Assembly: GCA_965116875.1 (NCBI GenBank)
Contig: OZ220733.1
Coordinates: forward strand, 736,001 to 800,000
Direction of reading: 5' to 3'
DNA from: Candidatus Latescibacterota bacterium
GTDB lineage: Bacteria; Latescibacterota; UBA2968; GCA-2709665
Length of the DNA: 64,000 nucleotides
In this document: in pieces, positions 1 through 64,000 of the stretch
How the letters are laid out: each line of letters opens with the position of its first letter
How positions within the stretch are numbered: position 1 is the first letter of the stretch
Program-made: the position numbers and the translations under genes
Notes under the pieces: model-generated
Seen by the model: the letters and a program-made list of their open reading frames with translations, nothing else
Told to the model about the DNA's origin: nothing
Databases searched by the model: none

Positions 1-54
1 CATTTCAGCCCGTTTCGAATGGTTTCGTCGCGGTGTCGCGTCGCGGTTATTGGG

Positions 55-76
55 GAATTGAAGTTAACTTCAATTC
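55..76. promoter_or_regulatory. perfect 22-bp palindrome, possible operator
   Basis: GAATTGAAGTT|AACTTCAATTC, AT-rich with no loop; about 50 bp upstream of a minus-strand ATG at 3..1. Confidence 0.4.
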
Positions 77-336
77 GAAAAAAGACAGCCGACAAATTTA
101 CCACAAAAGGCACAAAAGGGATCAGTGCGAAAGCGGGGTATCGAGGTCGTTCAAATGAATGAAATTTCCGCTCACGTCCAGTGAACTCACGTGTCCGGCA
201 CTTTTACGTCAATTCGCCTTTGTTCTTCAGCATATGTTCGACATTCAAGTCCCAGAATAATTGCGTATCAAGATTTGATGCCTAACGGTATGGCCGGTCT
301 GCTGGCATCTGTTCAGACCGAAGATGCCCACAGGGC

Positions 337-513
337 TCAGTCGGTATCGTATCTGGCTTTCAACCTTCGGATCCATTCCTCAGTCTCGGCCCAATGGGCA
401 AGCTGCTCAGGGGTGGGGACAGGCAGGCCGGCCTTTTCATAATCGGCCGGCGAGTAGGGTGTGCCATCCGGATGCCAAACCTGCATACCGGCGGTGTCCT
501 GGCGATTGCGCAT
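337..513 (-). CDS. small hypothetical protein, 58 aa (not in ORF track)
   Basis: Hand translation MRNRQDTAGMQVWHPDGTPYSPADYEKAGLPVPTPEQLAHWAETEEWIRRLKARYDTD*; AAGGAG RBS upstream; GGCATCT..AGATGCC hairpin at 304-328 downstream. Confidence 0.55.
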   Translation of the reverse strand: MRNRQDTAGMQVWHPDGTPYSPADYEKAGLPVPTPEQLAHWAETEEWIRRLKARYDTD

Positions 514-850
514 CGTTGTTTCACTCCTTTCTCTTATGGAAGATTCCCAGCTGGCTCTTCGACGTCGCTCCGGGACCAGCCCCTCAATCGACGTCAGTCT
601 TCACTTCGATGATGAGTCGGCAGTGGTCGCTTGGCCCCCATTCGTGGACTTCGTTCATCGCCCGCACCGAAACGCTCTTGTGGAAGCCGCGCGACGCGAA
701 TGCGTAGTCCAATTGGCGGGCGCGTTCGTTTCCAAAAAAAAAGCATCCCCGCCCGACGGACAGGGATTTGCGTCTTCTTCAACGGGTCGGCATTAATTGC
801 GCTATTGAAATTCAGACCCGTAGACAACCATTGACGTGGCGCCTACCAGA

Positions 851-1429
851 TTATGACATGCTAATTTTCTCATCGGAACCCTGCCTTAGATAGTTGTACC
901 CACGAAGATTGGCGGTCTTCTTGACGATTTTTTCGATTATCGATAGACGGGTCGACCTGGATGGTAAATGAAGTCCAAGTTCCCCTCCGATCTGTTTCAG
1001 CATTGAAACATTGTACTTCTGCCTATCCGCCAACTCACGCTCTACATCGCGAGAGGGCAAACCCTTCAATTCCTCCGCTATTGCAATTGCTTGCTCGCGT
1101 ATCTGTGCAGTATCAGAGTTGCGCCGAGACTTCCTGGTTGCCTTAATTTCCGACGAAAGACCGAGAACATTAGAAAGCAATGGGTCGGACTCAGCCACGC
1201 GAACACAATCACGAATTGCCTCTATCGTTGACGTGACACCCTGTACGTCCTCCCCCGCAGGAAGCGACCTCAACCTGATCCTGAAATCTTGAAGAAACTT
1301 AATCAACGCATCCAATTCGCGATCAAGGCGCAGTTTAGTTTCGTCAGCAGGCAACGCATCAACCAGCTCGGACAGCTTGCTGAGGAAGCTGTCCAATTTC
1401 CTTCCCGTCAACTTTACTGAATCGCTCAT
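851..1429 (-). CDS. hypothetical helical protein, ParA partner; possible C-terminal HEH/Rho-N-like module
   Basis: 192 aa ORF 2 nt after the ParA stop; C-terminal YNVSMLKQIGGELGLHLPSRSTRLSIIEKI resembles the helix-extension-helix pattern. Confidence 0.7.
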   Translation of the reverse strand: MSDSVKLTGRKLDSFLSKLSELVDALPADETKLRLDRELDALIKFLQDFRIRLRSLPAGEDVQGVTSTIEAIRDCVRVAESDPLLSNVLGLSSEIKATRKSRRNSDTAQIREQAIAIAEELKGLPSRDVERELADRQKYNVSMLKQIGGELGLHLPSRSTRLSIIEKIVKKTANLRGYNYLRQGSDEKISMS

Positions 1430-1431
1430 TT

Positions 1432-2370
1432 TCAGAACATCTCCATTAGTTCGTCGACGATTCTTGGATACTCCTGCTTGTTCGAAGCACGTCTGGCATT
1501 GTCAGAATCATGCAGCCAAATTGGAAGGCTGTTTTCGGCGGCTTCGGTATATCCGATCAATTCGGTTGTATGGGTTTTGAAGCATTTGGCGGCACCCAAT
1601 TGGGATCGGACCTCCTCCATCTTGCTAGCATGTGCGATTGTTTGCATTGCGCCGCCAATTCGTACCCGCACGAAAAGAACGGCACCCAACTTCGCAACCC
1701 TGTAGTTATCTGCCGGTCGGCCGGCCAAGACTGCAGCGGAGTTCACCAACTCGCCGATTTTGTTAACTTTTCCGATCAGGATGTTTAAACCAATAGTAGA
1801 AAGATGGTCTGGTATCGCAGTCACGATATAATAGTGACTCGCAACAAGCGCGTTCTGGGTCATCAGATAGAGGTTTGGCGGACAGTCAATGAGAACGTAA
1901 TCGTAGTTGTCTCGGACTTCATCGATAGTTTTAACAAGAAAATCCCGTTCACGCAAGAATTGCCGTGCGTTCTTCCTCAACATCTCCATACTTGGATACG
2001 CGCCGGCGATTTGGCCACCGCCAATATCCTCGCCGATCAATTCTATATCGCACGGGACCAGATCAATCCTGGGGTACCGACGACCGTCCCGCAATCGAAT
2101 TGGGTTTTCCCACAGATATCTTTTCGCGTCGATAGGATTACCGTCCAAATATCTCTTATACATGGTTGCAATCGTACCGACTCTGTCTTTGCGCCTCTGC
2201 CAATCTTCGATAGAGGCACACAAAAACGTCAGGTTCGTTTGTGGATCAATATCGATCAGCAAGACTCGTTTGTCTTTTAATCCTGCCAACCAGCATCCAA
2301 CGTGATAGGCTGAAGTTGTCTTTGCAACACCACCTTTGTAATTGATAAATGCGAGGACTTTTGCTGCCAC
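1432..2370 (-). CDS. ParA/Soj-family ATPase (no parB nearby)
   Basis: Deviant Walker A KGGVAKTT, DIDPQTNLT, Walker B LIDCPPNL. Confidence 0.9.
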   Translation of the reverse strand: MAAKVLAFINYKGGVAKTTSAYHVGCWLAGLKDKRVLLIDIDPQTNLTFLCASIEDWQRRKDRVGTIATMYKRYLDGNPIDAKRYLWENPIRLRDGRRYPRIDLVPCDIELIGEDIGGGQIAGAYPSMEMLRKNARQFLRERDFLVKTIDEVRDNYDYVLIDCPPNLYLMTQNALVASHYYIVTAIPDHLSTIGLNILIGKVNKIGELVNSAAVLAGRPADNYRVAKLGAVLFVRVRIGGAMQTIAHASKMEEVRSQLGAAKCFKTHTTELIGYTEAAENSLPIWLHDSDNARRASNKQEYPRIVDELMEMF

Positions 2371-2720
2371 GATCTATATCCTTAACGTAGACAACCGCAC
2401 AATGTCAATCTCGGCGAAAATCACGATAGATGGTCGACGCTACGTGTTGGATTGCTGTGAAAGCTTGTCAAGGCACCCTTGCACGAAGGGCAGACCGTAG
2501 TAGAATAACGCTTTGGCCGCGATAAATCGCGAGGCCCAGGGTCAAGCGAGACGAGACCGTATCCCTTGGAAATCTCGATAAATGCACGAAACTCCAATCA
2601 CGATTGAAACCCAAGGATCTCTGTTGACAAACTTTACACGACTTTGGTCCAAATATATGTCATTTAATGGGCGAAAGGCAACCCCGTTTCTTTCATGTAC
2701 TTTGATTGACCGCTACCCAC

Positions 2721-2985
2721 TCAAGTGTCGAACAGTTCGCGCAGCCAGGCATTGGCCTTCGGAGTGCCGTCGATATCGAACACGAATTCCTGTCCGCGGC
2801 CAACTATGTTGACGTATACCCACGGGCCTCGGCGGCGCCAACGTTTCTCGTCACGCTCGAACCAGCGCACGTCGGACATTTCCTCATCGTCCATCCGTAT
2901 GGTGGTGGTTACAGCGTCCGCCATGCACCCGATCATGAGCGAACAGGGAAACGGCATGGCTGCGAGGAGTGGTTTCGAATGCGGT
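2721..2985 (-). pseudogene. chimeric remnant: NudC C-terminal fragment joined to an Nmad3-like C-terminus
   Basis: SQP(W)PFPCSLMIGCMA...EMSDVRWF matches the NudC SQPWPFP motif with a 1-nt loss in the Trp codon; followed by PWVYVNIVGRGQEFVFD, matching the end of 5849..6700. Confidence 0.7.
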
Positions 2986-3064
2986 TACGGAAGAAGCGTA
3001 ATGAAACGGAGGCGAGCCCGGTCGGTGCGGACAGCGATTCCCCAGCCTCCCCGGGAGTGGATGT

Positions 3065-3496
3065 CTACGCGCGCAACTTCCGCGATCCGAGCCAGACGCC
3101 CGCGACCCCGATCAGCGGGTTGAGCCAGAGGAACCATTCCTGGTGGCGGGCGCCAGCTGTCGCCTCCATCATCGACACGTCGTCGGGGCGCGGTCCCGCC
3201 GACATATCCACCGGCATCAGGGCCGTCACCACCCCGAGCACGAGTACGACGGCGATTAGAATCGTGGCGGCCCTGGCATCGTGCGCCACCCCGGCACAGA
3301 CTCGTCCGCCGATGTACGCGCCTATGAGCCCGAGCACGACCGAGCCGAGCGCCCAGCCGCCGGATACCTCCCACGAACCCGCCTGGAAGGCGCGCGAGGG
3401 CCCCAACGTCAGCCACAGAAGCGAGAAGAGTACGAAGAGCACGGCGGCCATGGCAATGTAGCCAACGACGGCGGCGAGAATGTTCCTGAGCATCAT
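3065..3496 (-). CDS. hypothetical membrane protein, about 4 TM
   Basis: Hydrophobic segments from MMLRNILAAVVG; GGAGG RBS; start moved downstream of the ORF-track start. Confidence 0.75.
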   Translation of the reverse strand: MMLRNILAAVVGYIAMAAVLFVLFSLLWLTLGPSRAFQAGSWEVSGGWALGSVVLGLIGAYIGGRVCAGVAHDARAATILIAVVLVLGVVTALMPVDMSAGPRPDDVSMMEATAGARHQEWFLWLNPLIGVAGVWLGSRKLRA

Positions 3497-3786
3497 GTTC
3501 CTCCCTGAAAATGAGCAGCGTTGTCCTGCGAGGTATGAACCTGAAGGGGGCGCGGACTTCCAACGAGACGTGAGCCTGACGACGAGGGCCGCAACGATCC
3601 TGGAGGCATGATCGCAATCGTCCCGCTGGCCAGGATCCGGACCGGAGATTACGGTCACCTGGTTTCGAAGCGGACGATTCGACGTGCTGCCTCTTTCCAT
3701 TGTTCCGAGTCGTACTCGATTAGCCGTAATCGCTTCTGGCGATCGGAGCGCTCCGCAGTTCTGCTGCAATGCCTGCGCCGCCGTCT

Positions 3787-4311
3787 TCAGCAGGCTGCCG
3801 AACCTGACCCGCGCCACGGCGTCAGACGCGGCCACCAGCGATTCACGTGCAGGCGATAGGTCTCGTACGACCCTGCGAATCTTCGACGAAGTTTCGGCTC
3901 CTCATACAGCCGCACGTTCAGGTGGAACGCGGCGAGCATCACCCCGGCGTACGCCAACAGCCGCGCCTGGCCAAAGAGCAGCGTCTGCCCTGAAATGATG
4001 ATCAGCACGGAGACGTACATCGGATTTCGCACGAACCGATAGAGGCCCGAAACGACCAGCACTTCGGTCTGCGCCAGCGGCGCCGGTGTGCCGCGCCCCT
4101 CAAGAGCGAAACGGGCGAAGCAGTCCAGCAGGCAGGCCAGGCCCGCCACGACCAACGCCACCCCTACCGCCCGCACGCCGGGCAGGCCGAGCAGCGGCGG
4201 CTGCATGTTCCAGCCGACCAGTGCGAACGGGATGACGCCGGCAACGACAGCCGGCGCGAGCCAGAAGAAGACGAACGACCCGACGATCGCTCGCGTCCGT
4301 GTGCCCTTCAC
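3787..4311 (-). CDS. isoprenylcysteine carboxyl methyltransferase (ICMT/PEMT) family protein
   Basis: GRGTPAP, GLYRFVRNPMY, EEPKLRRRF..Y..Y...V.RW motifs. Confidence 0.88.
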   Translation of the reverse strand: MKGTRTRAIVGSFVFFWLAPAVVAGVIPFALVGWNMQPPLLGLPGVRAVGVALVVAGLACLLDCFARFALEGRGTPAPLAQTEVLVVSGLYRFVRNPMYVSVLIIISGQTLLFGQARLLAYAGVMLAAFHLNVRLYEEPKLRRRFAGSYETYRLHVNRWWPRLTPWRGSGSAAC

Positions 4312-4373
4312 GTTTCAAACCTTGTTCTGATGGAAGCTGGTCAGTGGTAGAAACAGCGGTCAGTGACCAGGAT

Positions 4374-5705
4374 TCAATCGGCGTGATCCTGTAGCGTCTT
4401 GTCAATCATCTTCGAGAACACCTGCTGAAACTGCTCGCGGATTTTAGATCGAGCCAGGTTTTTCAGCGGAAAGCTCGGGCGACCGTAAGGCCGCTTGTCC
4501 AGATCCACACCATTTATCTGACATAGATCCGACCATAGCTCTTTGCGAGCATTCAACGTATCGAACGGGGCGGCCATGTACTGGAATTGGACGACCACAT
4601 TGCCGTCTGCCTTGATGCTGAAGGTCCACTGCAGCAGTCCCTTACCGTCTGTCAATGGCAATCGGTCGAGTTGGAACCAGATTTCCGGCGGATCGGTATT
4701 GCGCGTCGGCAATCGGTTGAAGTACGCGACCCTGCGGCCACTACCATTGAGTTCGACGTGTTTCCGGTGCGCCCACGCAATCAGTTCTTCCGCGATTCGA
4801 GCACACTCGGGACCCTTGCGGACTCCGAGTTCTCGGACGAATGAGTCCGGATCAACGACCCCGGTGCCCTGAAGCGGGGGGACTCGAAACTCAGCAATGA
4901 GCGGGGCGTGGTCACTCAGGGTGCCCATGACGTTGTGATCAACCCGAAGCCGCGTGCATCTGCGCGCAAGTTCCTCCGTGGCATACAGCCAATCCAATTG
5001 TGTTCCGGGGTTGTCGCCGAACGTCCGCACGTGGCGGCAGTCATCCGTACCGCATGGACAACCCGGCATGGGTTCCGGAAGTTTCTTTGCCGTAATAGCG
5101 AGATTGACGAGCCCGAGTGATTCAATTGCAGACAAGATGGCGCGGTATCGAGGCAGTTCAAGCGAGTCGGGACAGGATGAAGTTGTAATATTGAAATCAC
5201 CTCCCAGAATGACTCGCCTAGCGTCATCCGAGTCGAACAGCGGGATCAGGTCGGCGATAACGCGGAACATCCTTGTTTGGGCATAGCCGTCATCCATCGC
5301 GCCATACACGCTCACACATGTGATTGGGCCGATTTCAGGTAGGTGGACTCGAGCGACAATCGCAGAGCCGGGAAGGCTTCCCAGCATACTGAACCTCGTC
5401 GGCCCGTAGCGTGTGCCCACGGCATCGATTTCCTCTATCTCCAGTTTTTTATCGAACGCCACTACCGATGATCCCCAGGGCCGCCGGCCAGCGATTTCCC
5501 GGTGTACGAAGCGAGTGCGCGGGATGTCAGACGGAGCAACGCTTTCCTGAAGCAGCATAACGTCAGGCCCGCTCTCCTTTTGCAGGTAATTCCATGCGTC
5601 CTTGCGCTGATGCAGTGTCCGTTTCCAGTGGTCCATGTTCCAGGTGCCGATTGACAGGCATCGTTCAACTGGCGCCGGGTCGTTCTCTCGGTCGGCTGTG
5701 GTCAT
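4374..5705 (-). CDS. endonuclease/exonuclease/phosphatase (EEP) family protein with extra C-terminal domain
   Basis: TWN, DVMLLQE, GGDFN, LDWLY, SDHAPL catalytic motifs; about 160 aa C-terminal extension. Confidence 0.85.
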   Translation of the reverse strand: MTTADRENDPAPVERCLSIGTWNMDHWKRTLHQRKDAWNYLQKESGPDVMLLQESVAPSDIPRTRFVHREIAGRRPWGSSVVAFDKKLEIEEIDAVGTRYGPTRFSMLGSLPGSAIVARVHLPEIGPITCVSVYGAMDDGYAQTRMFRVIADLIPLFDSDDARRVILGGDFNITTSSCPDSLELPRYRAILSAIESLGLVNLAITAKKLPEPMPGCPCGTDDCRHVRTFGDNPGTQLDWLYATEELARRCTRLRVDHNVMGTLSDHAPLIAEFRVPPLQGTGVVDPDSFVRELGVRKGPECARIAEELIAWAHRKHVELNGSGRRVAYFNRLPTRNTDPPEIWFQLDRLPLTDGKGLLQWTFSIKADGNVVVQFQYMAAPFDTLNARKELWSDLCQINGVDLDKRPYGRPSFPLKNLARSKIREQFQQVFSKMIDKTLQDHAD

Positions 5706-5848
5706 TCAATTTCTCCGCTTCGGTTGAAGGGTTCTATCTTCAAGGGTCAGATAACGTCAACGGGGATCGTGCTCGAATGCCACGTGGTTCGTCGTCTTGT
5801 ACGCAAACTGGCGGATCCACCATACGCATTCAAGCTGACGGGCGACCT

Positions 5849-6700
5849 TTAAGAATCGAACAGGCTTCGCAGCCAGGCTTTGGCTTCCGGAATACCTTTG
5901 GCATCGAAAACAAACTCCTGTCCGCGGCCGACCGTGTTGACGTATACCCATGGTTTTCGGCGTTGCCAAAGGTTTTTTTCGAGGTGGTAGCTGAGCAATG
6001 GACTGCCAGCCTGGGGATAAAACCACGACGGCAGCCGCCATCTGCTGCGATTCGCAGACCGAGGCGCCGTCAAGGTGAGACGTTCTCCACTCCCACCAAA
6101 ATGGCCGGCGCCGTTTCTCGGGGTGAGCCCCATAATGTCGAGCGTCTCATTTGCAATGTAAACTGTGTTGTTGTCCCACCGTCGATTCAGATGTGGATGC
6201 TCAGCCAACCACGGACGTTCGGAACGGGCACGCGTCAGATTCCCGATGGGCACGATCTCCGAAACCTGGAGCCAACCGAATAACATGTGCACGTGAGGAG
6301 CGGCTGGGACGTACCGCCATGTCCCCACGTTGGTCGATTCCACGGCCCGAAACCAGCCAAAGAACAGAAACAGGTCGCCGGGCCCAACGGCTTGGTTTTC
6401 AAGATGGCGCTGAGCGATCTCTGCCTGCCCGAACGCTGGCCGCCAACCGGGCATGCGCGGACGGGCGTCGGCGTTTAGATCCGGATCCAGATGGCACCGC
6501 TGGCGTCGCTTCACTCGACCCTTGGTCAGGCACTCTACGATCTGTCCCAGAGACTCTCCACGCCACGTTACGTCACTGAATCGCGTCGGACTTCTGGGAT
6601 ACGGAATCGGCAGAGACAGAGCAGTGCCGTCCGGAAAAATGGGACTGGGTACCCCGCCGTTTACTGAGTCGAATCCCTTACGGCTGAAAACAACTTTCAT
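5849..6700 (-). CDS. Nmad3-like (nucleotide-modification-associated domain 3) protein
   Basis: MKVVFSRKGFDSVNGGVPSPIFPDGTALSLPIP, CHLDPDL, FGQ, GDLFLFFGWF, GRGQEFV; family recognised from recall; GGGGGA RBS before ATG 6700. Confidence 0.75.
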   Translation of the reverse strand: MKVVFSRKGFDSVNGGVPSPIFPDGTALSLPIPYPRSPTRFSDVTWRGESLGQIVECLTKGRVKRRQRCHLDPDLNADARPRMPGWRPAFGQAEIAQRHLENQAVGPGDLFLFFGWFRAVESTNVGTWRYVPAAPHVHMLFGWLQVSEIVPIGNLTRARSERPWLAEHPHLNRRWDNNTVYIANETLDIMGLTPRNGAGHFGGSGERLTLTAPRSANRSRWRLPSWFYPQAGSPLLSYHLEKNLWQRRKPWVYVNTVGRGQEFVFDAKGIPEAKAWLRSLFDS

Positions 6701-7127
6701 AGCCTGTCCCCCTTCGATCCTGTGCGGATATCTGAACTCGGGACAAATAGCGAAGTCGAAAAATCCACCACTGTCACGATCCCTGGTACGGCGTGGAACT
6801 CTGTCGGCATCCCTAACCTGGTTGATTCGTGAACCTGTTTTGGGTCGTGCCATTCAGTGGTGTTGTTCATCAGAGTGCAATATACGGATTTATGATAAAT
6901 TCTTAGTCCTTTTCGTTGAATTTCTGGTGAAAAATGTCGCATTTTGCGCCGGAGAGGCCGTATCTGTGCGAGTGTGGATAAAATCCAAAGCCGTTTATGG
7001 AGATGCGGTTCAAACAATCAACGGGAAGCCGATCTGCGGCGAAACTGGAGTCACGGATGCAACTCGATGAGAAACAACAGGTCGAATCGGGTAGCTACAC
7101 GAATAACAGTCGCGGTCAAACTGGTGC

Positions 7128-7153
7128 ACGGGCGACCGGCCGGTCGCCCCTAC
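7128..7153. repeat. REP-like palindrome GGGCGACCGGCCGGTCGCCCCTAC
   Basis: 20-bp palindrome plus CTAC (GTAG on the other strand); further copies at 8547-8570 and, degenerate, 13118-13140. Confidence 0.7.
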
Positions 7154-7184
7154 GGTCTCCGTGCTCAGACGGATCCTGATTCAT

Positions 7185-7612
7185 AAATCCCCTCGCCTCG
7201 ATCATATCCTCGGCGATCTCCTGTCTCAGCTCCTCTGGCGCCAGCACCTCACACTCCGGCCCTCAGCTTCGGATCCAGGGCTTCATCTCGAGCGTGTGCT
7301 TCAACCTCAGCCGCATCCGGCAACCTCCATCCGGCTCGTCCGTCACGTCCTCCACGCCCGGCCAGTCCGATTCCCGCACGCGGTACGCGACCCTGGCTGA
7401 AAACCGGAGTTCGACGTCCACAGCCTCGTCGCCACCCATGATGCCCCACGCGTGTTCGAGGAATTCGTACGGATCGAAACCATCCAGCGTCTCAAACGTC
7501 GTCTCCAGCAACGTCGCCCGTTCAATACGCTCCGCCTTGAATTCCCGAATATCCCGCCGCAGATGGTCGTATCCGATAACGTAGCAGGCGTATCCCACCG
7601 GCGACGGCTCGG
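7185..7612 (-). pseudogene. WYL/WCX-domain regulator remnant (5' truncated, internal nonsense codon)
   Basis: YVIGYDHLRRDIREFKAERI..., then PWIRS*GPECEVLAPEELRQEIAE in the same frame; TGA at 7263-7265 where Trp is expected; no N-terminal HTH. Confidence 0.8.
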
Positions 7613-7620
7613 CTTCTGCG

Positions 7621-7641
7621 ACTCCCCCTCAAGGGGGGAGT
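7621..7641. repeat. GC-rich palindrome ACTCCCCCTCAAGGGGGGAGT at the WYL truncation point
   Basis: Inverted repeat immediately upstream of the WYL fragment. Confidence 0.5.
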
Positions 7642-7791
7642 GATTGCACCTGCGATCCTGCTCGTGCGTTCATTTCCACGGTTTGGTTTCGGTTGAACTG
7701 CGCGAATCCGCGCCCGGTGGCAGAATAAAGCCTGCCAATGGGAAATACTGGCAGGCGAGTTGTTGACGCTATCATCGGAAAGGCGTTTTTA

Positions 7792-8091
7792 CTATTTGAC
7801 GCCTATTTTTGCCTCATTTGCGGCAATTCGCTCGCCGAAGGAATCCAATCGTGAATCAATCGCATCAAACTCGTTTTCCACTTTTTCTTCCAATTTCGCG
7901 ATTCTTTGAGTCAGTCGATGTTCCAATCTATCTATTCGTTGATTGATTCCGGACGAGAAACTCCATAGAGATCCCCATAGAACCAGCAGAAAAATGGCAA
8001 ATCGAAGATTGTCTTCATTGAGGATTTTACCGTATTGACGCGAGATTGAAGGAGTTGTTTCAGATCGAGCCGTCACGAAGTTTCTCCGCAC
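7792..8091 (-). CDS. small hypothetical protein, single TM plus coiled coil
   Basis: FAIFLLVLWGSLWSF followed by heptad-like RIDRLEHRLTQRIAKLEEKV; lower GC than flanks. Confidence 0.6.
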   Translation of the reverse strand: MRRNFVTARSETTPSISRQYGKILNEDNLRFAIFLLVLWGSLWSFSSGINQRIDRLEHRLTQRIAKLEEKVENEFDAIDSRLDSFGERIAANEAKIGVK

Positions 8092-8453
8092 GCTTTCAAC
8101 AGAACCGCCGGCAGCCTTTTTAATTGTTCATTGCGGGGATCGACCTCGAATCCGCCGGACTCCAATGCGGTCACGCCAAGTAGCGGTTCGGCGCGTTCGT
8201 CCCCGTAGACGAGGGTCCCACCAACGACTTCTCCTTCGAACTCCAGTTCGGCAATCGTTATGTCCATGGCAACGGGCTTTCCATCTGCAAGTACATACTC
8301 CCGGCGGCCCCTTGGCGTGAGTCCAATAGCATCGAGGTGTGTTCTCGGTACCAGCGAGTCGAAAGCGCCTGTATCGACAAGGAACTTTCCGGTCCAACTG
8401 CGTTCCGGATCCGCGGGGTTGCGGATGGTTACGTCCACGTATGTCGCACCCAT
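8073..8453 (-). CDS. clan AA (retropepsin-like) aspartic protease
   Basis: FLVDTGA and PLLGVTALE motifs; GGAGA RBS. Confidence 0.85.
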   Translation of the reverse strand: MGATYVDVTIRNPADPERSWTGKFLVDTGAFDSLVPRTHLDAIGLTPRGRREYVLADGKPVAMDITIAELEFEGEVVGGTLVYGDERAEPLLGVTALESGGFEVDPRNEQLKRLPAVLLKACGETS

Positions 8454-8546
8454 TGGTCGTTCTCCATGTGTGAGCAAGTTCTACCGTGGAATTCCTTTAA
8501 CCATAGCTAATTTCTGCGACAGATGCAAGACGCGATGATATTTCAA

Positions 8547-8570
8547 GGACGACCGGCCGGTCGCCCCTAC
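8547..8570. repeat. REP-like palindrome copy
   Basis: GGACGACCGGCCGGTCGCCCCTAC, one mismatch to the 7130 copy. Confidence 0.7.
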
Positions 8571-8664
8571 ACGCCTGTGGCGCCTGTCCGATAGATTGTG
8601 CGGTTTCCACAGGACCCGGCGTCTGTCCGGACACAGGACCCCGAAGTTTCGGCCTGACTTACGT

Positions 8665-8689
8665 GGGCAGACAGGAATGTCCGCCCCAC
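8665..8689. repeat. REP-like hairpin GGGCAGACAGGAATGTCCGCCCCAC
   Basis: Imperfect inverted repeat downstream of the YbjQ-family gene. Confidence 0.5.
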
Positions 8690-8744
8690 CCTCACACAGG
8701 CTTCCTCATCGGCGGCGCCCGCCGTTGCGCGGGCCTCCCGATCG

Positions 8745-9062
8745 TCAGGCGATCAGCACGGCCGTGCCGCTGACCGAGACCATGAGCATGCTCCCGTCCC
8801 CGACGACCTCGTAGTCCAGGTCGATGCCCACGACGGCGTTCGCTCCCTCCTGCAGGGCGGCTTCTTCCATTTCCGATAATGCAATTTCCCGGGCCTGCTT
8901 CAGTTCCTTCTCATACGCCGCCGACCGGCCGCCCACGATGTCGCGAATGCCGGCAAAGAAGTCCTTGAAGATATTCGCGCCCAGGATGGCCTCGCCGGTG
9001 ACGATGCCTTTGTACTCGCGGATGGTCTTGCCTTCGATGCATGGCGTGGTGGTAACGATCAT
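8745..9062 (-). CDS. ybjQ: YbjQ/UPF0145 family (putative heavy-metal-binding) protein
   Basis: [43 protein letters not shown]; GGAGG RBS. Confidence 0.9.
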
Positions 9063-9121
9063 CGGTGTGCCTCCCTGGTTATATTGGCCGTTAGCGGCCG
9101 TATCTCGCGCCGGCCGCTTTG

Positions 9122-9425
9122 ACGAATCATGGTCATTTGTAGCTGTTGTAGACGATCGCAAGCCAGCGTTCGGTGCTCATCCAGCCCTGGCCCCACGACT
9201 GCCATTTCTCCGGCACGCCGGCGGCCTGGATTTCCTCCAGCGTCTTTCCCGCCGCCAGGGACTCCTTGACGAGGTCCGCGCACGTTTCAAGCATCTCGAG
9301 CGCGGTCCTCAGGTCGTCCACCGCAGCGAGCGGCCCGTGACCGGGGATTATACGCGCATCCGGCGGGATTTGTTTCAGGAGAGACCGCACGGCCTCGATG
9401 TAACCCTGAACGTCCCCGCCGCCGC
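9122..9425. repeat. 304-bp direct repeat, copy of the MBL-hydrolase 3' end (partner 11951..12254)
   Basis: Ungapped match at offset 2829; about 14 mismatches by hand count. Confidence 0.92.
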
Positions 9426-11291
9426 TGACGGCGACGCTGATGCCGGATGAGCATTTGTTTTCGGTATTGCTCTCGCCGGCGACTTCGTCGACGCAGGCGC
9501 CGCAGTAATAGGTCCCGGCGTCCCATGGCGCGTTCGGACTGATCGACTCGGCGCTCCTGTCGACAGCCGGCAGGCTGCCCACGGCGTCCGCGCCCACTTC
9601 CGTGTCATCCGTGGAGATCGTCGCGTCGGTCGAGTGGTAGTAGCGCAACCACGTAGCCTCGGCCGAAGCATTGCCCTGGTTCCGCACCGTGGCGCTCAAC
9701 GTGAAGGATTGCCCCGGCGTCAGCGCGTTGTCTCGCTGACAGAGACCGATTCCACCACCGGGTCCGGATCGCCGGGCACAAGACTCACCGCGATGCCTAT
9801 CGGTTGTACCAATCTGGTGACGAGGTCTTCGACGCCGCTGCCGTCGAGGTTGGAACGCCGGATCTGCTTCATGCTCGCATCCGTCCAGTACATCTTGGCG
9901 CCGTCCAGGTCCAGCGCGATGCCTTGCGGGTTCCCCATTCCGGTGACGAGGTCTTCGACGCCGCTGCCGTCGAGGTTGGAACGCCGGATCTGCTTCGTGT
10001 TCGCATCCGTCCAGTACATCCTGCCGCCGTCCACGTCCAGCGCGATGCCGAATGGCGCCACCAACCCGGTGGTGACGAGGTCTTCGACGCCGCTGCCGTC
10101 CAGGTTGGATCGCTGGATCTTGTCCGTGGAATTATCCGTCCAGTACATCTTGCCGCCGTCCACGTCCAGCGCGATGCCAAACGGTTGTCCCCACGGTCGT
10201 TGTGCAGTTAGGTCGACGAGGTCTTCGATGCCGCTGCCGTCCAGGTTGGATCGCTGGATCTTGCGCCTGCCCCGATCCGTCCAGTACATCTTGCCGCCGT
10301 CCACGTCCAGCGCGATGCCTATCGGTTGTACCAATCTGGCGACGAGGGCTTCGACGCCGCTGCCGTCCAGGTTGGATCGCCGGATCCTGCCCTCAGAGGC
10401 CGTCCAGTACATCTTGCCGCCGGACACATCCAGCGCGAGGCTCCATGAAATCCTCGATTCAGTGACGAGGTCTTCGACGCCGCTGCCGTCGAGGTTGGAA
10501 CGCTGGATCTTACCCGTGCCATGGCCATACTCCGTCCAGTACAGCTTCCACACACGCGAAGCCGGGTCAGGCGTGACGGTTACCCTCACGGCACGGGAGC
10601 AGTTGTAGCCGGTATTGCTCTCGCCGTGGACGTTGTCGACGCAGGCGCCGTAGTACCGGGTCCCGGCGTCCGACGGCGCATTCAGGCTGATTGATTCGGC
10701 GCTCGTGTCGCCCGCCGCCAGGGCGTCCACGGCGTCCGTGCCCACTTCCGTGTCATCCGTGGAGATCGTCGCGTCGGACGAGCGATAGTACCGCAACGTC
10801 GTGGCCTCCGCCGCGGCCGTTCCCTGGTTGCGTACGGTTGCGCTCAAGGTGAAGGATTGACGGGGCGTCAGGGTGCTGTCGCTGACCGAGACCGACTCCA
10901 CGACCAGGTCCGCAGGGCTGCCGGACGGCGGCGTACCGCCACCCGAGGGCGGAACCCGGCTGCCGAAGGCGCCGGCAAAGATCACAAAATCGGAAAAGCC
11001 CACGGCCCCATCGCCATCCAGATCGAATTGCCAACGGTATCCGGAATCGCCTTCCGAAGTTCCGAAACCGCCCGCAAAGAGCACAAAGTCCGCAAAACCG
11101 ACCGTGCCGTCGCCGTCGAAGTCCGGCGACACAGCGCGCGCGGCGTATGCCCGCGTGGCGCCCCTGGTTGCGCCATCATCCAGGCTGGCGCCCAACTCGC
11201 CGCCGGCAATCAGGTCGGTCGACAAATCCGCGCCTGAAATCACGAAAACACACAGAGCAGCATTCAGCAACGTGCGCTGTAGCGAAATCAT
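9133..11291 (-). pseudogene. dockerin-like + CARDB + YWTD propeller + CARDB protein, frameshifted and fused to the MBL C-terminus
   Basis: ORF 9720..11291 has a DFDGDGTVGFADF..DLDGDGAVGFSDF pair and six YWT repeats; a 2-nt GA duplication near 9731-9734 splits the second CARDB, which continues in ORF 9133..9699. The 523 aa upstream part may still be expressed. Confidence 0.8.
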
Positions 11292-11536
11292 CTCAAAGCC
11301 TCACTGGTATCGACTGCGATGTGACTCTGCGGCGTGCCCGGCGCTTAGGCAGATCGTTGTCTATGACTGCGATGAACCGACGCCGGAGTGTGGAATTTTT
11401 GTTGAGTAGGTAGTCATTCTTTCCCCATCCAGCTTTCTGGCATTTCATACCGAGTTATTAGATCATGGGGAAGGTGTCCGGGCACTCGTTTCCGAACCGG
11501 CCTGCCAGGTTTAGCGTTTGTCTCTTGGTTTGGCGC

Positions 11537-11840
11537 CAGACCGTGCAAAAACTCTCAGACCCTTTGCGTGCGGGGCAGATCGTCCGTAAGACGTGTCACT
11601 GCTCAAGGCGAGGTCGTTGCGAAGGCCCAGTTATCGGTGCGGCGTTCGAGCAGTCTTTTGCAAGCCTTTGTGAATCGGCCAGAGAAGTGCCTCATCTGGC
11701 GGCTAATCCATTGTCTGACGGGTAAGTCGCTGCCGGGTGAGCTGTTCAGGAGACGGCGTTAACATTTCGGGTACACCGACGAGGTTGAAGGTGCGCTTGA
11801 TATTGTAAGCAAGACTCATCCAAGAAAACTCGGATTTGAC
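11537..11840 (-). mobile_element. IS1182-family remnant (transposase C-terminus plus terminal IR)
   Basis: Minus strand 11840-11757 reads VKSEFSWMSLAYNIKRTFNLVGVPEMLT, like the IS1182 transposase end; IR-like GTTTTTGCACGGTCTG at 11552-11537. Confidence 0.6.
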
Positions 11841-11961
11841 CAAAAAAGATCCTTTCGCTTCACTTACAGAGACCTGGTGTATCCTGGCAATGCGCAGTTT
11901 AATCGCCTTTCTTCACTTGCACATATTCGACTTAACGTCCCCGAAAACACACGAATCAAGG

Positions 11962-12825
11962 TCATTTGTAGCTGTTGTAGACGATCGCGAGCCAGCGTTC
12001 GGTGCTCATCCAGCCCTGACCCCACGACTGCCATTTCTCCGGCACGCCGGCGGCCTGAATTTCCTCCAGCGTCTTTCCTGCCGCGATGGACGCCTTGACG
12101 AGGTCCGCGCACGTTTCAAGCATCTCAAGCGCGGTCCTCAGATCGTCCACCGCGGCGAGCGGCCCGTGACCGGGGATTATACGCGCATCCGGCGGGATTT
12201 GTTTCACGAGAGACCGCACGGCCTCGATGTAACCCTGGACGTCTCCGCCGCCGCGGAGGTCGACGTATGGAAACCTGCCATTGAAGAAGAGGTCTCCGGT
12301 GTGGACGACGTTGGATCCGGCAAAGAACACCACGCCGTCGCCGTCCGTGTGGGCATTCGGAAAGTGGACCACGCGCAGTTCCTCGCCGTTGAAATGAATC
12401 GACAGCCCGTCATCGAATGTGATTTCCGGCAGAGCGGCTTCGGGTAACGGCCTGTCATCGACACGCCTGGCCGCCAGGCGGTTGCGGACGTTCCGGTGCG
12501 CGACGATGACGCCCTTCTCTCCAAAATGGGCGTTTCCGCCGGTATGATCACCATGGTAATGTGTATTCAGGACGAAGATGGGATCCCCGCCCCCCATCTC
12601 GCCGATGGCGGCGCGAATCTTTCCGGCCAGCGGCGCGAACTGATCGTCCACAATCAGCACGCCGTCCTCGCCCACGGACACGCCGATATTCCCGCCGCTG
12701 CCTTCCAGCATATAGACGTGGTCCGTGAGTCTGGTGGTCTTGATCTGAACCGCGGAAAAATCCCGCTGAGCGAATGATGTGCCGGCAAAGGCCAGAATCA
12801 GGGCGATTGGTAACCATCCGGACAT
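11962..12825 (-). CDS. MBL-fold metallo-hydrolase (cyclase-like), secreted
   Basis: NTHYHGDHTGGN, AHTDGD, HTGDLFF, IPGHG; signal peptide. Confidence 0.9.
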   Translation of the reverse strand: MSGWLPIALILAFAGTSFAQRDFSAVQIKTTRLTDHVYMLEGSGGNIGVSVGEDGVLIVDDQFAPLAGKIRAAIGEMGGGDPIFVLNTHYHGDHTGGNAHFGEKGVIVAHRNVRNRLAARRVDDRPLPEAALPEITFDDGLSIHFNGEELRVVHFPNAHTDGDGVVFFAGSNVVHTGDLFFNGRFPYVDLRGGGDVQGYIEAVRSLVKQIPPDARIIPGHGPLAAVDDLRTALEMLETCADLVKASIAAGKTLEEIQAAGVPEKWQSWGQGWMSTERWLAIVYNSYK

Positions 12826-13032
12826 ATCGAAGATCCCCTAAAAAAAAGGAAAAAGGAAGAAGGAAGAAGGAAGAAAAAGAGCAACCAGAAAGAAGCCAAC
12901 CGGTTGACGGCTGCGCCGATATCTGTTACAACGAGAAAAGGCGCATCGAGGGCAGGATGCCCTCGTTCCCGCGAAAAGTAACGCGCGATAAACCGGAAAC
13001 CGATCGATTGACCTGGCCGGGTGCGTGCAATT

Positions 13033-13057
13033 GTAGGGGCAGCCCTTGTGGCTGCCC
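13033..13057. repeat. REP-like GTAGGGGCAGCCCTTGTGGCTGCCC
   Basis: GTAG plus hairpin; related inverted copy at 45035-45059. Confidence 0.6.
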
Positions 13058-13150
13058 ACGATGAGAGGGAATCTCTACCCTCTCGGTATATAGCGAATCA
13101 AAAAAGCCTGGAGCGGTGGCAACCGGCCGGTCGTCCCTTCACCGAAATTG

Positions 13151-13184
13151 AAAAAGACCCGGAGACAAACTCCCGGGCCTTTTT
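13151..13184. terminator. bidirectional intrinsic terminator
   Basis: AAAAAGACCCGGAG-ACAAA-CTCCCGGGCCTTTTT downstream of the ABC genes. Confidence 0.6.
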
Positions 13185-13252
13185 CTACTGTCATTGCCAA
13201 CGACTCCTCGCAGTACGCGAATCGCCTGTGCCTGTTCACTCGCGGCCGCGAC

Positions 13253-13316
13253 TAACAGCCCGTTGATAAAGTCGCTCTGCAGGCGAGGCCGTTTGGGCTT
13301 TTTCAACGGGCTGTTA
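13253..13316. mobile_element. MITE-like element, short copy
   Basis: TAACAGCCCGTTGATAAAG...CTTTTTCAACGGGCTGTTA terminal IRs; overlaps the ABC ATPase stop codon; homologous to 19972 and 20321 copies. Confidence 0.65.
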
Positions 13317-14042
13317 AGCCGTCCTTCCGTCGATGGTGCCCACTTCGATCTTCAGTTCATCCCGGTTCACAACACGGTCAACGCGGCCGTCGCGCACCCA
13401 CACCACCCTGTCGGAAACGCTCAGCATCTTGTGGTCGTGCGTGGCCGAAACCACGGTTACGCCCGAATCCTTGTTCATCTGACGCAGCAATTCGATAATC
13501 TCCGTACCGGTGCGCAGGTCCAGGTTTCCAGTGGGTTCGTCGGCCAGAATCAGGGCCGGATCGTTGGCGAACGCCCTGGCGACCGCCACGCGCTGCTGTT
13601 GTCCGCCCGAAAGCTCGAAGGGCTTGTGAGATACCCGGTCTCCCAGCCCCACCTTATTCAGCAGTTCCACTCCCTTGTCCCTGGCCTCGTCGCTGGTCAA
13701 CCCCGCGAACACCATGGGCAGCGTCACGTTTTCCAGCGCCGTCATCACCGGAATCAGGTTGAACGTCTGGAAAATATACCCGATTTTCCGGCATCGCAAC
13801 CACGCCAGTTCATAGGCGTCGAGCTGAGCAACGTCCACGTCGTCGATGTACACCTTGCCGTCGCTGGGTTTGTCCAGACCGCCGACCATATTGAACAGGG
13901 TGGTTTTACCGGAGCCCGAAGGCCCCATAATGGAGATGTACTCGCCCTGCTCGATTTCGATATCCACCCCTTTTAGAGCGGCCACCCGCACGTCGCCCAT
14001 CTCGTAGACTTTCTTCACGTCCTGCGTTCGTACGACGGCCAT
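13314..14042 (-). CDS. ABC transporter ATP-binding protein (LolD/MacB type)
   Basis: [34 protein letters not shown]. Confidence 0.95.
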
Positions 14043-14094
14043 GGTCCACCTCTTTATGAATTTCGGACCGGGTGTTCGACCCGAGAAAGACGCG

Positions 14095-14784
14095 TCAGAC
14101 TTCCAGACGCATTGCGTCGACAGGCTCCATCTTGGCGGCGCGGTAGGCCGGTAGAATTCCGCCCATCAGGGAAAGAAAGGAACCAAGCACGATCGCCATC
14201 AGCCCGCGCTCCAGAATGGTGGGCCACGGCACGTGCCCCATGACGCCGGTGCCATAGCCGATCCAGGACGTCAGTATGGACAGCAGAAGACCCACTGCCG
14301 CGCCCAGTACGGTGCCGGCCATGCCCATGAAGGCGGACTCAAGTATGAACAGCTTGACAATGAATCCATCCAGGGCTCCCATGCATTTCATGGTGCCGAT
14401 CTCCCGGAAACGCTCGGTGACGGACATCAGCATCGCGTTTGTAATCCCCACCAGGCAAACCAGCAGCGAAAGCACAACCAGCCAGGTGTTCTTGGCCTCC
14501 TCCTGTCGATTGGCTTCACTCTCCTGACTGATATCGATTCCCTTCTGCTGGAGGATGAGGTTCATCTTGGGATCGTTGGCGTCACGAAGACTGTTGACGA
14601 TCGAACTGGTGGTCCAGATGGACATCAGAAACGCGATGGCCAGAATAATGCTGCTTACCGTGATCAACGACCGCCCGAACCGGATTTTCACGCTGTTGAA
14701 ACTGATTTCAACGGCCTTTCTGACCGGCAGTTTCACCTGCGTGCCGATTTCCCGGCGGGCAGGTGACGAATAACTCTCCGCCAT
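14095..14784 (-). CDS. FtsX-like ABC permease (short form)
   Basis: GITNAMLMSVTERFREIGTMKCMGA, PAYRAAKMEPVDAMR; GGAGGAG RBS. Confidence 0.9.
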   Translation of the reverse strand: MAESYSSPARREIGTQVKLPVRKAVEISFNSVKIRFGRSLITVSSIILAIAFLMSIWTTSSIVNSLRDANDPKMNLILQQKGIDISQESEANRQEEAKNTWLVVLSLLVCLVGITNAMLMSVTERFREIGTMKCMGALDGFIVKLFILESAFMGMAGTVLGAAVGLLLSILTSWIGYGTGVMGHVPWPTILERGLMAIVLGSFLSLMGGILPAYRAAKMEPVDAMRLEV

Positions 14785-14882
14785 GAACTCCTCCAACAAC
14801 AGGACGAATCGACGTTCGAAAGGGTCTACTCGTTGCCTGAGTCTACCGGCTGTTTCACCTGTGCCGGTGTGGTGTGCCAGCC

Positions 14883-16532
14883 TTATCTGACTTCAGCGCC
14901 GTGCATTGCAGGGACGTGGGTGCGCCCCTGGCGTGTTGCGTAATACGCCCGATCCGCCAACAACTTTTTTGCGCGGTCGAACAGCGCCAGCGTTTGAACG
15001 ACTTCCGGGTCCTGACTCACGGCGACCCTGCCCGCCTCCCGGTCTCCCCAGCGGAACTTCGCAAAATACCGTTTCATCTGCCGCTTGATCAAATCGATGC
15101 CCGATTCGAATTCGGCACCCGTAAACGTCAGATCGGGTTCTCTTGTCTTGAGGAATTTCCTGAATTCCGCGATCTCGAGCGAATCAGGAGAATACCGTAG
15201 AAGATAGTCCTCGAAATCCGGGTACGCGCTGGTAAACTCAGAACCCCGTCGACTGGCGAATTCAAAAAAATGTCGCGGGGAGAGCCGCCGTTCGAAATCG
15301 CCCGGACGGGCCGATTCCAGTTCCACGTCGGGTGTGATCCCGCCGCTGCCGTAGACCTTCCTGTTCAGAATCTGCGTAAAATAGACCGGTTGAGAGACAA
15401 CGCTGTCAGGATCGGCATTGGGATCGTACCCGTCGTGCGCCGCTTGAAGATAAGCACGCCTGTCGTCCGAATAAGGACGCTGGATCGGCCGCTCGCTGGG
15501 CGTGAAATAGCGCGCCACCGTGAGCAGGACGGCGCCGCCGTTCTTCAGCGGATACTGCTTTTGTACCAGCCCTTTGCCGAATGTGGTCCTGCCGACGACG
15601 AGCCCTCGATCATAATCCTGAACAGCGCCCGCCACAATTTCCGATGCGCTGGCGCTGTAGTTGTCGACCAGAACCGTCAAGGGCCAATCCAGAGGCGCCA
15701 CCGGATCGCGATCCGCGAAATGATCTTCTCTTGAACCGCTCCTGCGTCCCTCTGTGTACACCAGGAGGCGGTCTTTTTCGAGGAACTGATCCGCCACCGC
15801 AACCGCCTGTTCAAGGTAACCGCCACTGTTGCCACGCAGATCGAGGATCAGTTTTTCTGCACCCGCATCGACCAATCCTTTGAGAGCAACCCGCAACTCG
15901 CGGGACGTGCGACTCGAGAACCGGTCGATCTTTACATAACCCACGTCCGAAGTCAGTTTAAACGCATACGGAACGCTCGGCACTTCTATCTTGTCGCGAA
16001 TTATCTCGATCGTGAGCGGGTCGGCCAATTCCGCCCGTTGAACCTGTACAATCACCCTGCTGCCCTTGGGACCCTTTAGACGCCGTTTCACCTCATCCGT
16101 CTTCCGGATCCCGACAGCCGACACCCCGTCGATCTTCACAATGCGGTCGCCGGCCTGGAGGCCGGCCTTATAGGCGGGAGCTCCTACGATTGGAGAAAGT
16201 ACCGTCAACTGGCCCGCGATGATTTCGAAATAAATCCCGATTCCCTCAAACGAGCCTTGCATCCTGTCCTGGGTGTCCTGGAGTTCCTCCGGCGAGATAT
16301 AGGTTGAATGGGGGTCCAGCCGGGATAGATAGCCTTCAATCGCACCGTGATACAACTCGACCGGATCGGTCGATTCATAGTACTGGCGGCGCACCAGGTC
16401 GGCCAGCTGATCCAGGGTATGCGCCTGCATCGCCGTGTTCACGCGAGGTGGGGGCTCCGCCCCGACCGAGGTTGGAGGACCCGCCGCCCACACCAGGATC
16501 AGCAGGGAAACAATCCGAAAAATGACGGACAT
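14883..16532 (-). CDS. S41 family C-terminal processing protease (PDZ + S41)
   Basis: LDPHSTY, GIGI PDZ, DLRGNSGG, SASASEIVAGAVQD, TFGKGLVQ; start uncertain. Confidence 0.92.
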   Translation of the reverse strand: MSVIFRIVSLLILVWAAGPPTSVGAEPPPRVNTAMQAHTLDQLADLVRRQYYESTDPVELYHGAIEGYLSRLDPHSTYISPEELQDTQDRMQGSFEGIGIYFEIIAGQLTVLSPIVGAPAYKAGLQAGDRIVKIDGVSAVGIRKTDEVKRRLKGPKGSRVIVQVQRAELADPLTIEIIRDKIEVPSVPYAFKLTSDVGYVKIDRFSSRTSRELRVALKGLVDAGAEKLILDLRGNSGGYLEQAVAVADQFLEKDRLLVYTEGRRSGSREDHFADRDPVAPLDWPLTVLVDNYSASASEIVAGAVQDYDRGLVVGRTTFGKGLVQKQYPLKNGGAVLLTVARYFTPSERPIQRPYSDDRRAYLQAAHDGYDPNADPDSVVSQPVYFTQILNRKVYGSGGITPDVELESARPGDFERRLSPRHFFEFASRRGSEFTSAYPDFEDYLLRYSPDSLEIAEFRKFLKTREPDLTFTGAEFESGIDLIKRQMKRYFAKFRWGDREAGRVAVSQDPEVVQTLALFDRAKKLLADRAYYATRQGRTHVPAMHGAEVR

Positions 16533-16643
16533 ACAGAATGCTCGCGAGTCAGGCAAGTTCATTACAGACTGCCAAAAAAACGTTTCAACATAACGACGCC
16601 GGCCGGAGATGTCAAGGAGAAAGCGCATCCGCCGGGGGCACCG

Positions 16644-17357
16644 TCAGCCACCGGATCCTTTCGATCGGGTCAGGGAAAACAGGAGCAACTGCTTGGAAAA
16701 GAGATAATACTCCCTGAGATTCAGTTTGCTGGTGCTGTACTGCCGGTTGCGGAACACATAGGGCACCTCGATGAACGTCGACCAGGTTCCCTTGACCAGA
16801 ATCTCCAGCAGTATCTTGTACCCGGGGGAGGTCAGCGTCACACCCTGAAGCACACGGCGATGCAGGAAAAAATACCCGCTGAGCGGATCCTGCACACCAG
16901 TCAGTTGCCTCGCAGCCAGCACTCCGGCCTGGGAGATCAGCTTTCGATACCACGGCCACCTCTCCACGCGGCTGTCGGGATTATAGCGGCTGCCAAGCGC
17001 GACGTCGTGCTCGCGAAGCCCGAGAATCAATCGGGGCAAGACCGACGGATCGTGGCTCAGATCCGCGTCGATCACTCCCAGGCAGTCGCGTTTCGACGTC
17101 CGGAATCCCTCCATAACCGCGCTGCCCAGGCCGAGTTTGCCGGGCCGATGAACCACCTGGACGGGATACCGGTCTTTGAGCCCCTCCGCTTCCTCGCCGG
17201 TACCGTCCGGAGAGTTATCGTCCACCACGATCAATTCAACGTCAATCTCCGGGTACTGTCCGACAGCCGCGAAAATCTCGTCAGCCAGAAGTGAGACGTT
17301 CGGGCGCTCATTGTAGGTGGGCGTAATCAGAGAGACGCGCAACGGGGTTTCATCCAT
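16644..17357 (-). CDS. GT2 polyprenol-monophosphomannose synthase-like
   Basis: PTYNE, VVDDNSPDGT, GLGSA, DADLSHDP, GSRY. Confidence 0.9.
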   Translation of the reverse strand: MDETPLRVSLITPTYNERPNVSLLADEIFAAVGQYPEIDVELIVVDDNSPDGTGEEAEGLKDRYPVQVVHRPGKLGLGSAVMEGFRTSKRDCLGVIDADLSHDPSVLPRLILGLREHDVALGSRYNPDSRVERWPWYRKLISQAGVLAARQLTGVQDPLSGYFFLHRRVLQGVTLTSPGYKILLEILVKGTWSTFIEVPYVFRNRQYSTSKLNLREYYLFSKQLLLFSLTRSKGSGG

Positions 17358-17455
17358 GCCGATGACCTTTTGAGAAAACGGCGCGCGTGTCAAACGCAAC
17401 GACGGCACTCAATATAGAAACCGGAATCCGCTGTAACCGGTACGAGAGGGTTCAA

Positions 17456-18367
17456 TTACCCGGCTGAAACACGCATTTCCGTGCATGTCCGCTTCAGGTT
17501 CTCAGAAAAAGATCTCAACTCCGGATTGAACAGTTCGCGTGCGAGGTCGAGCTTCAGGCCGGCGCCAGGGGGCCTGGGGGCGATCTGTCCCAACTCCTCG
17601 GAAGTCACCGGCGCCACCAGGTTGGCGTCCAGATCGAAACATCGGCAGATCCGCCGGACCATTTCAAACCGGCTCATGAATTCCGATCCCGCAAAGTGGA
17701 TCACGCCCCGGAATTCCCGGCGGCACAGTCCAAGGAGAAACACGGCAAGTTCATCCACGCAGGTGGGATTCGCCCATTCGTCGGTAACCACGCGAATGGA
17801 CTCGCCGCGAAGGAGGGATTCCAGCGCCCACGTGACGAAATTGGGCCGGCACCCCGCACGATAGCCGTAGAGCACCGCCGTTCGGACCACCAGTCCATGG
17901 CAGGGCGAGGCCAGAACGATGGCCTCCGCTTCCAGCTTGGTCCGACCGTAGACGTTTACGGGATTGGTAACATCCGTCTCGGCGTAGGGCCCCGCCTGAC
18001 CGTCGAATACATAGTTCGTCGAAACGGTCACCAGGCCGGCGCCCGCGTCTTCACACGCCCGAATCAGGTTCCGGGTTCCGCACACGTTGACCCGGCGCGC
18101 CAGATCCGGATTCCGTTCGCATCGATCCACGCCCGCTTCCGCGGCCGCATTGATCACCCAGTCGGGCCGTACCTGTGATACCGCCCGGACGACTGACTCC
18201 GCATCCGTTACATCCACCCGGATACAGTCCGACCCCGGATGCGGCGGCCGGGGACTGCGTGCCGCGGGAACCCGATCCAGGCCCTGAAACGGTACGTCGC
18301 ACAGCGCCCTCCCCAGAAACCCCGAAGCCCCTGCGATCAATACTTTCTGTTTTGACCCGTCACCCAT
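17456..18367 (-). CDS. rfbD: dTDP-4-dehydrorhamnose reductase-like SDR
   Basis: GASGFLG, STNYVFDG, YGRTKLEAE. Confidence 0.8.
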   Translation of the reverse strand: MGDGSKQKVLIAGASGFLGRALCDVPFQGLDRVPAARSPRPPHPGSDCIRVDVTDAESVVRAVSQVRPDWVINAAAEAGVDRCERNPDLARRVNVCGTRNLIRACEDAGAGLVTVSTNYVFDGQAGPYAETDVTNPVNVYGRTKLEAEAIVLASPCHGLVVRTAVLYGYRAGCRPNFVTWALESLLRGESIRVVTDEWANPTCVDELAVFLLGLCRREFRGVIHFAGSEFMSRFEMVRRICRCFDLDANLVAPVTSEELGQIAPRPPGAGLKLDLARELFNPELRSFSENLKRTCTEMRVSAG

Positions 18368-18385
18368 TGGCGCCACCCGGATGCG

Positions 18386-19969
18386 TTAATTATCCTCTCT
18401 GTCACTCGGAACGGACGCAGCTTTCCGCTCTGCCTCCACGCGCAGGTACATTGCCATGCCTCTGCACAGAGCGCCCGCGCCGCCGGCGCGCGCCAGATGC
18501 GAATTCGCAAGCGCCGCGAGTATCTCACCGGCCGTTTCCAGATAGCGCCGATGACCGGTCAGGACGAATAGCCTCGCAAGTACCTGAACCGCCACCCCGT
18601 TACCCGACGGGACCAGACGGTCCACGGCGTGGATAACGGCTGCGTCCGGCTCCGGCCAGCGATCCCGCAGCGCGCCGCTGTCATCGAGAAGCCGCTCCAG
18701 CATCACGTCCGTGAGTTGCAATGCGAACCGGTATGCAGCGTTGTCGCCACCCGCGCCGTATAGATCCAGCGCGGCCCTGGCGACCAGGGCCTGGTCGGCA
18801 AGCAGCAAAACCGACGGTTCCGGCTGGTCGAGCGCATGTCGAACTCCGCCTTCAGGATGCGTAAGCCTCGTGCGGATCGACGCCAGAACGTCCCTCGCCA
18901 GATCCAGGTAGGACGCCTTCGCGGAAGCCTGATAGAGCGTCACAAGCCCGGTAACGGCCAGAGCGTTCCACGAGGTGTAGACAGCCGGGTCTCTCGGGGC
19001 CGCGCGACCCGCCTCCAGCAGAACCGCCGCGCCGTATTCTTCGGAAAACCCCGCGAATCCCGCGGCAAACAAGCCGTCCTGCGGCACGAAGAGCCCGCGG
19101 ATCAGCGCGTCGCCCAGATCGATAGCCGCCGCCGTGTCCGTCCGCGCAAGAACCGCAAGCCAGCCCGCGTTCGACGCCAGCGTCTTCTCGGTATCGAGTA
19201 CCACCCCATCCGGTGTGAGCTGCCGCTGGAAGAACGTGCCGTCGGAGTCGCGCAGCGGACTTGAGACGACCGTTTTCAGCCGATCCAGCGCCAGGGCCCG
19301 TGCCGCGCCGTTATCGCCATCGAGGAGTAAAAGAAACGACTCCGGACCCGGAGTCTCTCCGCGGATCAGCGCTGCGGAAGTGCTGTCCGTAAACGCCAGC
19401 AGATGGCCGGACGAGACCTCGGAGCGGCGGAAATGCCGGGCTTCTCTCGCCGTCCACAGCGCAAGATTCCGCCGCTCGCGTTCGAAATCAGTCCAGCGTT
19501 TCGGGTTATTGAAATAGACCCAAATCCGTCGCAGCAACTCCCGCAGATCTTCCGGATCCAGGTACGTGGATCCGGTCATCCAGTCGCCATCGGGCGTCAG
19601 GATCGCCGTTGAAGGCCAGCCCCCCATTCCGAATCGTTCCGCCAGGTCGGGGCGCCGGTCCACGTTCACCCGTATCGGCCAGGCGCCTCGTCCAATTGCC
19701 CGCACCAACCCCGGGTCTTCGAAACAGCGCCTCGTCATGTCCCGGCACCAGAACGACCTGCTGGAATAAAGATATATGAACAGCGGACGATTGAGAACGC
19801 GCGCGGAATCCCGATTGGACCATTCCCTCCAGGTCACCCGTCCGGGAGGCGGCGCGGACAGCTCGGGTAACGCAGATGGTTCCGGTGCCCGCTCGCAACC
19901 CGCAAACCCGGAACTCAACGCCAGCAACACGCTGGCCGGACGCAGATGAATCCGCGAGACGCGAGTCAT
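18386..19969 (-). CDS. DUF255 thioredoxin + alpha/alpha-barrel (YyaL/SPATA20-like) lipoprotein
   Basis: FWCRDM, VNVDRRPDL, GGWPST, YTSWNAL, PSGNGVA; lipobox FAGC. Confidence 0.8.
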   Translation of the reverse strand: MTRVSRIHLRPASVLLALSSGFAGCERAPEPSALPELSAPPPGRVTWREWSNRDSARVLNRPLFIYLYSSRSFWCRDMTRRCFEDPGLVRAIGRGAWPIRVNVDRRPDLAERFGMGGWPSTAILTPDGDWMTGSTYLDPEDLRELLRRIWVYFNNPKRWTDFERERRNLALWTAREARHFRRSEVSSGHLLAFTDSTSAALIRGETPGPESFLLLLDGDNGAARALALDRLKTVVSSPLRDSDGTFFQRQLTPDGVVLDTEKTLASNAGWLAVLARTDTAAAIDLGDALIRGLFVPQDGLFAAGFAGFSEEYGAAVLLEAGRAAPRDPAVYTSWNALAVTGLVTLYQASAKASYLDLARDVLASIRTRLTHPEGGVRHALDQPEPSVLLLADQALVARAALDLYGAGGDNAAYRFALQLTDVMLERLLDDSGALRDRWPEPDAAVIHAVDRLVPSGNGVAVQVLARLFVLTGHRRYLETAGEILAALANSHLARAGGAGALCRGMAMYLRVEAERKAASVPSDREDN

Positions 19970-19971
19970 AG

Positions 19972-20093
19972 AACAGCCCGTTGAAAAAGTCCATCCGGGC
20001 TGCCTGCCTGCTGCAGGCAGGCGGCCGTCCCTTGCGGTCGAAACCCTGTGTTGCCCGGCCTCGCCTGCGGAACGACTCTGTCAACGGACTGCC
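19972..20093. mobile_element. MITE-like element
   Basis: AACAGCCCGTTGAAAAAGTCCATCC...TCAACGGACTG; contains a nested 19-bp palindrome. Confidence 0.65.
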
Positions 20094-20190
20094 AAACCGG
20101 GCAACCGGCCGGAAAATGAGACGGCCTCACGGAAAAGTCGGGAACCACTGTGCACCAGATGCGTTTATATCTTGAAATCGACGAAAAGAC

Positions 20191-20220
20191 TTGACATTTC
20201 AATGGCGATTAACGTAATTT
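20191..20220 (+). promoter_or_regulatory. sigma70-like promoter
   Basis: TTGACA-18 nt-TAATTT in an AT-rich spacer between two MITE copies; target transcript unclear. Confidence 0.3.
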
Positions 20221-20320
20221 TTTCGCTTGACAAGTTCTGGATTTGCCTCTTTTCCGGGCGCCGTTGGTAACGGGCAATGCAACCGAAAGCCGAAGTTGCA
20301 CAAAGACTTACAGGGCGAAT

Positions 20321-20425
20321 TAGCAGCCCGTTGAAAAAGTCCATCCCGGCTGCGGCCGGCCCTTGCGGTCGAAAACCTGCGCTGCCCGGCCTCGCCTGCA
20401 GAGCGACTTTATCAACGGACTGTCA
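20321..20425. mobile_element. MITE-like element
   Basis: TAGCAGCCCGTTGAAAAAGTCCATCC...CTTTATCAACGGACTGTCA. Confidence 0.65.
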
Positions 20426-20449
20426 GAGACATGGGAAGGTTTCGGGACT

Positions 20450-20707
20450 TCAACGGATCTTCGCAAGCGGTATCGCCTCTTCGATCAGCATGATGGGAAT
20501 GTTGTCTTCAATCGGGTACATGTAAGCGCCGTCCTCGCGAACAAGGCCTCCGTCAACGGGTTTCTCAACGAGGGTTCCCCCCCGGTTGCGCAACTCGCCA
20601 TTCTCGATGAGATCGTTGACTTTTTCGATCAGTTCCCGATCTGCCGGACCCACCGGTGTTTTGTTTTCGGGACAGGCCAGAATATCGAGAAGTTCCCTGT
20701 CGATCAC
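20450..20707 (-). CDS. Trm112-like (UPF0434) protein
   Basis: LLDILACPE...YPIEDNIPIMLIEEA. Confidence 0.85.
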   Translation of the reverse strand: MIDRELLDILACPENKTPVGPADRELIEKVNDLIENGELRNRGGTLVEKPVDGGLVREDGAYMYPIEDNIPIMLIEEAIPLAKIR

Positions 20708-21230
20708 CCCTGAACCCCTTTCAAATACAAGCGCCGCATTCGCGGAATTCGCTCTGTGCAGCACTCGGTTTGAGAGAAAATAGTCAACAAGCGGTCGTCG
20801 AACAAGCTTTTTCCGGCTGGAGCGCCTATTCCAAACATTCGCTGACGCGTTTTGCCCTGAGAAGCTGCCTTAAAACTCCCAGCGGTCTTCGCACGGATGC
20901 AAAAGCACCGGTCGGGAACTCGCCTGGAATTCGAAAACAGCTTCTTTGTTCCACAATTCCGTTCCACAAGAGTAACCGTCGACATGGTGGTGGTTACCGG
21001 CTTCGCCTTCCGGGGCGTTCGTCGCGTTGTGGACTTGCTGTCAAGACCTGTGGCGAATGGAGTGAGTGCACATGCCGTTTCAGACCGTTTCAGAATGTAA
21101 CCGGGTCGTCGGGCAAAAGGTTGGCGTGAGCCGTCCAGTCCCTTTCCGCACCCGGTTTTTTGTGTCCTGTCGCCTCGGCGGTTCAGTCGCGCGAGATAGA
21201 AGACAGTTACACCTCGAGGAGCCGAACTCC

Positions 21231-22277
21231 ATGAAAAACAACCTGCTGTGCGTGTGCCTGGCGGTCATCATGCCGGCCGTAGCTTTCACGTTTCCCGGCG
21301 CGTTGTGGGCGACGCCCGAGAGCCAGGCCGCGGCGCCCTTTCTTCTGTTCCAGCCCAGCGCGCGTTCGGCCGGAATGGGTGAAGCCTATATTGCCATTGC
21401 CGACGGCGCCAATGCCACCTATTACAATCCGGCAGGCCTGGCGGACGACACGAACAGGCACATGAGCACGACGATGTACAAGCCCGTTCCCTCATTGGCC
21501 AGCGACATCTTCACCTCGTTCGGCGCTTACACGCAACCGGTCGAAGGCGTGGGCAACCTGGGCTTCAGCCTGATCTACACCTCGCTGGGATCGCAGCACC
21601 GTACCGACTCACAGGGGCAGGACCTCGGCAAGTTCACGAGTTTTGGCCTGGCCGTGGCGGTCTCGTACGGAACCTTCGTGGTAAAAAACGTCTCCGTGGG
21701 CACAACCATGAAATTCATCCATGAAAAGCTGGCCAGCCAGGGCGCCGGAATCGAGAAGGGCAAAGGCGCGGGTACATCGTTCGCGGGCGACCTGGGTTTC
21801 ATGTGGAAAACCTCGGATCGGTTCACGCTCGCGTGGGCGTTGCGAAACGTCGGGCCGAATATCACGTTTATCGATGCGGACCAGGCCGATCCGCTGCCAC
21901 AGAATTTCACCATCGGAATCGCCTACACGGCGCTGCAGCAAGGGAATTCAACCGTACTCTTCGCCGCCGACATCTATAAACCCCTTGCCGACAGGGGCTT
22001 TTTTTCCTTTGTCACGGGTTGGAGCGACCGCAACGGCAGTGAGGAACTCGAGGATATGGACTACCATACCGGCATCGAATGGAAATACAACCTTTCCGAT
22101 GAATCCGCCTTCGCCCTGCGAACCGGATATTTCCACGATCAGGACGGCGACCGGAAGAGCCCGACCTTCGGCCTGGGCCTCAAATACAACTGGGCGTCGT
22201 TCGATCTCTCGTACTTCGCCAGGAGCAACTCCGCCCTCCGCAACGTCTTTCGCTTCACTGGCGGATTCTCCTTCTAG
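21231..22277 (+). CDS. porV: PorV/PorQ-family outer-membrane beta-barrel (T9SS shuttle-like)
   Basis: APFLLFQPSARSAGMGEAY.AIAD.A.ATYYNPAGL, NVGPNITFID..QADPLP, ALRTGYF, terminal Phe; GAGGAG RBS. Confidence 0.8.
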   Translation: MKNNLLCVCLAVIMPAVAFTFPGALWATPESQAAAPFLLFQPSARSAGMGEAYIAIADGANATYYNPAGLADDTNRHMSTTMYKPVPSLASDIFTSFGAYTQPVEGVGNLGFSLIYTSLGSQHRTDSQGQDLGKFTSFGLAVAVSYGTFVVKNVSVGTTMKFIHEKLASQGAGIEKGKGAGTSFAGDLGFMWKTSDRFTLAWALRNVGPNITFIDADQADPLPQNFTIGIAYTALQQGNSTVLFAADIYKPLADRGFFSFVTGWSDRNGSEELEDMDYHTGIEWKYNLSDESAFALRTGYFHDQDGDRKSPTFGLGLKYNWASFDLSYFARSNSALRNVFRFTGGFSF

Positions 22278-22341
22278 ATCGATGGGACGGCGTTTCCTTC
22301 CGCGATTTCTCGTTTGACATCTCACAGGGTCGAAAACCATC

Positions 22342-25300
22342 GTGTGGCTGCGGCGGGTCAAACCCGAACACGTTCTGCAAATCGCGCAGAAGCGGACGAC
22401 GTCGTCGTTCCTTCTCGCCATTTGCTTTTTTGGTCTTGCCTTTTCTCTGCCTGCCGCTCAGGCTGCGGGGGAGACCTGGCGCATCCTGGCCGTCCGGGTC
22501 TCATTCACCGTGGAAGATCCCGACGACGAGACCACAAGTGGAAACGGAGCTTTCGACCTCCGGACCTTCGATTCGGTCCGAGACGACTACACCTTCCCGT
22601 TCGACGCACCCCCGCACGACAGATCCTTCTTTGAAGCGCATCTCCAGGCCCTTCGCAACTACTATCTGGATGTATCCGACGGCCAACTTGAAATCGACTA
22701 CACCGTATACCCGGAGGAAACCGATGGGAGCTACGTCATCGACAGACACCTCAAGGAATACGGCAACGGACGCACCCGGACTGAAATCGCCCAGAGAATC
22801 ACGCAGCTTTTTCACGACGGCATCGTGGCCGCCGATTCCGCGGAAGGAGCGAACCTGGACTTTTCCGCGTTTCAGGCGTACGTGGTCTTTCACGCCGGGC
22901 TCGGCGCTGAGGCGGGCGGGCAGGCCATCAATGACATACCGTCCGCGTTCGTGTCCGGTAAAGACCTCGATCGTTTTGTGGACGGACCGATCGCGGTAGA
23001 CGACGGTGCGACGGTCGTTCGCAACGGGATGTTGCTTCCAGAAGCCGTCAGTACGGACGGGAGGGGCGGTCTGAACGGCACTCTTGTTCGTTTCTTCGCC
23101 CACCAGCTCGGGCTGCCGGGGCTGTCCAATTTTGAAGACGAACTCCCCGCCGTGGGAGACTGGAGTCCGCTGGATACCGGTGGTCCGGGCGCCGTGGCGT
23201 CAGCGGCCCGCCTGGACCTTCAGCCTCTGACCGGAGAACCTGCAGACAGCCTGCTCGTCGGATTCGTCCCAAGCCGCCTCCTCGCGTGGTCCCGCATCCG
23301 CCTGGGATGGCTGGAGCCGAAGGTCGTCACGCGGAACGATACGGTGCGGCTGGTTGCGCCGCACGTCGCGGGTTCCGACCTGGCGCGCGCGGTCAGGGTC
23401 CCCTTCAGCGCCACCGAGTACTTTCTCCTTGAAAACCGCATCTCCCGACTTGCGGTATATGGGCGGAAGCCGAACATCGAGTTCTCAACGGGACAGCGGG
23501 TCTGGCTTTCCGTGGACGACTACGACGCCTTCATTCCAGGTTCGGGCATCCTGATCTGGCACGTCGACGACGCCGTCATCCGGGCCAGCGAAGACGGCGC
23601 GGCCGTCAACAGCAATCCACGGTACCTCATCCGCCCGGGGCAATACAGACGCGGAATCTCGCTGGAGGAGGCGGACGGCCTCGAGGATATCGGCAACAAC
23701 GCCGCGGACCGGATCGTGCAGGCGGGCATCATCAGTCTGGATGCCATTGAAGGCGGTGTCCGAGATCCGTACTACGCCGGAAATGCCACCCGTTTCGGAC
23801 CGGATACCGTGCCCTCGACCCACAGCAACCTGAATTATCCCACCGGCGTTACGATTCAGATTCTCAGCCCGCCCGCCGATACCATGGACGTGGCAATCAC
23901 CTTTGATTACCAGCAGGATGCCTGGCCCGCAACCGGACTGCCGGGCGTTGGACTGCAGGCCCCCCGCGCGATCGACCTGAACGGCGACGGCGTCAAGGAG
24001 GTGCTGCGCAGCGGCGGCCCCGTCGAGACGTCATCGGACGGAAGAGGCCTGCCGCTGTCTATCTCCGGGAATCCAGCCGTACCGGTATCGGACGCGACGT
24101 TCCCGTTCTTCACGTCCTTCACGCCCGCCGTTGGTGACGTCAACGGAGACGGCGAAGAAGATTTCATCTACGCGAGGGACCACGTGCCGGTCCTCTGGAG
24201 CCGCGGCAATACCGCCGTTTCGCGGGCAGGCCCGCCGCGCGAGATCTCCTGTGCGCCCCTCGTTGCCAGTTTCGGCGACGCGCGCGTGGATATCTGGGGA
24301 TGGTCCAACGGCGAGGTCACCTGGGGTAACCTGGCGGGAGCGAATGCAGGCATTGCGCGAACGGGAGCTGAACCCGTCGCCGGCCTGGCGGCGGGCAACG
24401 TGGACGACGATCCGGAAAACGAACTCGTCGCACTGGCGGGGCGGGGCGGGCTCTTCATTGCGGATGCCGATGGACAGGTGGAACAGGTAGCCGATCTCTC
24501 CGGACCCGTTGTGGGAGCCCCCGTACTGGGCGACCTCGACCGGGACGGCGGAGATGAGATCGTCACGCTGGACGCGGACGGCGTGGTATCCGTCTTTTCC
24601 AGGGGACGTATGACGGCGCAGAGCGTGCCGGTGCCCGGGGGCGCGGGATCCGCGCCCGTGCTGGGCGACCTCGACGAGGACGGATACATCGAGGTGCTTT
24701 TCGGCGGCGAGGGTCGCCTCTGGGTGGTGCGCTTCAACGGCGTACATCAGGCCGATACGCCTCTCGCGTTTCCGCTCAAGGACGAGACCGGTCTGATATC
24801 CGCGCCCCCCGTGCTTGCAGACGTCAACCTGGATGGCGACCCGGACATATTCGTGGCCACGAGAGGCGGGTTGGTCTACAGCCTCGGCGCCGACGGCTCA
24901 ATCCTGCCGTCTTTTCCCCTTCCCGTATCGGGCCCGGTGCGCGCCTCGCCCCTGGCCGACGACCTGGACGGCGACGGCACCCTTGAATTGGTTGTCTTCA
25001 CCACGGAAGGAGCAGCGCATCTCTGGCACATCGAGAACTTCGACGCCCATTTTACGGGAAATCATCTCGTATGGAGCCAGGCGGGCGGCGGGCCGGGCAA
25101 CGAGAATCGCCTGCTCACGCTGCCCAGCGACCCGCCGCCGGAGACCACGTCACTGCTGCTGCCGCCGGACAAGGTCTACTGCTACCCCAATCCCGTACGC
25201 GGGACGTCGGCTACGATCCGGTTTTTCCTTGGCAAAAGCGCCCGTATCCAGGTTGCCGTGTTCAACGCGCTGGGAGAAATCGTCGAACGGATGACCATGG

Positions 25301-25440
25301 AGAATCCAACGCCCCGAACGGACAACGAGCTCCGCTGGAACACGGGCGAGTATCCAAGCGGTTTCTACGTTTGCCGCGTGGAAGCCATCTCGGAAGAGCG
25401 ATCCGAAGTACGCTTCGTGAAAACCGCGATTATCAAATAG
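22342..25440 (+). CDS. M6/immune-inhibitor-A-like domain (degenerate) + FG-GAP repeats + T9SS-type CTD
   Basis: VFHAG, EYFLLENR, GILIWHVDD, LEEADG; many LGDLDxDG repeats; C-terminal YCYPNP...SGFYVCRV...KTAIIK. Confidence 0.8.
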   Translation: MWLRRVKPEHVLQIAQKRTTSSFLLAICFFGLAFSLPAAQAAGETWRILAVRVSFTVEDPDDETTSGNGAFDLRTFDSVRDDYTFPFDAPPHDRSFFEAHLQALRNYYLDVSDGQLEIDYTVYPEETDGSYVIDRHLKEYGNGRTRTEIAQRITQLFHDGIVAADSAEGANLDFSAFQAYVVFHAGLGAEAGGQAINDIPSAFVSGKDLDRFVDGPIAVDDGATVVRNGMLLPEAVSTDGRGGLNGTLVRFFAHQLGLPGLSNFEDELPAVGDWSPLDTGGPGAVASAARLDLQPLTGEPADSLLVGFVPSRLLAWSRIRLGWLEPKVVTRNDTVRLVAPHVAGSDLARAVRVPFSATEYFLLENRISRLAVYGRKPNIEFSTGQRVWLSVDDYDAFIPGSGILIWHVDDAVIRASEDGAAVNSNPRYLIRPGQYRRGISLEEADGLEDIGNNAADRIVQAGIISLDAIEGGVRDPYYAGNATRFGPDTVPSTHSNLNYPTGVTIQILSPPADTMDVAITFDYQQDAWPATGLPGVGLQAPRAIDLNGDGVKEVLRSGGPVETSSDGRGLPLSISGNPAVPVSDATFPFFTSFTPAVGDVNGDGEEDFIYARDHVPVLWSRGNTAVSRAGPPREISCAPLVASFGDARVDIWGWSNGEVTWGNLAGANAGIARTGAEPVAGLAAGNVDDDPENELVALAGRGGLFIADADGQVEQVADLSGPVVGAPVLGDLDRDGGDEIVTLDADGVVSVFSRGRMTAQSVPVPGGAGSAPVLGDLDEDGYIEVLFGGEGRLWVVRFNGVHQADTPLAFPLKDETGLISAPPVLADVNLDGDPDIFVATRGGLVYSLGADGSILPSFPLPVSGPVRASPLADDLDGDGTLELVVFTTEGAAHLWHIENFDAHFTGNHLVWSQAGGGPGNENRLLTLPSDPPPETTSLLLPPDKVYCYPNPVRGTSATIRFFLGKSARIQVAVFNALGEIVERMTMENPTPRTDNELRWNTGEYPSGFYVCRVEAISEERSEVRFVKTAIIK

Positions 25441-25444
25441 ACCT

Positions 25445-28400
25445 GTGATGAATGCAATAGATAGACAACATGGACGAAGGGCGAGCAGCCGCCCACTGAC
25501 GGTTCGCTCGTCGGGCAGGATCTTCATGATGTGCCTTGCCCTTCTGTTGTCGGCGTCCGTGCCGGCCGGCGCCCAGTTCGACGCCAACCATCCCGAACTG
25601 CGCTGGGAGGTGCTGGAGACCGCCCATTTCAAGATATATTACCACCAGGGCCTCGCGGACTTCGCCCGCCGCGCCGCGAAGGTCGCCGAAACCGTGTACG
25701 GTCCGGTCACGACGTTCTATCGTTTCACACCGGACGAAAAAATACGGCTGATTCTGAAGGACACGGACGACTACGCCAATGGTGTGGCCTTCTATTACCA
25801 CAACACCATGGAAATCTGGGCATCCAACCTAGAATTTGAATTGCGCGGCGATACCAACTGGCTCCAAAACGTAATCGCGCATGAATTCACCCATATCGTT
25901 GCGCTGCAGACAGCGCGCAAGGGTCCCCGGCGCCTCCCCGCCATATACTTCCACTATCTGGGGTACCAGAACGAAGAGCGCCGTGACGACATTCTCACGG
26001 GTTACCCTGACGTTTTTGCATCCTACGCGGTTCCCCTTACGATCGTACCGCCCTGGTTTGCCGAAGGCACCGCGCAATTCATGGCGCCGGGCGTCCGATT
26101 CGATCGATGGGACTCCCACCGCGACATGATTCTGCGCATGGCCACCTTGAAGAATCGACTCCTCACGTACGACGAAATGGGCGTGTTCGGCTCCAAGACC
26201 GGTCTGGGACTCGAAAAAGTCTACGACCACGGCTATGCCCTGACCCTGTTTATTGTCAACACCTTCGGCGAGGACAAATTGCCGAAGATCTACAGCAATA
26301 TGACGGCGCTCTGGCGGACAGACTTCGATTCAGCCGTCCGCGGCGCGATCGGCATTTCGGGACGAGAGCTGCATCAACGTTGGGTCGCCGCCCTCGAAGA
26401 AAGGTACGAGGCCCAGGAGTCCAAACTCGAGGGTCGCCTGGTCAACGGCGAAATCCTGCACGCCAGGGGGTACTTCAACCTCCACCCCCGCTGGTCGCCG
26501 GACGGTCGTCAGCTGGCCTATCTGTCCAATCAGGGCGGCGACTTCGGACGCACCGCCCTGGTTGTACATACCCTCTCCGACAGTTCCTCGGAAACGCTCG
26601 CCGGCGGCGCAGATACCGCTCCGGACTGGTCGCCCGACGGGCCCGGGCTGATTTTCGCGCGGCGCAGTCCACCGGACAGGAACGGCTCCAGGTTCTGGGA
26701 TCTCTACACCGTGGACCCGACCATGTCGCGGGGACACGGGTTGTTTCAGAAAACCAGAGCGACGCTCGGTCTTTCCCAGAAACTGCCGCCCAACCAGAGT
26801 CGTCTGACCCACGGACTCCGCGCCAGTCACCCTGCATATTCGCCCGATGGACGACAGGTCGCGTTCGTCGTGAACGGTCGTGGCTCGACAAATCTGGCTG
26901 TGATGGACGTCGAGGACGGCAGTGTCCGCCGGCTGACGTCGTTCGACGACGGCTCCCAGGTCTATACGCCCCGCTGGTCGCCCGACGGTTCGCAACTCGC
27001 CTGCTCGGTCTTCCATCCGGATGACACACGGAATATCGCCATCGTCCCCGCGGGCGGCGGGCGTTTGAATACCGTCATCGCCTCCGCGGGCACGGACCGC
27101 GACCCATGCTGGACTCCCGACGGGGCCGGCCTGGTGTTTTCCTCGGATCAGGACGGTATTTTCAATCTCTATCATTTCAGCCTCACGGACGGGTCCGTAC
27201 ACCGCGTCACACGCGTCCTGGGCGGCGCCCTGCAACCCCACGTCAATCCCAGGGACCGTCGGATCGCCTTCTCCCAGTACGGCGCGGACGGCTATGAGAT
27301 CCGGACCCTGTCGGGAAAAGGCGCATGGGAGCCGGTTGCAGCTGGAGTCTTTCAACCGGAATCCGGGCGGTCGACCGCCGCCGCCGTTGAGGGCGATCCC
27401 TTCCCGAACAGCCGGACCTACGGCAATGAATTCTCAACGACCTCGTTCTTTCCGCGCGTTGCCGTGGACGCGGGAAAGGTGAAACTGGGCATCTTCGCGG
27501 GATCCAACGACGTCCTCAACAAACAGTCCCTCCTCTTGGGCGCCATGGCCGCCCGTGACAGGGACCTGGATCTGTTCGCGGTCTACGAATACCGCCGCTG
27601 GCGCCCGACGGTCTTTCTGGAAGCCTATCGGGCCGTGCGTCACGAAGAAGACGACGTCCTCAACCGTGACGAAAACTTCCGCATCTTCAGCCAGACGTTC
27701 AAAATTTCCGGCGTTGAATTCGGCGCCAGGCAGAGGCTGGGCACGGGCAGCCGCCTGGACGCCAGATTCATCTACAACCTGTCATCCACCGACCAGGACG
27801 TCGCCCGTTTCAACGGCATGGACGAAGTAAGCCTGGGCGCCACGACGCACCATGGGTTCAATTTCGCGTTCAGGTATTCCCTGCGCAACATCAGTCGAAC
27901 CAGAGACCGGGAAATCAACCCCCGAGCCGGACGGGAGATGTGGATCCGCTATGACCGCCAGTTCAACTTTTTCATCAGCGGATTCAAGGAAGACACGTCC
28001 CTTCTGATCGAAACGTTCGACCGCTACTTCTTCAACCGGTTCACACTGAGCTGGAGCGAATACCGGCCCGTGGGTCCCGGACGCGCTTCCCTGGGCCTGC
28101 GATTCTATGGCGGACTGATCGACAGCGAAGTGGATGACTACTTCGATTTCTTCCTGGGCGGCCTGCCCTATATGAAGGGATATACCTTTTATAGCCTCGA
28201 AGGGCGCAGGGCAGCCATGTTTCGCGCCGCGTACCGCTTCCCCATCCGGACGCGGATGGATCGGCAGACCGGACCCATTTACTCCGATCAGCTCTTCGGT
28301 TCCGTCTTCGCCGGCATCGGCCGCGCCTGGGACGGAGACGATCTGGATCACGTAATGAACCGCGGCTGGAAACGCGACGTGGGGATCCAGATCCGTTATG

Positions 28401-28564
28401 ACGCGACCTCCTTCTACACGTTTCCGACCCGCGCGAGCCTTGATATCGCCTACGGCATGGATACATTGCCGCGCGTGGTCCCCGGTGAAGAATTGGAAAA
28501 AAGCGGTTTCAAATTCTACTTCGCCCTGCTTTTCGGATACCTGCAAAGCGTCGGAGGACGGTAA
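25445..28564 (+). CDS. zincin domain + PD40/TolB-like propeller + C-terminal outer-membrane barrel
   Basis: VIAHEFTH...PWFAEGTA; PRWSPDG repeats; beta-rich C-terminus with FFLGG..YMKGY. Confidence 0.78.
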   Translation: MMNAIDRQHGRRASSRPLTVRSSGRIFMMCLALLLSASVPAGAQFDANHPELRWEVLETAHFKIYYHQGLADFARRAAKVAETVYGPVTTFYRFTPDEKIRLILKDTDDYANGVAFYYHNTMEIWASNLEFELRGDTNWLQNVIAHEFTHIVALQTARKGPRRLPAIYFHYLGYQNEERRDDILTGYPDVFASYAVPLTIVPPWFAEGTAQFMAPGVRFDRWDSHRDMILRMATLKNRLLTYDEMGVFGSKTGLGLEKVYDHGYALTLFIVNTFGEDKLPKIYSNMTALWRTDFDSAVRGAIGISGRELHQRWVAALEERYEAQESKLEGRLVNGEILHARGYFNLHPRWSPDGRQLAYLSNQGGDFGRTALVVHTLSDSSSETLAGGADTAPDWSPDGPGLIFARRSPPDRNGSRFWDLYTVDPTMSRGHGLFQKTRATLGLSQKLPPNQSRLTHGLRASHPAYSPDGRQVAFVVNGRGSTNLAVMDVEDGSVRRLTSFDDGSQVYTPRWSPDGSQLACSVFHPDDTRNIAIVPAGGGRLNTVIASAGTDRDPCWTPDGAGLVFSSDQDGIFNLYHFSLTDGSVHRVTRVLGGALQPHVNPRDRRIAFSQYGADGYEIRTLSGKGAWEPVAAGVFQPESGRSTAAAVEGDPFPNSRTYGNEFSTTSFFPRVAVDAGKVKLGIFAGSNDVLNKQSLLLGAMAARDRDLDLFAVYEYRRWRPTVFLEAYRAVRHEEDDVLNRDENFRIFSQTFKISGVEFGARQRLGTGSRLDARFIYNLSSTDQDVARFNGMDEVSLGATTHHGFNFAFRYSLRNISRTRDREINPRAGREMWIRYDRQFNFFISGFKEDTSLLIETFDRYFFNRFTLSWSEYRPVGPGRASLGLRFYGGLIDSEVDDYFDFFLGGLPYMKGYTFYSLEGRRAAMFRAAYRFPIRTRMDRQTGPIYSDQLFGSVFAGIGRAWDGDDLDHVMNRGWKRDVGIQIRYDATSFYTFPTRASLDIAYGMDTLPRVVPGEELEKSGFKFYFALLFGYLQSVGGR

Positions 28565-28769
28565 TTTAAAGGCGTGAAAGCGGGGAGATGGGAGAAGGTA
28601 GATGAAGAGCCTGAGAGCGGGTAGAGGGAAGACGGGAGACGGTAGATGAAATCCTTGCCTCACAGGTTTGTCTTATCTGCCATCGGCCTGAATTGAAACA
28701 ACACAGGGCAGACGATTTCTACCCTCTTACGTCTTGCGTCTACCCGGGTTTATTTTCCAGGAGTTACAC

Positions 28770-29501
28770 GTGTACGGCGCCATCGCAATCCTGGTCCTGT
28801 TGACCGTTCTCCCGACTCACGCGGCAGACCGGCTCAACGACGGCCACTCCATCGCGAATCTGTGGCTGCTGGATGACGACCCCCTGCCGTCCGGTGGGAA
28901 ATCGTCCAAACTGGCCTTTACGATGTCTCTATTGGTTCCGGGTCTGGGCGAACTCTACGCGGGCGAACCGAAGCGGGCGGCTGTTTTCCTCGGGATCGAA
29001 GCGCTCACGTGGTTCAACTATCTGCGCTGGCGGAACAGAGGCAACGACCTCAAGGCGGAATTCCGGGCTTTCGCCGATCGGAACTGGGACGAAAACAGGT
29101 ATCGGGAATGGCAGGAATACAACCGCGCCAGGGGCTCGCCTTATATTGAGACCGAGACCCTGCCGTGCAAACGCGCCCTGGAAGGATGCCACAGGGTGGA
29201 CACCCAGCAATACTACGAGATGATCGGCAAGTACGACCAGTTCGTATTCGGCTGGAGGGACGTCGGTGACGTGGGCTTCCAGACCGGTAACGGCGACGTC
29301 GACTCCAGTCAGCGTATCGACTACGAAAACCAGCGCAACGACAGCAACAAACTCCTCAAACGCGCCTCGGTAATCATCGGTCTGACCGTTGTCAATCGCA
29401 TCGCGAGTTCCATCCATGCGGCGCTGCGCGTGCGGTCCGCTCAACTGTCGATTTCGCCCCGGCCGGACCGGACCGAATTGGCAATCCACGTCCGGTTCTG
29501 A
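28770..29501 (+). CDS. hypothetical protein (DUF5683-like)
   Basis: SLLVPGLGELYAG, QQYYEMIGKYDQF..GW; AGGAG RBS; terminal Phe. Confidence 0.7.
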   Translation: MYGAIAILVLLTVLPTHAADRLNDGHSIANLWLLDDDPLPSGGKSSKLAFTMSLLVPGLGELYAGEPKRAAVFLGIEALTWFNYLRWRNRGNDLKAEFRAFADRNWDENRYREWQEYNRARGSPYIETETLPCKRALEGCHRVDTQQYYEMIGKYDQFVFGWRDVGDVGFQTGNGDVDSSQRIDYENQRNDSNKLLKRASVIIGLTVVNRIASSIHAALRVRSAQLSISPRPDRTELAIHVRF

Positions 29502-29533
29502 ACGCCGGGACACGCTTTTTCGAAACTGAAACC

Positions 29534-30181
29534 ATGGCAAACCGTTTCTCCAGGGCCCTCGTCAATCTCGCAATATTGTCCCTGATTCTGATCGGCGTAC
29601 CGTCGGCCGGACACGCAAGGGGCAAGTCGCCGGCCGGTGCGGCGGTGTTATCGCTCGTGCTGCCCGGATTGGGCGAATTCTACGCCGGAGGTCGTCGGTC
29701 CGCCCGTTTCTTCCTGGTCACGGAAGGGATATTCTGGTCCGGAATGGCCACGTTCCGGTTCCTCGAGTCCTATCGCGTCGATGCGTATCACGCGCATGCC
29801 GCAGCCCACGCGGGCATCCGCCTGAAGAACCTGCCCGAGTCCTTCATCAAGGAAGTAGGGGACTTCGAAAGCATCTACGAACGAAACCGGCGGGAACGCT
29901 TTCTCGCCGGCGAACATGCCAACATCCGGGCTGAAACCGATGACCGGATCTGGGAGTGGGATACGGAAGCCTCCCGGATCCGATTTCTGGATCTGCGCAG
30001 CAGGGCCACTTCCGCTGAACAGAAGGCCTTCCTGTTCATAGGCGGCCTGATTCTCAACCGATTCGCCAGCGCTCTCAACGCGGCCTCCATCGCACGGAAA
30101 AGCCGCGCGCAGAACGCGGGCGTCAAGCTCCTGGTTGACCCTCGAGGCGGACTCTACGCGAGCATCCAGCGCGGTTTCTGA
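29534..30181 (+). CDS. hypothetical protein (DUF5683-like), paralogue of upstream gene
   Basis: SLVLPGLGEFYAG, WEWD, NRFASA; terminal Phe. Confidence 0.7.
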   Translation: MANRFSRALVNLAILSLILIGVPSAGHARGKSPAGAAVLSLVLPGLGEFYAGGRRSARFFLVTEGIFWSGMATFRFLESYRVDAYHAHAAAHAGIRLKNLPESFIKEVGDFESIYERNRRERFLAGEHANIRAETDDRIWEWDTEASRIRFLDLRSRATSAEQKAFLFIGGLILNRFASALNAASIARKSRAQNAGVKLLVDPRGGLYASIQRGF

Positions 30182-30191
30182 TACCCGGACA

Positions 30192-31832
30192 ATGAACGCG
30201 GGTACGTTTTCCCGAACCTCGCGAAAAGGCGGAATAAGCTTGGGTTCGACCCTATCGAGTCAGGCGTCTCGCGTCTGGCGTCCATCCTCTGCGGGGATCA
30301 TACTCTGCCTGCTCCTCGAGACCCCCGCGTTCGCCGGCCCCGAAGCCCACTGCGGCACCCCCTATCTGCCCTCGCGTCCAATTCCCGTGGGGGCGGCAAA
30401 GAAAACGGCCGCCGAGACGTTTGACGTGGGCGACCCTCTGACCGTTCGCGTCTATCATTTCGGCGCGGTTCCGGGTACCGATCCGTACTACCTCACCACG
30501 ACGACATGCCGCCTGAAAGGCGAGCACTGCTATATCTTCGTGGAGGACGACGTCTGGGACGGCGCGCGCGTTTCGCCGGCCGCCCTGACTTCGCTAACCC
30601 GCGCCTTCGACCGGTCAACCCCCCGGTATCCCGACCGCGGGATTTACTCCATCGATACCGAAATCTTCGGTCCTCCGCCCGACGCGGACGGCGACCCGCG
30701 GATCGTGGTCGTACTGCTGGATATCATGGACAACATCGGGAGCGGCACGATCCTGGGTTATTACGATACTGCAAATCAGGCGGCGCCGATTGGCAGGGAA
30801 ATCCTCTACATCGACTGCGATCCCCTGGACCTGAACAGCGATCTGGCGCGCGCCACACTTGCCCATGAGTTCCAGCACATGCTGCACTGGAACGGCGATC
30901 CGGACGAAGACAGATGGGTGGACGAGGGCTGTTCGGAATATGCCGAGCTGGCCTGCGGCTACAAGAAGACATCCGGCGAGGTTGCGCAGAAATTTCTGGT
31001 CGTTCCGAACCTGCTCAAGTCGCCCGTCTCCAACCTCCCTGTTCCGCCCAATACCGGCCTGACGGATGATTCGAGCTGGTCCAGGGGCGCCTGGCTGCCG
31101 TTCCTGTTCGACCAGACCTTTCTGCTGATGACCTACTTCGCCCAGCGATACGGCGATACGGCCGTCGCGCGCCTCGTCGCCGAACCGTCAAACGGCATCG
31201 ACGGCTTCAATCGCGCCCTGGAAGACACCGGCGTGGAGGAACGGTTCGAACAGTTCTGGGCGGATTGGGCGGCCGCCGTGTTCGTGAACGATGACGGCGG
31301 ACGGGGATACCGCGGTCTCTCACTTGGGCCGGTCAGAAGGGATACCGTCGTTGTACCTGCCGACGATCTCGGCGGCGCCCTCCAGCTCTGGGGCATCGAC
31401 TATGTCGTGCCGCGTTCGTCCGGACCAGCCGGGCTCTCGGTGGACGTCAGGAGCGACAGTGACCTGCTTGTGACACTGGTTTCCAAACGGGATGACACGC
31501 ACGACGTCGCCGCCGTATCGGTCCCGCACGGCGCACGGCGCCGCATCGGTCTGTACGGCGAGTCGCCAACCGTATTGGCCTTCACGCGCACGTCCGCCGG
31601 TCCGCCGACCTATTCATTCTCTCTCGCCAGGCGGGAGGGCCACGTGCCGGCGGCGGCGGATTTCGACGCCAGCGGCACGGTTGGGTTCTCGGATTTCATC
31701 GCATTCGCCGCGGGATTCGGCAAATCAGCCGGCCGACCGGATTTCGACCCCTCGTTCGATCTGGACGGGGACGGCGCCGTGTCATTCCCGGACTTCATTC
31801 TATTCGCGCGGAATTTCGGCAAGTCGCCGTGA
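30192..31832 (+). CDS. M30-like zinc metallopeptidase with C-terminal dockerin-like domain
   Basis: ATLAHEFQHMLH...WVDEGCSEYAE; DFDASGTVGFSDF...DLDGDGAVSFPDF; start uncertain. Confidence 0.8.
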   Translation: MNAGTFSRTSRKGGISLGSTLSSQASRVWRPSSAGIILCLLLETPAFAGPEAHCGTPYLPSRPIPVGAAKKTAAETFDVGDPLTVRVYHFGAVPGTDPYYLTTTTCRLKGEHCYIFVEDDVWDGARVSPAALTSLTRAFDRSTPRYPDRGIYSIDTEIFGPPPDADGDPRIVVVLLDIMDNIGSGTILGYYDTANQAAPIGREILYIDCDPLDLNSDLARATLAHEFQHMLHWNGDPDEDRWVDEGCSEYAELACGYKKTSGEVAQKFLVVPNLLKSPVSNLPVPPNTGLTDDSSWSRGAWLPFLFDQTFLLMTYFAQRYGDTAVARLVAEPSNGIDGFNRALEDTGVEERFEQFWADWAAAVFVNDDGGRGYRGLSLGPVRRDTVVVPADDLGGALQLWGIDYVVPRSSGPAGLSVDVRSDSDLLVTLVSKRDDTHDVAAVSVPHGARRRIGLYGESPTVLAFTRTSAGPPTYSFSLARREGHVPAAADFDASGTVGFSDFIAFAAGFGKSAGRPDFDPSFDLDGDGAVSFPDFILFARNFGKSP

Positions 31833-31874
31833 GCGGCCAACCTGCAATTGGCCCCGTCCCGGATCCGCCTCTCG

Positions 31875-32609
31875 CTACTCCGCAAGCGCACACCGGCGCC
31901 AATAACCTGCGAAGTTTCGACCGAGCCACGCCAGCGGCGCCCGGAGCAGCACGTTGTATCCACCCCAGGTCCACCTTGTAACCCGCTTCAGTCCGGCCGC
32001 GGACGTCAATACGGCCGCACGGCCTTTCTCCATAGGCTCGGCCTCTTCGCCCAGCGTCAGCAATTCCCGCTCGTAGTTGAATCGAACCATATTCTGTGCA
32101 TGCGCGGCCAGCGCTTCAGGAGCCAGAATGCGGGTGTGGGGACAGACCGTATGGCGTTCCGTAAACAAAAAGGAAGAGACCCACCGTGCGGAGACCTTGC
32201 CGCGGGCGCCGCGCGCCGTCTCCTCGACGGCTTCCCGGCTCAATACCCCGTAGGTGCGGCAGACCAGCGGCCGAACCGGATAAATCGAACATCCGCCGGC
32301 GTCGGTAAGAAACGGGCACCGCGCAGGCCGTTCTTCGGTCAGAGCCAGTACGGCGTCGCGTCGTCCGGCCTCGAAGTGGTCCTGTACGTAGTCGACGATG
32401 TTGAAGTACTCGACCGAATACAACGGATACATGGTTGCAAAATCCGCTTCCATTTCCTCTGTCGTGAGTTCACAGCACTGTCCCAACCGGTCGCAATGGC
32501 ACGAAACGGCCGGAACCTGATCGTAGACCGCCTGGAGTCGACGGCGTTCGGGTTCCGAGAGCGACCGCGGCTCGCGCGATGGAGCGATCTGTAACAATGG
32601 TGATTTCAC
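31875..32609 (-). CDS. YkgJ-family cysteine-cluster protein
   Basis: CHCDRLGQCC...CPFL....CSIYPVRPLVCRTYG. Confidence 0.82.
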   Translation of the reverse strand: MKSPLLQIAPSREPRSLSEPERRRLQAVYDQVPAVSCHCDRLGQCCELTTEEMEADFATMYPLYSVEYFNIVDYVQDHFEAGRRDAVLALTEERPARCPFLTDAGGCSIYPVRPLVCRTYGVLSREAVEETARGARGKVSARWVSSFLFTERHTVCPHTRILAPEALAAHAQNMVRFNYERELLTLGEEAEPMEKGRAAVLTSAAGLKRVTRWTWGGYNVLLRAPLAWLGRNFAGYWRRCALAE

Positions 32610-32620
32610 AGTCGAACTGC

Positions 32621-34986
<2,366 letters not shown>

Positions 34987-35105
34987 CTCGCCACGGTCTC
35001 CCGGAATGGCTGAATTATAGAAATCCGTCATTGGCCTGTCAAGCGCCAATTCCGCGAGAGTCATCGTTTTTCGCTTGACGTGTCCCCTGCTCCGCCTGAT
35101 TTTAC

Positions 35106-36401
35106 GTGTCCGGTTGCCCGCTGCTCGATGTAAACCCGATACCCGGATTTCGCGTGCGTTTCAGACCCGCTCTCATTCTTCCCGGCATTCTGATGGCCGC
35201 CACCGGCGTTGGCGCCGGGGACCTCCTCACGGCCAGCCTCGCCGGCTCCAGGATCGGCGTTGGCCTTGCGTGGGCGGCCGTGATCGGCGCGCTGCTCAAA
35301 TGGACGCTGAACGAGGGTATCGCCCGCTGGCAGATGGCCACCGGTACCACGATGCTGGAAGGCTGGGTCCACCGGCTCGGCGCGTGGGTGCAGTGGGTCT
35401 TCATTGTCTACCTGATCATCTGGAGCTTCTCGGTTGGCGGCGCGCTGGTGACGGCCTGCGGCGTGGCGGGCGCCGGCCTGCTTCCCATCGGCGATCCGGC
35501 GACGTCCAAAATCGTGTGGGGAATTGTCCACTCCCTGGTCGGCCTGGCCCTGGTCTGGATCGGCGGGTTCCGCGTGTTTGAAATTCTGATGTCGGCGTGC
35601 ATCGGACTGATGTTCGTTACCGTTCTGCTCACCGCCCTGCTTCTGGGACCGGACTGGAACGCCCTGGCACGGGGCCTGTTCTTTCCTGCCATTCCGACCG
35701 GCGGCATGGGCTGGACGCTGGGCGTACTGGGAGGCGTCGGCGGTACGGTTACCCTCCTGTCGTACGGGTACTGGATCCGTGAAACCGGCAGACAGGGCCG
35801 GGAGGGCGTGTCAACCTGTCGCGTCGATCTGGCGGTGGGGTACACCGTCACCGCGCTGTTCGGCGTTGCGATGATCATCATCGGTTCGCGGGTCGCTCTG
35901 GACGGGAAGGGCGCGTCGCTGGCGCTCATCCTCTCGAGCCAACTCGAATTGGCGCTCGGGGCGCCAGGCAAATGGGCTTTCCTGCTGGGCTTCTGGGGCG
36001 CGGTCTTCTCCAGCCTGCTCGGCGTGTGGCAGAGCGACCCGTACATGTTCGCGAATTTCCTCGCGCTGCGTAAAGGGGTCTCTCCCGAAGCCTTTCAGAA
36101 GTCGGACATCCTGCGATCCGCTCCCTACCGCGCGTACCTGGTCGGTCTGGCGACTGTGCCCCTCGTGCTGTTGTGGGGCTCCGTGGCCGAGGTCCAGCTC
36201 ACCTATGCCGTCCTGGGTTCGTTCTTCCTGCCCCTGGTCGCGCTCACCCTGCTGCTGATGAACAACAGGACGGACTGGGTGGGACCCGGATTTAAAAGCC
36301 ACCCGGTCATCAATGCCATCCTCGTTGCCACCCTTCTGTTCTTCGGATACACCGGCGCGAAGAAAGTCGTTGACACGCTAGGCCCGATTCTGGGCGGCTG
36401 A
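35106..36401 (+). CDS. NRAMP-like divalent metal/solute transporter
   Basis: PGILMAATGVGAGDL, EGIARWQMATG; about 11 TM segments. Confidence 0.8.
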   Translation: MSGCPLLDVNPIPGFRVRFRPALILPGILMAATGVGAGDLLTASLAGSRIGVGLAWAAVIGALLKWTLNEGIARWQMATGTTMLEGWVHRLGAWVQWVFIVYLIIWSFSVGGALVTACGVAGAGLLPIGDPATSKIVWGIVHSLVGLALVWIGGFRVFEILMSACIGLMFVTVLLTALLLGPDWNALARGLFFPAIPTGGMGWTLGVLGGVGGTVTLLSYGYWIRETGRQGREGVSTCRVDLAVGYTVTALFGVAMIIIGSRVALDGKGASLALILSSQLELALGAPGKWAFLLGFWGAVFSSLLGVWQSDPYMFANFLALRKGVSPEAFQKSDILRSAPYRAYLVGLATVPLVLLWGSVAEVQLTYAVLGSFFLPLVALTLLLMNNRTDWVGPGFKSHPVINAILVATLLFFGYTGAKKVVDTLGPILGG

Positions 36402-36635
36402 TCGCCTTGTGTCCCTGGCAAGCATCATCGTTGGTACACAAGGCGGATCGTGCGACCGGAAGAATCGGTCGCACGATCCGTTCATGGGGATTGCCAGCTT
36501 CGAACGGTATTCCCTATTCCCCGATTGGAAAGCCGACACCGATTTGAAAAATGAGATTTCGGTTTTTGATGTCCTCGTCGCCGGTCTCGTCAACCGCAAG
36601 AAGCCCGAGCGTGTAGCGCAAGTCCACCGAGACGG

Positions 36636-37613
36636 TCAGTCCAGGACGCGGTCCTGTCCGGCCGAGGCCTCGTCGAGAAGGGCCCGGTCCTCCGGCGTGA
36701 TCGACCAGCCTACGGCGCCGGCGTTCTCCTCCATGTGAGCCACCGTGTCGCCGCCGGTGATCGCGGCCGTCACCTCGGGGTGGGAGAGCACCCAGTTGAT
36801 CGCCGTCTGCGCCACGGTGCGGCCGTGGGCGCCGGCGATCTTTCGCAGAATTTCAAGGGTCCGGCCCGCCGGCTCGTTGAGATCCTTCTCCAGGGCTTCG
36901 GCGCGGCCCCTGGCGTAAAGGGTGCCTTCAGGCGGTGGTTCTCCGGGGGTGTACACGCCGGAAAGCAGGCCCACCCCCAGGGGGCTGTAGGTCATGACCC
37001 CGAACCTCCGGTCGCGCTGCGCCGGCCACATCTCATGCTCAAGCTCGCGGTTGAGGAGGTTGTAGGGGTTCTGGATGCATATGAGGGGATCGAGCCCGAG
37101 GCGGTCCTGCGTCCACAGCGCCTTGAGTACCTGCCAGGCCTGGAAGTTGGAAACGCCCACGTAGCGCGTCTTGCCTGCTCGCACCACGTCATCGAGGGCG
37201 CGCAGGGTCTCCTCGAGGGGCGTCTCCTCGTCGTACACGTGCAGGATATAGATGTCAATGTGATCGGCCTGGAGGCGGGCCAGGGTGCGGTCGATCTCCC
37301 GCAAGATGTGATAGCGCGACAGGCCGGCGTCGTTGGGCCCCTCGCCGATGCGGCTGGCGACCTTCGAGGTCACCACAAGGTCGTCGCGGTGCCGCTTGAG
37401 AACGCGCGCGAGTAGCTGCTCCGACGTGCCGCGGGTCTCGTAGGCGTCCCCGAGGCCGTAGACGTTGGCGCAGTCAATGAAGTTGATTCCGAGCTCGATA
37501 CCCCGTTCGATGACGCGTTCCGCCTCGTCGACGTTGTCCTGCCCGCGCAGGCCCAGTCCGTAGGCCAGGCGCGACACCTTCAGGCCGGAATGGCCGAAAT
37601 TGACGTATTCCAT
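36636..37613 (-). CDS. aldo/keto reductase
   Basis: GINFIDCANVYG, KTRYVGVSN, QNPYNLLNR, YSPLGVGLLSG; GGAGGAG RBS. Confidence 0.93.
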   Translation of the reverse strand: MEYVNFGHSGLKVSRLAYGLGLRGQDNVDEAERVIERGIELGINFIDCANVYGLGDAYETRGTSEQLLARVLKRHRDDLVVTSKVASRIGEGPNDAGLSRYHILREIDRTLARLQADHIDIYILHVYDEETPLEETLRALDDVVRAGKTRYVGVSNFQAWQVLKALWTQDRLGLDPLICIQNPYNLLNRELEHEMWPAQRDRRFGVMTYSPLGVGLLSGVYTPGEPPPEGTLYARGRAEALEKDLNEPAGRTLEILRKIAGAHGRTVAQTAINWVLSHPEVTAAITGGDTVAHMEENAGAVGWSITPEDRALLDEASAGQDRVLD

Positions 37614-38084
37614 GCGCTCCTCCCTGTACTCTCCCGTTATCGGACAGCTCCGAAGCGTTGAAAATGCCTTCGAAATCCAGTCTGTTCTCGCGATAATATT
37701 TCGTTCCGCGACGGTCCCGGAACGACGTTCAGCAGACATCTAACTTATCGCAAATCCCGCCGCAAATCTATTCCTTTTCGCGGCTCGTCTTACCGACCCA
37801 ACCATTACCACGGAGTTGAATCGTGTCCGCGTCCGGCCCACTTGACGTGTGAAGAATGACGCAAGCTGTAAATGCAATTTCACGTCGGACGGAACTCTCC
37901 CCGGGGTGTCGCGAAAACTGCAACAAGATACGCCTGTCCATCATCCGGTCGCGCCAGACGACCCCATGCGGTTGCCCACCCTCCCGTCGCTGACGTTGTC
38001 AACGGACAGGACAGGATAACCGTTTCCACCCTGCGAAACCTGGCATGAAGCAATCAGCGATGCAAAATGGAGATGAGCCTCAAT

Positions 38085-39434
38085 CTACGTACCGAACGCA
38101 TCCACAAACTTGAAAAAGTCCGCGAAATCCACGGTGCCGCTCCCGTCCAGATCGAACTTCGCGTTCGTGCTGCCGTACGCGTCGGCAAAGAGGAAGAAAT
38201 CCACGAAGTCGGTCCGGCCGTCGCCGTTGAAGTCTGTTGAGGCCGGACCCTGCACCAGCGGTGTACCGATACGGACGGCCGACCACGATCCGGGTCCCCT
38301 GTTGGTGACCGCACGCAACTGCAGGTCGTACCGGGCGCCGCCCGCCAACCCGGTCACCTCGTACGTCAGCGTGCCGGAACCGGTTGTCCGGACGTACCGC
38401 AATACAGTCCAGTTGGCTTCGGCCTTGTCCGGGGCGTCGCTGCGAATGTAGCGCACGTCGTAGCCGGTAATAATCACGGTGCCGGTTTCGATCGGAGGTT
38501 CGCGCCACGAGATGGTGAGCGAGCCGGTTCCGGCTGTGACCGAAAGGATGGCCGGCGCGTCCGTGCGGAGCGTGAGGTCATAGGCATACAGCTTCTTGTC
38601 CACGTAGTCGGCCACCCACATCGTCGTGCCGTTCGACCAGATCCCGACCGGGTGGCTGTTCCCGGCGGCATTCAGCGAATTGACGTCCCGAAAGGGGTTC
38701 CGGCCATAGTGCGTCAGATCGTACGCATAGATCTTCGCGTCGGCGTAGTCCGCCACCCACATCGTCGTGCCGTCGGACCAGATTCCCTGCGGGTGGTGGT
38801 TCCCGGCGGACCCAAGCGCACTGATTTCTCTCCCGAGATCTGCAACCTCGAGCTCCATGTCATAGGCATACAGCCTGGCGTCGGTGTAATCGGCCACCCA
38901 CATTGTCGTGTCGTTCGACCAGATACCCTCCGGGTTGTCGTTTCCGTTACGCTCCAGCCCGTTGACGTCATTGTCTGCGCTCCGGGCTCCGGTTGACATA
39001 TCGTAGGCATAGATCTTCTCTCCGAACCACGGGTCGTCTGCCACCCACATCGTCGTGCCGTTGGACCAGATGCCCTCCGGGTCGTCGTTTCCTGCGGCCG
39101 CCAGCGTATCGAAATCCTTGTTGGCTGCGCGCGCGCCGGAAGCCAGGTCATAGGCATACAGCTTCCCGTCAGCCTTGTCGGCCACCCACATTGTCGCGCC
39201 GTCCGACCAGATGCCCTCCAGGTCGTCGTTTCCCGCGGCCGCCAACCCATCGATATCCTTACCCGCGTCCCGGGCGCAGCACTCGCCACCGAAGATTTCC
39301 TGCCGCGAATGCAACTTTACCTCCTCATGGCCGCCAACCGGCACGTTGTTGCCCGTATCCGGATGGATCCACGACGCTGACGTGGCCGCCAGAAAGGAGG
39401 CGATAAACCCGATTCTGAAGATTCTGCTTCTCAT
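38085..39434 (-). CDS. GIWS-repeat propeller + FN3 + C-terminal dockerin-like domain
   Basis: Five GIWSxGTTMWVAD repeats; FN3 pattern (ISW..P, ITGYDVRY, TGL..GARYDLQLRAV); DFNGDGRTDFVDFF pair. Confidence 0.85.
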   Translation of the reverse strand: MRSRIFRIGFIASFLAATSASWIHPDTGNNVPVGGHEEVKLHSRQEIFGGECCARDAGKDIDGLAAAGNDDLEGIWSDGATMWVADKADGKLYAYDLASGARAANKDFDTLAAAGNDDPEGIWSNGTTMWVADDPWFGEKIYAYDMSTGARSADNDVNGLERNGNDNPEGIWSNDTTMWVADYTDARLYAYDMELEVADLGREISALGSAGNHHPQGIWSDGTTMWVADYADAKIYAYDLTHYGRNPFRDVNSLNAAGNSHPVGIWSNGTTMWVADYVDKKLYAYDLTLRTDAPAILSVTAGTGSLTISWREPPIETGTVIITGYDVRYIRSDAPDKAEANWTVLRYVRTTGSGTLTYEVTGLAGGARYDLQLRAVTNRGPGSWSAVRIGTPLVQGPASTDFNGDGRTDFVDFFLFADAYGSTNAKFDLDGSGTVDFADFFKFVDAFGT

Positions 39435-39578
39435 GTAATGGTGCCTCCGGGTCAACGAATGTGCAGAATACGACCACCTGAGCCGGTTCCGGTTCGTGAC
39501 TGGCGGTTGCACGACTTTCGAACGGATACGTTGGGATTCAAACCGGACAGTTCCAATCGGCGACGGCGCCAGAATCGC

Positions 39579-42578
39579 CTACGCGCCAAATGCATCGACG
39601 AATCTGAAGAAATCGGCGAAGTCGACCGTGCCGTTTCCATCCAGGTCGAATCTGGCGTCTGTGCTGCCGTACGCGTCAGCGAAGAGGAAGAAGTCCACGA
39701 AATCAGTCCGTCCGTCGCCGTTGAAATCAGTCGAGGCTTGTCCTCCGGTTACGCCACTGCCGAATATCTCCAGAGGCAGATCGGAGGACTTGACGAGGGT
39801 GTAGCCAAAATGGCCATTGGGCAGTCCCGGTAATGTGCCGATATTGACGGTAACCGCCGCGGTCGTGCCGGAGGTGCGTGCGACGGTCAGTGGCTGGCTC
39901 TCGACGCTACCCCTGGAAATCGCGACAGTCGTTGCGCCGCCGCTGATGCTGCCGTTCGCGACGGTAAGCGGCAGGACAATGTTAAAAGGAGCGCCGGCAG
40001 GGGCCACTGCCTTGAACTGCCCTTCTCCGGTTTTCTCCAGGGAAACGTTGAACGGCAGGGGATTGACTGCGTTGCCGTCCAGAGAAAGCCTGTTCAACCC
40101 GGTCAGTCCATCAAAAATGCTATCGGGCAGCGCTGTCAGCCGGTTGCCGATCATGCGCAGGTCCGAGAGTGCGGCCAGTCCTTCAAAGAGGCCCGACGGC
40201 AGCGTTGTCAACTGGTTCAGGCCGAAGCGGAGCGTTTGCAGGGACGATAGCCCGGAGAAAATGTCCTCAGGCAGGCTCGTGAGTTGGTTGCCATACAATA
40301 AAAGTTCCTCCAAACCCGCGAGCCCATCGAAGTCTCCGGATTTCAAGGACGTGATACCCTTGTCGTTGAGGTAAAGCGCCGTAATTCCATCCAGGTGAGT
40401 CGCCGTAACTTCCGCATAGTTCGAGACGTTTGGATCGTTTAGACGGACAACGCCGAGAATCGCTTCTCGCACCTGCGACGTGCGCTGGCTGACCGGAGTT
40501 ATCGAAGCGGCCCACTCGGACACATCCCAGAATTTGATCTGCCTGCTATTCGGCCTCGCATCATTGCCAATGAGCGTTCTTCCGTTTGGTGAAAACAACA
40601 GGCGCCGCACGCCACCCGGCCCACCTGAGATAGACGCCAGGAGTTCGCTCTTGGAAATGTCCCATAGTTCAATCAGACCGAAGGCCGTCACCGCGAGAAC
40701 GGTACCATCCGGCGAAAACACCGGATATGCGCGATTGTAATCGCTCATATCATTCACGGCCCCGGTCTGTGATCCTGTTGCCAGATCCCAGAGCTTGACT
40801 GCCCATGAAATAGGTGACGCGAGAAGCGTCCCATGCCTGGAAATCGCTACTGCTCCTTTTGCTCCAGTCTCGATGGTCGATATCGGGGTTTCTGTAGACA
40901 CGTTCCAGAGCCTGACGGTGCCGGTATTCGACACGGAAGCAAGCTTCCCATCGCCCATAAAGGCGACTTTGCCTATTCTTTCGGCGTGTCCTTCAAGGGT
41001 CGTGCGGGTTGCCCACGTCGCCACGCTCCACAACTTTACCGTGCGGTCGAATGATCCGGAAGCGAGCATCGAACCATCCGGCGAAAAGTCCAGAGATACG
41101 ACTTGATCCGTATGGCCTCCGAGCGTCGCGACCTCTGCTTTGCTGGTCACGTTCCACACTTTGATAGCGCCCTCCCGGGACCCTGCGGCGAGCAGCGTCC
41201 CGCCGGGAGAAAACGCTACAGCATAGATCGTGTTGGCCGAATGGCGAAAGGTGGCTATCGTCTCCCTTTTCGCAGCGTCCAACAACTCCACTCCGCTGCC
41301 GCCTATTGCAAGAAACACGCCGTCAGGAGACATCGCCAGACTGCCGATGTCATATTGATGAGGCATGTCGATTGTGGCGATATGCTGCGGCGAGTGTCCC
41401 GCCTCGAGGAAAAAGCGTATGGGACTGACAGTGCTGGTCCTGTTCCCATTGGTATCGACTGCGACAACATGTATAGGATGCTGAACCGTGTTGGAAAGCG
41501 TCGTATGCGCTTCCGCCACGGTGCCGACGTTGTCAGACGGGAGCCTGCCGTCAAAGCTGAATTCAACGACGGTATCCGTTTCGCCGGACAATCCGTCACA
41601 CGCTTTCACTTCGGGGGTGCCACCCAGAAAGGGGTTCCTGGGGCGAACGAACAGGATGACCTGGTGAAGACCATCGTCATCGCTGACTCTCAGCTGGACG
41701 GGTGTACTCACTGAACCGAACGGATACTCAGATGAAACGAGTTCAACGGTGGGCGGTGATTCGTTTTCGAGTGGTACATCGGGGTCGAAATACGGATGCG
41801 CCGCCAGAAACTCTGCGGCGCAAGCTGACAACGCGCCGGATGACCGGTCCGCGCGTCCGTACGACATGATGTACTTATCATCACGGAAGTCGTGGTGAAG
41901 GCCGAACGCATGCCCCAGTTCGTGGGCGCCGGCAAACCAGTCCCATTCGCCGTATATCATCGCCCATCCGCTGTCCTTCGTACCTGTTCCGCGTCCATGG
42001 GCGGTTCTGCTACTGACGTCCATGACAACCAGCGCGATGTTCTTCGAGTTGTCGAAGGCGCGTTTTATTTCGCCTTCCGTATATCCCCGGCTGCTATAGT
42101 GGCTGTCCGCATAGTCCCCATCGATGCGATGAACGACCGGATCGCCCTGGTCATCGGTTTCAACCTGGAAAGTCGTGTCTCCGTATCCGAGCGCCTCCAT
42201 CTGCTCGCCAAAGAACGTCTGAAGATCGAGAATCCCCGCTTTCATCGAATCCACGACTTCGGTGCGGTACGGCCGGTCGTTCGGCAGGAAATAGAAGAGA
42301 CGCACTGTGCGGGGTTCCCCCACGTTCAGGTCGGACGCCCGCTTACCGGCGGGACCCGGCTCATCGCTCTGCCAATGTTCGGGATCGAAAGGCAGGCAGA
42401 AATGCGCGCTGTCGGCAGGCACGGAAGATGCCTGGCCGTCTGACGGCGGGTGCAGAAATACAGCCAGAACTGCCAGCATTGCCATATGCGAATTCGTCTT
42501 CACGTCAGGAGCCCCCGTCTGTGACGTATGCCCCAGGGTGAATCCGCGCGCCGAAGGCGCATTTCGCCAGGCGGTCAT
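39579..42578 (-). CDS. metzincin + WD40 + LRR + dockerin-like protein
   Basis: HELGHAFGLHH...IMSY Met-turn; GH...VKLW WD40 repeats; F.GL..L..L.L..NQLT.LP LRRs; C-terminal EF-pair. Confidence 0.85.
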   Translation of the reverse strand: MTAWRNAPSARGFTLGHTSQTGAPDVKTNSHMAMLAVLAVFLHPPSDGQASSVPADSAHFCLPFDPEHWQSDEPGPAGKRASDLNVGEPRTVRLFYFLPNDRPYRTEVVDSMKAGILDLQTFFGEQMEALGYGDTTFQVETDDQGDPVVHRIDGDYADSHYSSRGYTEGEIKRAFDNSKNIALVVMDVSSRTAHGRGTGTKDSGWAMIYGEWDWFAGAHELGHAFGLHHDFRDDKYIMSYGRADRSSGALSACAAEFLAAHPYFDPDVPLENESPPTVELVSSEYPFGSVSTPVQLRVSDDDGLHQVILFVRPRNPFLGGTPEVKACDGLSGETDTVVEFSFDGRLPSDNVGTVAEAHTTLSNTVQHPIHVVAVDTNGNRTSTVSPIRFFLEAGHSPQHIATIDMPHQYDIGSLAMSPDGVFLAIGGSGVELLDAAKRETIATFRHSANTIYAVAFSPGGTLLAAGSREGAIKVWNVTSKAEVATLGGHTDQVVSLDFSPDGSMLASGSFDRTVKLWSVATWATRTTLEGHAERIGKVAFMGDGKLASVSNTGTVRLWNVSTETPISTIETGAKGAVAISRHGTLLASPISWAVKLWDLATGSQTGAVNDMSDYNRAYPVFSPDGTVLAVTAFGLIELWDISKSELLASISGGPGGVRRLLFSPNGRTLIGNDARPNSRQIKFWDVSEWAASITPVSQRTSQVREAILGVVRLNDPNVSNYAEVTATHLDGITALYLNDKGITSLKSGDFDGLAGLEELLLYGNQLTSLPEDIFSGLSSLQTLRFGLNQLTTLPSGLFEGLAALSDLRMIGNRLTALPDSIFDGLTGLNRLSLDGNAVNPLPFNVSLEKTGEGQFKAVAPAGAPFNIVLPLTVANGSISGGATTVAISRGSVESQPLTVARTSGTTAAVTVNIGTLPGLPNGHFGYTLVKSSDLPLEIFGSGVTGGQASTDFNGDGRTDFVDFFLFADAYGSTDARFDLDGNGTVDFADFFRFVDAFGA

Positions 42579-44929
42579 TCATGCCCTTTGAGGACATCGA
42601 CTATGCGCCCTTTCTCATCCACGACGTAGATCGGTCCCTCAGCGACACAATCTCCCCAGTTCATCAGATGCTCCGCGACGGGCTTCGCGCCTGCCGGGTC
42701 GGGAAGCCTGTATTCGTCGGCCTGGCCGACGTCGACTTGGTAGCCGTGGTCGGCCAGCGACTGAATCGAAATCCTGCTCAAAGGAACGGGCTCTGCGAGG
42801 TCCGTCCTGAAGGTTGCTGTCATCAGTTCGTCGCCGAACACCGATCCTCTCCAATGACTGCTATCTCTCTCTGCAGGTACCTTTGGGCCGCTGTAGTTCC
42901 GCCCTCCCGCATCGTCGAAGGCTCGAATCGCCCGTGGGCCGGTGAAATACACGTCACGTGCTCCGTGCACAAGGTCCAGTGATTCCCATACCGTCCCGAT
43001 CCCAAGCACGTGCCCCATCTCATGCAGGACTACGCCCGAAAGAAGGGTCTCAGACATCCACTCCAGGTCGTCCCTGTCGATGGCGATCACACCGATCTTC
43101 GTAACCACGGTACCCCGACTTCGATTTCTTTTGACAATGCGCGTTCCTCCTCTGCCAAGCGTGCCCCTGGCGCCGTCGATGTCCCCGATACCAACGAAGA
43201 TCCGCAGGTCATCCACAGTATCGTCGACGAATATTCGTGCATTCAGAAGATCGTCCCACCTGTCGAGCGGATTATCCGAGAAGTCGCTGTCCGAAATGTC
43301 TCCGGTAATGATGGACATCCAGCGTGCGGCAGCCTCGTGGAATAACGCCTTCTGGGACGCGTTGTATCCGTCGCCTGAAGAGCTTTCGACGAAGACGATC
43401 TCGATACGGAAGGGAGACGCCGCGACGGTAACGGCCACCGCGCTCGAGCAGTTGTTTCCGGTATCGGATTCACCCGTGACCGCATCCACACAGGCGCCGT
43501 AGTAGTATGCGCCGGCGGACGATGGCGCCGTCAAACCGATGGACTCGGCAACGGTCCCCGATGCCGCAAGCCCCTGCACCGCAACCGAACCAACTTCCGT
43601 ATCGCGCCTGGAAATCGTCGCGTTCGGCGAACGGAAATAACGCAGCGTTGTCGAGGGCGCCTGAGCATTTCCGCGGTTCCGCACGGTCACATTGAGCGTG
43701 AAGGACTCCCCGGTCGTCAAAGCGCTGCCGCTCCCGGTGGGCGCGTCGAGTACAAGGTCCGGACTTCCACCGCTGGAAGTCGGGATCACCTTGCCGAAAT
43801 TCCTCGCGAAGATCAGAAAATCTGAGAATCCGATTTGCCCGTCGCCGTCCAGATCGAAACGCGCGTCAAACCCCGCGTCGCCCTGCCGTTCGCCGAATCT
43901 CGACGCAAATCGCACAAAGTCGGAAAACCCGACAGTCCCGTCGCCGTCAAAGTCCGGAGACGCAATCGCGTTGAACGTGATCGCGTTCGCCGTCGTCAGC
44001 ACCTCTCTTGACGTGGTACTCCCGGCAAGTGTAACCGTCTCGATGCCGATGGAGAATTCCCTGCCCGTTACATCCGCAATCGTCTCGAACTCGGCGCGCG
44101 CAAGAAAGCCGGACGGCGCAGGCGTTACCGGCGTACCGGACGCGAAGTTGACGCCAACGGACCCTTCAGGAAGCATCAGCGGAAACGCGCTGTTCTCGGC
44201 TTCGACGAAGGTCAGAAGCGACGCGTCAAAGTCAAACCTGAGGATCATGCCGATCAAAGGCGTTCTCACATCGGCAGCGAAAACCTCCACCGCGATGGTT
44301 GCTCCCGATCCGTTGACAATGCCTGACGTGACGCGATCGTCGATCCGGTTGCCCGCGCCGCCGCCCGGTATGAGGTCAAGCGACAGAGCATCGCTGCCGC
44401 CGGCTCCGGAATGCCTGGCATTGAACGCAATCACATCTGTCGTCGTAAGTACGTCGCTGGACGTGGTACTCCCGGCAAGCGTAACCGTCTCGATGCCGAT
44501 GGAGAATTCCCTGCCGGTTACATCCGCAACCGTCTCGAATTCGGCGCGCGCGAGAAACCCGGATGACGTTAACGACACCGGCGTTCCGGACGCGAAGTTG
44601 GTGCCGATGGATCCTTCGGGAAGCGTCAACGGAAACGCGTTGTTTTCGGCCTTGACAAAGGACAGCACAGAAGCGTCAAAGTCAAACCTGAGGACCAGGC
44701 CGATCAGGGGCGTACTCACCCCTCTGGCGAATACCTCAATCGCGATCGTTTTCCCGTTTCCGGTAACCGTGCCTGAGACGACCCCGTCGTCGATCCGGTT
44801 GCCTGCTCCCCCGTCGGTAATCAGATCAAGTGTGAGTACCGCAGATGCATTGGGACCGGCAATGGCCTGACCGGCAAATGCAAGCGACGCAATCGCCACG
44901 AAAGCCAACAGAACCCGTCCTGGAAACAT
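42575..44929 (-). CDS. two cohesin-like + dockerin-like + CARDB + leishmanolysin-like zinc protease
   Basis: Duplicated IAVEVFA...LRFDFDAS.L.FV...FLARAEFET domain; DFDGDGTVGFSDF pair; VLHEMGHVLGIG, HWR...ELMT. Confidence 0.82.
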   Translation of the reverse strand: MFPGRVLLAFVAIASLAFAGQAIAGPNASAVLTLDLITDGGAGNRIDDGVVSGTVTGNGKTIAIEVFARGVSTPLIGLVLRFDFDASVLSFVKAENNAFPLTLPEGSIGTNFASGTPVSLTSSGFLARAEFETVADVTGREFSIGIETVTLAGSTTSSDVLTTTDVIAFNARHSGAGGSDALSLDLIPGGGAGNRIDDRVTSGIVNGSGATIAVEVFAADVRTPLIGMILRFDFDASLLTFVEAENSAFPLMLPEGSVGVNFASGTPVTPAPSGFLARAEFETIADVTGREFSIGIETVTLAGSTTSREVLTTANAITFNAIASPDFDGDGTVGFSDFVRFASRFGERQGDAGFDARFDLDGDGQIGFSDFLIFARNFGKVIPTSSGGSPDLVLDAPTGSGSALTTGESFTLNVTVRNRGNAQAPSTTLRYFRSPNATISRRDTEVGSVAVQGLAASGTVAESIGLTAPSSAGAYYYGACVDAVTGESDTGNNCSSAVAVTVAASPFRIEIVFVESSSGDGYNASQKALFHEAAARWMSIITGDISDSDFSDNPLDRWDDLLNARIFVDDTVDDLRIFVGIGDIDGARGTLGRGGTRIVKRNRSRGTVVTKIGVIAIDRDDLEWMSETLLSGVVLHEMGHVLGIGTVWESLDLVHGARDVYFTGPRAIRAFDDAGGRNYSGPKVPAERDSSHWRGSVFGDELMTATFRTDLAEPVPLSRISIQSLADHGYQVDVGQADEYRLPDPAGAKPVAEHLMNWGDCVAEGPIYVVDEKGRIVDVLKGHE

Positions 44930-45034
44930 CAGGTACACTCCCGGTCAGCTTGATGGTCGCCCGGCTGAAACCAAAGGGAATGGTTGACCCGGTACCGGAA
45001 AAAGCCACGCAGGATCAATACCACCCCATTGGTC

Positions 45035-45059
45035 GGGCGCCCACAAGGGACGCCCCAAC
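45035..45059. repeat. REP-like hairpin GGGCGCCCACAAGGGACGCCCC
   Basis: Reverse-orientation relative of 13033-13057. Confidence 0.5.
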
Positions 45060-45178
45060 AAAGCGGCGTATGATCTTGTAGCGCAAATGGCCAATTCTCT
45101 GTCCGGCGCGGCCGCCGGAAGGCGCTGGATCTGGTACCTGGAACCGGCAGTTCGCGGTGGGGTCAACGACGATGCGGC

Positions 45179-46261
45179 CTACGAGCCAAACGCATCCACA
45201 AATTTGAAAAAGTCAGCGAAATCCACAACGCCGTTGCCATCCAGGTCAAAGCGTGGGTCCGTACTGCCGTACGCGTCGGCGAAGAGGAAGAAATCCACGA
45301 AGTCCGTCCGGCCATCGCCGTTGAAGTCAGTGGACGCTTCCGGTGGGGCTGCGTCCGGTTGCGGCATATTGTAGGCGTAGATTTTTTCATCCTCGTCGTC
45401 CGCGACCCACATGGTCCTTCCATCCGACCAGATACCGGTCGGCTCGTCGTTTCCGGCGGCGTCCAGCGTGTTGAAGTCCTTCGCCGGGACACGCCTTCTG
45501 GTCGTCATGTCATAGGCATACAACTTTTCGTCTGATTGGTCCGCCACCCACATCGTCGTGCCGTCCGACCAGATGCCCTCCGGATCGTCGTTTCCCGCGG
45601 CGTTCAGCCGATTGAAGTCTTTGCTCGGATCCCGTACCCTCGTGGCCAGGACGTACGCGTAAATCTTGTCGTTGTCTTCGGTAAACCACAACCCCTGCGC
45701 GTCGTCCGCCACCCACATCGTCGTGCCGTCCGACCAGATACCCTTTGGCTCGTCGTTTCCAGCGGCGTCCAGCGTATCGAAGTCCCTGGCCTCGACACGC
45801 TCCCTGGTCGTCATGTCATAGGCATACAACTTTTCGTCAGATTGGTCCGCCACCCACATCGTCGTTCCGTCCGACCAGATGCCCTCCGGATCGTCGTTTT
45901 CCGCGGCGTTCAACCGATTGAAGTCTTTGCTCGAATCCCGCGCCATCGTGGCCAGGCCGTACGCATAAATCCTGTCGTTGTTCTCCAAACCATCCACCCA
46001 CCTGTCCGCGTCGTCCGCCACCCACATCGTCGTTCCGTTCGACCAGAGACCGGTCGGCTCGTCATTTCCGACGGCGTCCAGCGCATCGAAGTCTTTGCCC
46101 GGGTTCCTGTCGCAACACGCCTCCAGGGCCATCTTCCGTAACGCGCCCACGTCGCCGTCGTTGCCACCACTACCCGCACGGGAATACACGAACGACGCGA
46201 GCATCACAACAACAGCGAGAGTCCATACGACCCATCTTCGCCGGGAAACGAAGTTCTTCAT
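45179..46261 (-). CDS. GIWS-repeat propeller + C-terminal dockerin-like domain
   Basis: Five repeats with an internal duplication of about 306 bp; paralogue of 38085..39434; AGGAGG RBS. Confidence 0.85.
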   Translation of the reverse strand: MKNFVSRRRWVVWTLAVVVMLASFVYSRAGSGGNDGDVGALRKMALEACCDRNPGKDFDALDAVGNDEPTGLWSNGTTMWVADDADRWVDGLENNDRIYAYGLATMARDSSKDFNRLNAAENDDPEGIWSDGTTMWVADQSDEKLYAYDMTTRERVEARDFDTLDAAGNDEPKGIWSDGTTMWVADDAQGLWFTEDNDKIYAYVLATRVRDPSKDFNRLNAAGNDDPEGIWSDGTTMWVADQSDEKLYAYDMTTRRRVPAKDFNTLDAAGNDEPTGIWSDGRTMWVADDEDEKIYAYNMPQPDAAPPEASTDFNGDGRTDFVDFFLFADAYGSTDPRFDLDGNGVVDFADFFKFVDAFGS

Positions 46262-46312
46262 CGCCGCATTCCTCCTGTCACGATTCATTCCCTCGACCAC
46301 GTCCAACTGCGT

Positions 46313-48883
46313 TCACGACCCGAACGCATCGACGAACCTGAAGAAGTCAGCGAAATCCACGCTGCCGTTTCCATCGAGATCAAAGCGGGGGTTCGTGCTG
46401 CCGTACGCATCGGCAAAGAGGAAGAAGTCAATAAAGTCCGTCCTGCCGTCGCCGTTGAAGTCGGTTGCGGCCGCAGTGGGCAGGGCGACCGGCCGCTGCG
46501 AACCCATGTCGTCGGCGTCAACGTCGCCGTCGCCGTCAAAGTCAACCCGAAGCGCGGGGTACTGGGAAGCAGTCCCGAAATCCCAGGGATCATCATTCGC
46601 GCTGTCACCGTCCAGGTCCAGATCCCAGGTGGCGTAGATGCCCCTGTACCCCGTGGGCATTTGCAACTCCGCCGTCGTCTTACCTGTACCGCCGTCACTC
46701 AGCGGCTGCCTGGAGGTCTCGGTATTCCAATAGCTACTGTTGACGTCGTTACTGCTGCTGTGGCTGACGGAGTCTCGACCCACGAGCCCGCCGACGTTGG
46801 TACCGACGCCCAAGCCCGAGACATCGCCGGTCGCGTAGCTAGCGATGACAATTCCTCCGCTTCCTCGGCCGGAACTTGCGTTTCGCCCCACCAGCCCGCC
46901 GACGTTGCTACCGTCCCAGCCCTTAATCCCACCGGTCGCGTAACTTACGGTGATTCTGGCTCCGCTGTTACCAATGGCAATGTTGTACCCCACCAGCCCG
47001 CCGATGTTGCCGTAGTCGGCCGAAACCTCAGCGGTCGCGTAACTTGCCGTGATGATGGCTCTGCTGTTGACGATGGCAGTGTTAAGCCCCACCAACCCAC
47101 CTACGTTTGCGTCGCCCCCTCCCGCCACCTCACCGGTCGCGTAGCTTGCCGTGATGATGGCTCTGGCGCTGTCGACCGCAACATTGGACCCGACCAGCCC
47201 GCCAGCGCTGCAGCCGTCCAGGCACCCCACAGTCCCTGTCGCGTAGCTGGAGACGATGCTGTCAGTGTTGACCCCGACCAGCCCGCCCGAACTGCTGGAT
47301 TCACCGCCGCCCACAACCTCACTGGTAGCGTAGCTTGCAGTAATAATGCCTCTCTCATTGCCTGATTTTGCGTTTCGCCCCACCAATCCACCCGCACTAC
47401 AACCGTCGCTCAGGCACCCCACAATCCCCGTCGCGTAGCTGTCGGCAATGCTTCCGGTATTGTGCCCAACCAGCCCACCGATGTTGGATCTGTCGTGGCA
47501 CTTCGCCGAAACGATCGCATAGCTGTCGGCGACAACTCCGCGGTTCCTACCGACTAACCCGCCGACATTGGATTCAACCCCGCCCACGGCAAGCCCCGTC
47601 GCATGGCTGGCTACTATGCTGCCGGTGTTGAACCCCACGATCCCGCCGACGGACTGGTTTTCGCCCGAGCCGGTCACGGCCAGGTCGCGTACCTCCACAT
47701 TCCGTACCTGCCCGCTGGCTTTGACATACTCGAACAAGCCAATTCGTCCCGTCGAACGGCTGATGTACAGATTGGCGATGGTGTGGCTATTGCCCTCGAA
47801 CGTGGCTGCAAAGGCTTCTATGGGCAACCAGCCCGCGCCGCTGTTCCAACAGTTGTCGTCCGCATCCACGGCCCCATCGCTGTTCGTATCGAATTGCAGG
47901 TCGGCGTTCAACTCGTACCCCAGGCAGTCGTTATTATCGGCATCGTCTGCCGTGGTGGAACAGCCCATACCCGCTGCGGCACTTGGGAATGCGGTAGCGT
48001 AGGCGGCCGAATCGGCAACGTCATCCACGGCGCCGTCGCCGTCCCGATCCCATCGGACGGCGTTCAACTGTGCCAGGCTGCCGATTTCAATCAGCCCGTC
48101 GCCGTCGCTATCGTATGAGATTTCAGATGCAGTTTCGATTGCCGTGCCGTTCACACGGATCATCAGCGCACCGTCAAATGGAGTCCATTTCGCGCCCGTG
48201 GCTGGCTGCAATTCCAGGCGCCCATCGCCAGTTTGAACGTACCGCACCCTATGTCTGGCGTTCAGCTCATTTCCTATGCTCCAATCGACCGACGCACCGC
48301 AGTGCTCGCCGTCTGAGGTTGTGTACAGGAGGTAATTGTCTTTGAATCGGTTCTGAATGACGAATTGAACATTGGCGCTGTTATCGAGCCAAACGACGTA
48401 ACTCGTGTTCGCGTGCAGGTTTATGCCGCCGACCGGCGCTTCGAAACTGTTCAACCCGCCACTCAAGTTCCCCGATTTCGTCAACTCCCCCAGGGTCGTG
48501 CCCCCCGGGACGCCGTTGTCGGACAGATTGATTTTGACGGACGGCTTGACGCTGGGGACATCGAGACTGTTTTCGATTTCGACCTCGATGCTCGTCAACC
48601 TGTAACCTGCGGTGTGGCTGCCGGTCGTGAACTCCTGGGCGAAATCGTTGGCAATCATGTTGTAGTTCCCGGTTCTCTGTCCGGTGTTACTTGCCAATAC
48701 TTGAGCGTACGCCGGTTGGGTGGCGTCTGGTGACAGGGCGACCACGACAAGCAGCCGCGCCACGAGGGCTACAAGGCGGGCGACGTGGCTCGATGAAGCG
48801 TCAGTTGACCTGTACGTCAGGCGGCGACGGAGATGCCGGGTCAGTGTGTGGAAACGAAGCGCTCTAACGCCAGAGATATTCAT
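46313..48883 (-). CDS. secreted GLUG-repeat (beta-helix) protein with C-terminal dockerin-like domain
   Basis: Many VGGLVG.N...I.ASYATG repeats; DYDxDxDGLIEI-like segment; terminal EF-pair; start uncertain. Confidence 0.82.
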   Translation of the reverse strand: MNISGVRALRFHTLTRHLRRRLTYRSTDASSSHVARLVALVARLLVVVALSPDATQPAYAQVLASNTGQRTGNYNMIANDFAQEFTTGSHTAGYRLTSIEVEIENSLDVPSVKPSVKINLSDNGVPGGTTLGELTKSGNLSGGLNSFEAPVGGINLHANTSYVVWLDNSANVQFVIQNRFKDNYLLYTTSDGEHCGASVDWSIGNELNARHRVRYVQTGDGRLELQPATGAKWTPFDGALMIRVNGTAIETASEISYDSDGDGLIEIGSLAQLNAVRWDRDGDGAVDDVADSAAYATAFPSAAAGMGCSTTADDADNNDCLGYELNADLQFDTNSDGAVDADDNCWNSGAGWLPIEAFAATFEGNSHTIANLYISRSTGRIGLFEYVKASGQVRNVEVRDLAVTGSGENQSVGGIVGFNTGSIVASHATGLAVGGVESNVGGLVGRNRGVVADSYAIVSAKCHDRSNIGGLVGHNTGSIADSYATGIVGCLSDGCSAGGLVGRNAKSGNERGIITASYATSEVVGGGESSSSGGLVGVNTDSIVSSYATGTVGCLDGCSAGGLVGSNVAVDSARAIITASYATGEVAGGGDANVGGLVGLNTAIVNSRAIITASYATAEVSADYGNIGGLVGYNIAIGNSGARITVSYATGGIKGWDGSNVGGLVGRNASSGRGSGGIVIASYATGDVSGLGVGTNVGGLVGRDSVSHSSSNDVNSSYWNTETSRQPLSDGGTGKTTAELQMPTGYRGIYATWDLDLDGDSANDDPWDFGTASQYPALRVDFDGDGDVDADDMGSQRPVALPTAAATDFNGDGRTDFIDFFLFADAYGSTNPRFDLDGNGSVDFADFFRFVDAFGS

Positions 48884-49069
48884 GACCACGTTTCGAATTG
48901 CTGTGAAACCGGATAGAAGGGCGACGCTGCGTGCTGACAAGACTGGAATCAGCCAAATGCCATTATGGTTCTCTGTCACCGTCTTCATATTTCGGCTTCG
49001 CCTGATTGGCGCAATTGTGAAGATTGTTCAAAACGGGTTGGAAATCCGGTCCGTGGGAATCCCGAATTA

Positions 49070-49440
49070 TCGATTGGAACGACGACCCGAACGCGTCGGC
49101 GACAAGGAAGAAACCCACGAAATCCGTCTTTCCACCGCAGTTGAAGTCGGTCGCTGCCGGCGCCTGACCCTGGCCGCAGCAGGACAGATCGACCCGGTCA
49201 AGGTCGTTGTTCGCAATGTGCTTCAGCCCCGGCGGGATGCAACCTTTCAACTGGTTGGCAGAGAGATACAGGTGCGTCAGATTGGTCGGGCTATCAAGTT
49301 TCGCGGGAATGGGGCCGGTCAACTGGTTATCGGAGAGACTCAGCCTAGTCAAGCTTATCAGATTGCCAGGCTCCGCCCGTATAGAGCCGGGATTCGAGGG
49401 AACATACTTGCCACCGGACAAGCCAACGTTCACCGACGCA
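49070..49440 (-). pseudogene. degenerate LRR + dockerin 3' remnant
   Basis: LYLSANQLKGCIPPGLKHIANNDLDRVDLSCC..TDFNCGGKTDFVGFF: Ca-binding Asp residues lost, second EF-hand absent; similar to the end of 52644..57761. Confidence 0.75.
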
Positions 49441-49554
49441 TTACCAGGAGCGGAAAATAGCTGACATTCATTGCTCCTCAGGCGGTGGAAAGGAACGTGC
49501 CCGGGAGGGGACGCTGCGTGGGTTGCGCCTGTCGAAACGAGCCTGCATGCATTG

Positions 49555-49645
49555 CCTGTGCTGCCTGCACTGAGCTTGCCGGAGTGCGCCTGGCGAAGTA
49601 AGCCCGTCGAATGGTCGAAGGCGCTGCCCTAAGCCTGTCGAAGAG
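49555..49645. repeat. cluster of degenerate CTGAGCYTGTCGAAG-type intergenic repeats
   Basis: CCTGCACTGAGCTTGCCGGAGTG and CTGCCCTAAGCCTGTCGAAG units. Confidence 0.4.
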
Positions 49646-49797
49646 GTCGGTGAACGGTGAAAGAGGCGCCGGAACGCGGGCGTTACAACAAGCGGGGAAC
49701 TGTCGCAAAATGCGACAGTCGTGGCAGGATGACCGGCACTCGCTTCAACGCAGCCGGGCGGATGCCTCTGCCAATGAGACCAATGGGCAATGCTGTT

Positions 49798-50223
49798 TCA
49801 GTCGATCGGGTTTGCGGTGAGAAACATGGAATTCGCCAGGGACGTGAAGAAATTCTGGTATATTACGGGTTCCCTGACCGGTTGGCCGTAATACGCATTC
49901 ATGCGCACCAACACCTGCGTCGTGCGTCTCTTACGAACGGTTACTGTTAATCGAATTGGATATTTGTCAATTCTATTGGCCGTGATCGTTCCAAGCGCTT
50001 CATCTGCTTTGTCAATAACAAAGCCGAAGTCCTGAAGTGTGGCTATAATGGCTCTAAGCGTCATATTCTCGTTTGTCGTATCGAATGCGCGGGTCTGCAT
50101 GCTCCGGATTTTCAGCTGGCTCTCTAACAATTCAACCCTCGGCGACTGCTTTGTTGATGAGGCGCAGCCGGATAGCGCAACGCATACTGCCATCATCGCC
50201 ATTAATTCGCTGGAAAGTCTCAC
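49798..50223 (-). CDS. lipoprotein, QTRAFD family
   Basis: Lipobox LSGC; RSMQTRAFD..LQDFGF.I..A...LG.ITA..YQNFF..L..SMFLTA. Confidence 0.8.
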   Translation of the reverse strand: MRLSSELMAMMAVCVALSGCASSTKQSPRVELLESQLKIRSMQTRAFDTTNENMTLRAIIATLQDFGFVIDKADEALGTITANRIDKYPIRLTVTVRKRRTTQVLVRMNAYYGQPVREPVIYQNFFTSLANSMFLTANPID

Positions 50224-50363
50224 GTCGGTATTCCCTTGCTGTGACTTGCAGAATGACTATCAGAAGCGGAAATAGCTGGCTTTCCTGGCTCTACTGCATC
50301 GGAGGATACAACCGAAATATGACGCCCCCCGTGATTTGTCGTCAAGACCGACTTTGGTACGGT

Positions 50364-50789
50364 TCAATCTACCTCATGTGCGGTCAGAAACATCGATTTT
50401 TCCAGGACGGTAAAGAACTTCTGATAAACTGACGGATTTTCGACTCCTTTAGTGTTGTATTCCATATTCGCGCGCACCAACAACTGTGTTTCATTCCTTC
50501 GGCGCACTGTAACTGACACTTGCAACCCATCTGACACTCTCGCGGCGCTTACCATTCCAAGCGCTTTGTTTGCGTCACCCACCATAAAGTCGAAATCCTG
50601 AAGCGTGGAGATTACCGACCTGAGCACTTTTATCTTATCCGTGGAGTCGAATGCACGGGTCTGAATGTTCCGCAGCCTGACTTGACTTGTATCCATCGTC
50701 ATCAGTTGCCTGTTGGGCGTTGCACATCCGGACAATCCGAATAGCATCGCGGTGGCAATTGAAGCCGTTAACATCCTGCGACGTGTCAT
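50364..50789 (-). CDS. lipoprotein, QTRAFD family
   Basis: Lipobox LSGC; same motifs; ends SMFLTAHEVD. Confidence 0.8.
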   Translation of the reverse strand: MTRRRMLTASIATAMLFGLSGCATPNRQLMTMDTSQVRLRNIQTRAFDSTDKIKVLRSVISTLQDFDFMVGDANKALGMVSAARVSDGLQVSVTVRRRNETQLLVRANMEYNTKGVENPSVYQKFFTVLEKSMFLTAHEVD

Positions 50790-50871
50790 TCTTACCGTTC
50801 CTTTCAGAACGCTTCCCCGTATCTGTATTGGGTGGGACAAGTACTGTATCCGGCTTGCATAGCGGAGACTT

Positions 50872-51321
50872 TCAGTCAACCTCCCGAGCCGTCAGAAAAA
50901 CCGATTTTTCCAGTACATTGAAGAAATTCTGGTATACGAGCGGTTTTTTTACAGCCTTCTGATTGTATTGCGCGTTCGCACGTACCAACAGTTGGGTCTC
51001 GCCCTTTGGACGAACCGTAACAGTGATCAGAAGGGGATACGTCTTCTTTTCGAACAGCTTGTACTTTATGTCTGTTGTACTGGCGCTGACCGTGCCGATC
51101 ACTTCATTCGCTTCGTTGACGATATAGCCCAGATCCTGAAGCGCGTATATTACGGTCCTGAGCATTTTTTCTTTATCCGTCGAGTCGAATGCTCGGGTCT
51201 GCATGGTTCGCAGATTGACCTGGCTTTCTTCCATCTTCAATAGATGCTCTTTTGATGACGTGCAACCGCAAAACACGACAAGTACGAGAATGGCAGCCGC
51301 AATTTGCCCGGTAGTTTTCAT
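50872..51321 (-). CDS. lipoprotein, QTRAFD family
   Basis: Lipobox FCGC; same motifs; ends SVFLTAREVD. Confidence 0.8.
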   Translation of the reverse strand: MKTTGQIAAAILVLVVFCGCTSSKEHLLKMEESQVNLRTMQTRAFDSTDKEKMLRTVIYALQDLGYIVNEANEVIGTVSASTTDIKYKLFEKKTYPLLITVTVRPKGETQLLVRANAQYNQKAVKKPLVYQNFFNVLEKSVFLTAREVD

Positions 51322-51920
51322 TTTTGTTGCCCTTCCAGAAACGCCGACTTTGACAAGAGATCGAAGAACTTTTGGTAGAATTCAGGCTCATCCAGGCTTT
51401 GGAGCCGATCCAGGTCGTCTTCCGTATTCCAGACAATCCGCTGAAACGTGACCCTCACATCGTGTGTTCTTTCGCCATTTCTCAATGCAGGACGGATAAC
51501 GATAGAGGCCCACAACTTTTGATAGTCGTCAACCGGAAATAATAGGGGGCCGTCCGGCTCCATGCCAAGCGCAGCAGCCATTCCATAGCCCAACCACATA
51601 AATGCTGTACCAAACACCTGTCCCACCCTCTGCTTTAAATCTGGATCTGCGTCTCGTTTTTTCGAGCCAACGATAAGTCCGAGGTTCGGTTCGCTCTCAT
51701 CGACAATGAATCCCAGGTCCTGAACCACGCCAGTCGCTGCCGAAAAAAGATCGGCTTCCGAAATTCCTTCGTATTTCCTTGTCTGCGAAGCCCGGTTCTG
51801 CAGCGATTCCGGCGTCAGCCTCAGGAGATGCGCGGGAAGACCACCCCCGCCGCCACAGCCTGTCAAAGTCACAGCCGCTATGACAAGTGGTATTGCTGAA
51901 CGGGTCCTTATATGGATCAT
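51318..51920 (-). CDS. lipoprotein, QTRAFD family, long variant with hydrophobic insert
   Basis: Lipobox LTGC; QTRKYE, VQDLGF, YQKFFDLLSKSAFL; 4-nt overlap with next gene. Confidence 0.8.
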   Translation of the reverse strand: MIHIRTRSAIPLVIAAVTLTGCGGGGGLPAHLLRLTPESLQNRASQTRKYEGISEADLFSAATGVVQDLGFIVDESEPNLGLIVGSKKRDADPDLKQRVGQVFGTAFMWLGYGMAAALGMEPDGPLLFPVDDYQKLWASIVIRPALRNGERTHDVRVTFQRIVWNTEDDLDRLQSLDEPEFYQKFFDLLSKSAFLEGQQK

Positions 51921-51980
51921 CCCTGGGGCTCCCGTGTTTCGTGGTTTGCAACCGATATTTCGATAATGGGTTTGTACTCT

Positions 51981-52418
51981 TCAGAACCGCGACGCGTGAT
52001 AGGAGAAGTCCCTCACCTTTTTGTTCTCGTCGAATTTTATGATCACGGTAAGCGTTCTCTGGGACGTCGATTCGGCTCCGGACTTTCCGGACAATTCGGC
52101 ACCCCTGACAACCCAATCGACCAGTCCGACAAGAATAAGAGATGGAATACCGGCCGTGCTGGACGAGTATGCCTTTTCTGTGGAAATCTTGTCATATATC
52201 CACACTTCCCGCCGCTCTTCGTCGGTCGAGACGACATTCGGCGATCCAAGAGCCTGCGCGACTTCGGCGCCGCTCATCCCGACCCTGATTTCCTTCTGGA
52301 CCACTCCCACGGTCATCCGGTCGCCCTCATCATCCCGCACAGACGATCGGTGATGCTGCGCCACCATACACCCCGACAGGGTCAGTACCGTGATTGCCGA
52401 TACCAGATAGGCTTTCAT
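51981..52418 (-). CDS. SmpA/OmlA (BamE-like) lipoprotein
   Basis: Lipobox LSGC; IRVGMS.AEVAQALGSPN..WIY, LTVIIKFDEN.KV; AGGAGG RBS. Confidence 0.75.
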   Translation of the reverse strand: MKAYLVSAITVLTLSGCMVAQHHRSSVRDDEGDRMTVGVVQKEIRVGMSGAEVAQALGSPNVVSTDEERREVWIYDKISTEKAYSSSTAGIPSLILVGLVDWVVRGAELSGKSGAESTSQRTLTVIIKFDENKKVRDFSYHASRF

Positions 52419-52643
52419 GTTCGATTCCTCCTGTTTACATGCAGACGGTTTTACGCACGTCGAGTCAAAAGCGCGGCTTAACCCGGTCACGTGCGCTTAA
52501 GTACGTTTTGCGAGGTTTTTGTCATCTTTGGGTATGGTCATAAAGAACCGGGATTCATGACCCATTTAGGGAACGCCTGGACCTGGTCAACTCCCGATAT
52601 ACCGATGTTGACGAAAAACGTCAACCGCCATCCCGGAGGCGGC

Positions 52644-55600
52644 CTACCCCGACGTGCCGAAAGCATCCACGAACTCGAAGAAGTCCGCAAAGTTCACGAT
52701 GCCGTTGTCGTCGAGGTCGTATTTGGCGTCCGTGGTGCCGAAGGCGTCCACGAAGTCGAAGAAGTCGGCAAAGTTTACGATGCCGTCGCCGTTGAAATCT
52801 GCGGTCTTCTGTCCCTGCGGCTGGCTGCAGTCCGGCAAATTGAGCTTGTCCATGTCATGTCTGGAAATTTCCCTCAATGCAGGGGGAATGCAACCTGTCA
52901 GCGAGTTACCTGCGAGATACAGCAGACCCAATCTGGCAAGGCCGCCAAGTGTCGAGGGTATGGATCCGGTCAGCCTGTTGTCGTCCAGGCGCACCTCCTG
53001 CAGCAGACTCAGATTTCCCAGTTCCGCGGGGATCGTACCGGTAAACCGGTTGCCGAATATGAGCAGTTGCCACAGTTCGGTCAGGTTGCCCAACTCTGTT
53101 GGGATTGCGCCGGTCAACTGGTTCTCGTAGAGGTTCAGTATCTGCAAGCGGCGCAGGGTACCTACCCATGACGGGATATTACCGGTCAACCCATTGATCT
53201 GAAGGGCCAACTTTCGCAGGTTGGTCAGGTTTCTCAGCTCCGCCGGGATGGTACCGGTCAACAGGTTGCTCGGAAGAACCAGATGGGTCAGGCCGGTCAT
53301 CGAACCCAGTTCCGCAGGTATGGTCCCGGTCAACTGGTTGTAGCCAAATTGCAGGGCGTTCAGGCCGGTCAGGCGGCTCAACCCGGCCGGTATCGTCCCG
53401 TTCAAACCCTTGTTCCAGAGTCTCAAATTCGTGACGCGTTGGGGCGTACCGCTGATTGTGACACCGTCCCACGTCGCAATCGCAGTATTCTCCGACCAGT
53501 TCAGCGTCGCTGTCCCTCTCAGGGGATCCCGCGCCTCCAACAGCACATTGCAGTCGGAGACCAGCCACGGATTGGCGGCAGGGTTGGGTACAGCGCTTCC
53601 GGTCGCGCACGGGCCCTGCGGCGCCGGAGGCGTGGGAGCGGGGGCAACCGCGAGGGCCAGACCGGATGGATTGGACAGACCGTCGGCTCTGGCCACGAGG
53701 TCTTCGACATTCGACCCGTCGAGGTTGGCGCGCTGAATCTTTGCAAAGCCGCCGTTGGTCCAATACATCTTGGCGCCCGCCAGATCCAGCACGAGTTCGT
53801 AGGGTTTATCCAGACCGCGGGTAATCAGGTCTTCGACATTCGATCCGTCGAGGTTGGCGCGCTGAATCTTGTCTGCGTTCAAGTTCGTCCAATACATCTT
53901 GCCGTGCACCACGTCCAGCGCCAGGCCGCTGGGACCGTCCACACCACTGGTGATGAGGTCTTCAACATTCGAGCCGTCAAGGTTTGCACGCTGAATCTTG
54001 TGCCAGGACGAATCCGTCCAGTACATCTTGCCGTTCGTGACGTCCAGTGACAGCCCGCCTGGACTGTTCAAATTGCGGGTGACGAGGTCTTCGACATTGG
54101 AGCCATCGAGGTTGGCGCGCTGGATCCTGTCCGTGCCCCAGTCCGTCCAGTAGAGCTTACCGCCGGGCACGTCCAGCGCCAGCCAGACCGGTGCCCGACC
54201 GCTGGTGACCACGTTTTCAATATTCGATCCGTCGAGGTTGGCGCGTTTGATCTTGTTTCTTTCCCATTCCGTCCAATACATCTTGCCGCCATCCACGTCC
54301 AGCACCAGCCCGACCGGCCCATCCAGTCCGTCGGTTTCGGTGACCAGGTCTTCGACATTGGAGCCATCGAGGTTGGCGCGCTGAATCTTGTCTTTGCTCG
54401 CGTCCGTCCAATAAAGCTCCGGATTCGCCTGCGGTTCGTTCACATCGGTCAGGTTGATCGTCACGTCTATCGTGGCACTGCCGCCCTGGCCGTCGGACAC
54501 CCGCACCGTCACCTCGTAGCGGTTCTTCACGTCGTAGTCGTAGATGACGCCCGTTTTGGTCTGCAACTGGCCGCTGGTTGAGACGAGGACGAAACTCGCG
54601 GCATCCGTACCCTCCAGGCTGTAGGAGAGTGTTCCACCGTCGCCATCCGTCGCACGAATCGGGCCGCCGACGTTCTGTCCCGCTGGCGTATTCTCTGCGA
54701 AGCTGCGCGTTGTGCTGGCGCCTTCGCTGAACGTCGGTACCTGATTCGTCTCTCCGCCTACCTCCGCGGTAACCGGCAACTGCGCCGTCAGCGACGCCCC
54801 ACTGTAATTCGCGATTGCCCCGGCGCCCACCGTGAACGTCAGCGTGCCGTCGGTGTCAATGTCGCCGTTAAAGGTCAGCGTGACTGTCACCTTCGTGTCG
54901 CTCGCACGCTGCACGCCGAACGTGCCGACGCTCACGCCGGTGATTCCTGAGACAGTCACACCACGCCGCACATCGAAAACCGAACTCGCGTACTTTCCTC
55001 CCGTAAGTGTCAATGTGACGACGCTGCCGTTCAGCGTCGCTTCCGTCAACGGAGACACCGTCGTCGCCGTCACCGATTCCATCCCCGCGGTAACCGGCAA
55101 CTGCGCCGTCAGCGACGCCCCGCTGTAGTTGGCGATGGCCCCCGCCGTCACCGTGAACGTCAACGCGCCGTCCGCGTCGATGTCACCGCTGAACGTAAGC
55201 TCAACCGTCACCTTCGTGTCGCTCGCACGCTGCACGCCGAACGTGCCAACGCTCACGCCGGTGATTCCTGAGACAGTCACACCACGCCGCACATCGAAAA
55301 CCGAACTCGCGTACTTTCCTCCCGTAAGAGTCAATGTCACGACACTGCCGTTCAGCGTCGCCTCGGTCAATGGAGACGGCGTCGACGCCGTCACAGATTC
55401 CATCCCCGCGCTCACCGGCAGTGTCGCGATGAGTGCGGGACCGCTGTAGTTCGCGATCGCGTCCGCGCCCACGGTGAACGTCAACGTGCCGTCCGCGTCG
55501 ATGTCGCCGTTGAAGTCCAGTTCAACCGTCACCTTCGTGTCGCTCACACGCTGGATACCGAACGTGCCCACGCTCACGCCCGTAATCCCCGATACGGACA

Positions 55601-57761
55601 CACCGCGCCGGACGTCGAAGATAGAACTCGCGTAGGAACGACCCGAAAGCGTGAGTGTCACAACGCTCCCGTTCAACGTCGCCTCCGTCAAGGACTGCGC
55701 CACTGTCGCAACAACGGTTTCCTCCAGGGCAACTACATGTACCTGGTCCGTAAGCGCGGGACCGCTGTAGTTCGCGAGTGCCCCCGCGCCCACGGTGAAT
55801 GTCAACGTGCCGTCCGCGTCGATGTCGCCGTTGAAGTCCAGTTCAACCGTCACCTTCGTGTCGCTCACACGCTGCACCCCGAAAGTGCCTACGCTCACGC
55901 CGGTAATTCCCGACACCGACACCCCGTCGCGGACGTCGAAAGTGGAACTCGCGTATCTCGCCCCGGTAAGCGTCAACGTCACCACGCTCCCGTCCAGTGT
56001 TGCCTCCGTCAATGGCGAAACCGTTGTAGCGGTAACCGATTCCATCGCCGCGGCCACTGACAGTTGTGCCGAGAGCGCGGGCCCGTTATAATTCGCGAGT
56101 GCCCCCGCGCCCACGGTGAACGTCAACGTACCGTCGCTGTCGATGTCGCCGTTGAAGTCCAGTTCAACCGTCACTTTCGTGTCGCTCACACGCTGCACCC
56201 CGAAAGTGCCTACGCTCACGCCGGTAATTCCCGACACCGACACCCCGTCGCGGACGTCGAAGGTAGAACTCGCGTATCTCGCCCCGGTAAGCGTCAACGT
56301 CACCACGCTCCCGTCCAGCGTTGCCTCCGTCAATGGCGAAACCGTTGTGGCGGTAACCGATTCCATCGCCGCGGCCACTGAAAGTTGTGCCGAGAGCGCG
56401 GGCCCGTTATAATTCGCGAGTGCCCCCGCGCCCACGGTGAACGTCAGCGTACCGTCGCTGTCGATGTCGCCGTTGAACGTCAGCTCAACCGTTACCACCG
56501 TATCACTCTTGCGCTGCACGCCGAACGTGCCCACACTCACACCCGCAATACCCGACACGGACACCGCATCTCGGACGTCGAAAATGGAACTCGTGTATTT
56601 TCCTCCGGTGAGCGTCAACGTTACCAGACTCCCGTTCAGCGTCGCTTCGGTTAACGGTGATGCCGTTGTTGCCGTCAACGTCTCCATGGCAGCACTTACC
56701 GGCAACTGCGCGGTCAGTGCGGACCCGGCGTAATTCGCGATCGCGTCCGCGCCCACCGAGAACGTCAACGTGCCGTCGCTGTCTATGTCGCCGTTGAACG
56801 TCAGCTCAACCGTTACCACCGTATCACTCTTCCGCTGCACGCCGAACGTGCCAACGCTCACACCGGCAATGCCCGATACGGACACACCGTCACGAACGTC
56901 GAAGATCGAGCTCTCATATGTGCCACCAGTCAGCGTAAGCGTCACCACGCTCCCATTCAGCGACGATTCGGTCAACGGCGACGTCGTCGTCGCCGTCACC
57001 GATTCCATCCCCGCGCTCACGGTCAACTCCGCGGTCAACGCGGCGCCGTTGTAGGACTCGATCGCGTCGGCGCCCACCGTAAACGTCAGCGTACCGTCGC
57101 TGTCGATGTCGCCGTTGAAATCCAGCTCAACCGTCACCCTGGAATCGCTCACGCGTTGCACGCCGAACGTGCCAACGCTCACACCGGCAATGCCCGATAC
57201 TGAAACGCCGTCACGAACGTCGAAGATCGAACTCTCGAAAGCTCGTCCGGAAAGCGTCAACGTCACCACGCTCCCGTCCAGCGTCGCTTCGGTCAACGGC
57301 GACACTGTCGATGCCTCCACCGTTTCTTCCACCGACGGGATAGACAAATCTCTCGTTAGCGCGGCGCCGTTGTAGGACGCGATGGCTCCCGCGCCAACCG
57401 TGAACGTGAGCGTTCCTTCTTCGTCGAAGTCTCCGTTGAAGTCCAGTTCTATCGTCAATTTGGTATCGCTTGCACGCGTTATCCCGAACGTCCCCACGCT
57501 AACGCCTGCAATCCCCGATACCGTTACCGCCCGACGGATGGAGAAGATAGACCGCTCGAAAGTACGCCCGGCAAGCGTCACGGTAACCTCGCTGCCATCC
57601 AGCGTCGCCTCGGTCAACGGACTTGACGTCGACACGGTGATCGACTCCTGAACCGCGGGAACGGGAACCTGGGCGTATCCCGAAACCGGCAGGGCGAATG
57701 CCGCCACAACGACTCCCAACGACATCAAGGCGAATCGCCAATTCTCAACTCTCCGTTTCAT
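52644..57761 (-). CDS. large secreted protein: nine 107-aa repeats + cadherin + YWTD propeller + LRR + dockerin-like
   Basis: SPLTEATL repeats; cadherin motifs (AEN, ATDGD, LTDVNE); six YWT repeats; L.G.IP.ELG LRRs; DFNGDGIVNFADFF pair. Confidence 0.88.
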   Translation of the reverse strand: MKRRVENWRFALMSLGVVVAAFALPVSGYAQVPVPAVQESITVSTSSPLTEATLDGSEVTVTLAGRTFERSIFSIRRAVTVSGIAGVSVGTFGITRASDTKLTIELDFNGDFDEEGTLTFTVGAGAIASYNGAALTRDLSIPSVEETVEASTVSPLTEATLDGSVVTLTLSGRAFESSIFDVRDGVSVSGIAGVSVGTFGVQRVSDSRVTVELDFNGDIDSDGTLTFTVGADAIESYNGAALTAELTVSAGMESVTATTTSPLTESSLNGSVVTLTLTGGTYESSIFDVRDGVSVSGIAGVSVGTFGVQRKSDTVVTVELTFNGDIDSDGTLTFSVGADAIANYAGSALTAQLPVSAAMETLTATTASPLTEATLNGSLVTLTLTGGKYTSSIFDVRDAVSVSGIAGVSVGTFGVQRKSDTVVTVELTFNGDIDSDGTLTFTVGAGALANYNGPALSAQLSVAAAMESVTATTVSPLTEATLDGSVVTLTLTGARYASSTFDVRDGVSVSGITGVSVGTFGVQRVSDTKVTVELDFNGDIDSDGTLTFTVGAGALANYNGPALSAQLSVAAAMESVTATTVSPLTEATLDGSVVTLTLTGARYASSTFDVRDGVSVSGITGVSVGTFGVQRVSDTKVTVELDFNGDIDADGTLTFTVGAGALANYSGPALTDQVHVVALEETVVATVAQSLTEATLNGSVVTLTLSGRSYASSIFDVRRGVSVSGITGVSVGTFGIQRVSDTKVTVELDFNGDIDADGTLTFTVGADAIANYSGPALIATLPVSAGMESVTASTPSPLTEATLNGSVVTLTLTGGKYASSVFDVRRGVTVSGITGVSVGTFGVQRASDTKVTVELTFSGDIDADGALTFTVTAGAIANYSGASLTAQLPVTAGMESVTATTVSPLTEATLNGSVVTLTLTGGKYASSVFDVRRGVTVSGITGVSVGTFGVQRASDTKVTVTLTFNGDIDTDGTLTFTVGAGAIANYSGASLTAQLPVTAEVGGETNQVPTFSEGASTTRSFAENTPAGQNVGGPIRATDGDGGTLSYSLEGTDAASFVLVSTSGQLQTKTGVIYDYDVKNRYEVTVRVSDGQGGSATIDVTINLTDVNEPQANPELYWTDASKDKIQRANLDGSNVEDLVTETDGLDGPVGLVLDVDGGKMYWTEWERNKIKRANLDGSNIENVVTSGRAPVWLALDVPGGKLYWTDWGTDRIQRANLDGSNVEDLVTRNLNSPGGLSLDVTNGKMYWTDSSWHKIQRANLDGSNVEDLITSGVDGPSGLALDVVHGKMYWTNLNADKIQRANLDGSNVEDLITRGLDKPYELVLDLAGAKMYWTNGGFAKIQRANLDGSNVEDLVARADGLSNPSGLALAVAPAPTPPAPQGPCATGSAVPNPAANPWLVSDCNVLLEARDPLRGTATLNWSENTAIATWDGVTISGTPQRVTNLRLWNKGLNGTIPAGLSRLTGLNALQFGYNQLTGTIPAELGSMTGLTHLVLPSNLLTGTIPAELRNLTNLRKLALQINGLTGNIPSWVGTLRRLQILNLYENQLTGAIPTELGNLTELWQLLIFGNRFTGTIPAELGNLSLLQEVRLDDNRLTGSIPSTLGGLARLGLLYLAGNSLTGCIPPALREISRHDMDKLNLPDCSQPQGQKTADFNGDGIVNFADFFDFVDAFGTTDAKYDLDDNGIVNFADFFEFVDAFGTSG
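54765..57650 (-). repeat. intragenic tandem array, 9 x 321 bp
   Basis: Shadow ORFs recur at 55795/56116/56437 (321-bp period); units 5/6 and 8/9 nearly identical. Confidence 0.9.
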
Positions 57762-57774
57762 AAGTCAGCATCCT

Positions 57775-60700
57775 CTATTCAAAGGTGCCCCTGGTGACGC
57801 GTCCGCTCTCGATGCTGCATCCGCCGGAAGAAACACAGGTATAACGGGTTCCATCCTGAAGCTCGATCAGACCGCCGTTCTGGAAGCTGAGTACGGCGCG
57901 CCCCCCACTGATTGTAAGGCTCGCATTCCGAATGAGCCTGGGCACGAAGAAGCCGGTGGGGAAGTTCGGAAGCACATCACCGACGCCGTAGGTTCCGCCG
58001 CTGCTGCTACCGCCTGAGGCGCCTATGGCCAGTCCCGACGGATCCACAAGCCCGTTGGAACTGGTGAGCAGGTCTTCGACGTTGGAGCCGTCCAGGTCCG
58101 CGCGCTGGACCTTGTCGGCATCCACGTCCGTCCAGTACATCTTGCCGCCGGACACGTCCAGGTCCAGCCCGTTCGGGCTCGTCAGGCCGCTGGTGACCAG
58201 GTCTTCCACGCTGGAACCATCCAGACCGGCGCGCTGGATCTTTTTTGTGCCGCGATCGGTCCAGTACATCTTGCTCCCGGACAGATCCAGGGCCAGGCCG
58301 GTGGGGCTGCTCAGTCCGCTGGTCACGAGGTCTTCCAGGTTGGCGCCGGTCAGGTCCGCACGCTGGATCTTGTCCGACCCGGGATTCGTCCAGTACATCT
58401 TGCCATTGGCCACGTCGAGTGCGATTTCACCAGGAAATGCCAGACCCGCCAGCGTGAGCAGGTCTTCAACGTTGGAACCGTCGAGGTCCGCGCGCTGGAT
58501 CTTGCCGTTCTGCCGGTCCGTCCAGTACATCTTGCCCCCGGACACATCGAGCGCCAGACCGTACGGCACGCTCAGGCCGCTGGTAATAAGGTCCTCGACG
58601 TTGGCGCCGTCCAGGTCGGCCCGCTGGATCTTTGCCGTACCCGCGTCCGTCCAGTACATCTTGCCACCGGCCATATCCAGGGCCAACCCGTCCGGGCCGT
58701 TGAGTCCGGCGCCGCTGACCAGATCCTCGACGTTCGAGCCGTCCAGGTCCGCGCGCTGGATCTTGTCCGTGCCCCAGTCCGTCCAGTACAGTTTCGACGT
58801 TCCCGTGGCGGGTGGCGTCGTCGCCGCAACAGTAATGCTCACCGCCGCGGAGCAGTTGTTTCCGGTATCGGATTCACCCGTTACCGCATCCACGCAGGCC
58901 CCGTAGTAGTAGGTGCCGGAATTCGATGGCGCCGTCAGGTCAATCGCCAAAGCCAGATCAATCGATCCGGGATTCCCTCCCGACGCCGCAAGGCCGTTCA
59001 CCGCGTCCGTTCCAACTTCCGTGTCGGACGTTGAGATGCTCGCGTCGACCGACATATAGTAGCGCAACGTCGTAGCCGCCGACATCTGATCGCCCTGGTT
59101 GCGAACTGACGCGCCCAGCCTGAAGGTGTCGCCGGCAGCCGGGCTGCTGTTGCTGACGAAAGGCGATACGACAACCAGGTCGGCACTGCCTCCACCCCCG
59201 CCGCCGGAACCGCCACCCCCGCCGCCAGACGCCGTCGCCAGGGCCAGACCCGACGGGTCCACCAGCCCGTTGGCTCCGGTTACCAGGTCTTCCACGTTGG
59301 AGCCGTCCAGGTTGGCGCGTTGAACCTTATTCGTGCCGGTGTCGGCCCAGTACATTTTCCCTCCGGACACGTCGAGAGCCAGGCCATTCGGTCGATTCAG
59401 GCCGCTGGTGACAAGGTCTTCGACATTGGCCCCACTGAGGTCCGACCGCTGGATCTTGTCCGAGCGCCGGTCCGTCCAGTACATCTTGCCGCCGGATATA
59501 TCAAGTGCGATCCCGGTCGGACTGTCTACGCCCCTGGTGACGAGGTCTTCGACTCCTGATCCATCCAGGTTGGACCGCTGAATCCTGTTCGCGCCCGGAT
59601 TGGTCCAGTACATCTTGCCGCCAGACACGTCCAGGGCCAGACCGCCGGGAAACGTCAGACCGCTGGTGATCAGGTCTTCCGCGTTGGCGCCGTTGAGGTC
59701 GGCACGTTGTATCTTGTTCGTCTGCCGGTTCGTCCAGTACATCTTGCCGCCAGACACGTCCAGGGCCAGACCGTACGGTATTCCCAGGCCCGTTACCAGG
59801 TCTTCCACGTTCCCGCCATTGAGATCAGCACGCTGGATCTTGTTGGCGCCCGCATCCGTCCAGTACATCTTGCCGCCTGCCATATCCAGCGCCAAACCGT
59901 CCGGCCCGTCCAGTCCGCCGCCGGAGACCAGGTCTTCCACCCCCGAGCCGTCCAGGTTGGCGCGCTGGATCTTGTCGGTTCCCCAGTCCGTCCAGTAGAG
60001 TTTGGACGCTCCAGGGGTGGGCGGTGGTGGCGCCGCAGCAACCGTCAGGGCAACGGCAGGCGAACAGTTGTTCCCCGTATTGGACTCGCCGGAAACCGCG
60101 TCGACACACGCGCCGTAGTAGTAGGTTCCCGAACTGGAAGGCGCCGTCAGGTTGATCGACTCTGCGCTGACGCCGCCGGCGGAGAGTCCGCTCACCGCGT
60201 CAGTGCCTGCTTGCGTGTCGCTGGTGTTCACTGTCGCGTCGGTCGAACGGTAGTAGCGCAAGGTCGTCGCGGCAGACGATCCGTTACCCTGGTTCCGGAC
60301 TGTCGCGCCAAGCGTAAAGGTCGCCCCGTGCGATACGCGACTGCTGCTCAGGGAGGGGGACTGAACGACCAGATCCGGGTTGCCGCTACCACCACCCCCA
60401 CCGCCCGGCGATGGCGGTGGACCTCCAAAGCTCTGCGCGAAGATCAGAAAATCCGTAAAGTCAACCGAACCATCGGAATTCAGGTCCTGTGCGGCATTGT
60501 ACCTCCCGTCGCCCTGCCGCGACCCGAACGCGCCCGCAAAAATCAGAAAGTCCGAAAATCCGACGAAATCATCGCCGTCGAAGTCTGGAGAGGGCGCCGA
60601 GTTAAACGTAACCTCACTGCTTGTCCTGAGTTCGTCGCTCGAGGTGGGACTTTCCGCGAGGGTAACCGACTCGATGCCAATGGCGAACTCCCGGCCGGTT

Positions 60701-61110
60701 ACGTCCGCAACGGTCGTAAACTCCGCACGCGCCAGAAACCCGGAAGCCGCCAGTGTGACGGGGCTTGACGCCGCCAGGTGGGTGCCGATGGAACCCTCCG
60801 GAAGCGACAGTGGGAACGCGCTGTTTTCGACCTCTTCATACGACACCAGCGAAGCGTCGAAGTCGAATTTCAGGATCATTCCGGCCAGGGACGTCCGCAC
60901 GCCGGTCGCGAATACCTCAACGGCGATGGTTGTGCCCCGACCGGAAACTGTTCCCGACGTGACCCCGTCATCCGTCCGGTTACCGGCGCCTCCACCGGGA
61001 ATCAGGTCAAGCGACAGGACGACATTGGCATTGGCGCCGGCGAAAGCCTGTCCGGAAACGACGACGACCGCGAGGGCGGCAATCAACAACAGAATCCGTT
61101 TGGGAAGCAT
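57775..61110 (-). CDS. cohesin-like + dockerin-like + (CARDB + YWTD propeller) x2
   Basis: IAVEVFATGVRTSLAGMILKFDFDASLVSY; DFDGDDFVGFSDF..DLNSDGSVDFTDF; twelve YWT/YWA repeats; AAGGAG RBS. Confidence 0.87.
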   Translation of the reverse strand: MLPKRILLLIAALAVVVVSGQAFAGANANVVLSLDLIPGGGAGNRTDDGVTSGTVSGRGTTIAVEVFATGVRTSLAGMILKFDFDASLVSYEEVENSAFPLSLPEGSIGTHLAASSPVTLAASGFLARAEFTTVADVTGREFAIGIESVTLAESPTSSDELRTSSEVTFNSAPSPDFDGDDFVGFSDFLIFAGAFGSRQGDGRYNAAQDLNSDGSVDFTDFLIFAQSFGGPPPSPGGGGGGSGNPDLVVQSPSLSSSRVSHGATFTLGATVRNQGNGSSAATTLRYYRSTDATVNTSDTQAGTDAVSGLSAGGVSAESINLTAPSSSGTYYYGACVDAVSGESNTGNNCSPAVALTVAAAPPPPTPGASKLYWTDWGTDKIQRANLDGSGVEDLVSGGGLDGPDGLALDMAGGKMYWTDAGANKIQRADLNGGNVEDLVTGLGIPYGLALDVSGGKMYWTNRQTNKIQRADLNGANAEDLITSGLTFPGGLALDVSGGKMYWTNPGANRIQRSNLDGSGVEDLVTRGVDSPTGIALDISGGKMYWTDRRSDKIQRSDLSGANVEDLVTSGLNRPNGLALDVSGGKMYWADTGTNKVQRANLDGSNVEDLVTGANGLVDPSGLALATASGGGGGGSGGGGGGSADLVVVSPFVSNSSPAAGDTFRLGASVRNQGDQMSAATTLRYYMSVDASISTSDTEVGTDAVNGLAASGGNPGSIDLALAIDLTAPSNSGTYYYGACVDAVTGESDTGNNCSAAVSITVAATTPPATGTSKLYWTDWGTDKIQRADLDGSNVEDLVSGAGLNGPDGLALDMAGGKMYWTDAGTAKIQRADLDGANVEDLITSGLSVPYGLALDVSGGKMYWTDRQNGKIQRADLDGSNVEDLLTLAGLAFPGEIALDVANGKMYWTNPGSDKIQRADLTGANLEDLVTSGLSSPTGLALDLSGSKMYWTDRGTKKIQRAGLDGSSVEDLVTSGLTSPNGLDLDVSGGKMYWTDVDADKVQRADLDGSNVEDLLTSSNGLVDPSGLAIGASGGSSSGGTYGVGDVLPNFPTGFFVPRLIRNASLTISGGRAVLSFQNGGLIELQDGTRYTCVSSGGCSIESGRVTRGTFE

Positions 61111-61256
61111 CGGGGAACACTCCTTTGTTTCGACGTCGATTTCATTCCGGCAACTCTACCGGGGTTGGGATTCGAATCTTGGCTCGCGACGTCGCGATTG
61201 AATCTCCTGCGCGTACGATGTCGACTGGATTCAGAATCGTGGAATTGCAGTCAGGC

Positions 61257-62066
61257 CTACTTCAACAACAGCATCCTCCTGGTCGCTGAGAAACTGCCCG
61301 CCTGTATCCGATACAGATAGATGCCGCTGGCCACGCGCCGGCCCAGCGCGTCCGTCCCGTCCCACGTCGCGGTAAAAGACCCGGCGTTTCTGCGTTCGTT
61401 CACCATGACGCGCACCTCCTGGCCGATCAGATTGTATATCGCCAGCCGAACCATTCCCGCCTCCGGCAACTGGTAGCCGATCGCGGTGGAGGGGTTGAAT
61501 GGGTTGGGCATATTCTGCTCCAGATTGAACCGATCCGGCAGCGGCTTCAGATCGCCGATTTCGGCGTGATGCAGCATGTCGACGGCACCATCCAGGCCCA
61601 CCAGAACGCTTTCCGATACCTGAAAGTCGGACGACAACGGCGTTGCGCTCGTCCTGAACACAAGCTCGACGAGCTTCCCGCCGCCACTGGCGCCCCGGCC
61701 GTCGATCTTCACCGCGCCAATATCCACCTGCCCCGGCGTCCGGTTCGACGAGAGGAACAGGGTCTCCTGACCGGAACCGGATTTCAGCAGGTTGCCGTCG
61801 AGTTCCGTGGCACTAACGAACTCATACTTCAAGGGATCGTATTGCAGCGAAAACCCGTATCCCTTCAGATCACTGGTCTGCGCCACCGACACGAGCATTT
61901 TCAGAACGCCACTTTCCGCGTCCGGATCGTTCACGCGCTCCAACTTGAGCGTAGCGCCGGAGTTCCGACCTCCGGTAATGGTCAGCCCGCGGGTCATGTC
62001 CCCGGCGAATACCTGGCCGATCAACACAAACGCCGCACAAACGGATGTAACGATTCGAGTCCACAT
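61257..62066 (-). CDS. cohesin-like domain + T9SS/FlgD-Ig C-terminal domain (269 aa)
   Basis: DLKGYGFSLQYDPLKYEFV...GGGKLVELVFR; LEQNMPNPFNPST..WDGTDALGRRVASGIYLYRI..RRMLLLK; AAGGAGG RBS; signal peptide. Confidence 0.85.
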   Translation of the reverse strand: MWTRIVTSVCAAFVLIGQVFAGDMTRGLTITGGRNSGATLKLERVNDPDAESGVLKMLVSVAQTSDLKGYGFSLQYDPLKYEFVSATELDGNLLKSGSGQETLFLSSNRTPGQVDIGAVKIDGRGASGGGKLVELVFRTSATPLSSDFQVSESVLVGLDGAVDMLHHAEIGDLKPLPDRFNLEQNMPNPFNPSTAIGYQLPEAGMVRLAIYNLIGQEVRVMVNERRNAGSFTATWDGTDALGRRVASGIYLYRIQAGSFSATRRMLLLK

Positions 62067-62368
62067 AACTACCTCCTTTTTGTCACCCGAACGGTGACGT
62101 GGTGAGTACTGCCGACCACGTGGCCTTGAATACCGGTTTTCCGATCCAAAGAACTCGGAATCCAGGAAACAAGCCTCTCGTCCAAAATCACGAACGTCGT
62201 TTATTGAAATCGAGCTCAATCCGGCATTCGTCAGAACAGGCACAATCTTACTCACTGACTCGCCAACGCCGGCCTGAATCCGGTATTGAGACTCCGACTT
62301 CATTTGCTCCCACCCTTGCCAGACGGGCGAGGTGTTCTGCCGAACGCCTCCTTCCGTTCCTCAATGGG

Positions 62369-64000
62369 TCAATCACCAATGATGCCGCCGGCTTCCGGCC
62401 ACCGTCCCCCGTACTTCTCCCCCACAGCGTGGTGTAGCCCCGGTTTCTTCTTGCTCACCGCTGGCTTCGACGCACCAAATGACACATCGACGCCTCTGCG
62501 CCGGAGATCCGGAATGTGCACGTTGATCGAGGTCGCATTCAGTGGGTTATTCCTCACATCCAGGAGATCACCGCTGCCCATTCCGGTATTTGCAACGAGT
62601 GGCGCGAGATCCGAAACCTGGTTGCTTTCGAGATCCAGCCACTCCAGACGAGTCAGACCCGACAACGCAGACACATTTGATATGCTGTTGCCGGCAAGCC
62701 ACAACCACTCGATGTTTCGCAAAGTCGATAGTGCAGACACATTCGATATACTGTTGTCGTCAAGATCCAGAAACTCCAGACGGGTCAGACCCGACAGGGC
62801 CGATACGTTCGATATGCTGTTGCCGGCAAGCCACAATATACTCAGTTTGGTCAATTTAGATAGTAAAGACACATCCGAGATGCTATTGTTATCAAGATCC
62901 AACACTTCCAGACGAATCAGGCCCGATAGAGCCGATACATTCGAGATGCTGTTGTCCGAAAGACCCAGTCCTGTCAGGTTGATCAGATACGAAAGCGCAG
63001 ATACACTGGAGATGCCGTTGTCGGAGAGATCCAGGATTTCCAGACGGGTCAAGTCCGACAGCGCCGAAACATCGGATATCCTATTGCCCGCAATTCCCAA
63101 CACGCTCAGGTTGGTTAAGTTTAATAAGACAGACACAAGCGCAGACGTACTGGGAAAGCTGTTGTAGCCAAGGCCCAGGGTATCCAGACGGGTCAGACCC
63201 GAGAGGGGCATGACGTTCGAAATGCTGTTTTCGGAGAGATCCAGGAATTCCAGGCGGGTCAAACCCGACAAGGGCACAACGTTCGAAATGCGGTTGTCTG
63301 AAAGATCCAGCCGCTTCAGGTTCACAGCAGCTTCCAGCCCGGTCAGATCGCCGATCGACTTCGAGTATGCCTCAAGGCGAGTCAGGGTAGCCATCTCCGC
63401 CGGAGTGACCGGCGCACCCCGTGGCTTCCCTAGACTGTCGGTAATAATGGTACGCAGGGTTACGTCCGGAACGGAAACTTCATTTGGGCCATCACCGCCC
63501 GGCGTTCCATTGACCGAAAGGGTATTCTCACTGACGTACTTGCCCCTTACTCCGTTGATCGTGATTTCCGCTGCCAATCTGTATTCACCCGGGCTGGAGG
63601 GTGAATAGGAACACAGACCGGCGCGCTCCGTACCCGAAACGTCGACCCATGTCTGTCCATCCTTGCGCTGCCACTTGGACGTATGAGTCGTGTAAACGAC
63701 ACCGTTGACATTAGCGTTGTTCCAATGGATACATCTTCCAACCGATATGAAGCCAAACTGGACCCGACCGTCGGATACTCGAAGACCTGCCAGAGGCTTA
63801 TAATCCGCGGCGGGCGTCGTTGGACCACCCTCACCAGAGGTCGGAACCTGACTGCCGAATGCGCCCGCAAAGATCAGAAAATCCGAGAAGGCAACGGACC
63901 CATCGCCGTCCAGATCGAACCGCGGATCATACCGCGCATCGCCCCGGCTGGACCCGAAACTGCCCGCGAATGCAAGGAAGTCGGGAAACCCTACCGTCCC
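62369..64000 (-). CDS. dockerin-like + unknown beta domain + internalin-type LRR protein (5' end outside window)
   Basis: Frame is open from 64000 (GTVGFPDFLAFAGSFG..DLDGDGSVAFSDF) into ORF 62369..63577; 22-aa LRRs. Confidence 0.88.
   Translation of the reverse strand, partial: GTVGFPDFLAFAGSFGSSRGDARYDPRFDLDGDGSVAFSDFLIFAGAFGSQVPTSGEGGPTTPAADYKPLAGLRVSDGRVQFGFISVGRCIHWNNANVNGVVYTTHTSKWQRKDGQTWVDVSGTERAGLCSYSPSSPGEYRLAAEITINGVRGKYVSENTLSVNGTPGGDGPNEVSVPDVTLRTIITDSLGKPRGAPVTPAEMATLTRLEAYSKSIGDLTGLEAAVNLKRLDLSDNRISNVVPLSGLTRLEFLDLSENSISNVMPLSGLTRLDTLGLGYNSFPSTSALVSVLLNLTNLSVLGIAGNRISDVSALSDLTRLEILDLSDNGISSVSALSYLINLTGLGLSDNSISNVSALSGLIRLEVLDLDNNSISDVSLLSKLTKLSILWLAGNSISNVSALSGLTRLEFLDLDDNSISNVSALSTLRNIEWLWLAGNSISNVSALSGLTRLEWLDLESNQVSDLAPLVANTGMGSGDLLDVRNNPLNATSINVHIPDLRRRGVDVSFGASKPAVSKKKPGLHHAVGEKYGGRWPEAGGIIGD

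Follow-up and report, generated by a model that had tools for sequence, protein, structure and literature searches.

The clostridial cellulosomes are built on type I and type II cohesin–dockerin pairs and include adaptor and anchoring scaffoldins. Outside cellulosomes, cohesin–dockerin pairs are known from the glycosidase and toxin complexes of Clostridium perfringens and from Archaeoglobus fulgidus, and in Archaeoglobus a cohesin and a dockerin can occur within one protein; the non-cellulosomal pairs were reportedly treated by Peer and colleagues in 2009. To our knowledge, neither a link to the type IX secretion system (T9SS) nor a cassette with a fused cohesin and dockerin, such as the CohI–DocB fusion considered below, is part of the C. 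perfringens and A. fulgidus systems. According to the accessible text of the respective sources, a scaffoldin with a T9SS C-terminal sorting domain (CTD) and dockerin-bearing peptidases have already been inferred in silico for Ca. Stygibacter of the Cloacimonadota (PMC8542988), and PMC7081726 cites Farag 2017 for ‘cellulosome-affiliated enzymes’ in Latescibacteria. A literature search, covering mainly sources other than subscription journals, returned no description of dockerins accompanied by eukaryote-like repeats, or in Gemmatimonadota, Poribacteria or Latescibacteria (cohesin plus dockerin).

Here we analysed a window of 64,000 nucleotides from a Candidatus Latescibacterota bacterium and consider, with moderate confidence, that this bacterium, which belongs to the Latescibacterota lineage and has a T9SS, encodes a T9SS-anchored, hierarchical cohesin–dockerin surface display system without a carbohydrate-enzyme core. 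Such a system would resemble the clostridial cellulosomes in its predicted cohesin β-sandwich fold, its duplicated Ca-loop/helix dockerins, its cohesin-plus-dockerin proteins as possible adaptors and its dedicated anchoring cohesin protein, but differs in that the window has neither glycoside hydrolase (GH) nor CBM cargo and no protein with more than two cohesins, in the diderm host, in a T9SS sorting domain as anchor rather than SLH or sortase, in a cohesin (CohI) that Pfam Cohesin does not see and in a cohesin–dockerin fusion almost devoid of linker. With the C. perfringens and A. fulgidus pairs it shares the occurrence of cohesin–dockerin outside cellulose degradation, and their cohesins are among the best fold matches, whereas phylum, cell envelope and cargo are different. 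Ca. Stygibacter is likewise an FCB-group bacterium with dockerin-tagged peptidases, and the evidence is in silico inference only in both cases; its system, however, as set out in the accessible text, relies on one scaffoldin of 3,755 aa that combines tandem cohesins with CBM2/CBM3, and its cargo comprises GH18, GH57 and peptidases (PMC8542988), whereas the window features a 269-aa single-cohesin anchor, CohI–DocB adaptors, two dockerin classes and cargo consisting mainly of eukaryote-like repeats. Finally, the library entries NF041540 and NF041539 also concern a C-terminal dockerin-like tag that is viewed as the anchor of secreted proteins with no other relation to each other, although NF041540 names no cohesin partner and its cut-off is not reached by the class-A tags of the window.

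The tag in question consists of a duplicated 12-residue Ca-loop followed by a helix and is present in 11 ORFs of the window. A six-frame search with the pattern [DN].[DN].[DN]G.{2,3}[FV].[DG]F..[FV] yielded 16 matches, all within named ORFs, against none in 50 mononucleotide shuffles, in agreement with the nine tagged ORFs of the minus-strand block (g1–g6, g12, g13 and g15, of which g6 is a remnant) and the two outlying ones (9720–11291, minus strand; 30135–31832, plus strand) reported in the initial annotation, where the last begins at 30192. The single tag described there gives way, upon alignment, to two classes with different positions and gene-order partners, namely, class A (DocA; 55 aa), located at the extreme C-terminus, and class B (DocB; 63 aa). 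The loops carry Asp or Asn at positions 1, 3 and 5 and, in full copies, Asp at position 12; the tags of the g6 remnant and of g15 at the window edge are incomplete. In the DSSP assignment of the AF2 model of the g13 tag, the helix begins at loop position 10 and neither loop is preceded by a helix; in the model of residues 22–233, the loop–helix units fall at model residues 164–173 and 197–206. The tags are thus, judging from the model, of dockerin-type topology, with two tandem loop–helix segments of ~22 residues and no entering helix (‘F-hands’). A canonical calmodulin-like EF-hand pair does not fit the tags, which have Asp, not Glu, at loop position 12 in the full copies and lack a preceding helix in the model.

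Profile searches, which the initial annotation had proposed as a check, were divided in their outcome. The gathering score of Pfam Dockerin_1 (22.9) was reached by two of the 11 isolated tags, those of g3 (23.6 bits) and g13 (27.0 bits), and the other nine fell short, seven of them at 13.2–19.7 bits and those of g15 and g6 with no score; EF-hand models scored the isolated tags as high as the dockerin model or higher, and calmodulins swamped the comparison of the tag profile with the PDB. Class-A tags score 21.6–26.7 bits on NF041540 (‘GC-type dockerin domain-anchored protein’; cut-off 29). Among 140 members of the CohI family, 57 match Dockerin_1 at E<=0.01 (best 1.4e-11).

Class-A dockerins terminate several genes of the minus-strand block: g1 (38085–39512; tag at 38088–38252), with 45-aa repeats and an FN3 domain (39 bits); g2 (39579–42578; 39582–39746), with an M12/reprolysin-like HELGHAFGLHH domain, a WD40 propeller and LRR; g4 (45179–46306; 45182–45346), with six 45-aa ‘GIWSDGTTMWVAD’ repeats; g5 (46313–48988; 46316–46480), with a choice-of-anchor R domain (NCBIfam NF041539, 53 bits, cut-off 30) and GLUG repeats (Pfam Glug, 75.7 bits); and g12 (52644–57761), which has about ten repeats of ~100 aa, a weak cadherin match, a YWTD propeller, a plant-type LRR and a class-A' dockerin (52647–52817). 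On the same strand, g6 (48963–49433) is the remnant of an LRR–DocA gene, with LRR_1 and LRR_4 at gathering score and a degenerate first tag repeat alone left (49029–49166); this has no Pfam dockerin or EF-hand match, and the local tagA HMM spans one repeat at 34 bits. By eye, the C-terminal stretch of g6 looks like the end of g12. Class-B dockerins are found in g15 (62369–64000, minus strand, running past the window edge; tag at 63842–64000), which has an internalin-like LRR and of which a full-length counterpart (P0400, 628 aa) comprises a signal peptide, DocB and LRR, without CohI; in the 9720–11291 ORF, with a signal peptide, DocB (10950–11138), CARDB and a YWTD propeller; and at the C-terminus (31641–31829) of the 30135–31832 ORF, a HEFQH protein.

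Four cohesin-like modules are distributed over three genes (g3, residues 26–176 and 177–326; g13, 22–173; g14, 98–262), in line with the count in the initial annotation. The minus-strand gene g13 (57775–61110) encodes a signal peptide, CohI (60592–61047), a directly fused DocB (60412–60600) and then CARDB, YWTD propeller, CARDB and YWTD propeller, and we propose that its product is an adaptor which also bears cargo. The gene g3 (42575–44938, minus strand) encodes a signal peptide, two CohI modules (44411–44863 and 43961–44410; 66% and 67% identity to the g13 module and 285 and 286 bits with the local CohI HMM, respectively), DocB (43781–43969), CARDB and a leishmanolysin-like HEMGH domain. The β-sandwich fold, which the initial annotation had made the test of its cohesins, emerged from structure prediction: the AF2 model of CohI–DocB from g13 (residues 22–233) has a pLDDT of 95.0 and, among the PDB matches listed by Foldseek for its CohI, 36 of 40 are cohesins (probability 1.00, E of 8e-7 to 2e-4, target-normalised TM of 0.45–0.66), whereas for CohII of g14, cohesins or cohesin-like modules account for 34 of the 38 matches listed (E down to 7e-8). 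The best fold matches of the g13 and g14 models include the cohesin-like modules 2jh2, 2vo8 and 2w1n of C. perfringens and the A. fulgidus cohesin 2xdh, and the cohesin β-sandwich jelly-roll fold is predicted for each of the four putative cohesins. The sequence profiles did not follow suit, for none of the modules reached the Pfam Cohesin gathering score (24.1), the isolated CohII coming closest at 21.9 bits. CohI modules of g3 and g13 had no Pfam match at E<=10, their sequence search of the PDB returned nothing relevant, hhalign gave a probability of 0.1 for CohI versus CohII, and PF00963 is absent from the top 25 families of 140 CohI family members; the Atlas provided a lead in the form of one cluster in which 18% of the members carry PF00963. 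Should the plug-and-socket reading be right, CohI would represent a cohesin family missed by current domain libraries.

The CohI family comprises 196 matches at E<=1e-3 among 1.84e9 representatives; among those of at least 250 aa, CohI is combined with DocB in 86 of 106 and with a T9SS CTD in 7 of 106. We also inspected 68 related loci, 53 of which are titled Latescibacterota or Latescibacteria, which fits the link to this group drawn in the initial annotation; some of the related records are labelled Gemmatimonadota. Two gene orders of the window recur in the related loci, namely, [DocB protein]–[CohII–CTD]–[CohI–DocB protein]–[DocA protein] and [DocA genes]–[CohI–CohI–DocB]–[DocA genes]. Across the 68 loci, 22 of 25 CohII–CTD genes lie <600 nt upstream of a CohI–DocB gene, a DocA gene comes after CohI–DocB in 16 cases, and CohI–CohI–DocB genes have DocA downstream in 7/7 and upstream in 6/7, counts that are biased upward because the loci were chosen via CohI.

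This arrangement bears on the possibility that each tag works by itself as a Ca-dependent module for anchoring or folding and attaches cargo to a receptor other than a cohesin, for instance a surface glycan, LPS or some other protein; in that case, the cohesin-fold modules would be Ig-like spacers or bind other ligands. NCBIfam does treat a related tag as an anchor (NF041540) and the N-terminus of g5 as a ‘choice-of-anchor’ domain, and two sequence-level observations tend to favour such anchoring and to weigh against the display system: CohI is not linked to any known cohesin by Pfam, the PDB search or the hhalign comparison with CohII, and EF-hand models fit the tags equally well or better than the dockerin model. 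However, the predicted cohesin fold of both CohI and CohII, the prevalent fusion of CohI to DocB, and the close and repeated interspersion of tag genes with cohesin genes across genomes render stand-alone anchoring unlikely.

Alternatively, CohI–DocB could act in cis as a rigid N-terminal stalk or self-assemble head-to-tail into fibres or lattices, with no hierarchy of A and B classes. The gap between CohI and the tag has a median of 4 residues and does not exceed 10 in 65 of 96 cases, and the cohesin 2xdh, one of the fold matches, comes from Archaeoglobus, where cohesin and dockerin are known to occur in one protein. The two-module construct was modelled with a pTM of 0.87, which suggests a fixed cis arrangement, such that the pair may not be free for trans binding, a point that also weighs against the display system. 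Yet neither cis action nor self-assembly, which we hold to be distinctly unlikely, accounts for the separate class-A tag family and its conserved placement around CohI genes, or for the conserved CohII–CTD gene directly upstream of CohI–DocB genes.

That upstream gene is represented in the window by g14 (61257–62066, minus strand), which encodes a 269-aa protein, the start being taken as M80 of the 348-aa ORF 61257–62303, with a signal peptide, the CohII module (ORF residues 98–262; 61518–62012) and a T9SS type-A sorting domain (61260–61508), which scores 29.9 bits on TIGR04183 Por_Secre_tail (cut-off 23) and 36.6 bits on Pfam FlgD_ig (gathering score 27). Its AF2 model is of moderate confidence overall (pLDDT 64), with the core at ~70–92. 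The sorting domain on this one cohesin, key to the proposed anchoring, was absent from the initial annotation. Homologues of g14 number 244 at E<=1e-3, and the 120 of them listed are 61–93% identical and mostly exactly 269 aa long; among the matches listed, the name given by NCBI, where there is one, is ‘T9SS type A sorting domain-containing protein’, and precomputed PF00963 is present on some. The protein is short, highly conserved and multi-copy. The window further contains a PorV-like T9SS component (21066–22277, plus strand; Pfam PorV, 60.3 bits, gathering score 27), so the genome encodes the secretion system needed by g14, and a second protein with a CTD profile match (22342–25440). With a CTD above cut-off and a PorV-like component alongside, g14 has the attributes of T9SS type-A cargo, and we propose that it is the outer-membrane anchor.

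In the hierarchical display system that we favour, g14 would be exported by the T9SS and held at the outer membrane via its sorting domain; class-B dockerin proteins, namely, g15, the two outlying gene products (9720 and 30135) and, as adaptors, g3 and g13, would dock onto it in a Ca-dependent manner; and the adaptors, offering one or two CohI modules, would capture the class-A-ended g1, g2, g4, g5 and g12. In this way, LRR, WD40, YWTD, CARDB, FN3 and GLUG modules and M12/M8-like zinc proteases would be arrayed in layers on the cell surface, functioning in adhesion and proteolysis. That the cohesins bind the dockerins is suggested by the predicted fold, the topology of the tags and the conserved order of the genes; the pairing of each dockerin class with its cohesin, the surface location and the export of cargo are presumed on this model, and it is the type of cargo that hints at a host-directed role. 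Weighing against the display system, no tagged cargo ORF of the window has a T9SS CTD in the profile search (N-termini read by eye are signal-peptide-like), and the passage of such cargo across the outer membrane to a surface cohesin is unaccounted for by the model. Conceivably, the cohesin–dockerin pair is itself a T9SS export adaptor for tagged proteins without their own sorting domain: in the Ca-rich periplasm, cargo would attach to the CohII–CTD carrier (g14), directly or via CohI–DocB adaptors, and the folded complexes would pass the T9SS translocon and stay tethered at the outer membrane. Such piggy-back export, which we deem improbable, would account for window cargo without CTD as opposed to the 41 of 120 relatives, among the matches listed, in which a class-A tag is followed by its own T9SS CTD, as well as for the properties of the carrier and its place at the head of cargo gene cassettes.

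The cargo inventory of the initial annotation was largely upheld. Above gathering score, Pfam recognises Ldl_recept_b/YWTD in g12, g13 and the 9720 ORF, LRR in g2, g12 and g15, WD40 in g2, fn3 in g1, Glug in g5 and CARDB in g3, g13 and the 9720 ORF, whereas the cadherin claim falls short (26.0 bits, gathering score 28.8). As for the three HExxH zinc proteases it listed, the gathering score of a peptidase model is attained by g2 alone (Reprolysin_5, 28.5 versus 27); the g3 C-terminus remains below (Peptidase_M8, 18.9 versus 21), with a homologue (P0352) that carries precomputed PF01457, and the signal of the 30135 ORF is limited to its HEFQH motif together with an HExxH match of 17 bits in NCBIfam. 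Its statement that no glycoside hydrolase or CBM is recognisable holds for all 17 window ORFs in Pfam at E<=0.01 (for g2, among the best 25 of 53 families). In tag-bearing relatives, the cargo includes FN3, LRR, WD40, GLUG, Big_1, CARDB, YWTD, M8, M12, M14, M60-like and S8. An ordinary polysaccharide-degrading cellulosome with enzymes encoded outside the window is very improbable: rare relatives have GH5 behind a class-A-like tag (3/120 listed) or GH12 with a class-B tag (3/120 listed) and ‘cellulosome-affiliated enzymes’ are attributed to Latescibacteria in the accessible text of PMC7081726, but the 11 tagged window ORFs lack GH and CBM, repeats, Ig-like domains and peptidases dominate the family-wide cargo lists, and no CBM-bearing multi-cohesin scaffoldin was seen among 150 family representatives and 68 loci, with a maximum of three CohI modules per protein.

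Eukaryote-like repeats (LRR, WD40, YWTD/NHL, FN3, cadherin-like) are a standard genomic signature of animal-associated symbionts, Latescibacterota included, and are abundant in sponge-associated Latescibacterota; the accessible text of the papers on them contains no account of how such proteins are presented at the cell surface (PMC8163846, PMC12993501). If the plug-and-socket reading is true, it would provide an organising principle for this repertoire, link cohesin–dockerin assembly to type IX secretion, offer new orthogonal cohesin–dockerin pairs for protein engineering and reveal that the outer membrane of a Gram-negative bacterium can carry a display system that is modular and exchangeable.

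A relaxed loop–helix regular expression, run in six frames over the whole window, gave 16 matches, all within eleven ORFs, versus 0 in 50 shuffles, establishing that the duplicated EF-hand-type tag proposed in the initial annotation is real. Each tag repeat consists of a 12-residue loop, with Asp or Asn at positions 1, 3 and 5 and Asp at position 12, followed by a helix, and alignment separates the dockerin-like tags into two classes. Within the minus-strand block of 13 sizeable ORFs (38085–64000), class A (DocA; 55 aa, at the extreme C-terminus and ending in FVDAFG-stop) is carried by g1 (38085–39512), g2 (39579–42578), g4 (45179–46306) and g5 (46313–48988), with a variant, class A′, in g12 (52644–57761) and a class-A remnant of one repeat in g6 (48963–49433). 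Class B (DocB; 63 aa), with a longer inter-repeat linker and the helix GFSDFLIFA..FG, is found in g3 (42575–44938), g13 (57775–61110) and g15 (62369 to beyond 64000), as well as in two outlying ORFs at 9720–11291 (minus strand) and 30135–31832 (plus strand).

When the isolated tags were compared with Pfam, two class-B copies exceeded the Dockerin_1 gathering score of 22.9 bits (g3, 23.6; g13, 27.0), seven further tags reached 13.2–19.7 bits, and the truncated g15 copy and the g6 remnant had no Dockerin_1 score. EF-hand models match the tags as well as or better than Dockerin_1, and calmodulin EF loops predominate among the matches of the tag profile to PDB sequences, so that dockerins and EF-hands are not separable here by sequence alone. 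In the AlphaFold2 model of g13 (residues 22–233), the tag comprises two helices only, each starting from loop position 10 and none preceding a loop; this predicted topology is that of the dockerin ‘F-hand’ pair rather than of a four-helix EF-hand pair. Among NCBIfam models, the class-A tags score 21.6–26.7 bits on ‘GC-type dockerin domain-anchored protein’, under the cut-off of 29, and the N-terminus of g5 corresponds to a ‘choice-of-anchor R’ domain (53 bits, cut-off 30).

The candidate partners of these tags are cohesin-like modules of two kinds. The CohI modules (g3 residues 26–176 and 177–326, g13 residues 22–173) share 66%–73% identity, have no Pfam match even at E ≤ 10 and belong to a small family: their profile, compared with 1.84 billion representatives, matched 196 proteins at E ≤ 1e-3, 131 of them at E ≤ 1e-10. 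CohII, the module of g14 (61257–62066, minus strand), scores 21.9 bits on Pfam Cohesin, under the gathering score of 24.1. Both kinds yielded only chance matches to PDB sequences (phmmer), and alignment of the CohI profile with the g14 module (hhalign, probability 0.1) revealed no sequence-level link between them. Nevertheless, the cohesin-like character initially ascribed to these domains is upheld by structure prediction. The model of g13 residues 22–233 (CohI plus tag), built with 44 sequences, attained a pLDDT of 95.0 and a pTM of 0.87, and cohesins accounted for 36 of the 40 rows among the Foldseek matches listed against the PDB (probability 1.00, E 8e-7 to 2e-4; target-normalised TM 0.45–0.66 for single-module entries), the other four being a conjugative-transposon lipoprotein, a pilin and two integrin entries. 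For the weaker g14 model (pLDDT 64, core about 70–92), cohesin or cohesin-like structures make up 34 of the 38 fold matches listed, among them type II cohesins and module 2jh2 of Clostridium perfringens (target-normalised TM 0.69). An Atlas search with the CohI module pointed only weakly to cohesins, through a cluster at rank 6 (score 0.90) in which 18% of members carry PF00963. The predicted complex of the g13 CohI with the g12 class-A′ tag scored 0.02 against a mark of 0.32 in a run without controls, and weighs neither way on binding.

Local HMMs of the five modules, run on 150 listed CohI family representatives (106 of at least 250 aa), place CohI and DocB in the same protein in 86 of the 106, mostly as simple CohI–DocB (71) and occasionally as CohI–CohI–DocB (6), with a median gap of 4 residues between CohI and the tag; CohI is combined with the T9SS C-terminal sorting domain (CTD) in 7 of the 106. 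In Pfam terms, Dockerin_1 occurs in 57 of 140 CohI family members, followed by CARDB, LRR, YWTD and WD40, and FlgD_ig and Por_Secre_tail each appear in 6 of 70 more distant members; PF00963 is absent from both top-25 family lists of the 140.

A scan of species-representative genomes provided 68 related loci chosen through CohI, assigned by title to Candidatus Latescibacterota/Latescibacteria (53), Gemmatimonadota (10), ‘uncultured bacterium’ (4) and, for one 2-kb contig, Halieaceae; several CohI loci on one chromosome are frequent. Near-identical orthologues are attributed to Gemmatimonadota by some submitters and to Latescibacterota/Latescibacteria by others, both in these titles and in the names of g14 homologues, so that public records are inconsistent on the phylum label of this lineage. 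The loci encode 76 CohI–DocB, 8 CohI–CohI–DocB, 65 DocA-only, 49 DocB-only and 25 CohII–CTD genes. Of the CohII–CTD genes, 22 of 25 are followed within less than 600 nt by a CohI–DocB gene; a DocB-only gene just upstream of the CohII–CTD gene (8 cases) and a DocA gene following the CohI–DocB gene (16 cases) complete the g15–g14–g13–g12 order of the window, which thus recurs in relatives. The g5–g4–g3–g2–g1 order recurs as well, since the seven CohI–CohI–DocB genes examined have DocA downstream in 7/7 and upstream in 6/7. All counts of adjacency to CohI are inflated by the selection of loci through this module. Labels of CohI subtype and of tag subtype (A or A′) are not independent, because the A′-followed cohesins are syntenic orthologues. 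Variants include two CohII–CTD genes inside 23 kb (locus L014), a 180-aa ORF fusing a partial CohII to a class-A tag (L025) and a 1533-aa DocB–CohII–CTD protein adjoining a CohI–CTD protein (L057), indicating that the modules have been shuffled in several ways among relatives.

The cargo in the window comprises YWTD propellers, LRR, WD40, FN3, GLUG, CARDB, a weak cadherin match, a 45-aa repeat and three HExxH proteins. The latter had been taken for zinc proteases; the motifs are present in all three, but a peptidase gathering score is reached by g2 only (Reprolysin_5, 28.5 vs. 27). P0352, a relative with precomputed Peptidase_M8, is homologous to the C-terminal domain of g3. Among 120 listed class-A relatives (206–657 aa, families precomputed), binding and repeat domains include FN3, LRR, WD40, GLUG and Big_1, peptidases include M8, M14 and Reprolysin, and GH5 occurs in 3. 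The 120 listed class-B proteins include CARDB, LRR, WD40, YWTD and Big_1 alongside Metallopep/Reprolysin, M60-like and S8 peptidases, with GH12 in 3 and no CTD family seen. A Pfam census of tagged proteins of at least 250 aa at the loci covered 53/56 class-A and 42/42 class-B proteins and is uninformative on rare families, CAZymes included, because about 24 redundant WD40 models fill the top-25 lists. Proteins carrying only a class-B tag (n = 79) have it at the C-terminus in 49 cases and at the N-terminus in 28.

About six 45-aa repeats (..AAGNDxPxGIWSDGTTMWVAD..K(I/L)YAYD..) occupy 38553–39365 in g1 and 45347–46174 in g4 (both minus strand); their sole Pfam match is an implausible short one to the NACHT helical domain NCH3, and they probably represent an undescribed propeller-like repeat, which in combination with FN3 forms the most frequent class-A cargo of the listed relatives. 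In g12, residues about 30–1000 (54700–57674, minus strand) form about ten near-identical ~100-aa repeats (..SPLTEATLDGSVVTLTLTG..GVSVSGI.GVSVGTFGVQR.SDT.VTVEL.FNGDID.DGTLTF.V..) without a significant Pfam family.

Translation of g14, the proposed outer-membrane anchor, most probably begins at Met80 of the ORF and gives a protein of 269 aa. Its C-terminus matches TIGR04183 (29.9 bits, cut-off 23). It has 244 homologues (E ≤ 1e-3), and identity ranges from 61% to 93% among the 120 listed, most of which measure exactly 269 aa; those named at NCBI are annotated as ‘T9SS type A sorting domain-containing protein’. Other T9SS-related genes of the window are found at 21066–28564 (plus strand), in a second neighbourhood of secreted proteases that lies upstream of the cohesin–dockerin block. 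There, a PorV-like gene is followed by one for a T9SS-dependent M6-like ‘inactivated’ metalloprotease, which has FG-GAP repeats and a sorting domain (CTD) of its own, and then by one for a TolB/PD40 propeller protein of 1039 aa, in which an HExxH region weakly resembles Peptidase_MA/flagellinolysin. Between both cohesin–dockerin cassettes (49798–52490, minus strand) are lipoprotein genes: four tandem paralogues (49798–51920; 141–200 aa) with a lipobox-like Cys and common ..QTRAFD...FF..L.KS.FL.. motifs, which have no family in Pfam or NCBIfam, and then a weak BamE/OsmE-like lipoprotein (51981–52490). In the Atlas, they lie nearest to clusters of unnamed hypothetical proteins, with a lead to DUF3568 (0.88–0.92). 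At the window start, the 1432–6853 region (GC 0.54–0.57 vs. about 0.60–0.62) encodes a ParA-like ATPase, an endonuclease/exonuclease/phosphatase-family protein and an Nmad3 (nucleotide modification associated domain 3) protein (259 bits), and may be a mobile or defence-type islet.

On balance, we lean towards the view that cohesin–dockerin contacts between these modules bring proteins together at the surface, and a hierarchical display system is the most economical reading. In this scheme, class-B dockerins would dock on a T9SS-anchored base consisting of the CohII–CTD protein, and the adaptors would use their CohI modules to capture class-A cargo. The specific pairing of class A with CohI and of class B with CohII, read from gene order alone, is a rather doubtful assignment. 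Local HMMs place the class-A tag terminally in 64 of the 120 listed relatives and ahead of a T9SS CTD in 41; the latter arrangement is seen in P0332–P0363 and others, for example, in a g1-like repeat–FN3–DocA–CTD protein, whereas the window copies stop at the tag, which suggests that the CTD was gained or lost within the lineage. Because the CTD is kept behind the class-A tag in many relatives, the tag itself is not the T9SS signal, and this arrangement leaves room for a speculative model in which CTD-less cargo would cross the outer membrane by piggy-back export.

The use of cohesin–dockerin pairs outside cellulosomes is established, and structures from C. perfringens and A. fulgidus are among the fold matches of the window cohesins. 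For Cloacimonadota, a complex resembling a cellulosome has been inferred, with dockerin-bearing peptidases and a scaffoldin that carries a CTD (PMC8542988). Eukaryote-like repeats are described as abundant in sponge-associated Latescibacterota (PMC8163846, PMC12993501); the words cohesin and dockerin do not occur in these two papers or in PMC7081726. What our analysis adds is the unmodelled CohI family, the fused CohI–DocB cassette, a minimal T9SS anchor with a putative wiring by two dockerin classes, and the connection of such a system to eukaryote-like repeat cargo.
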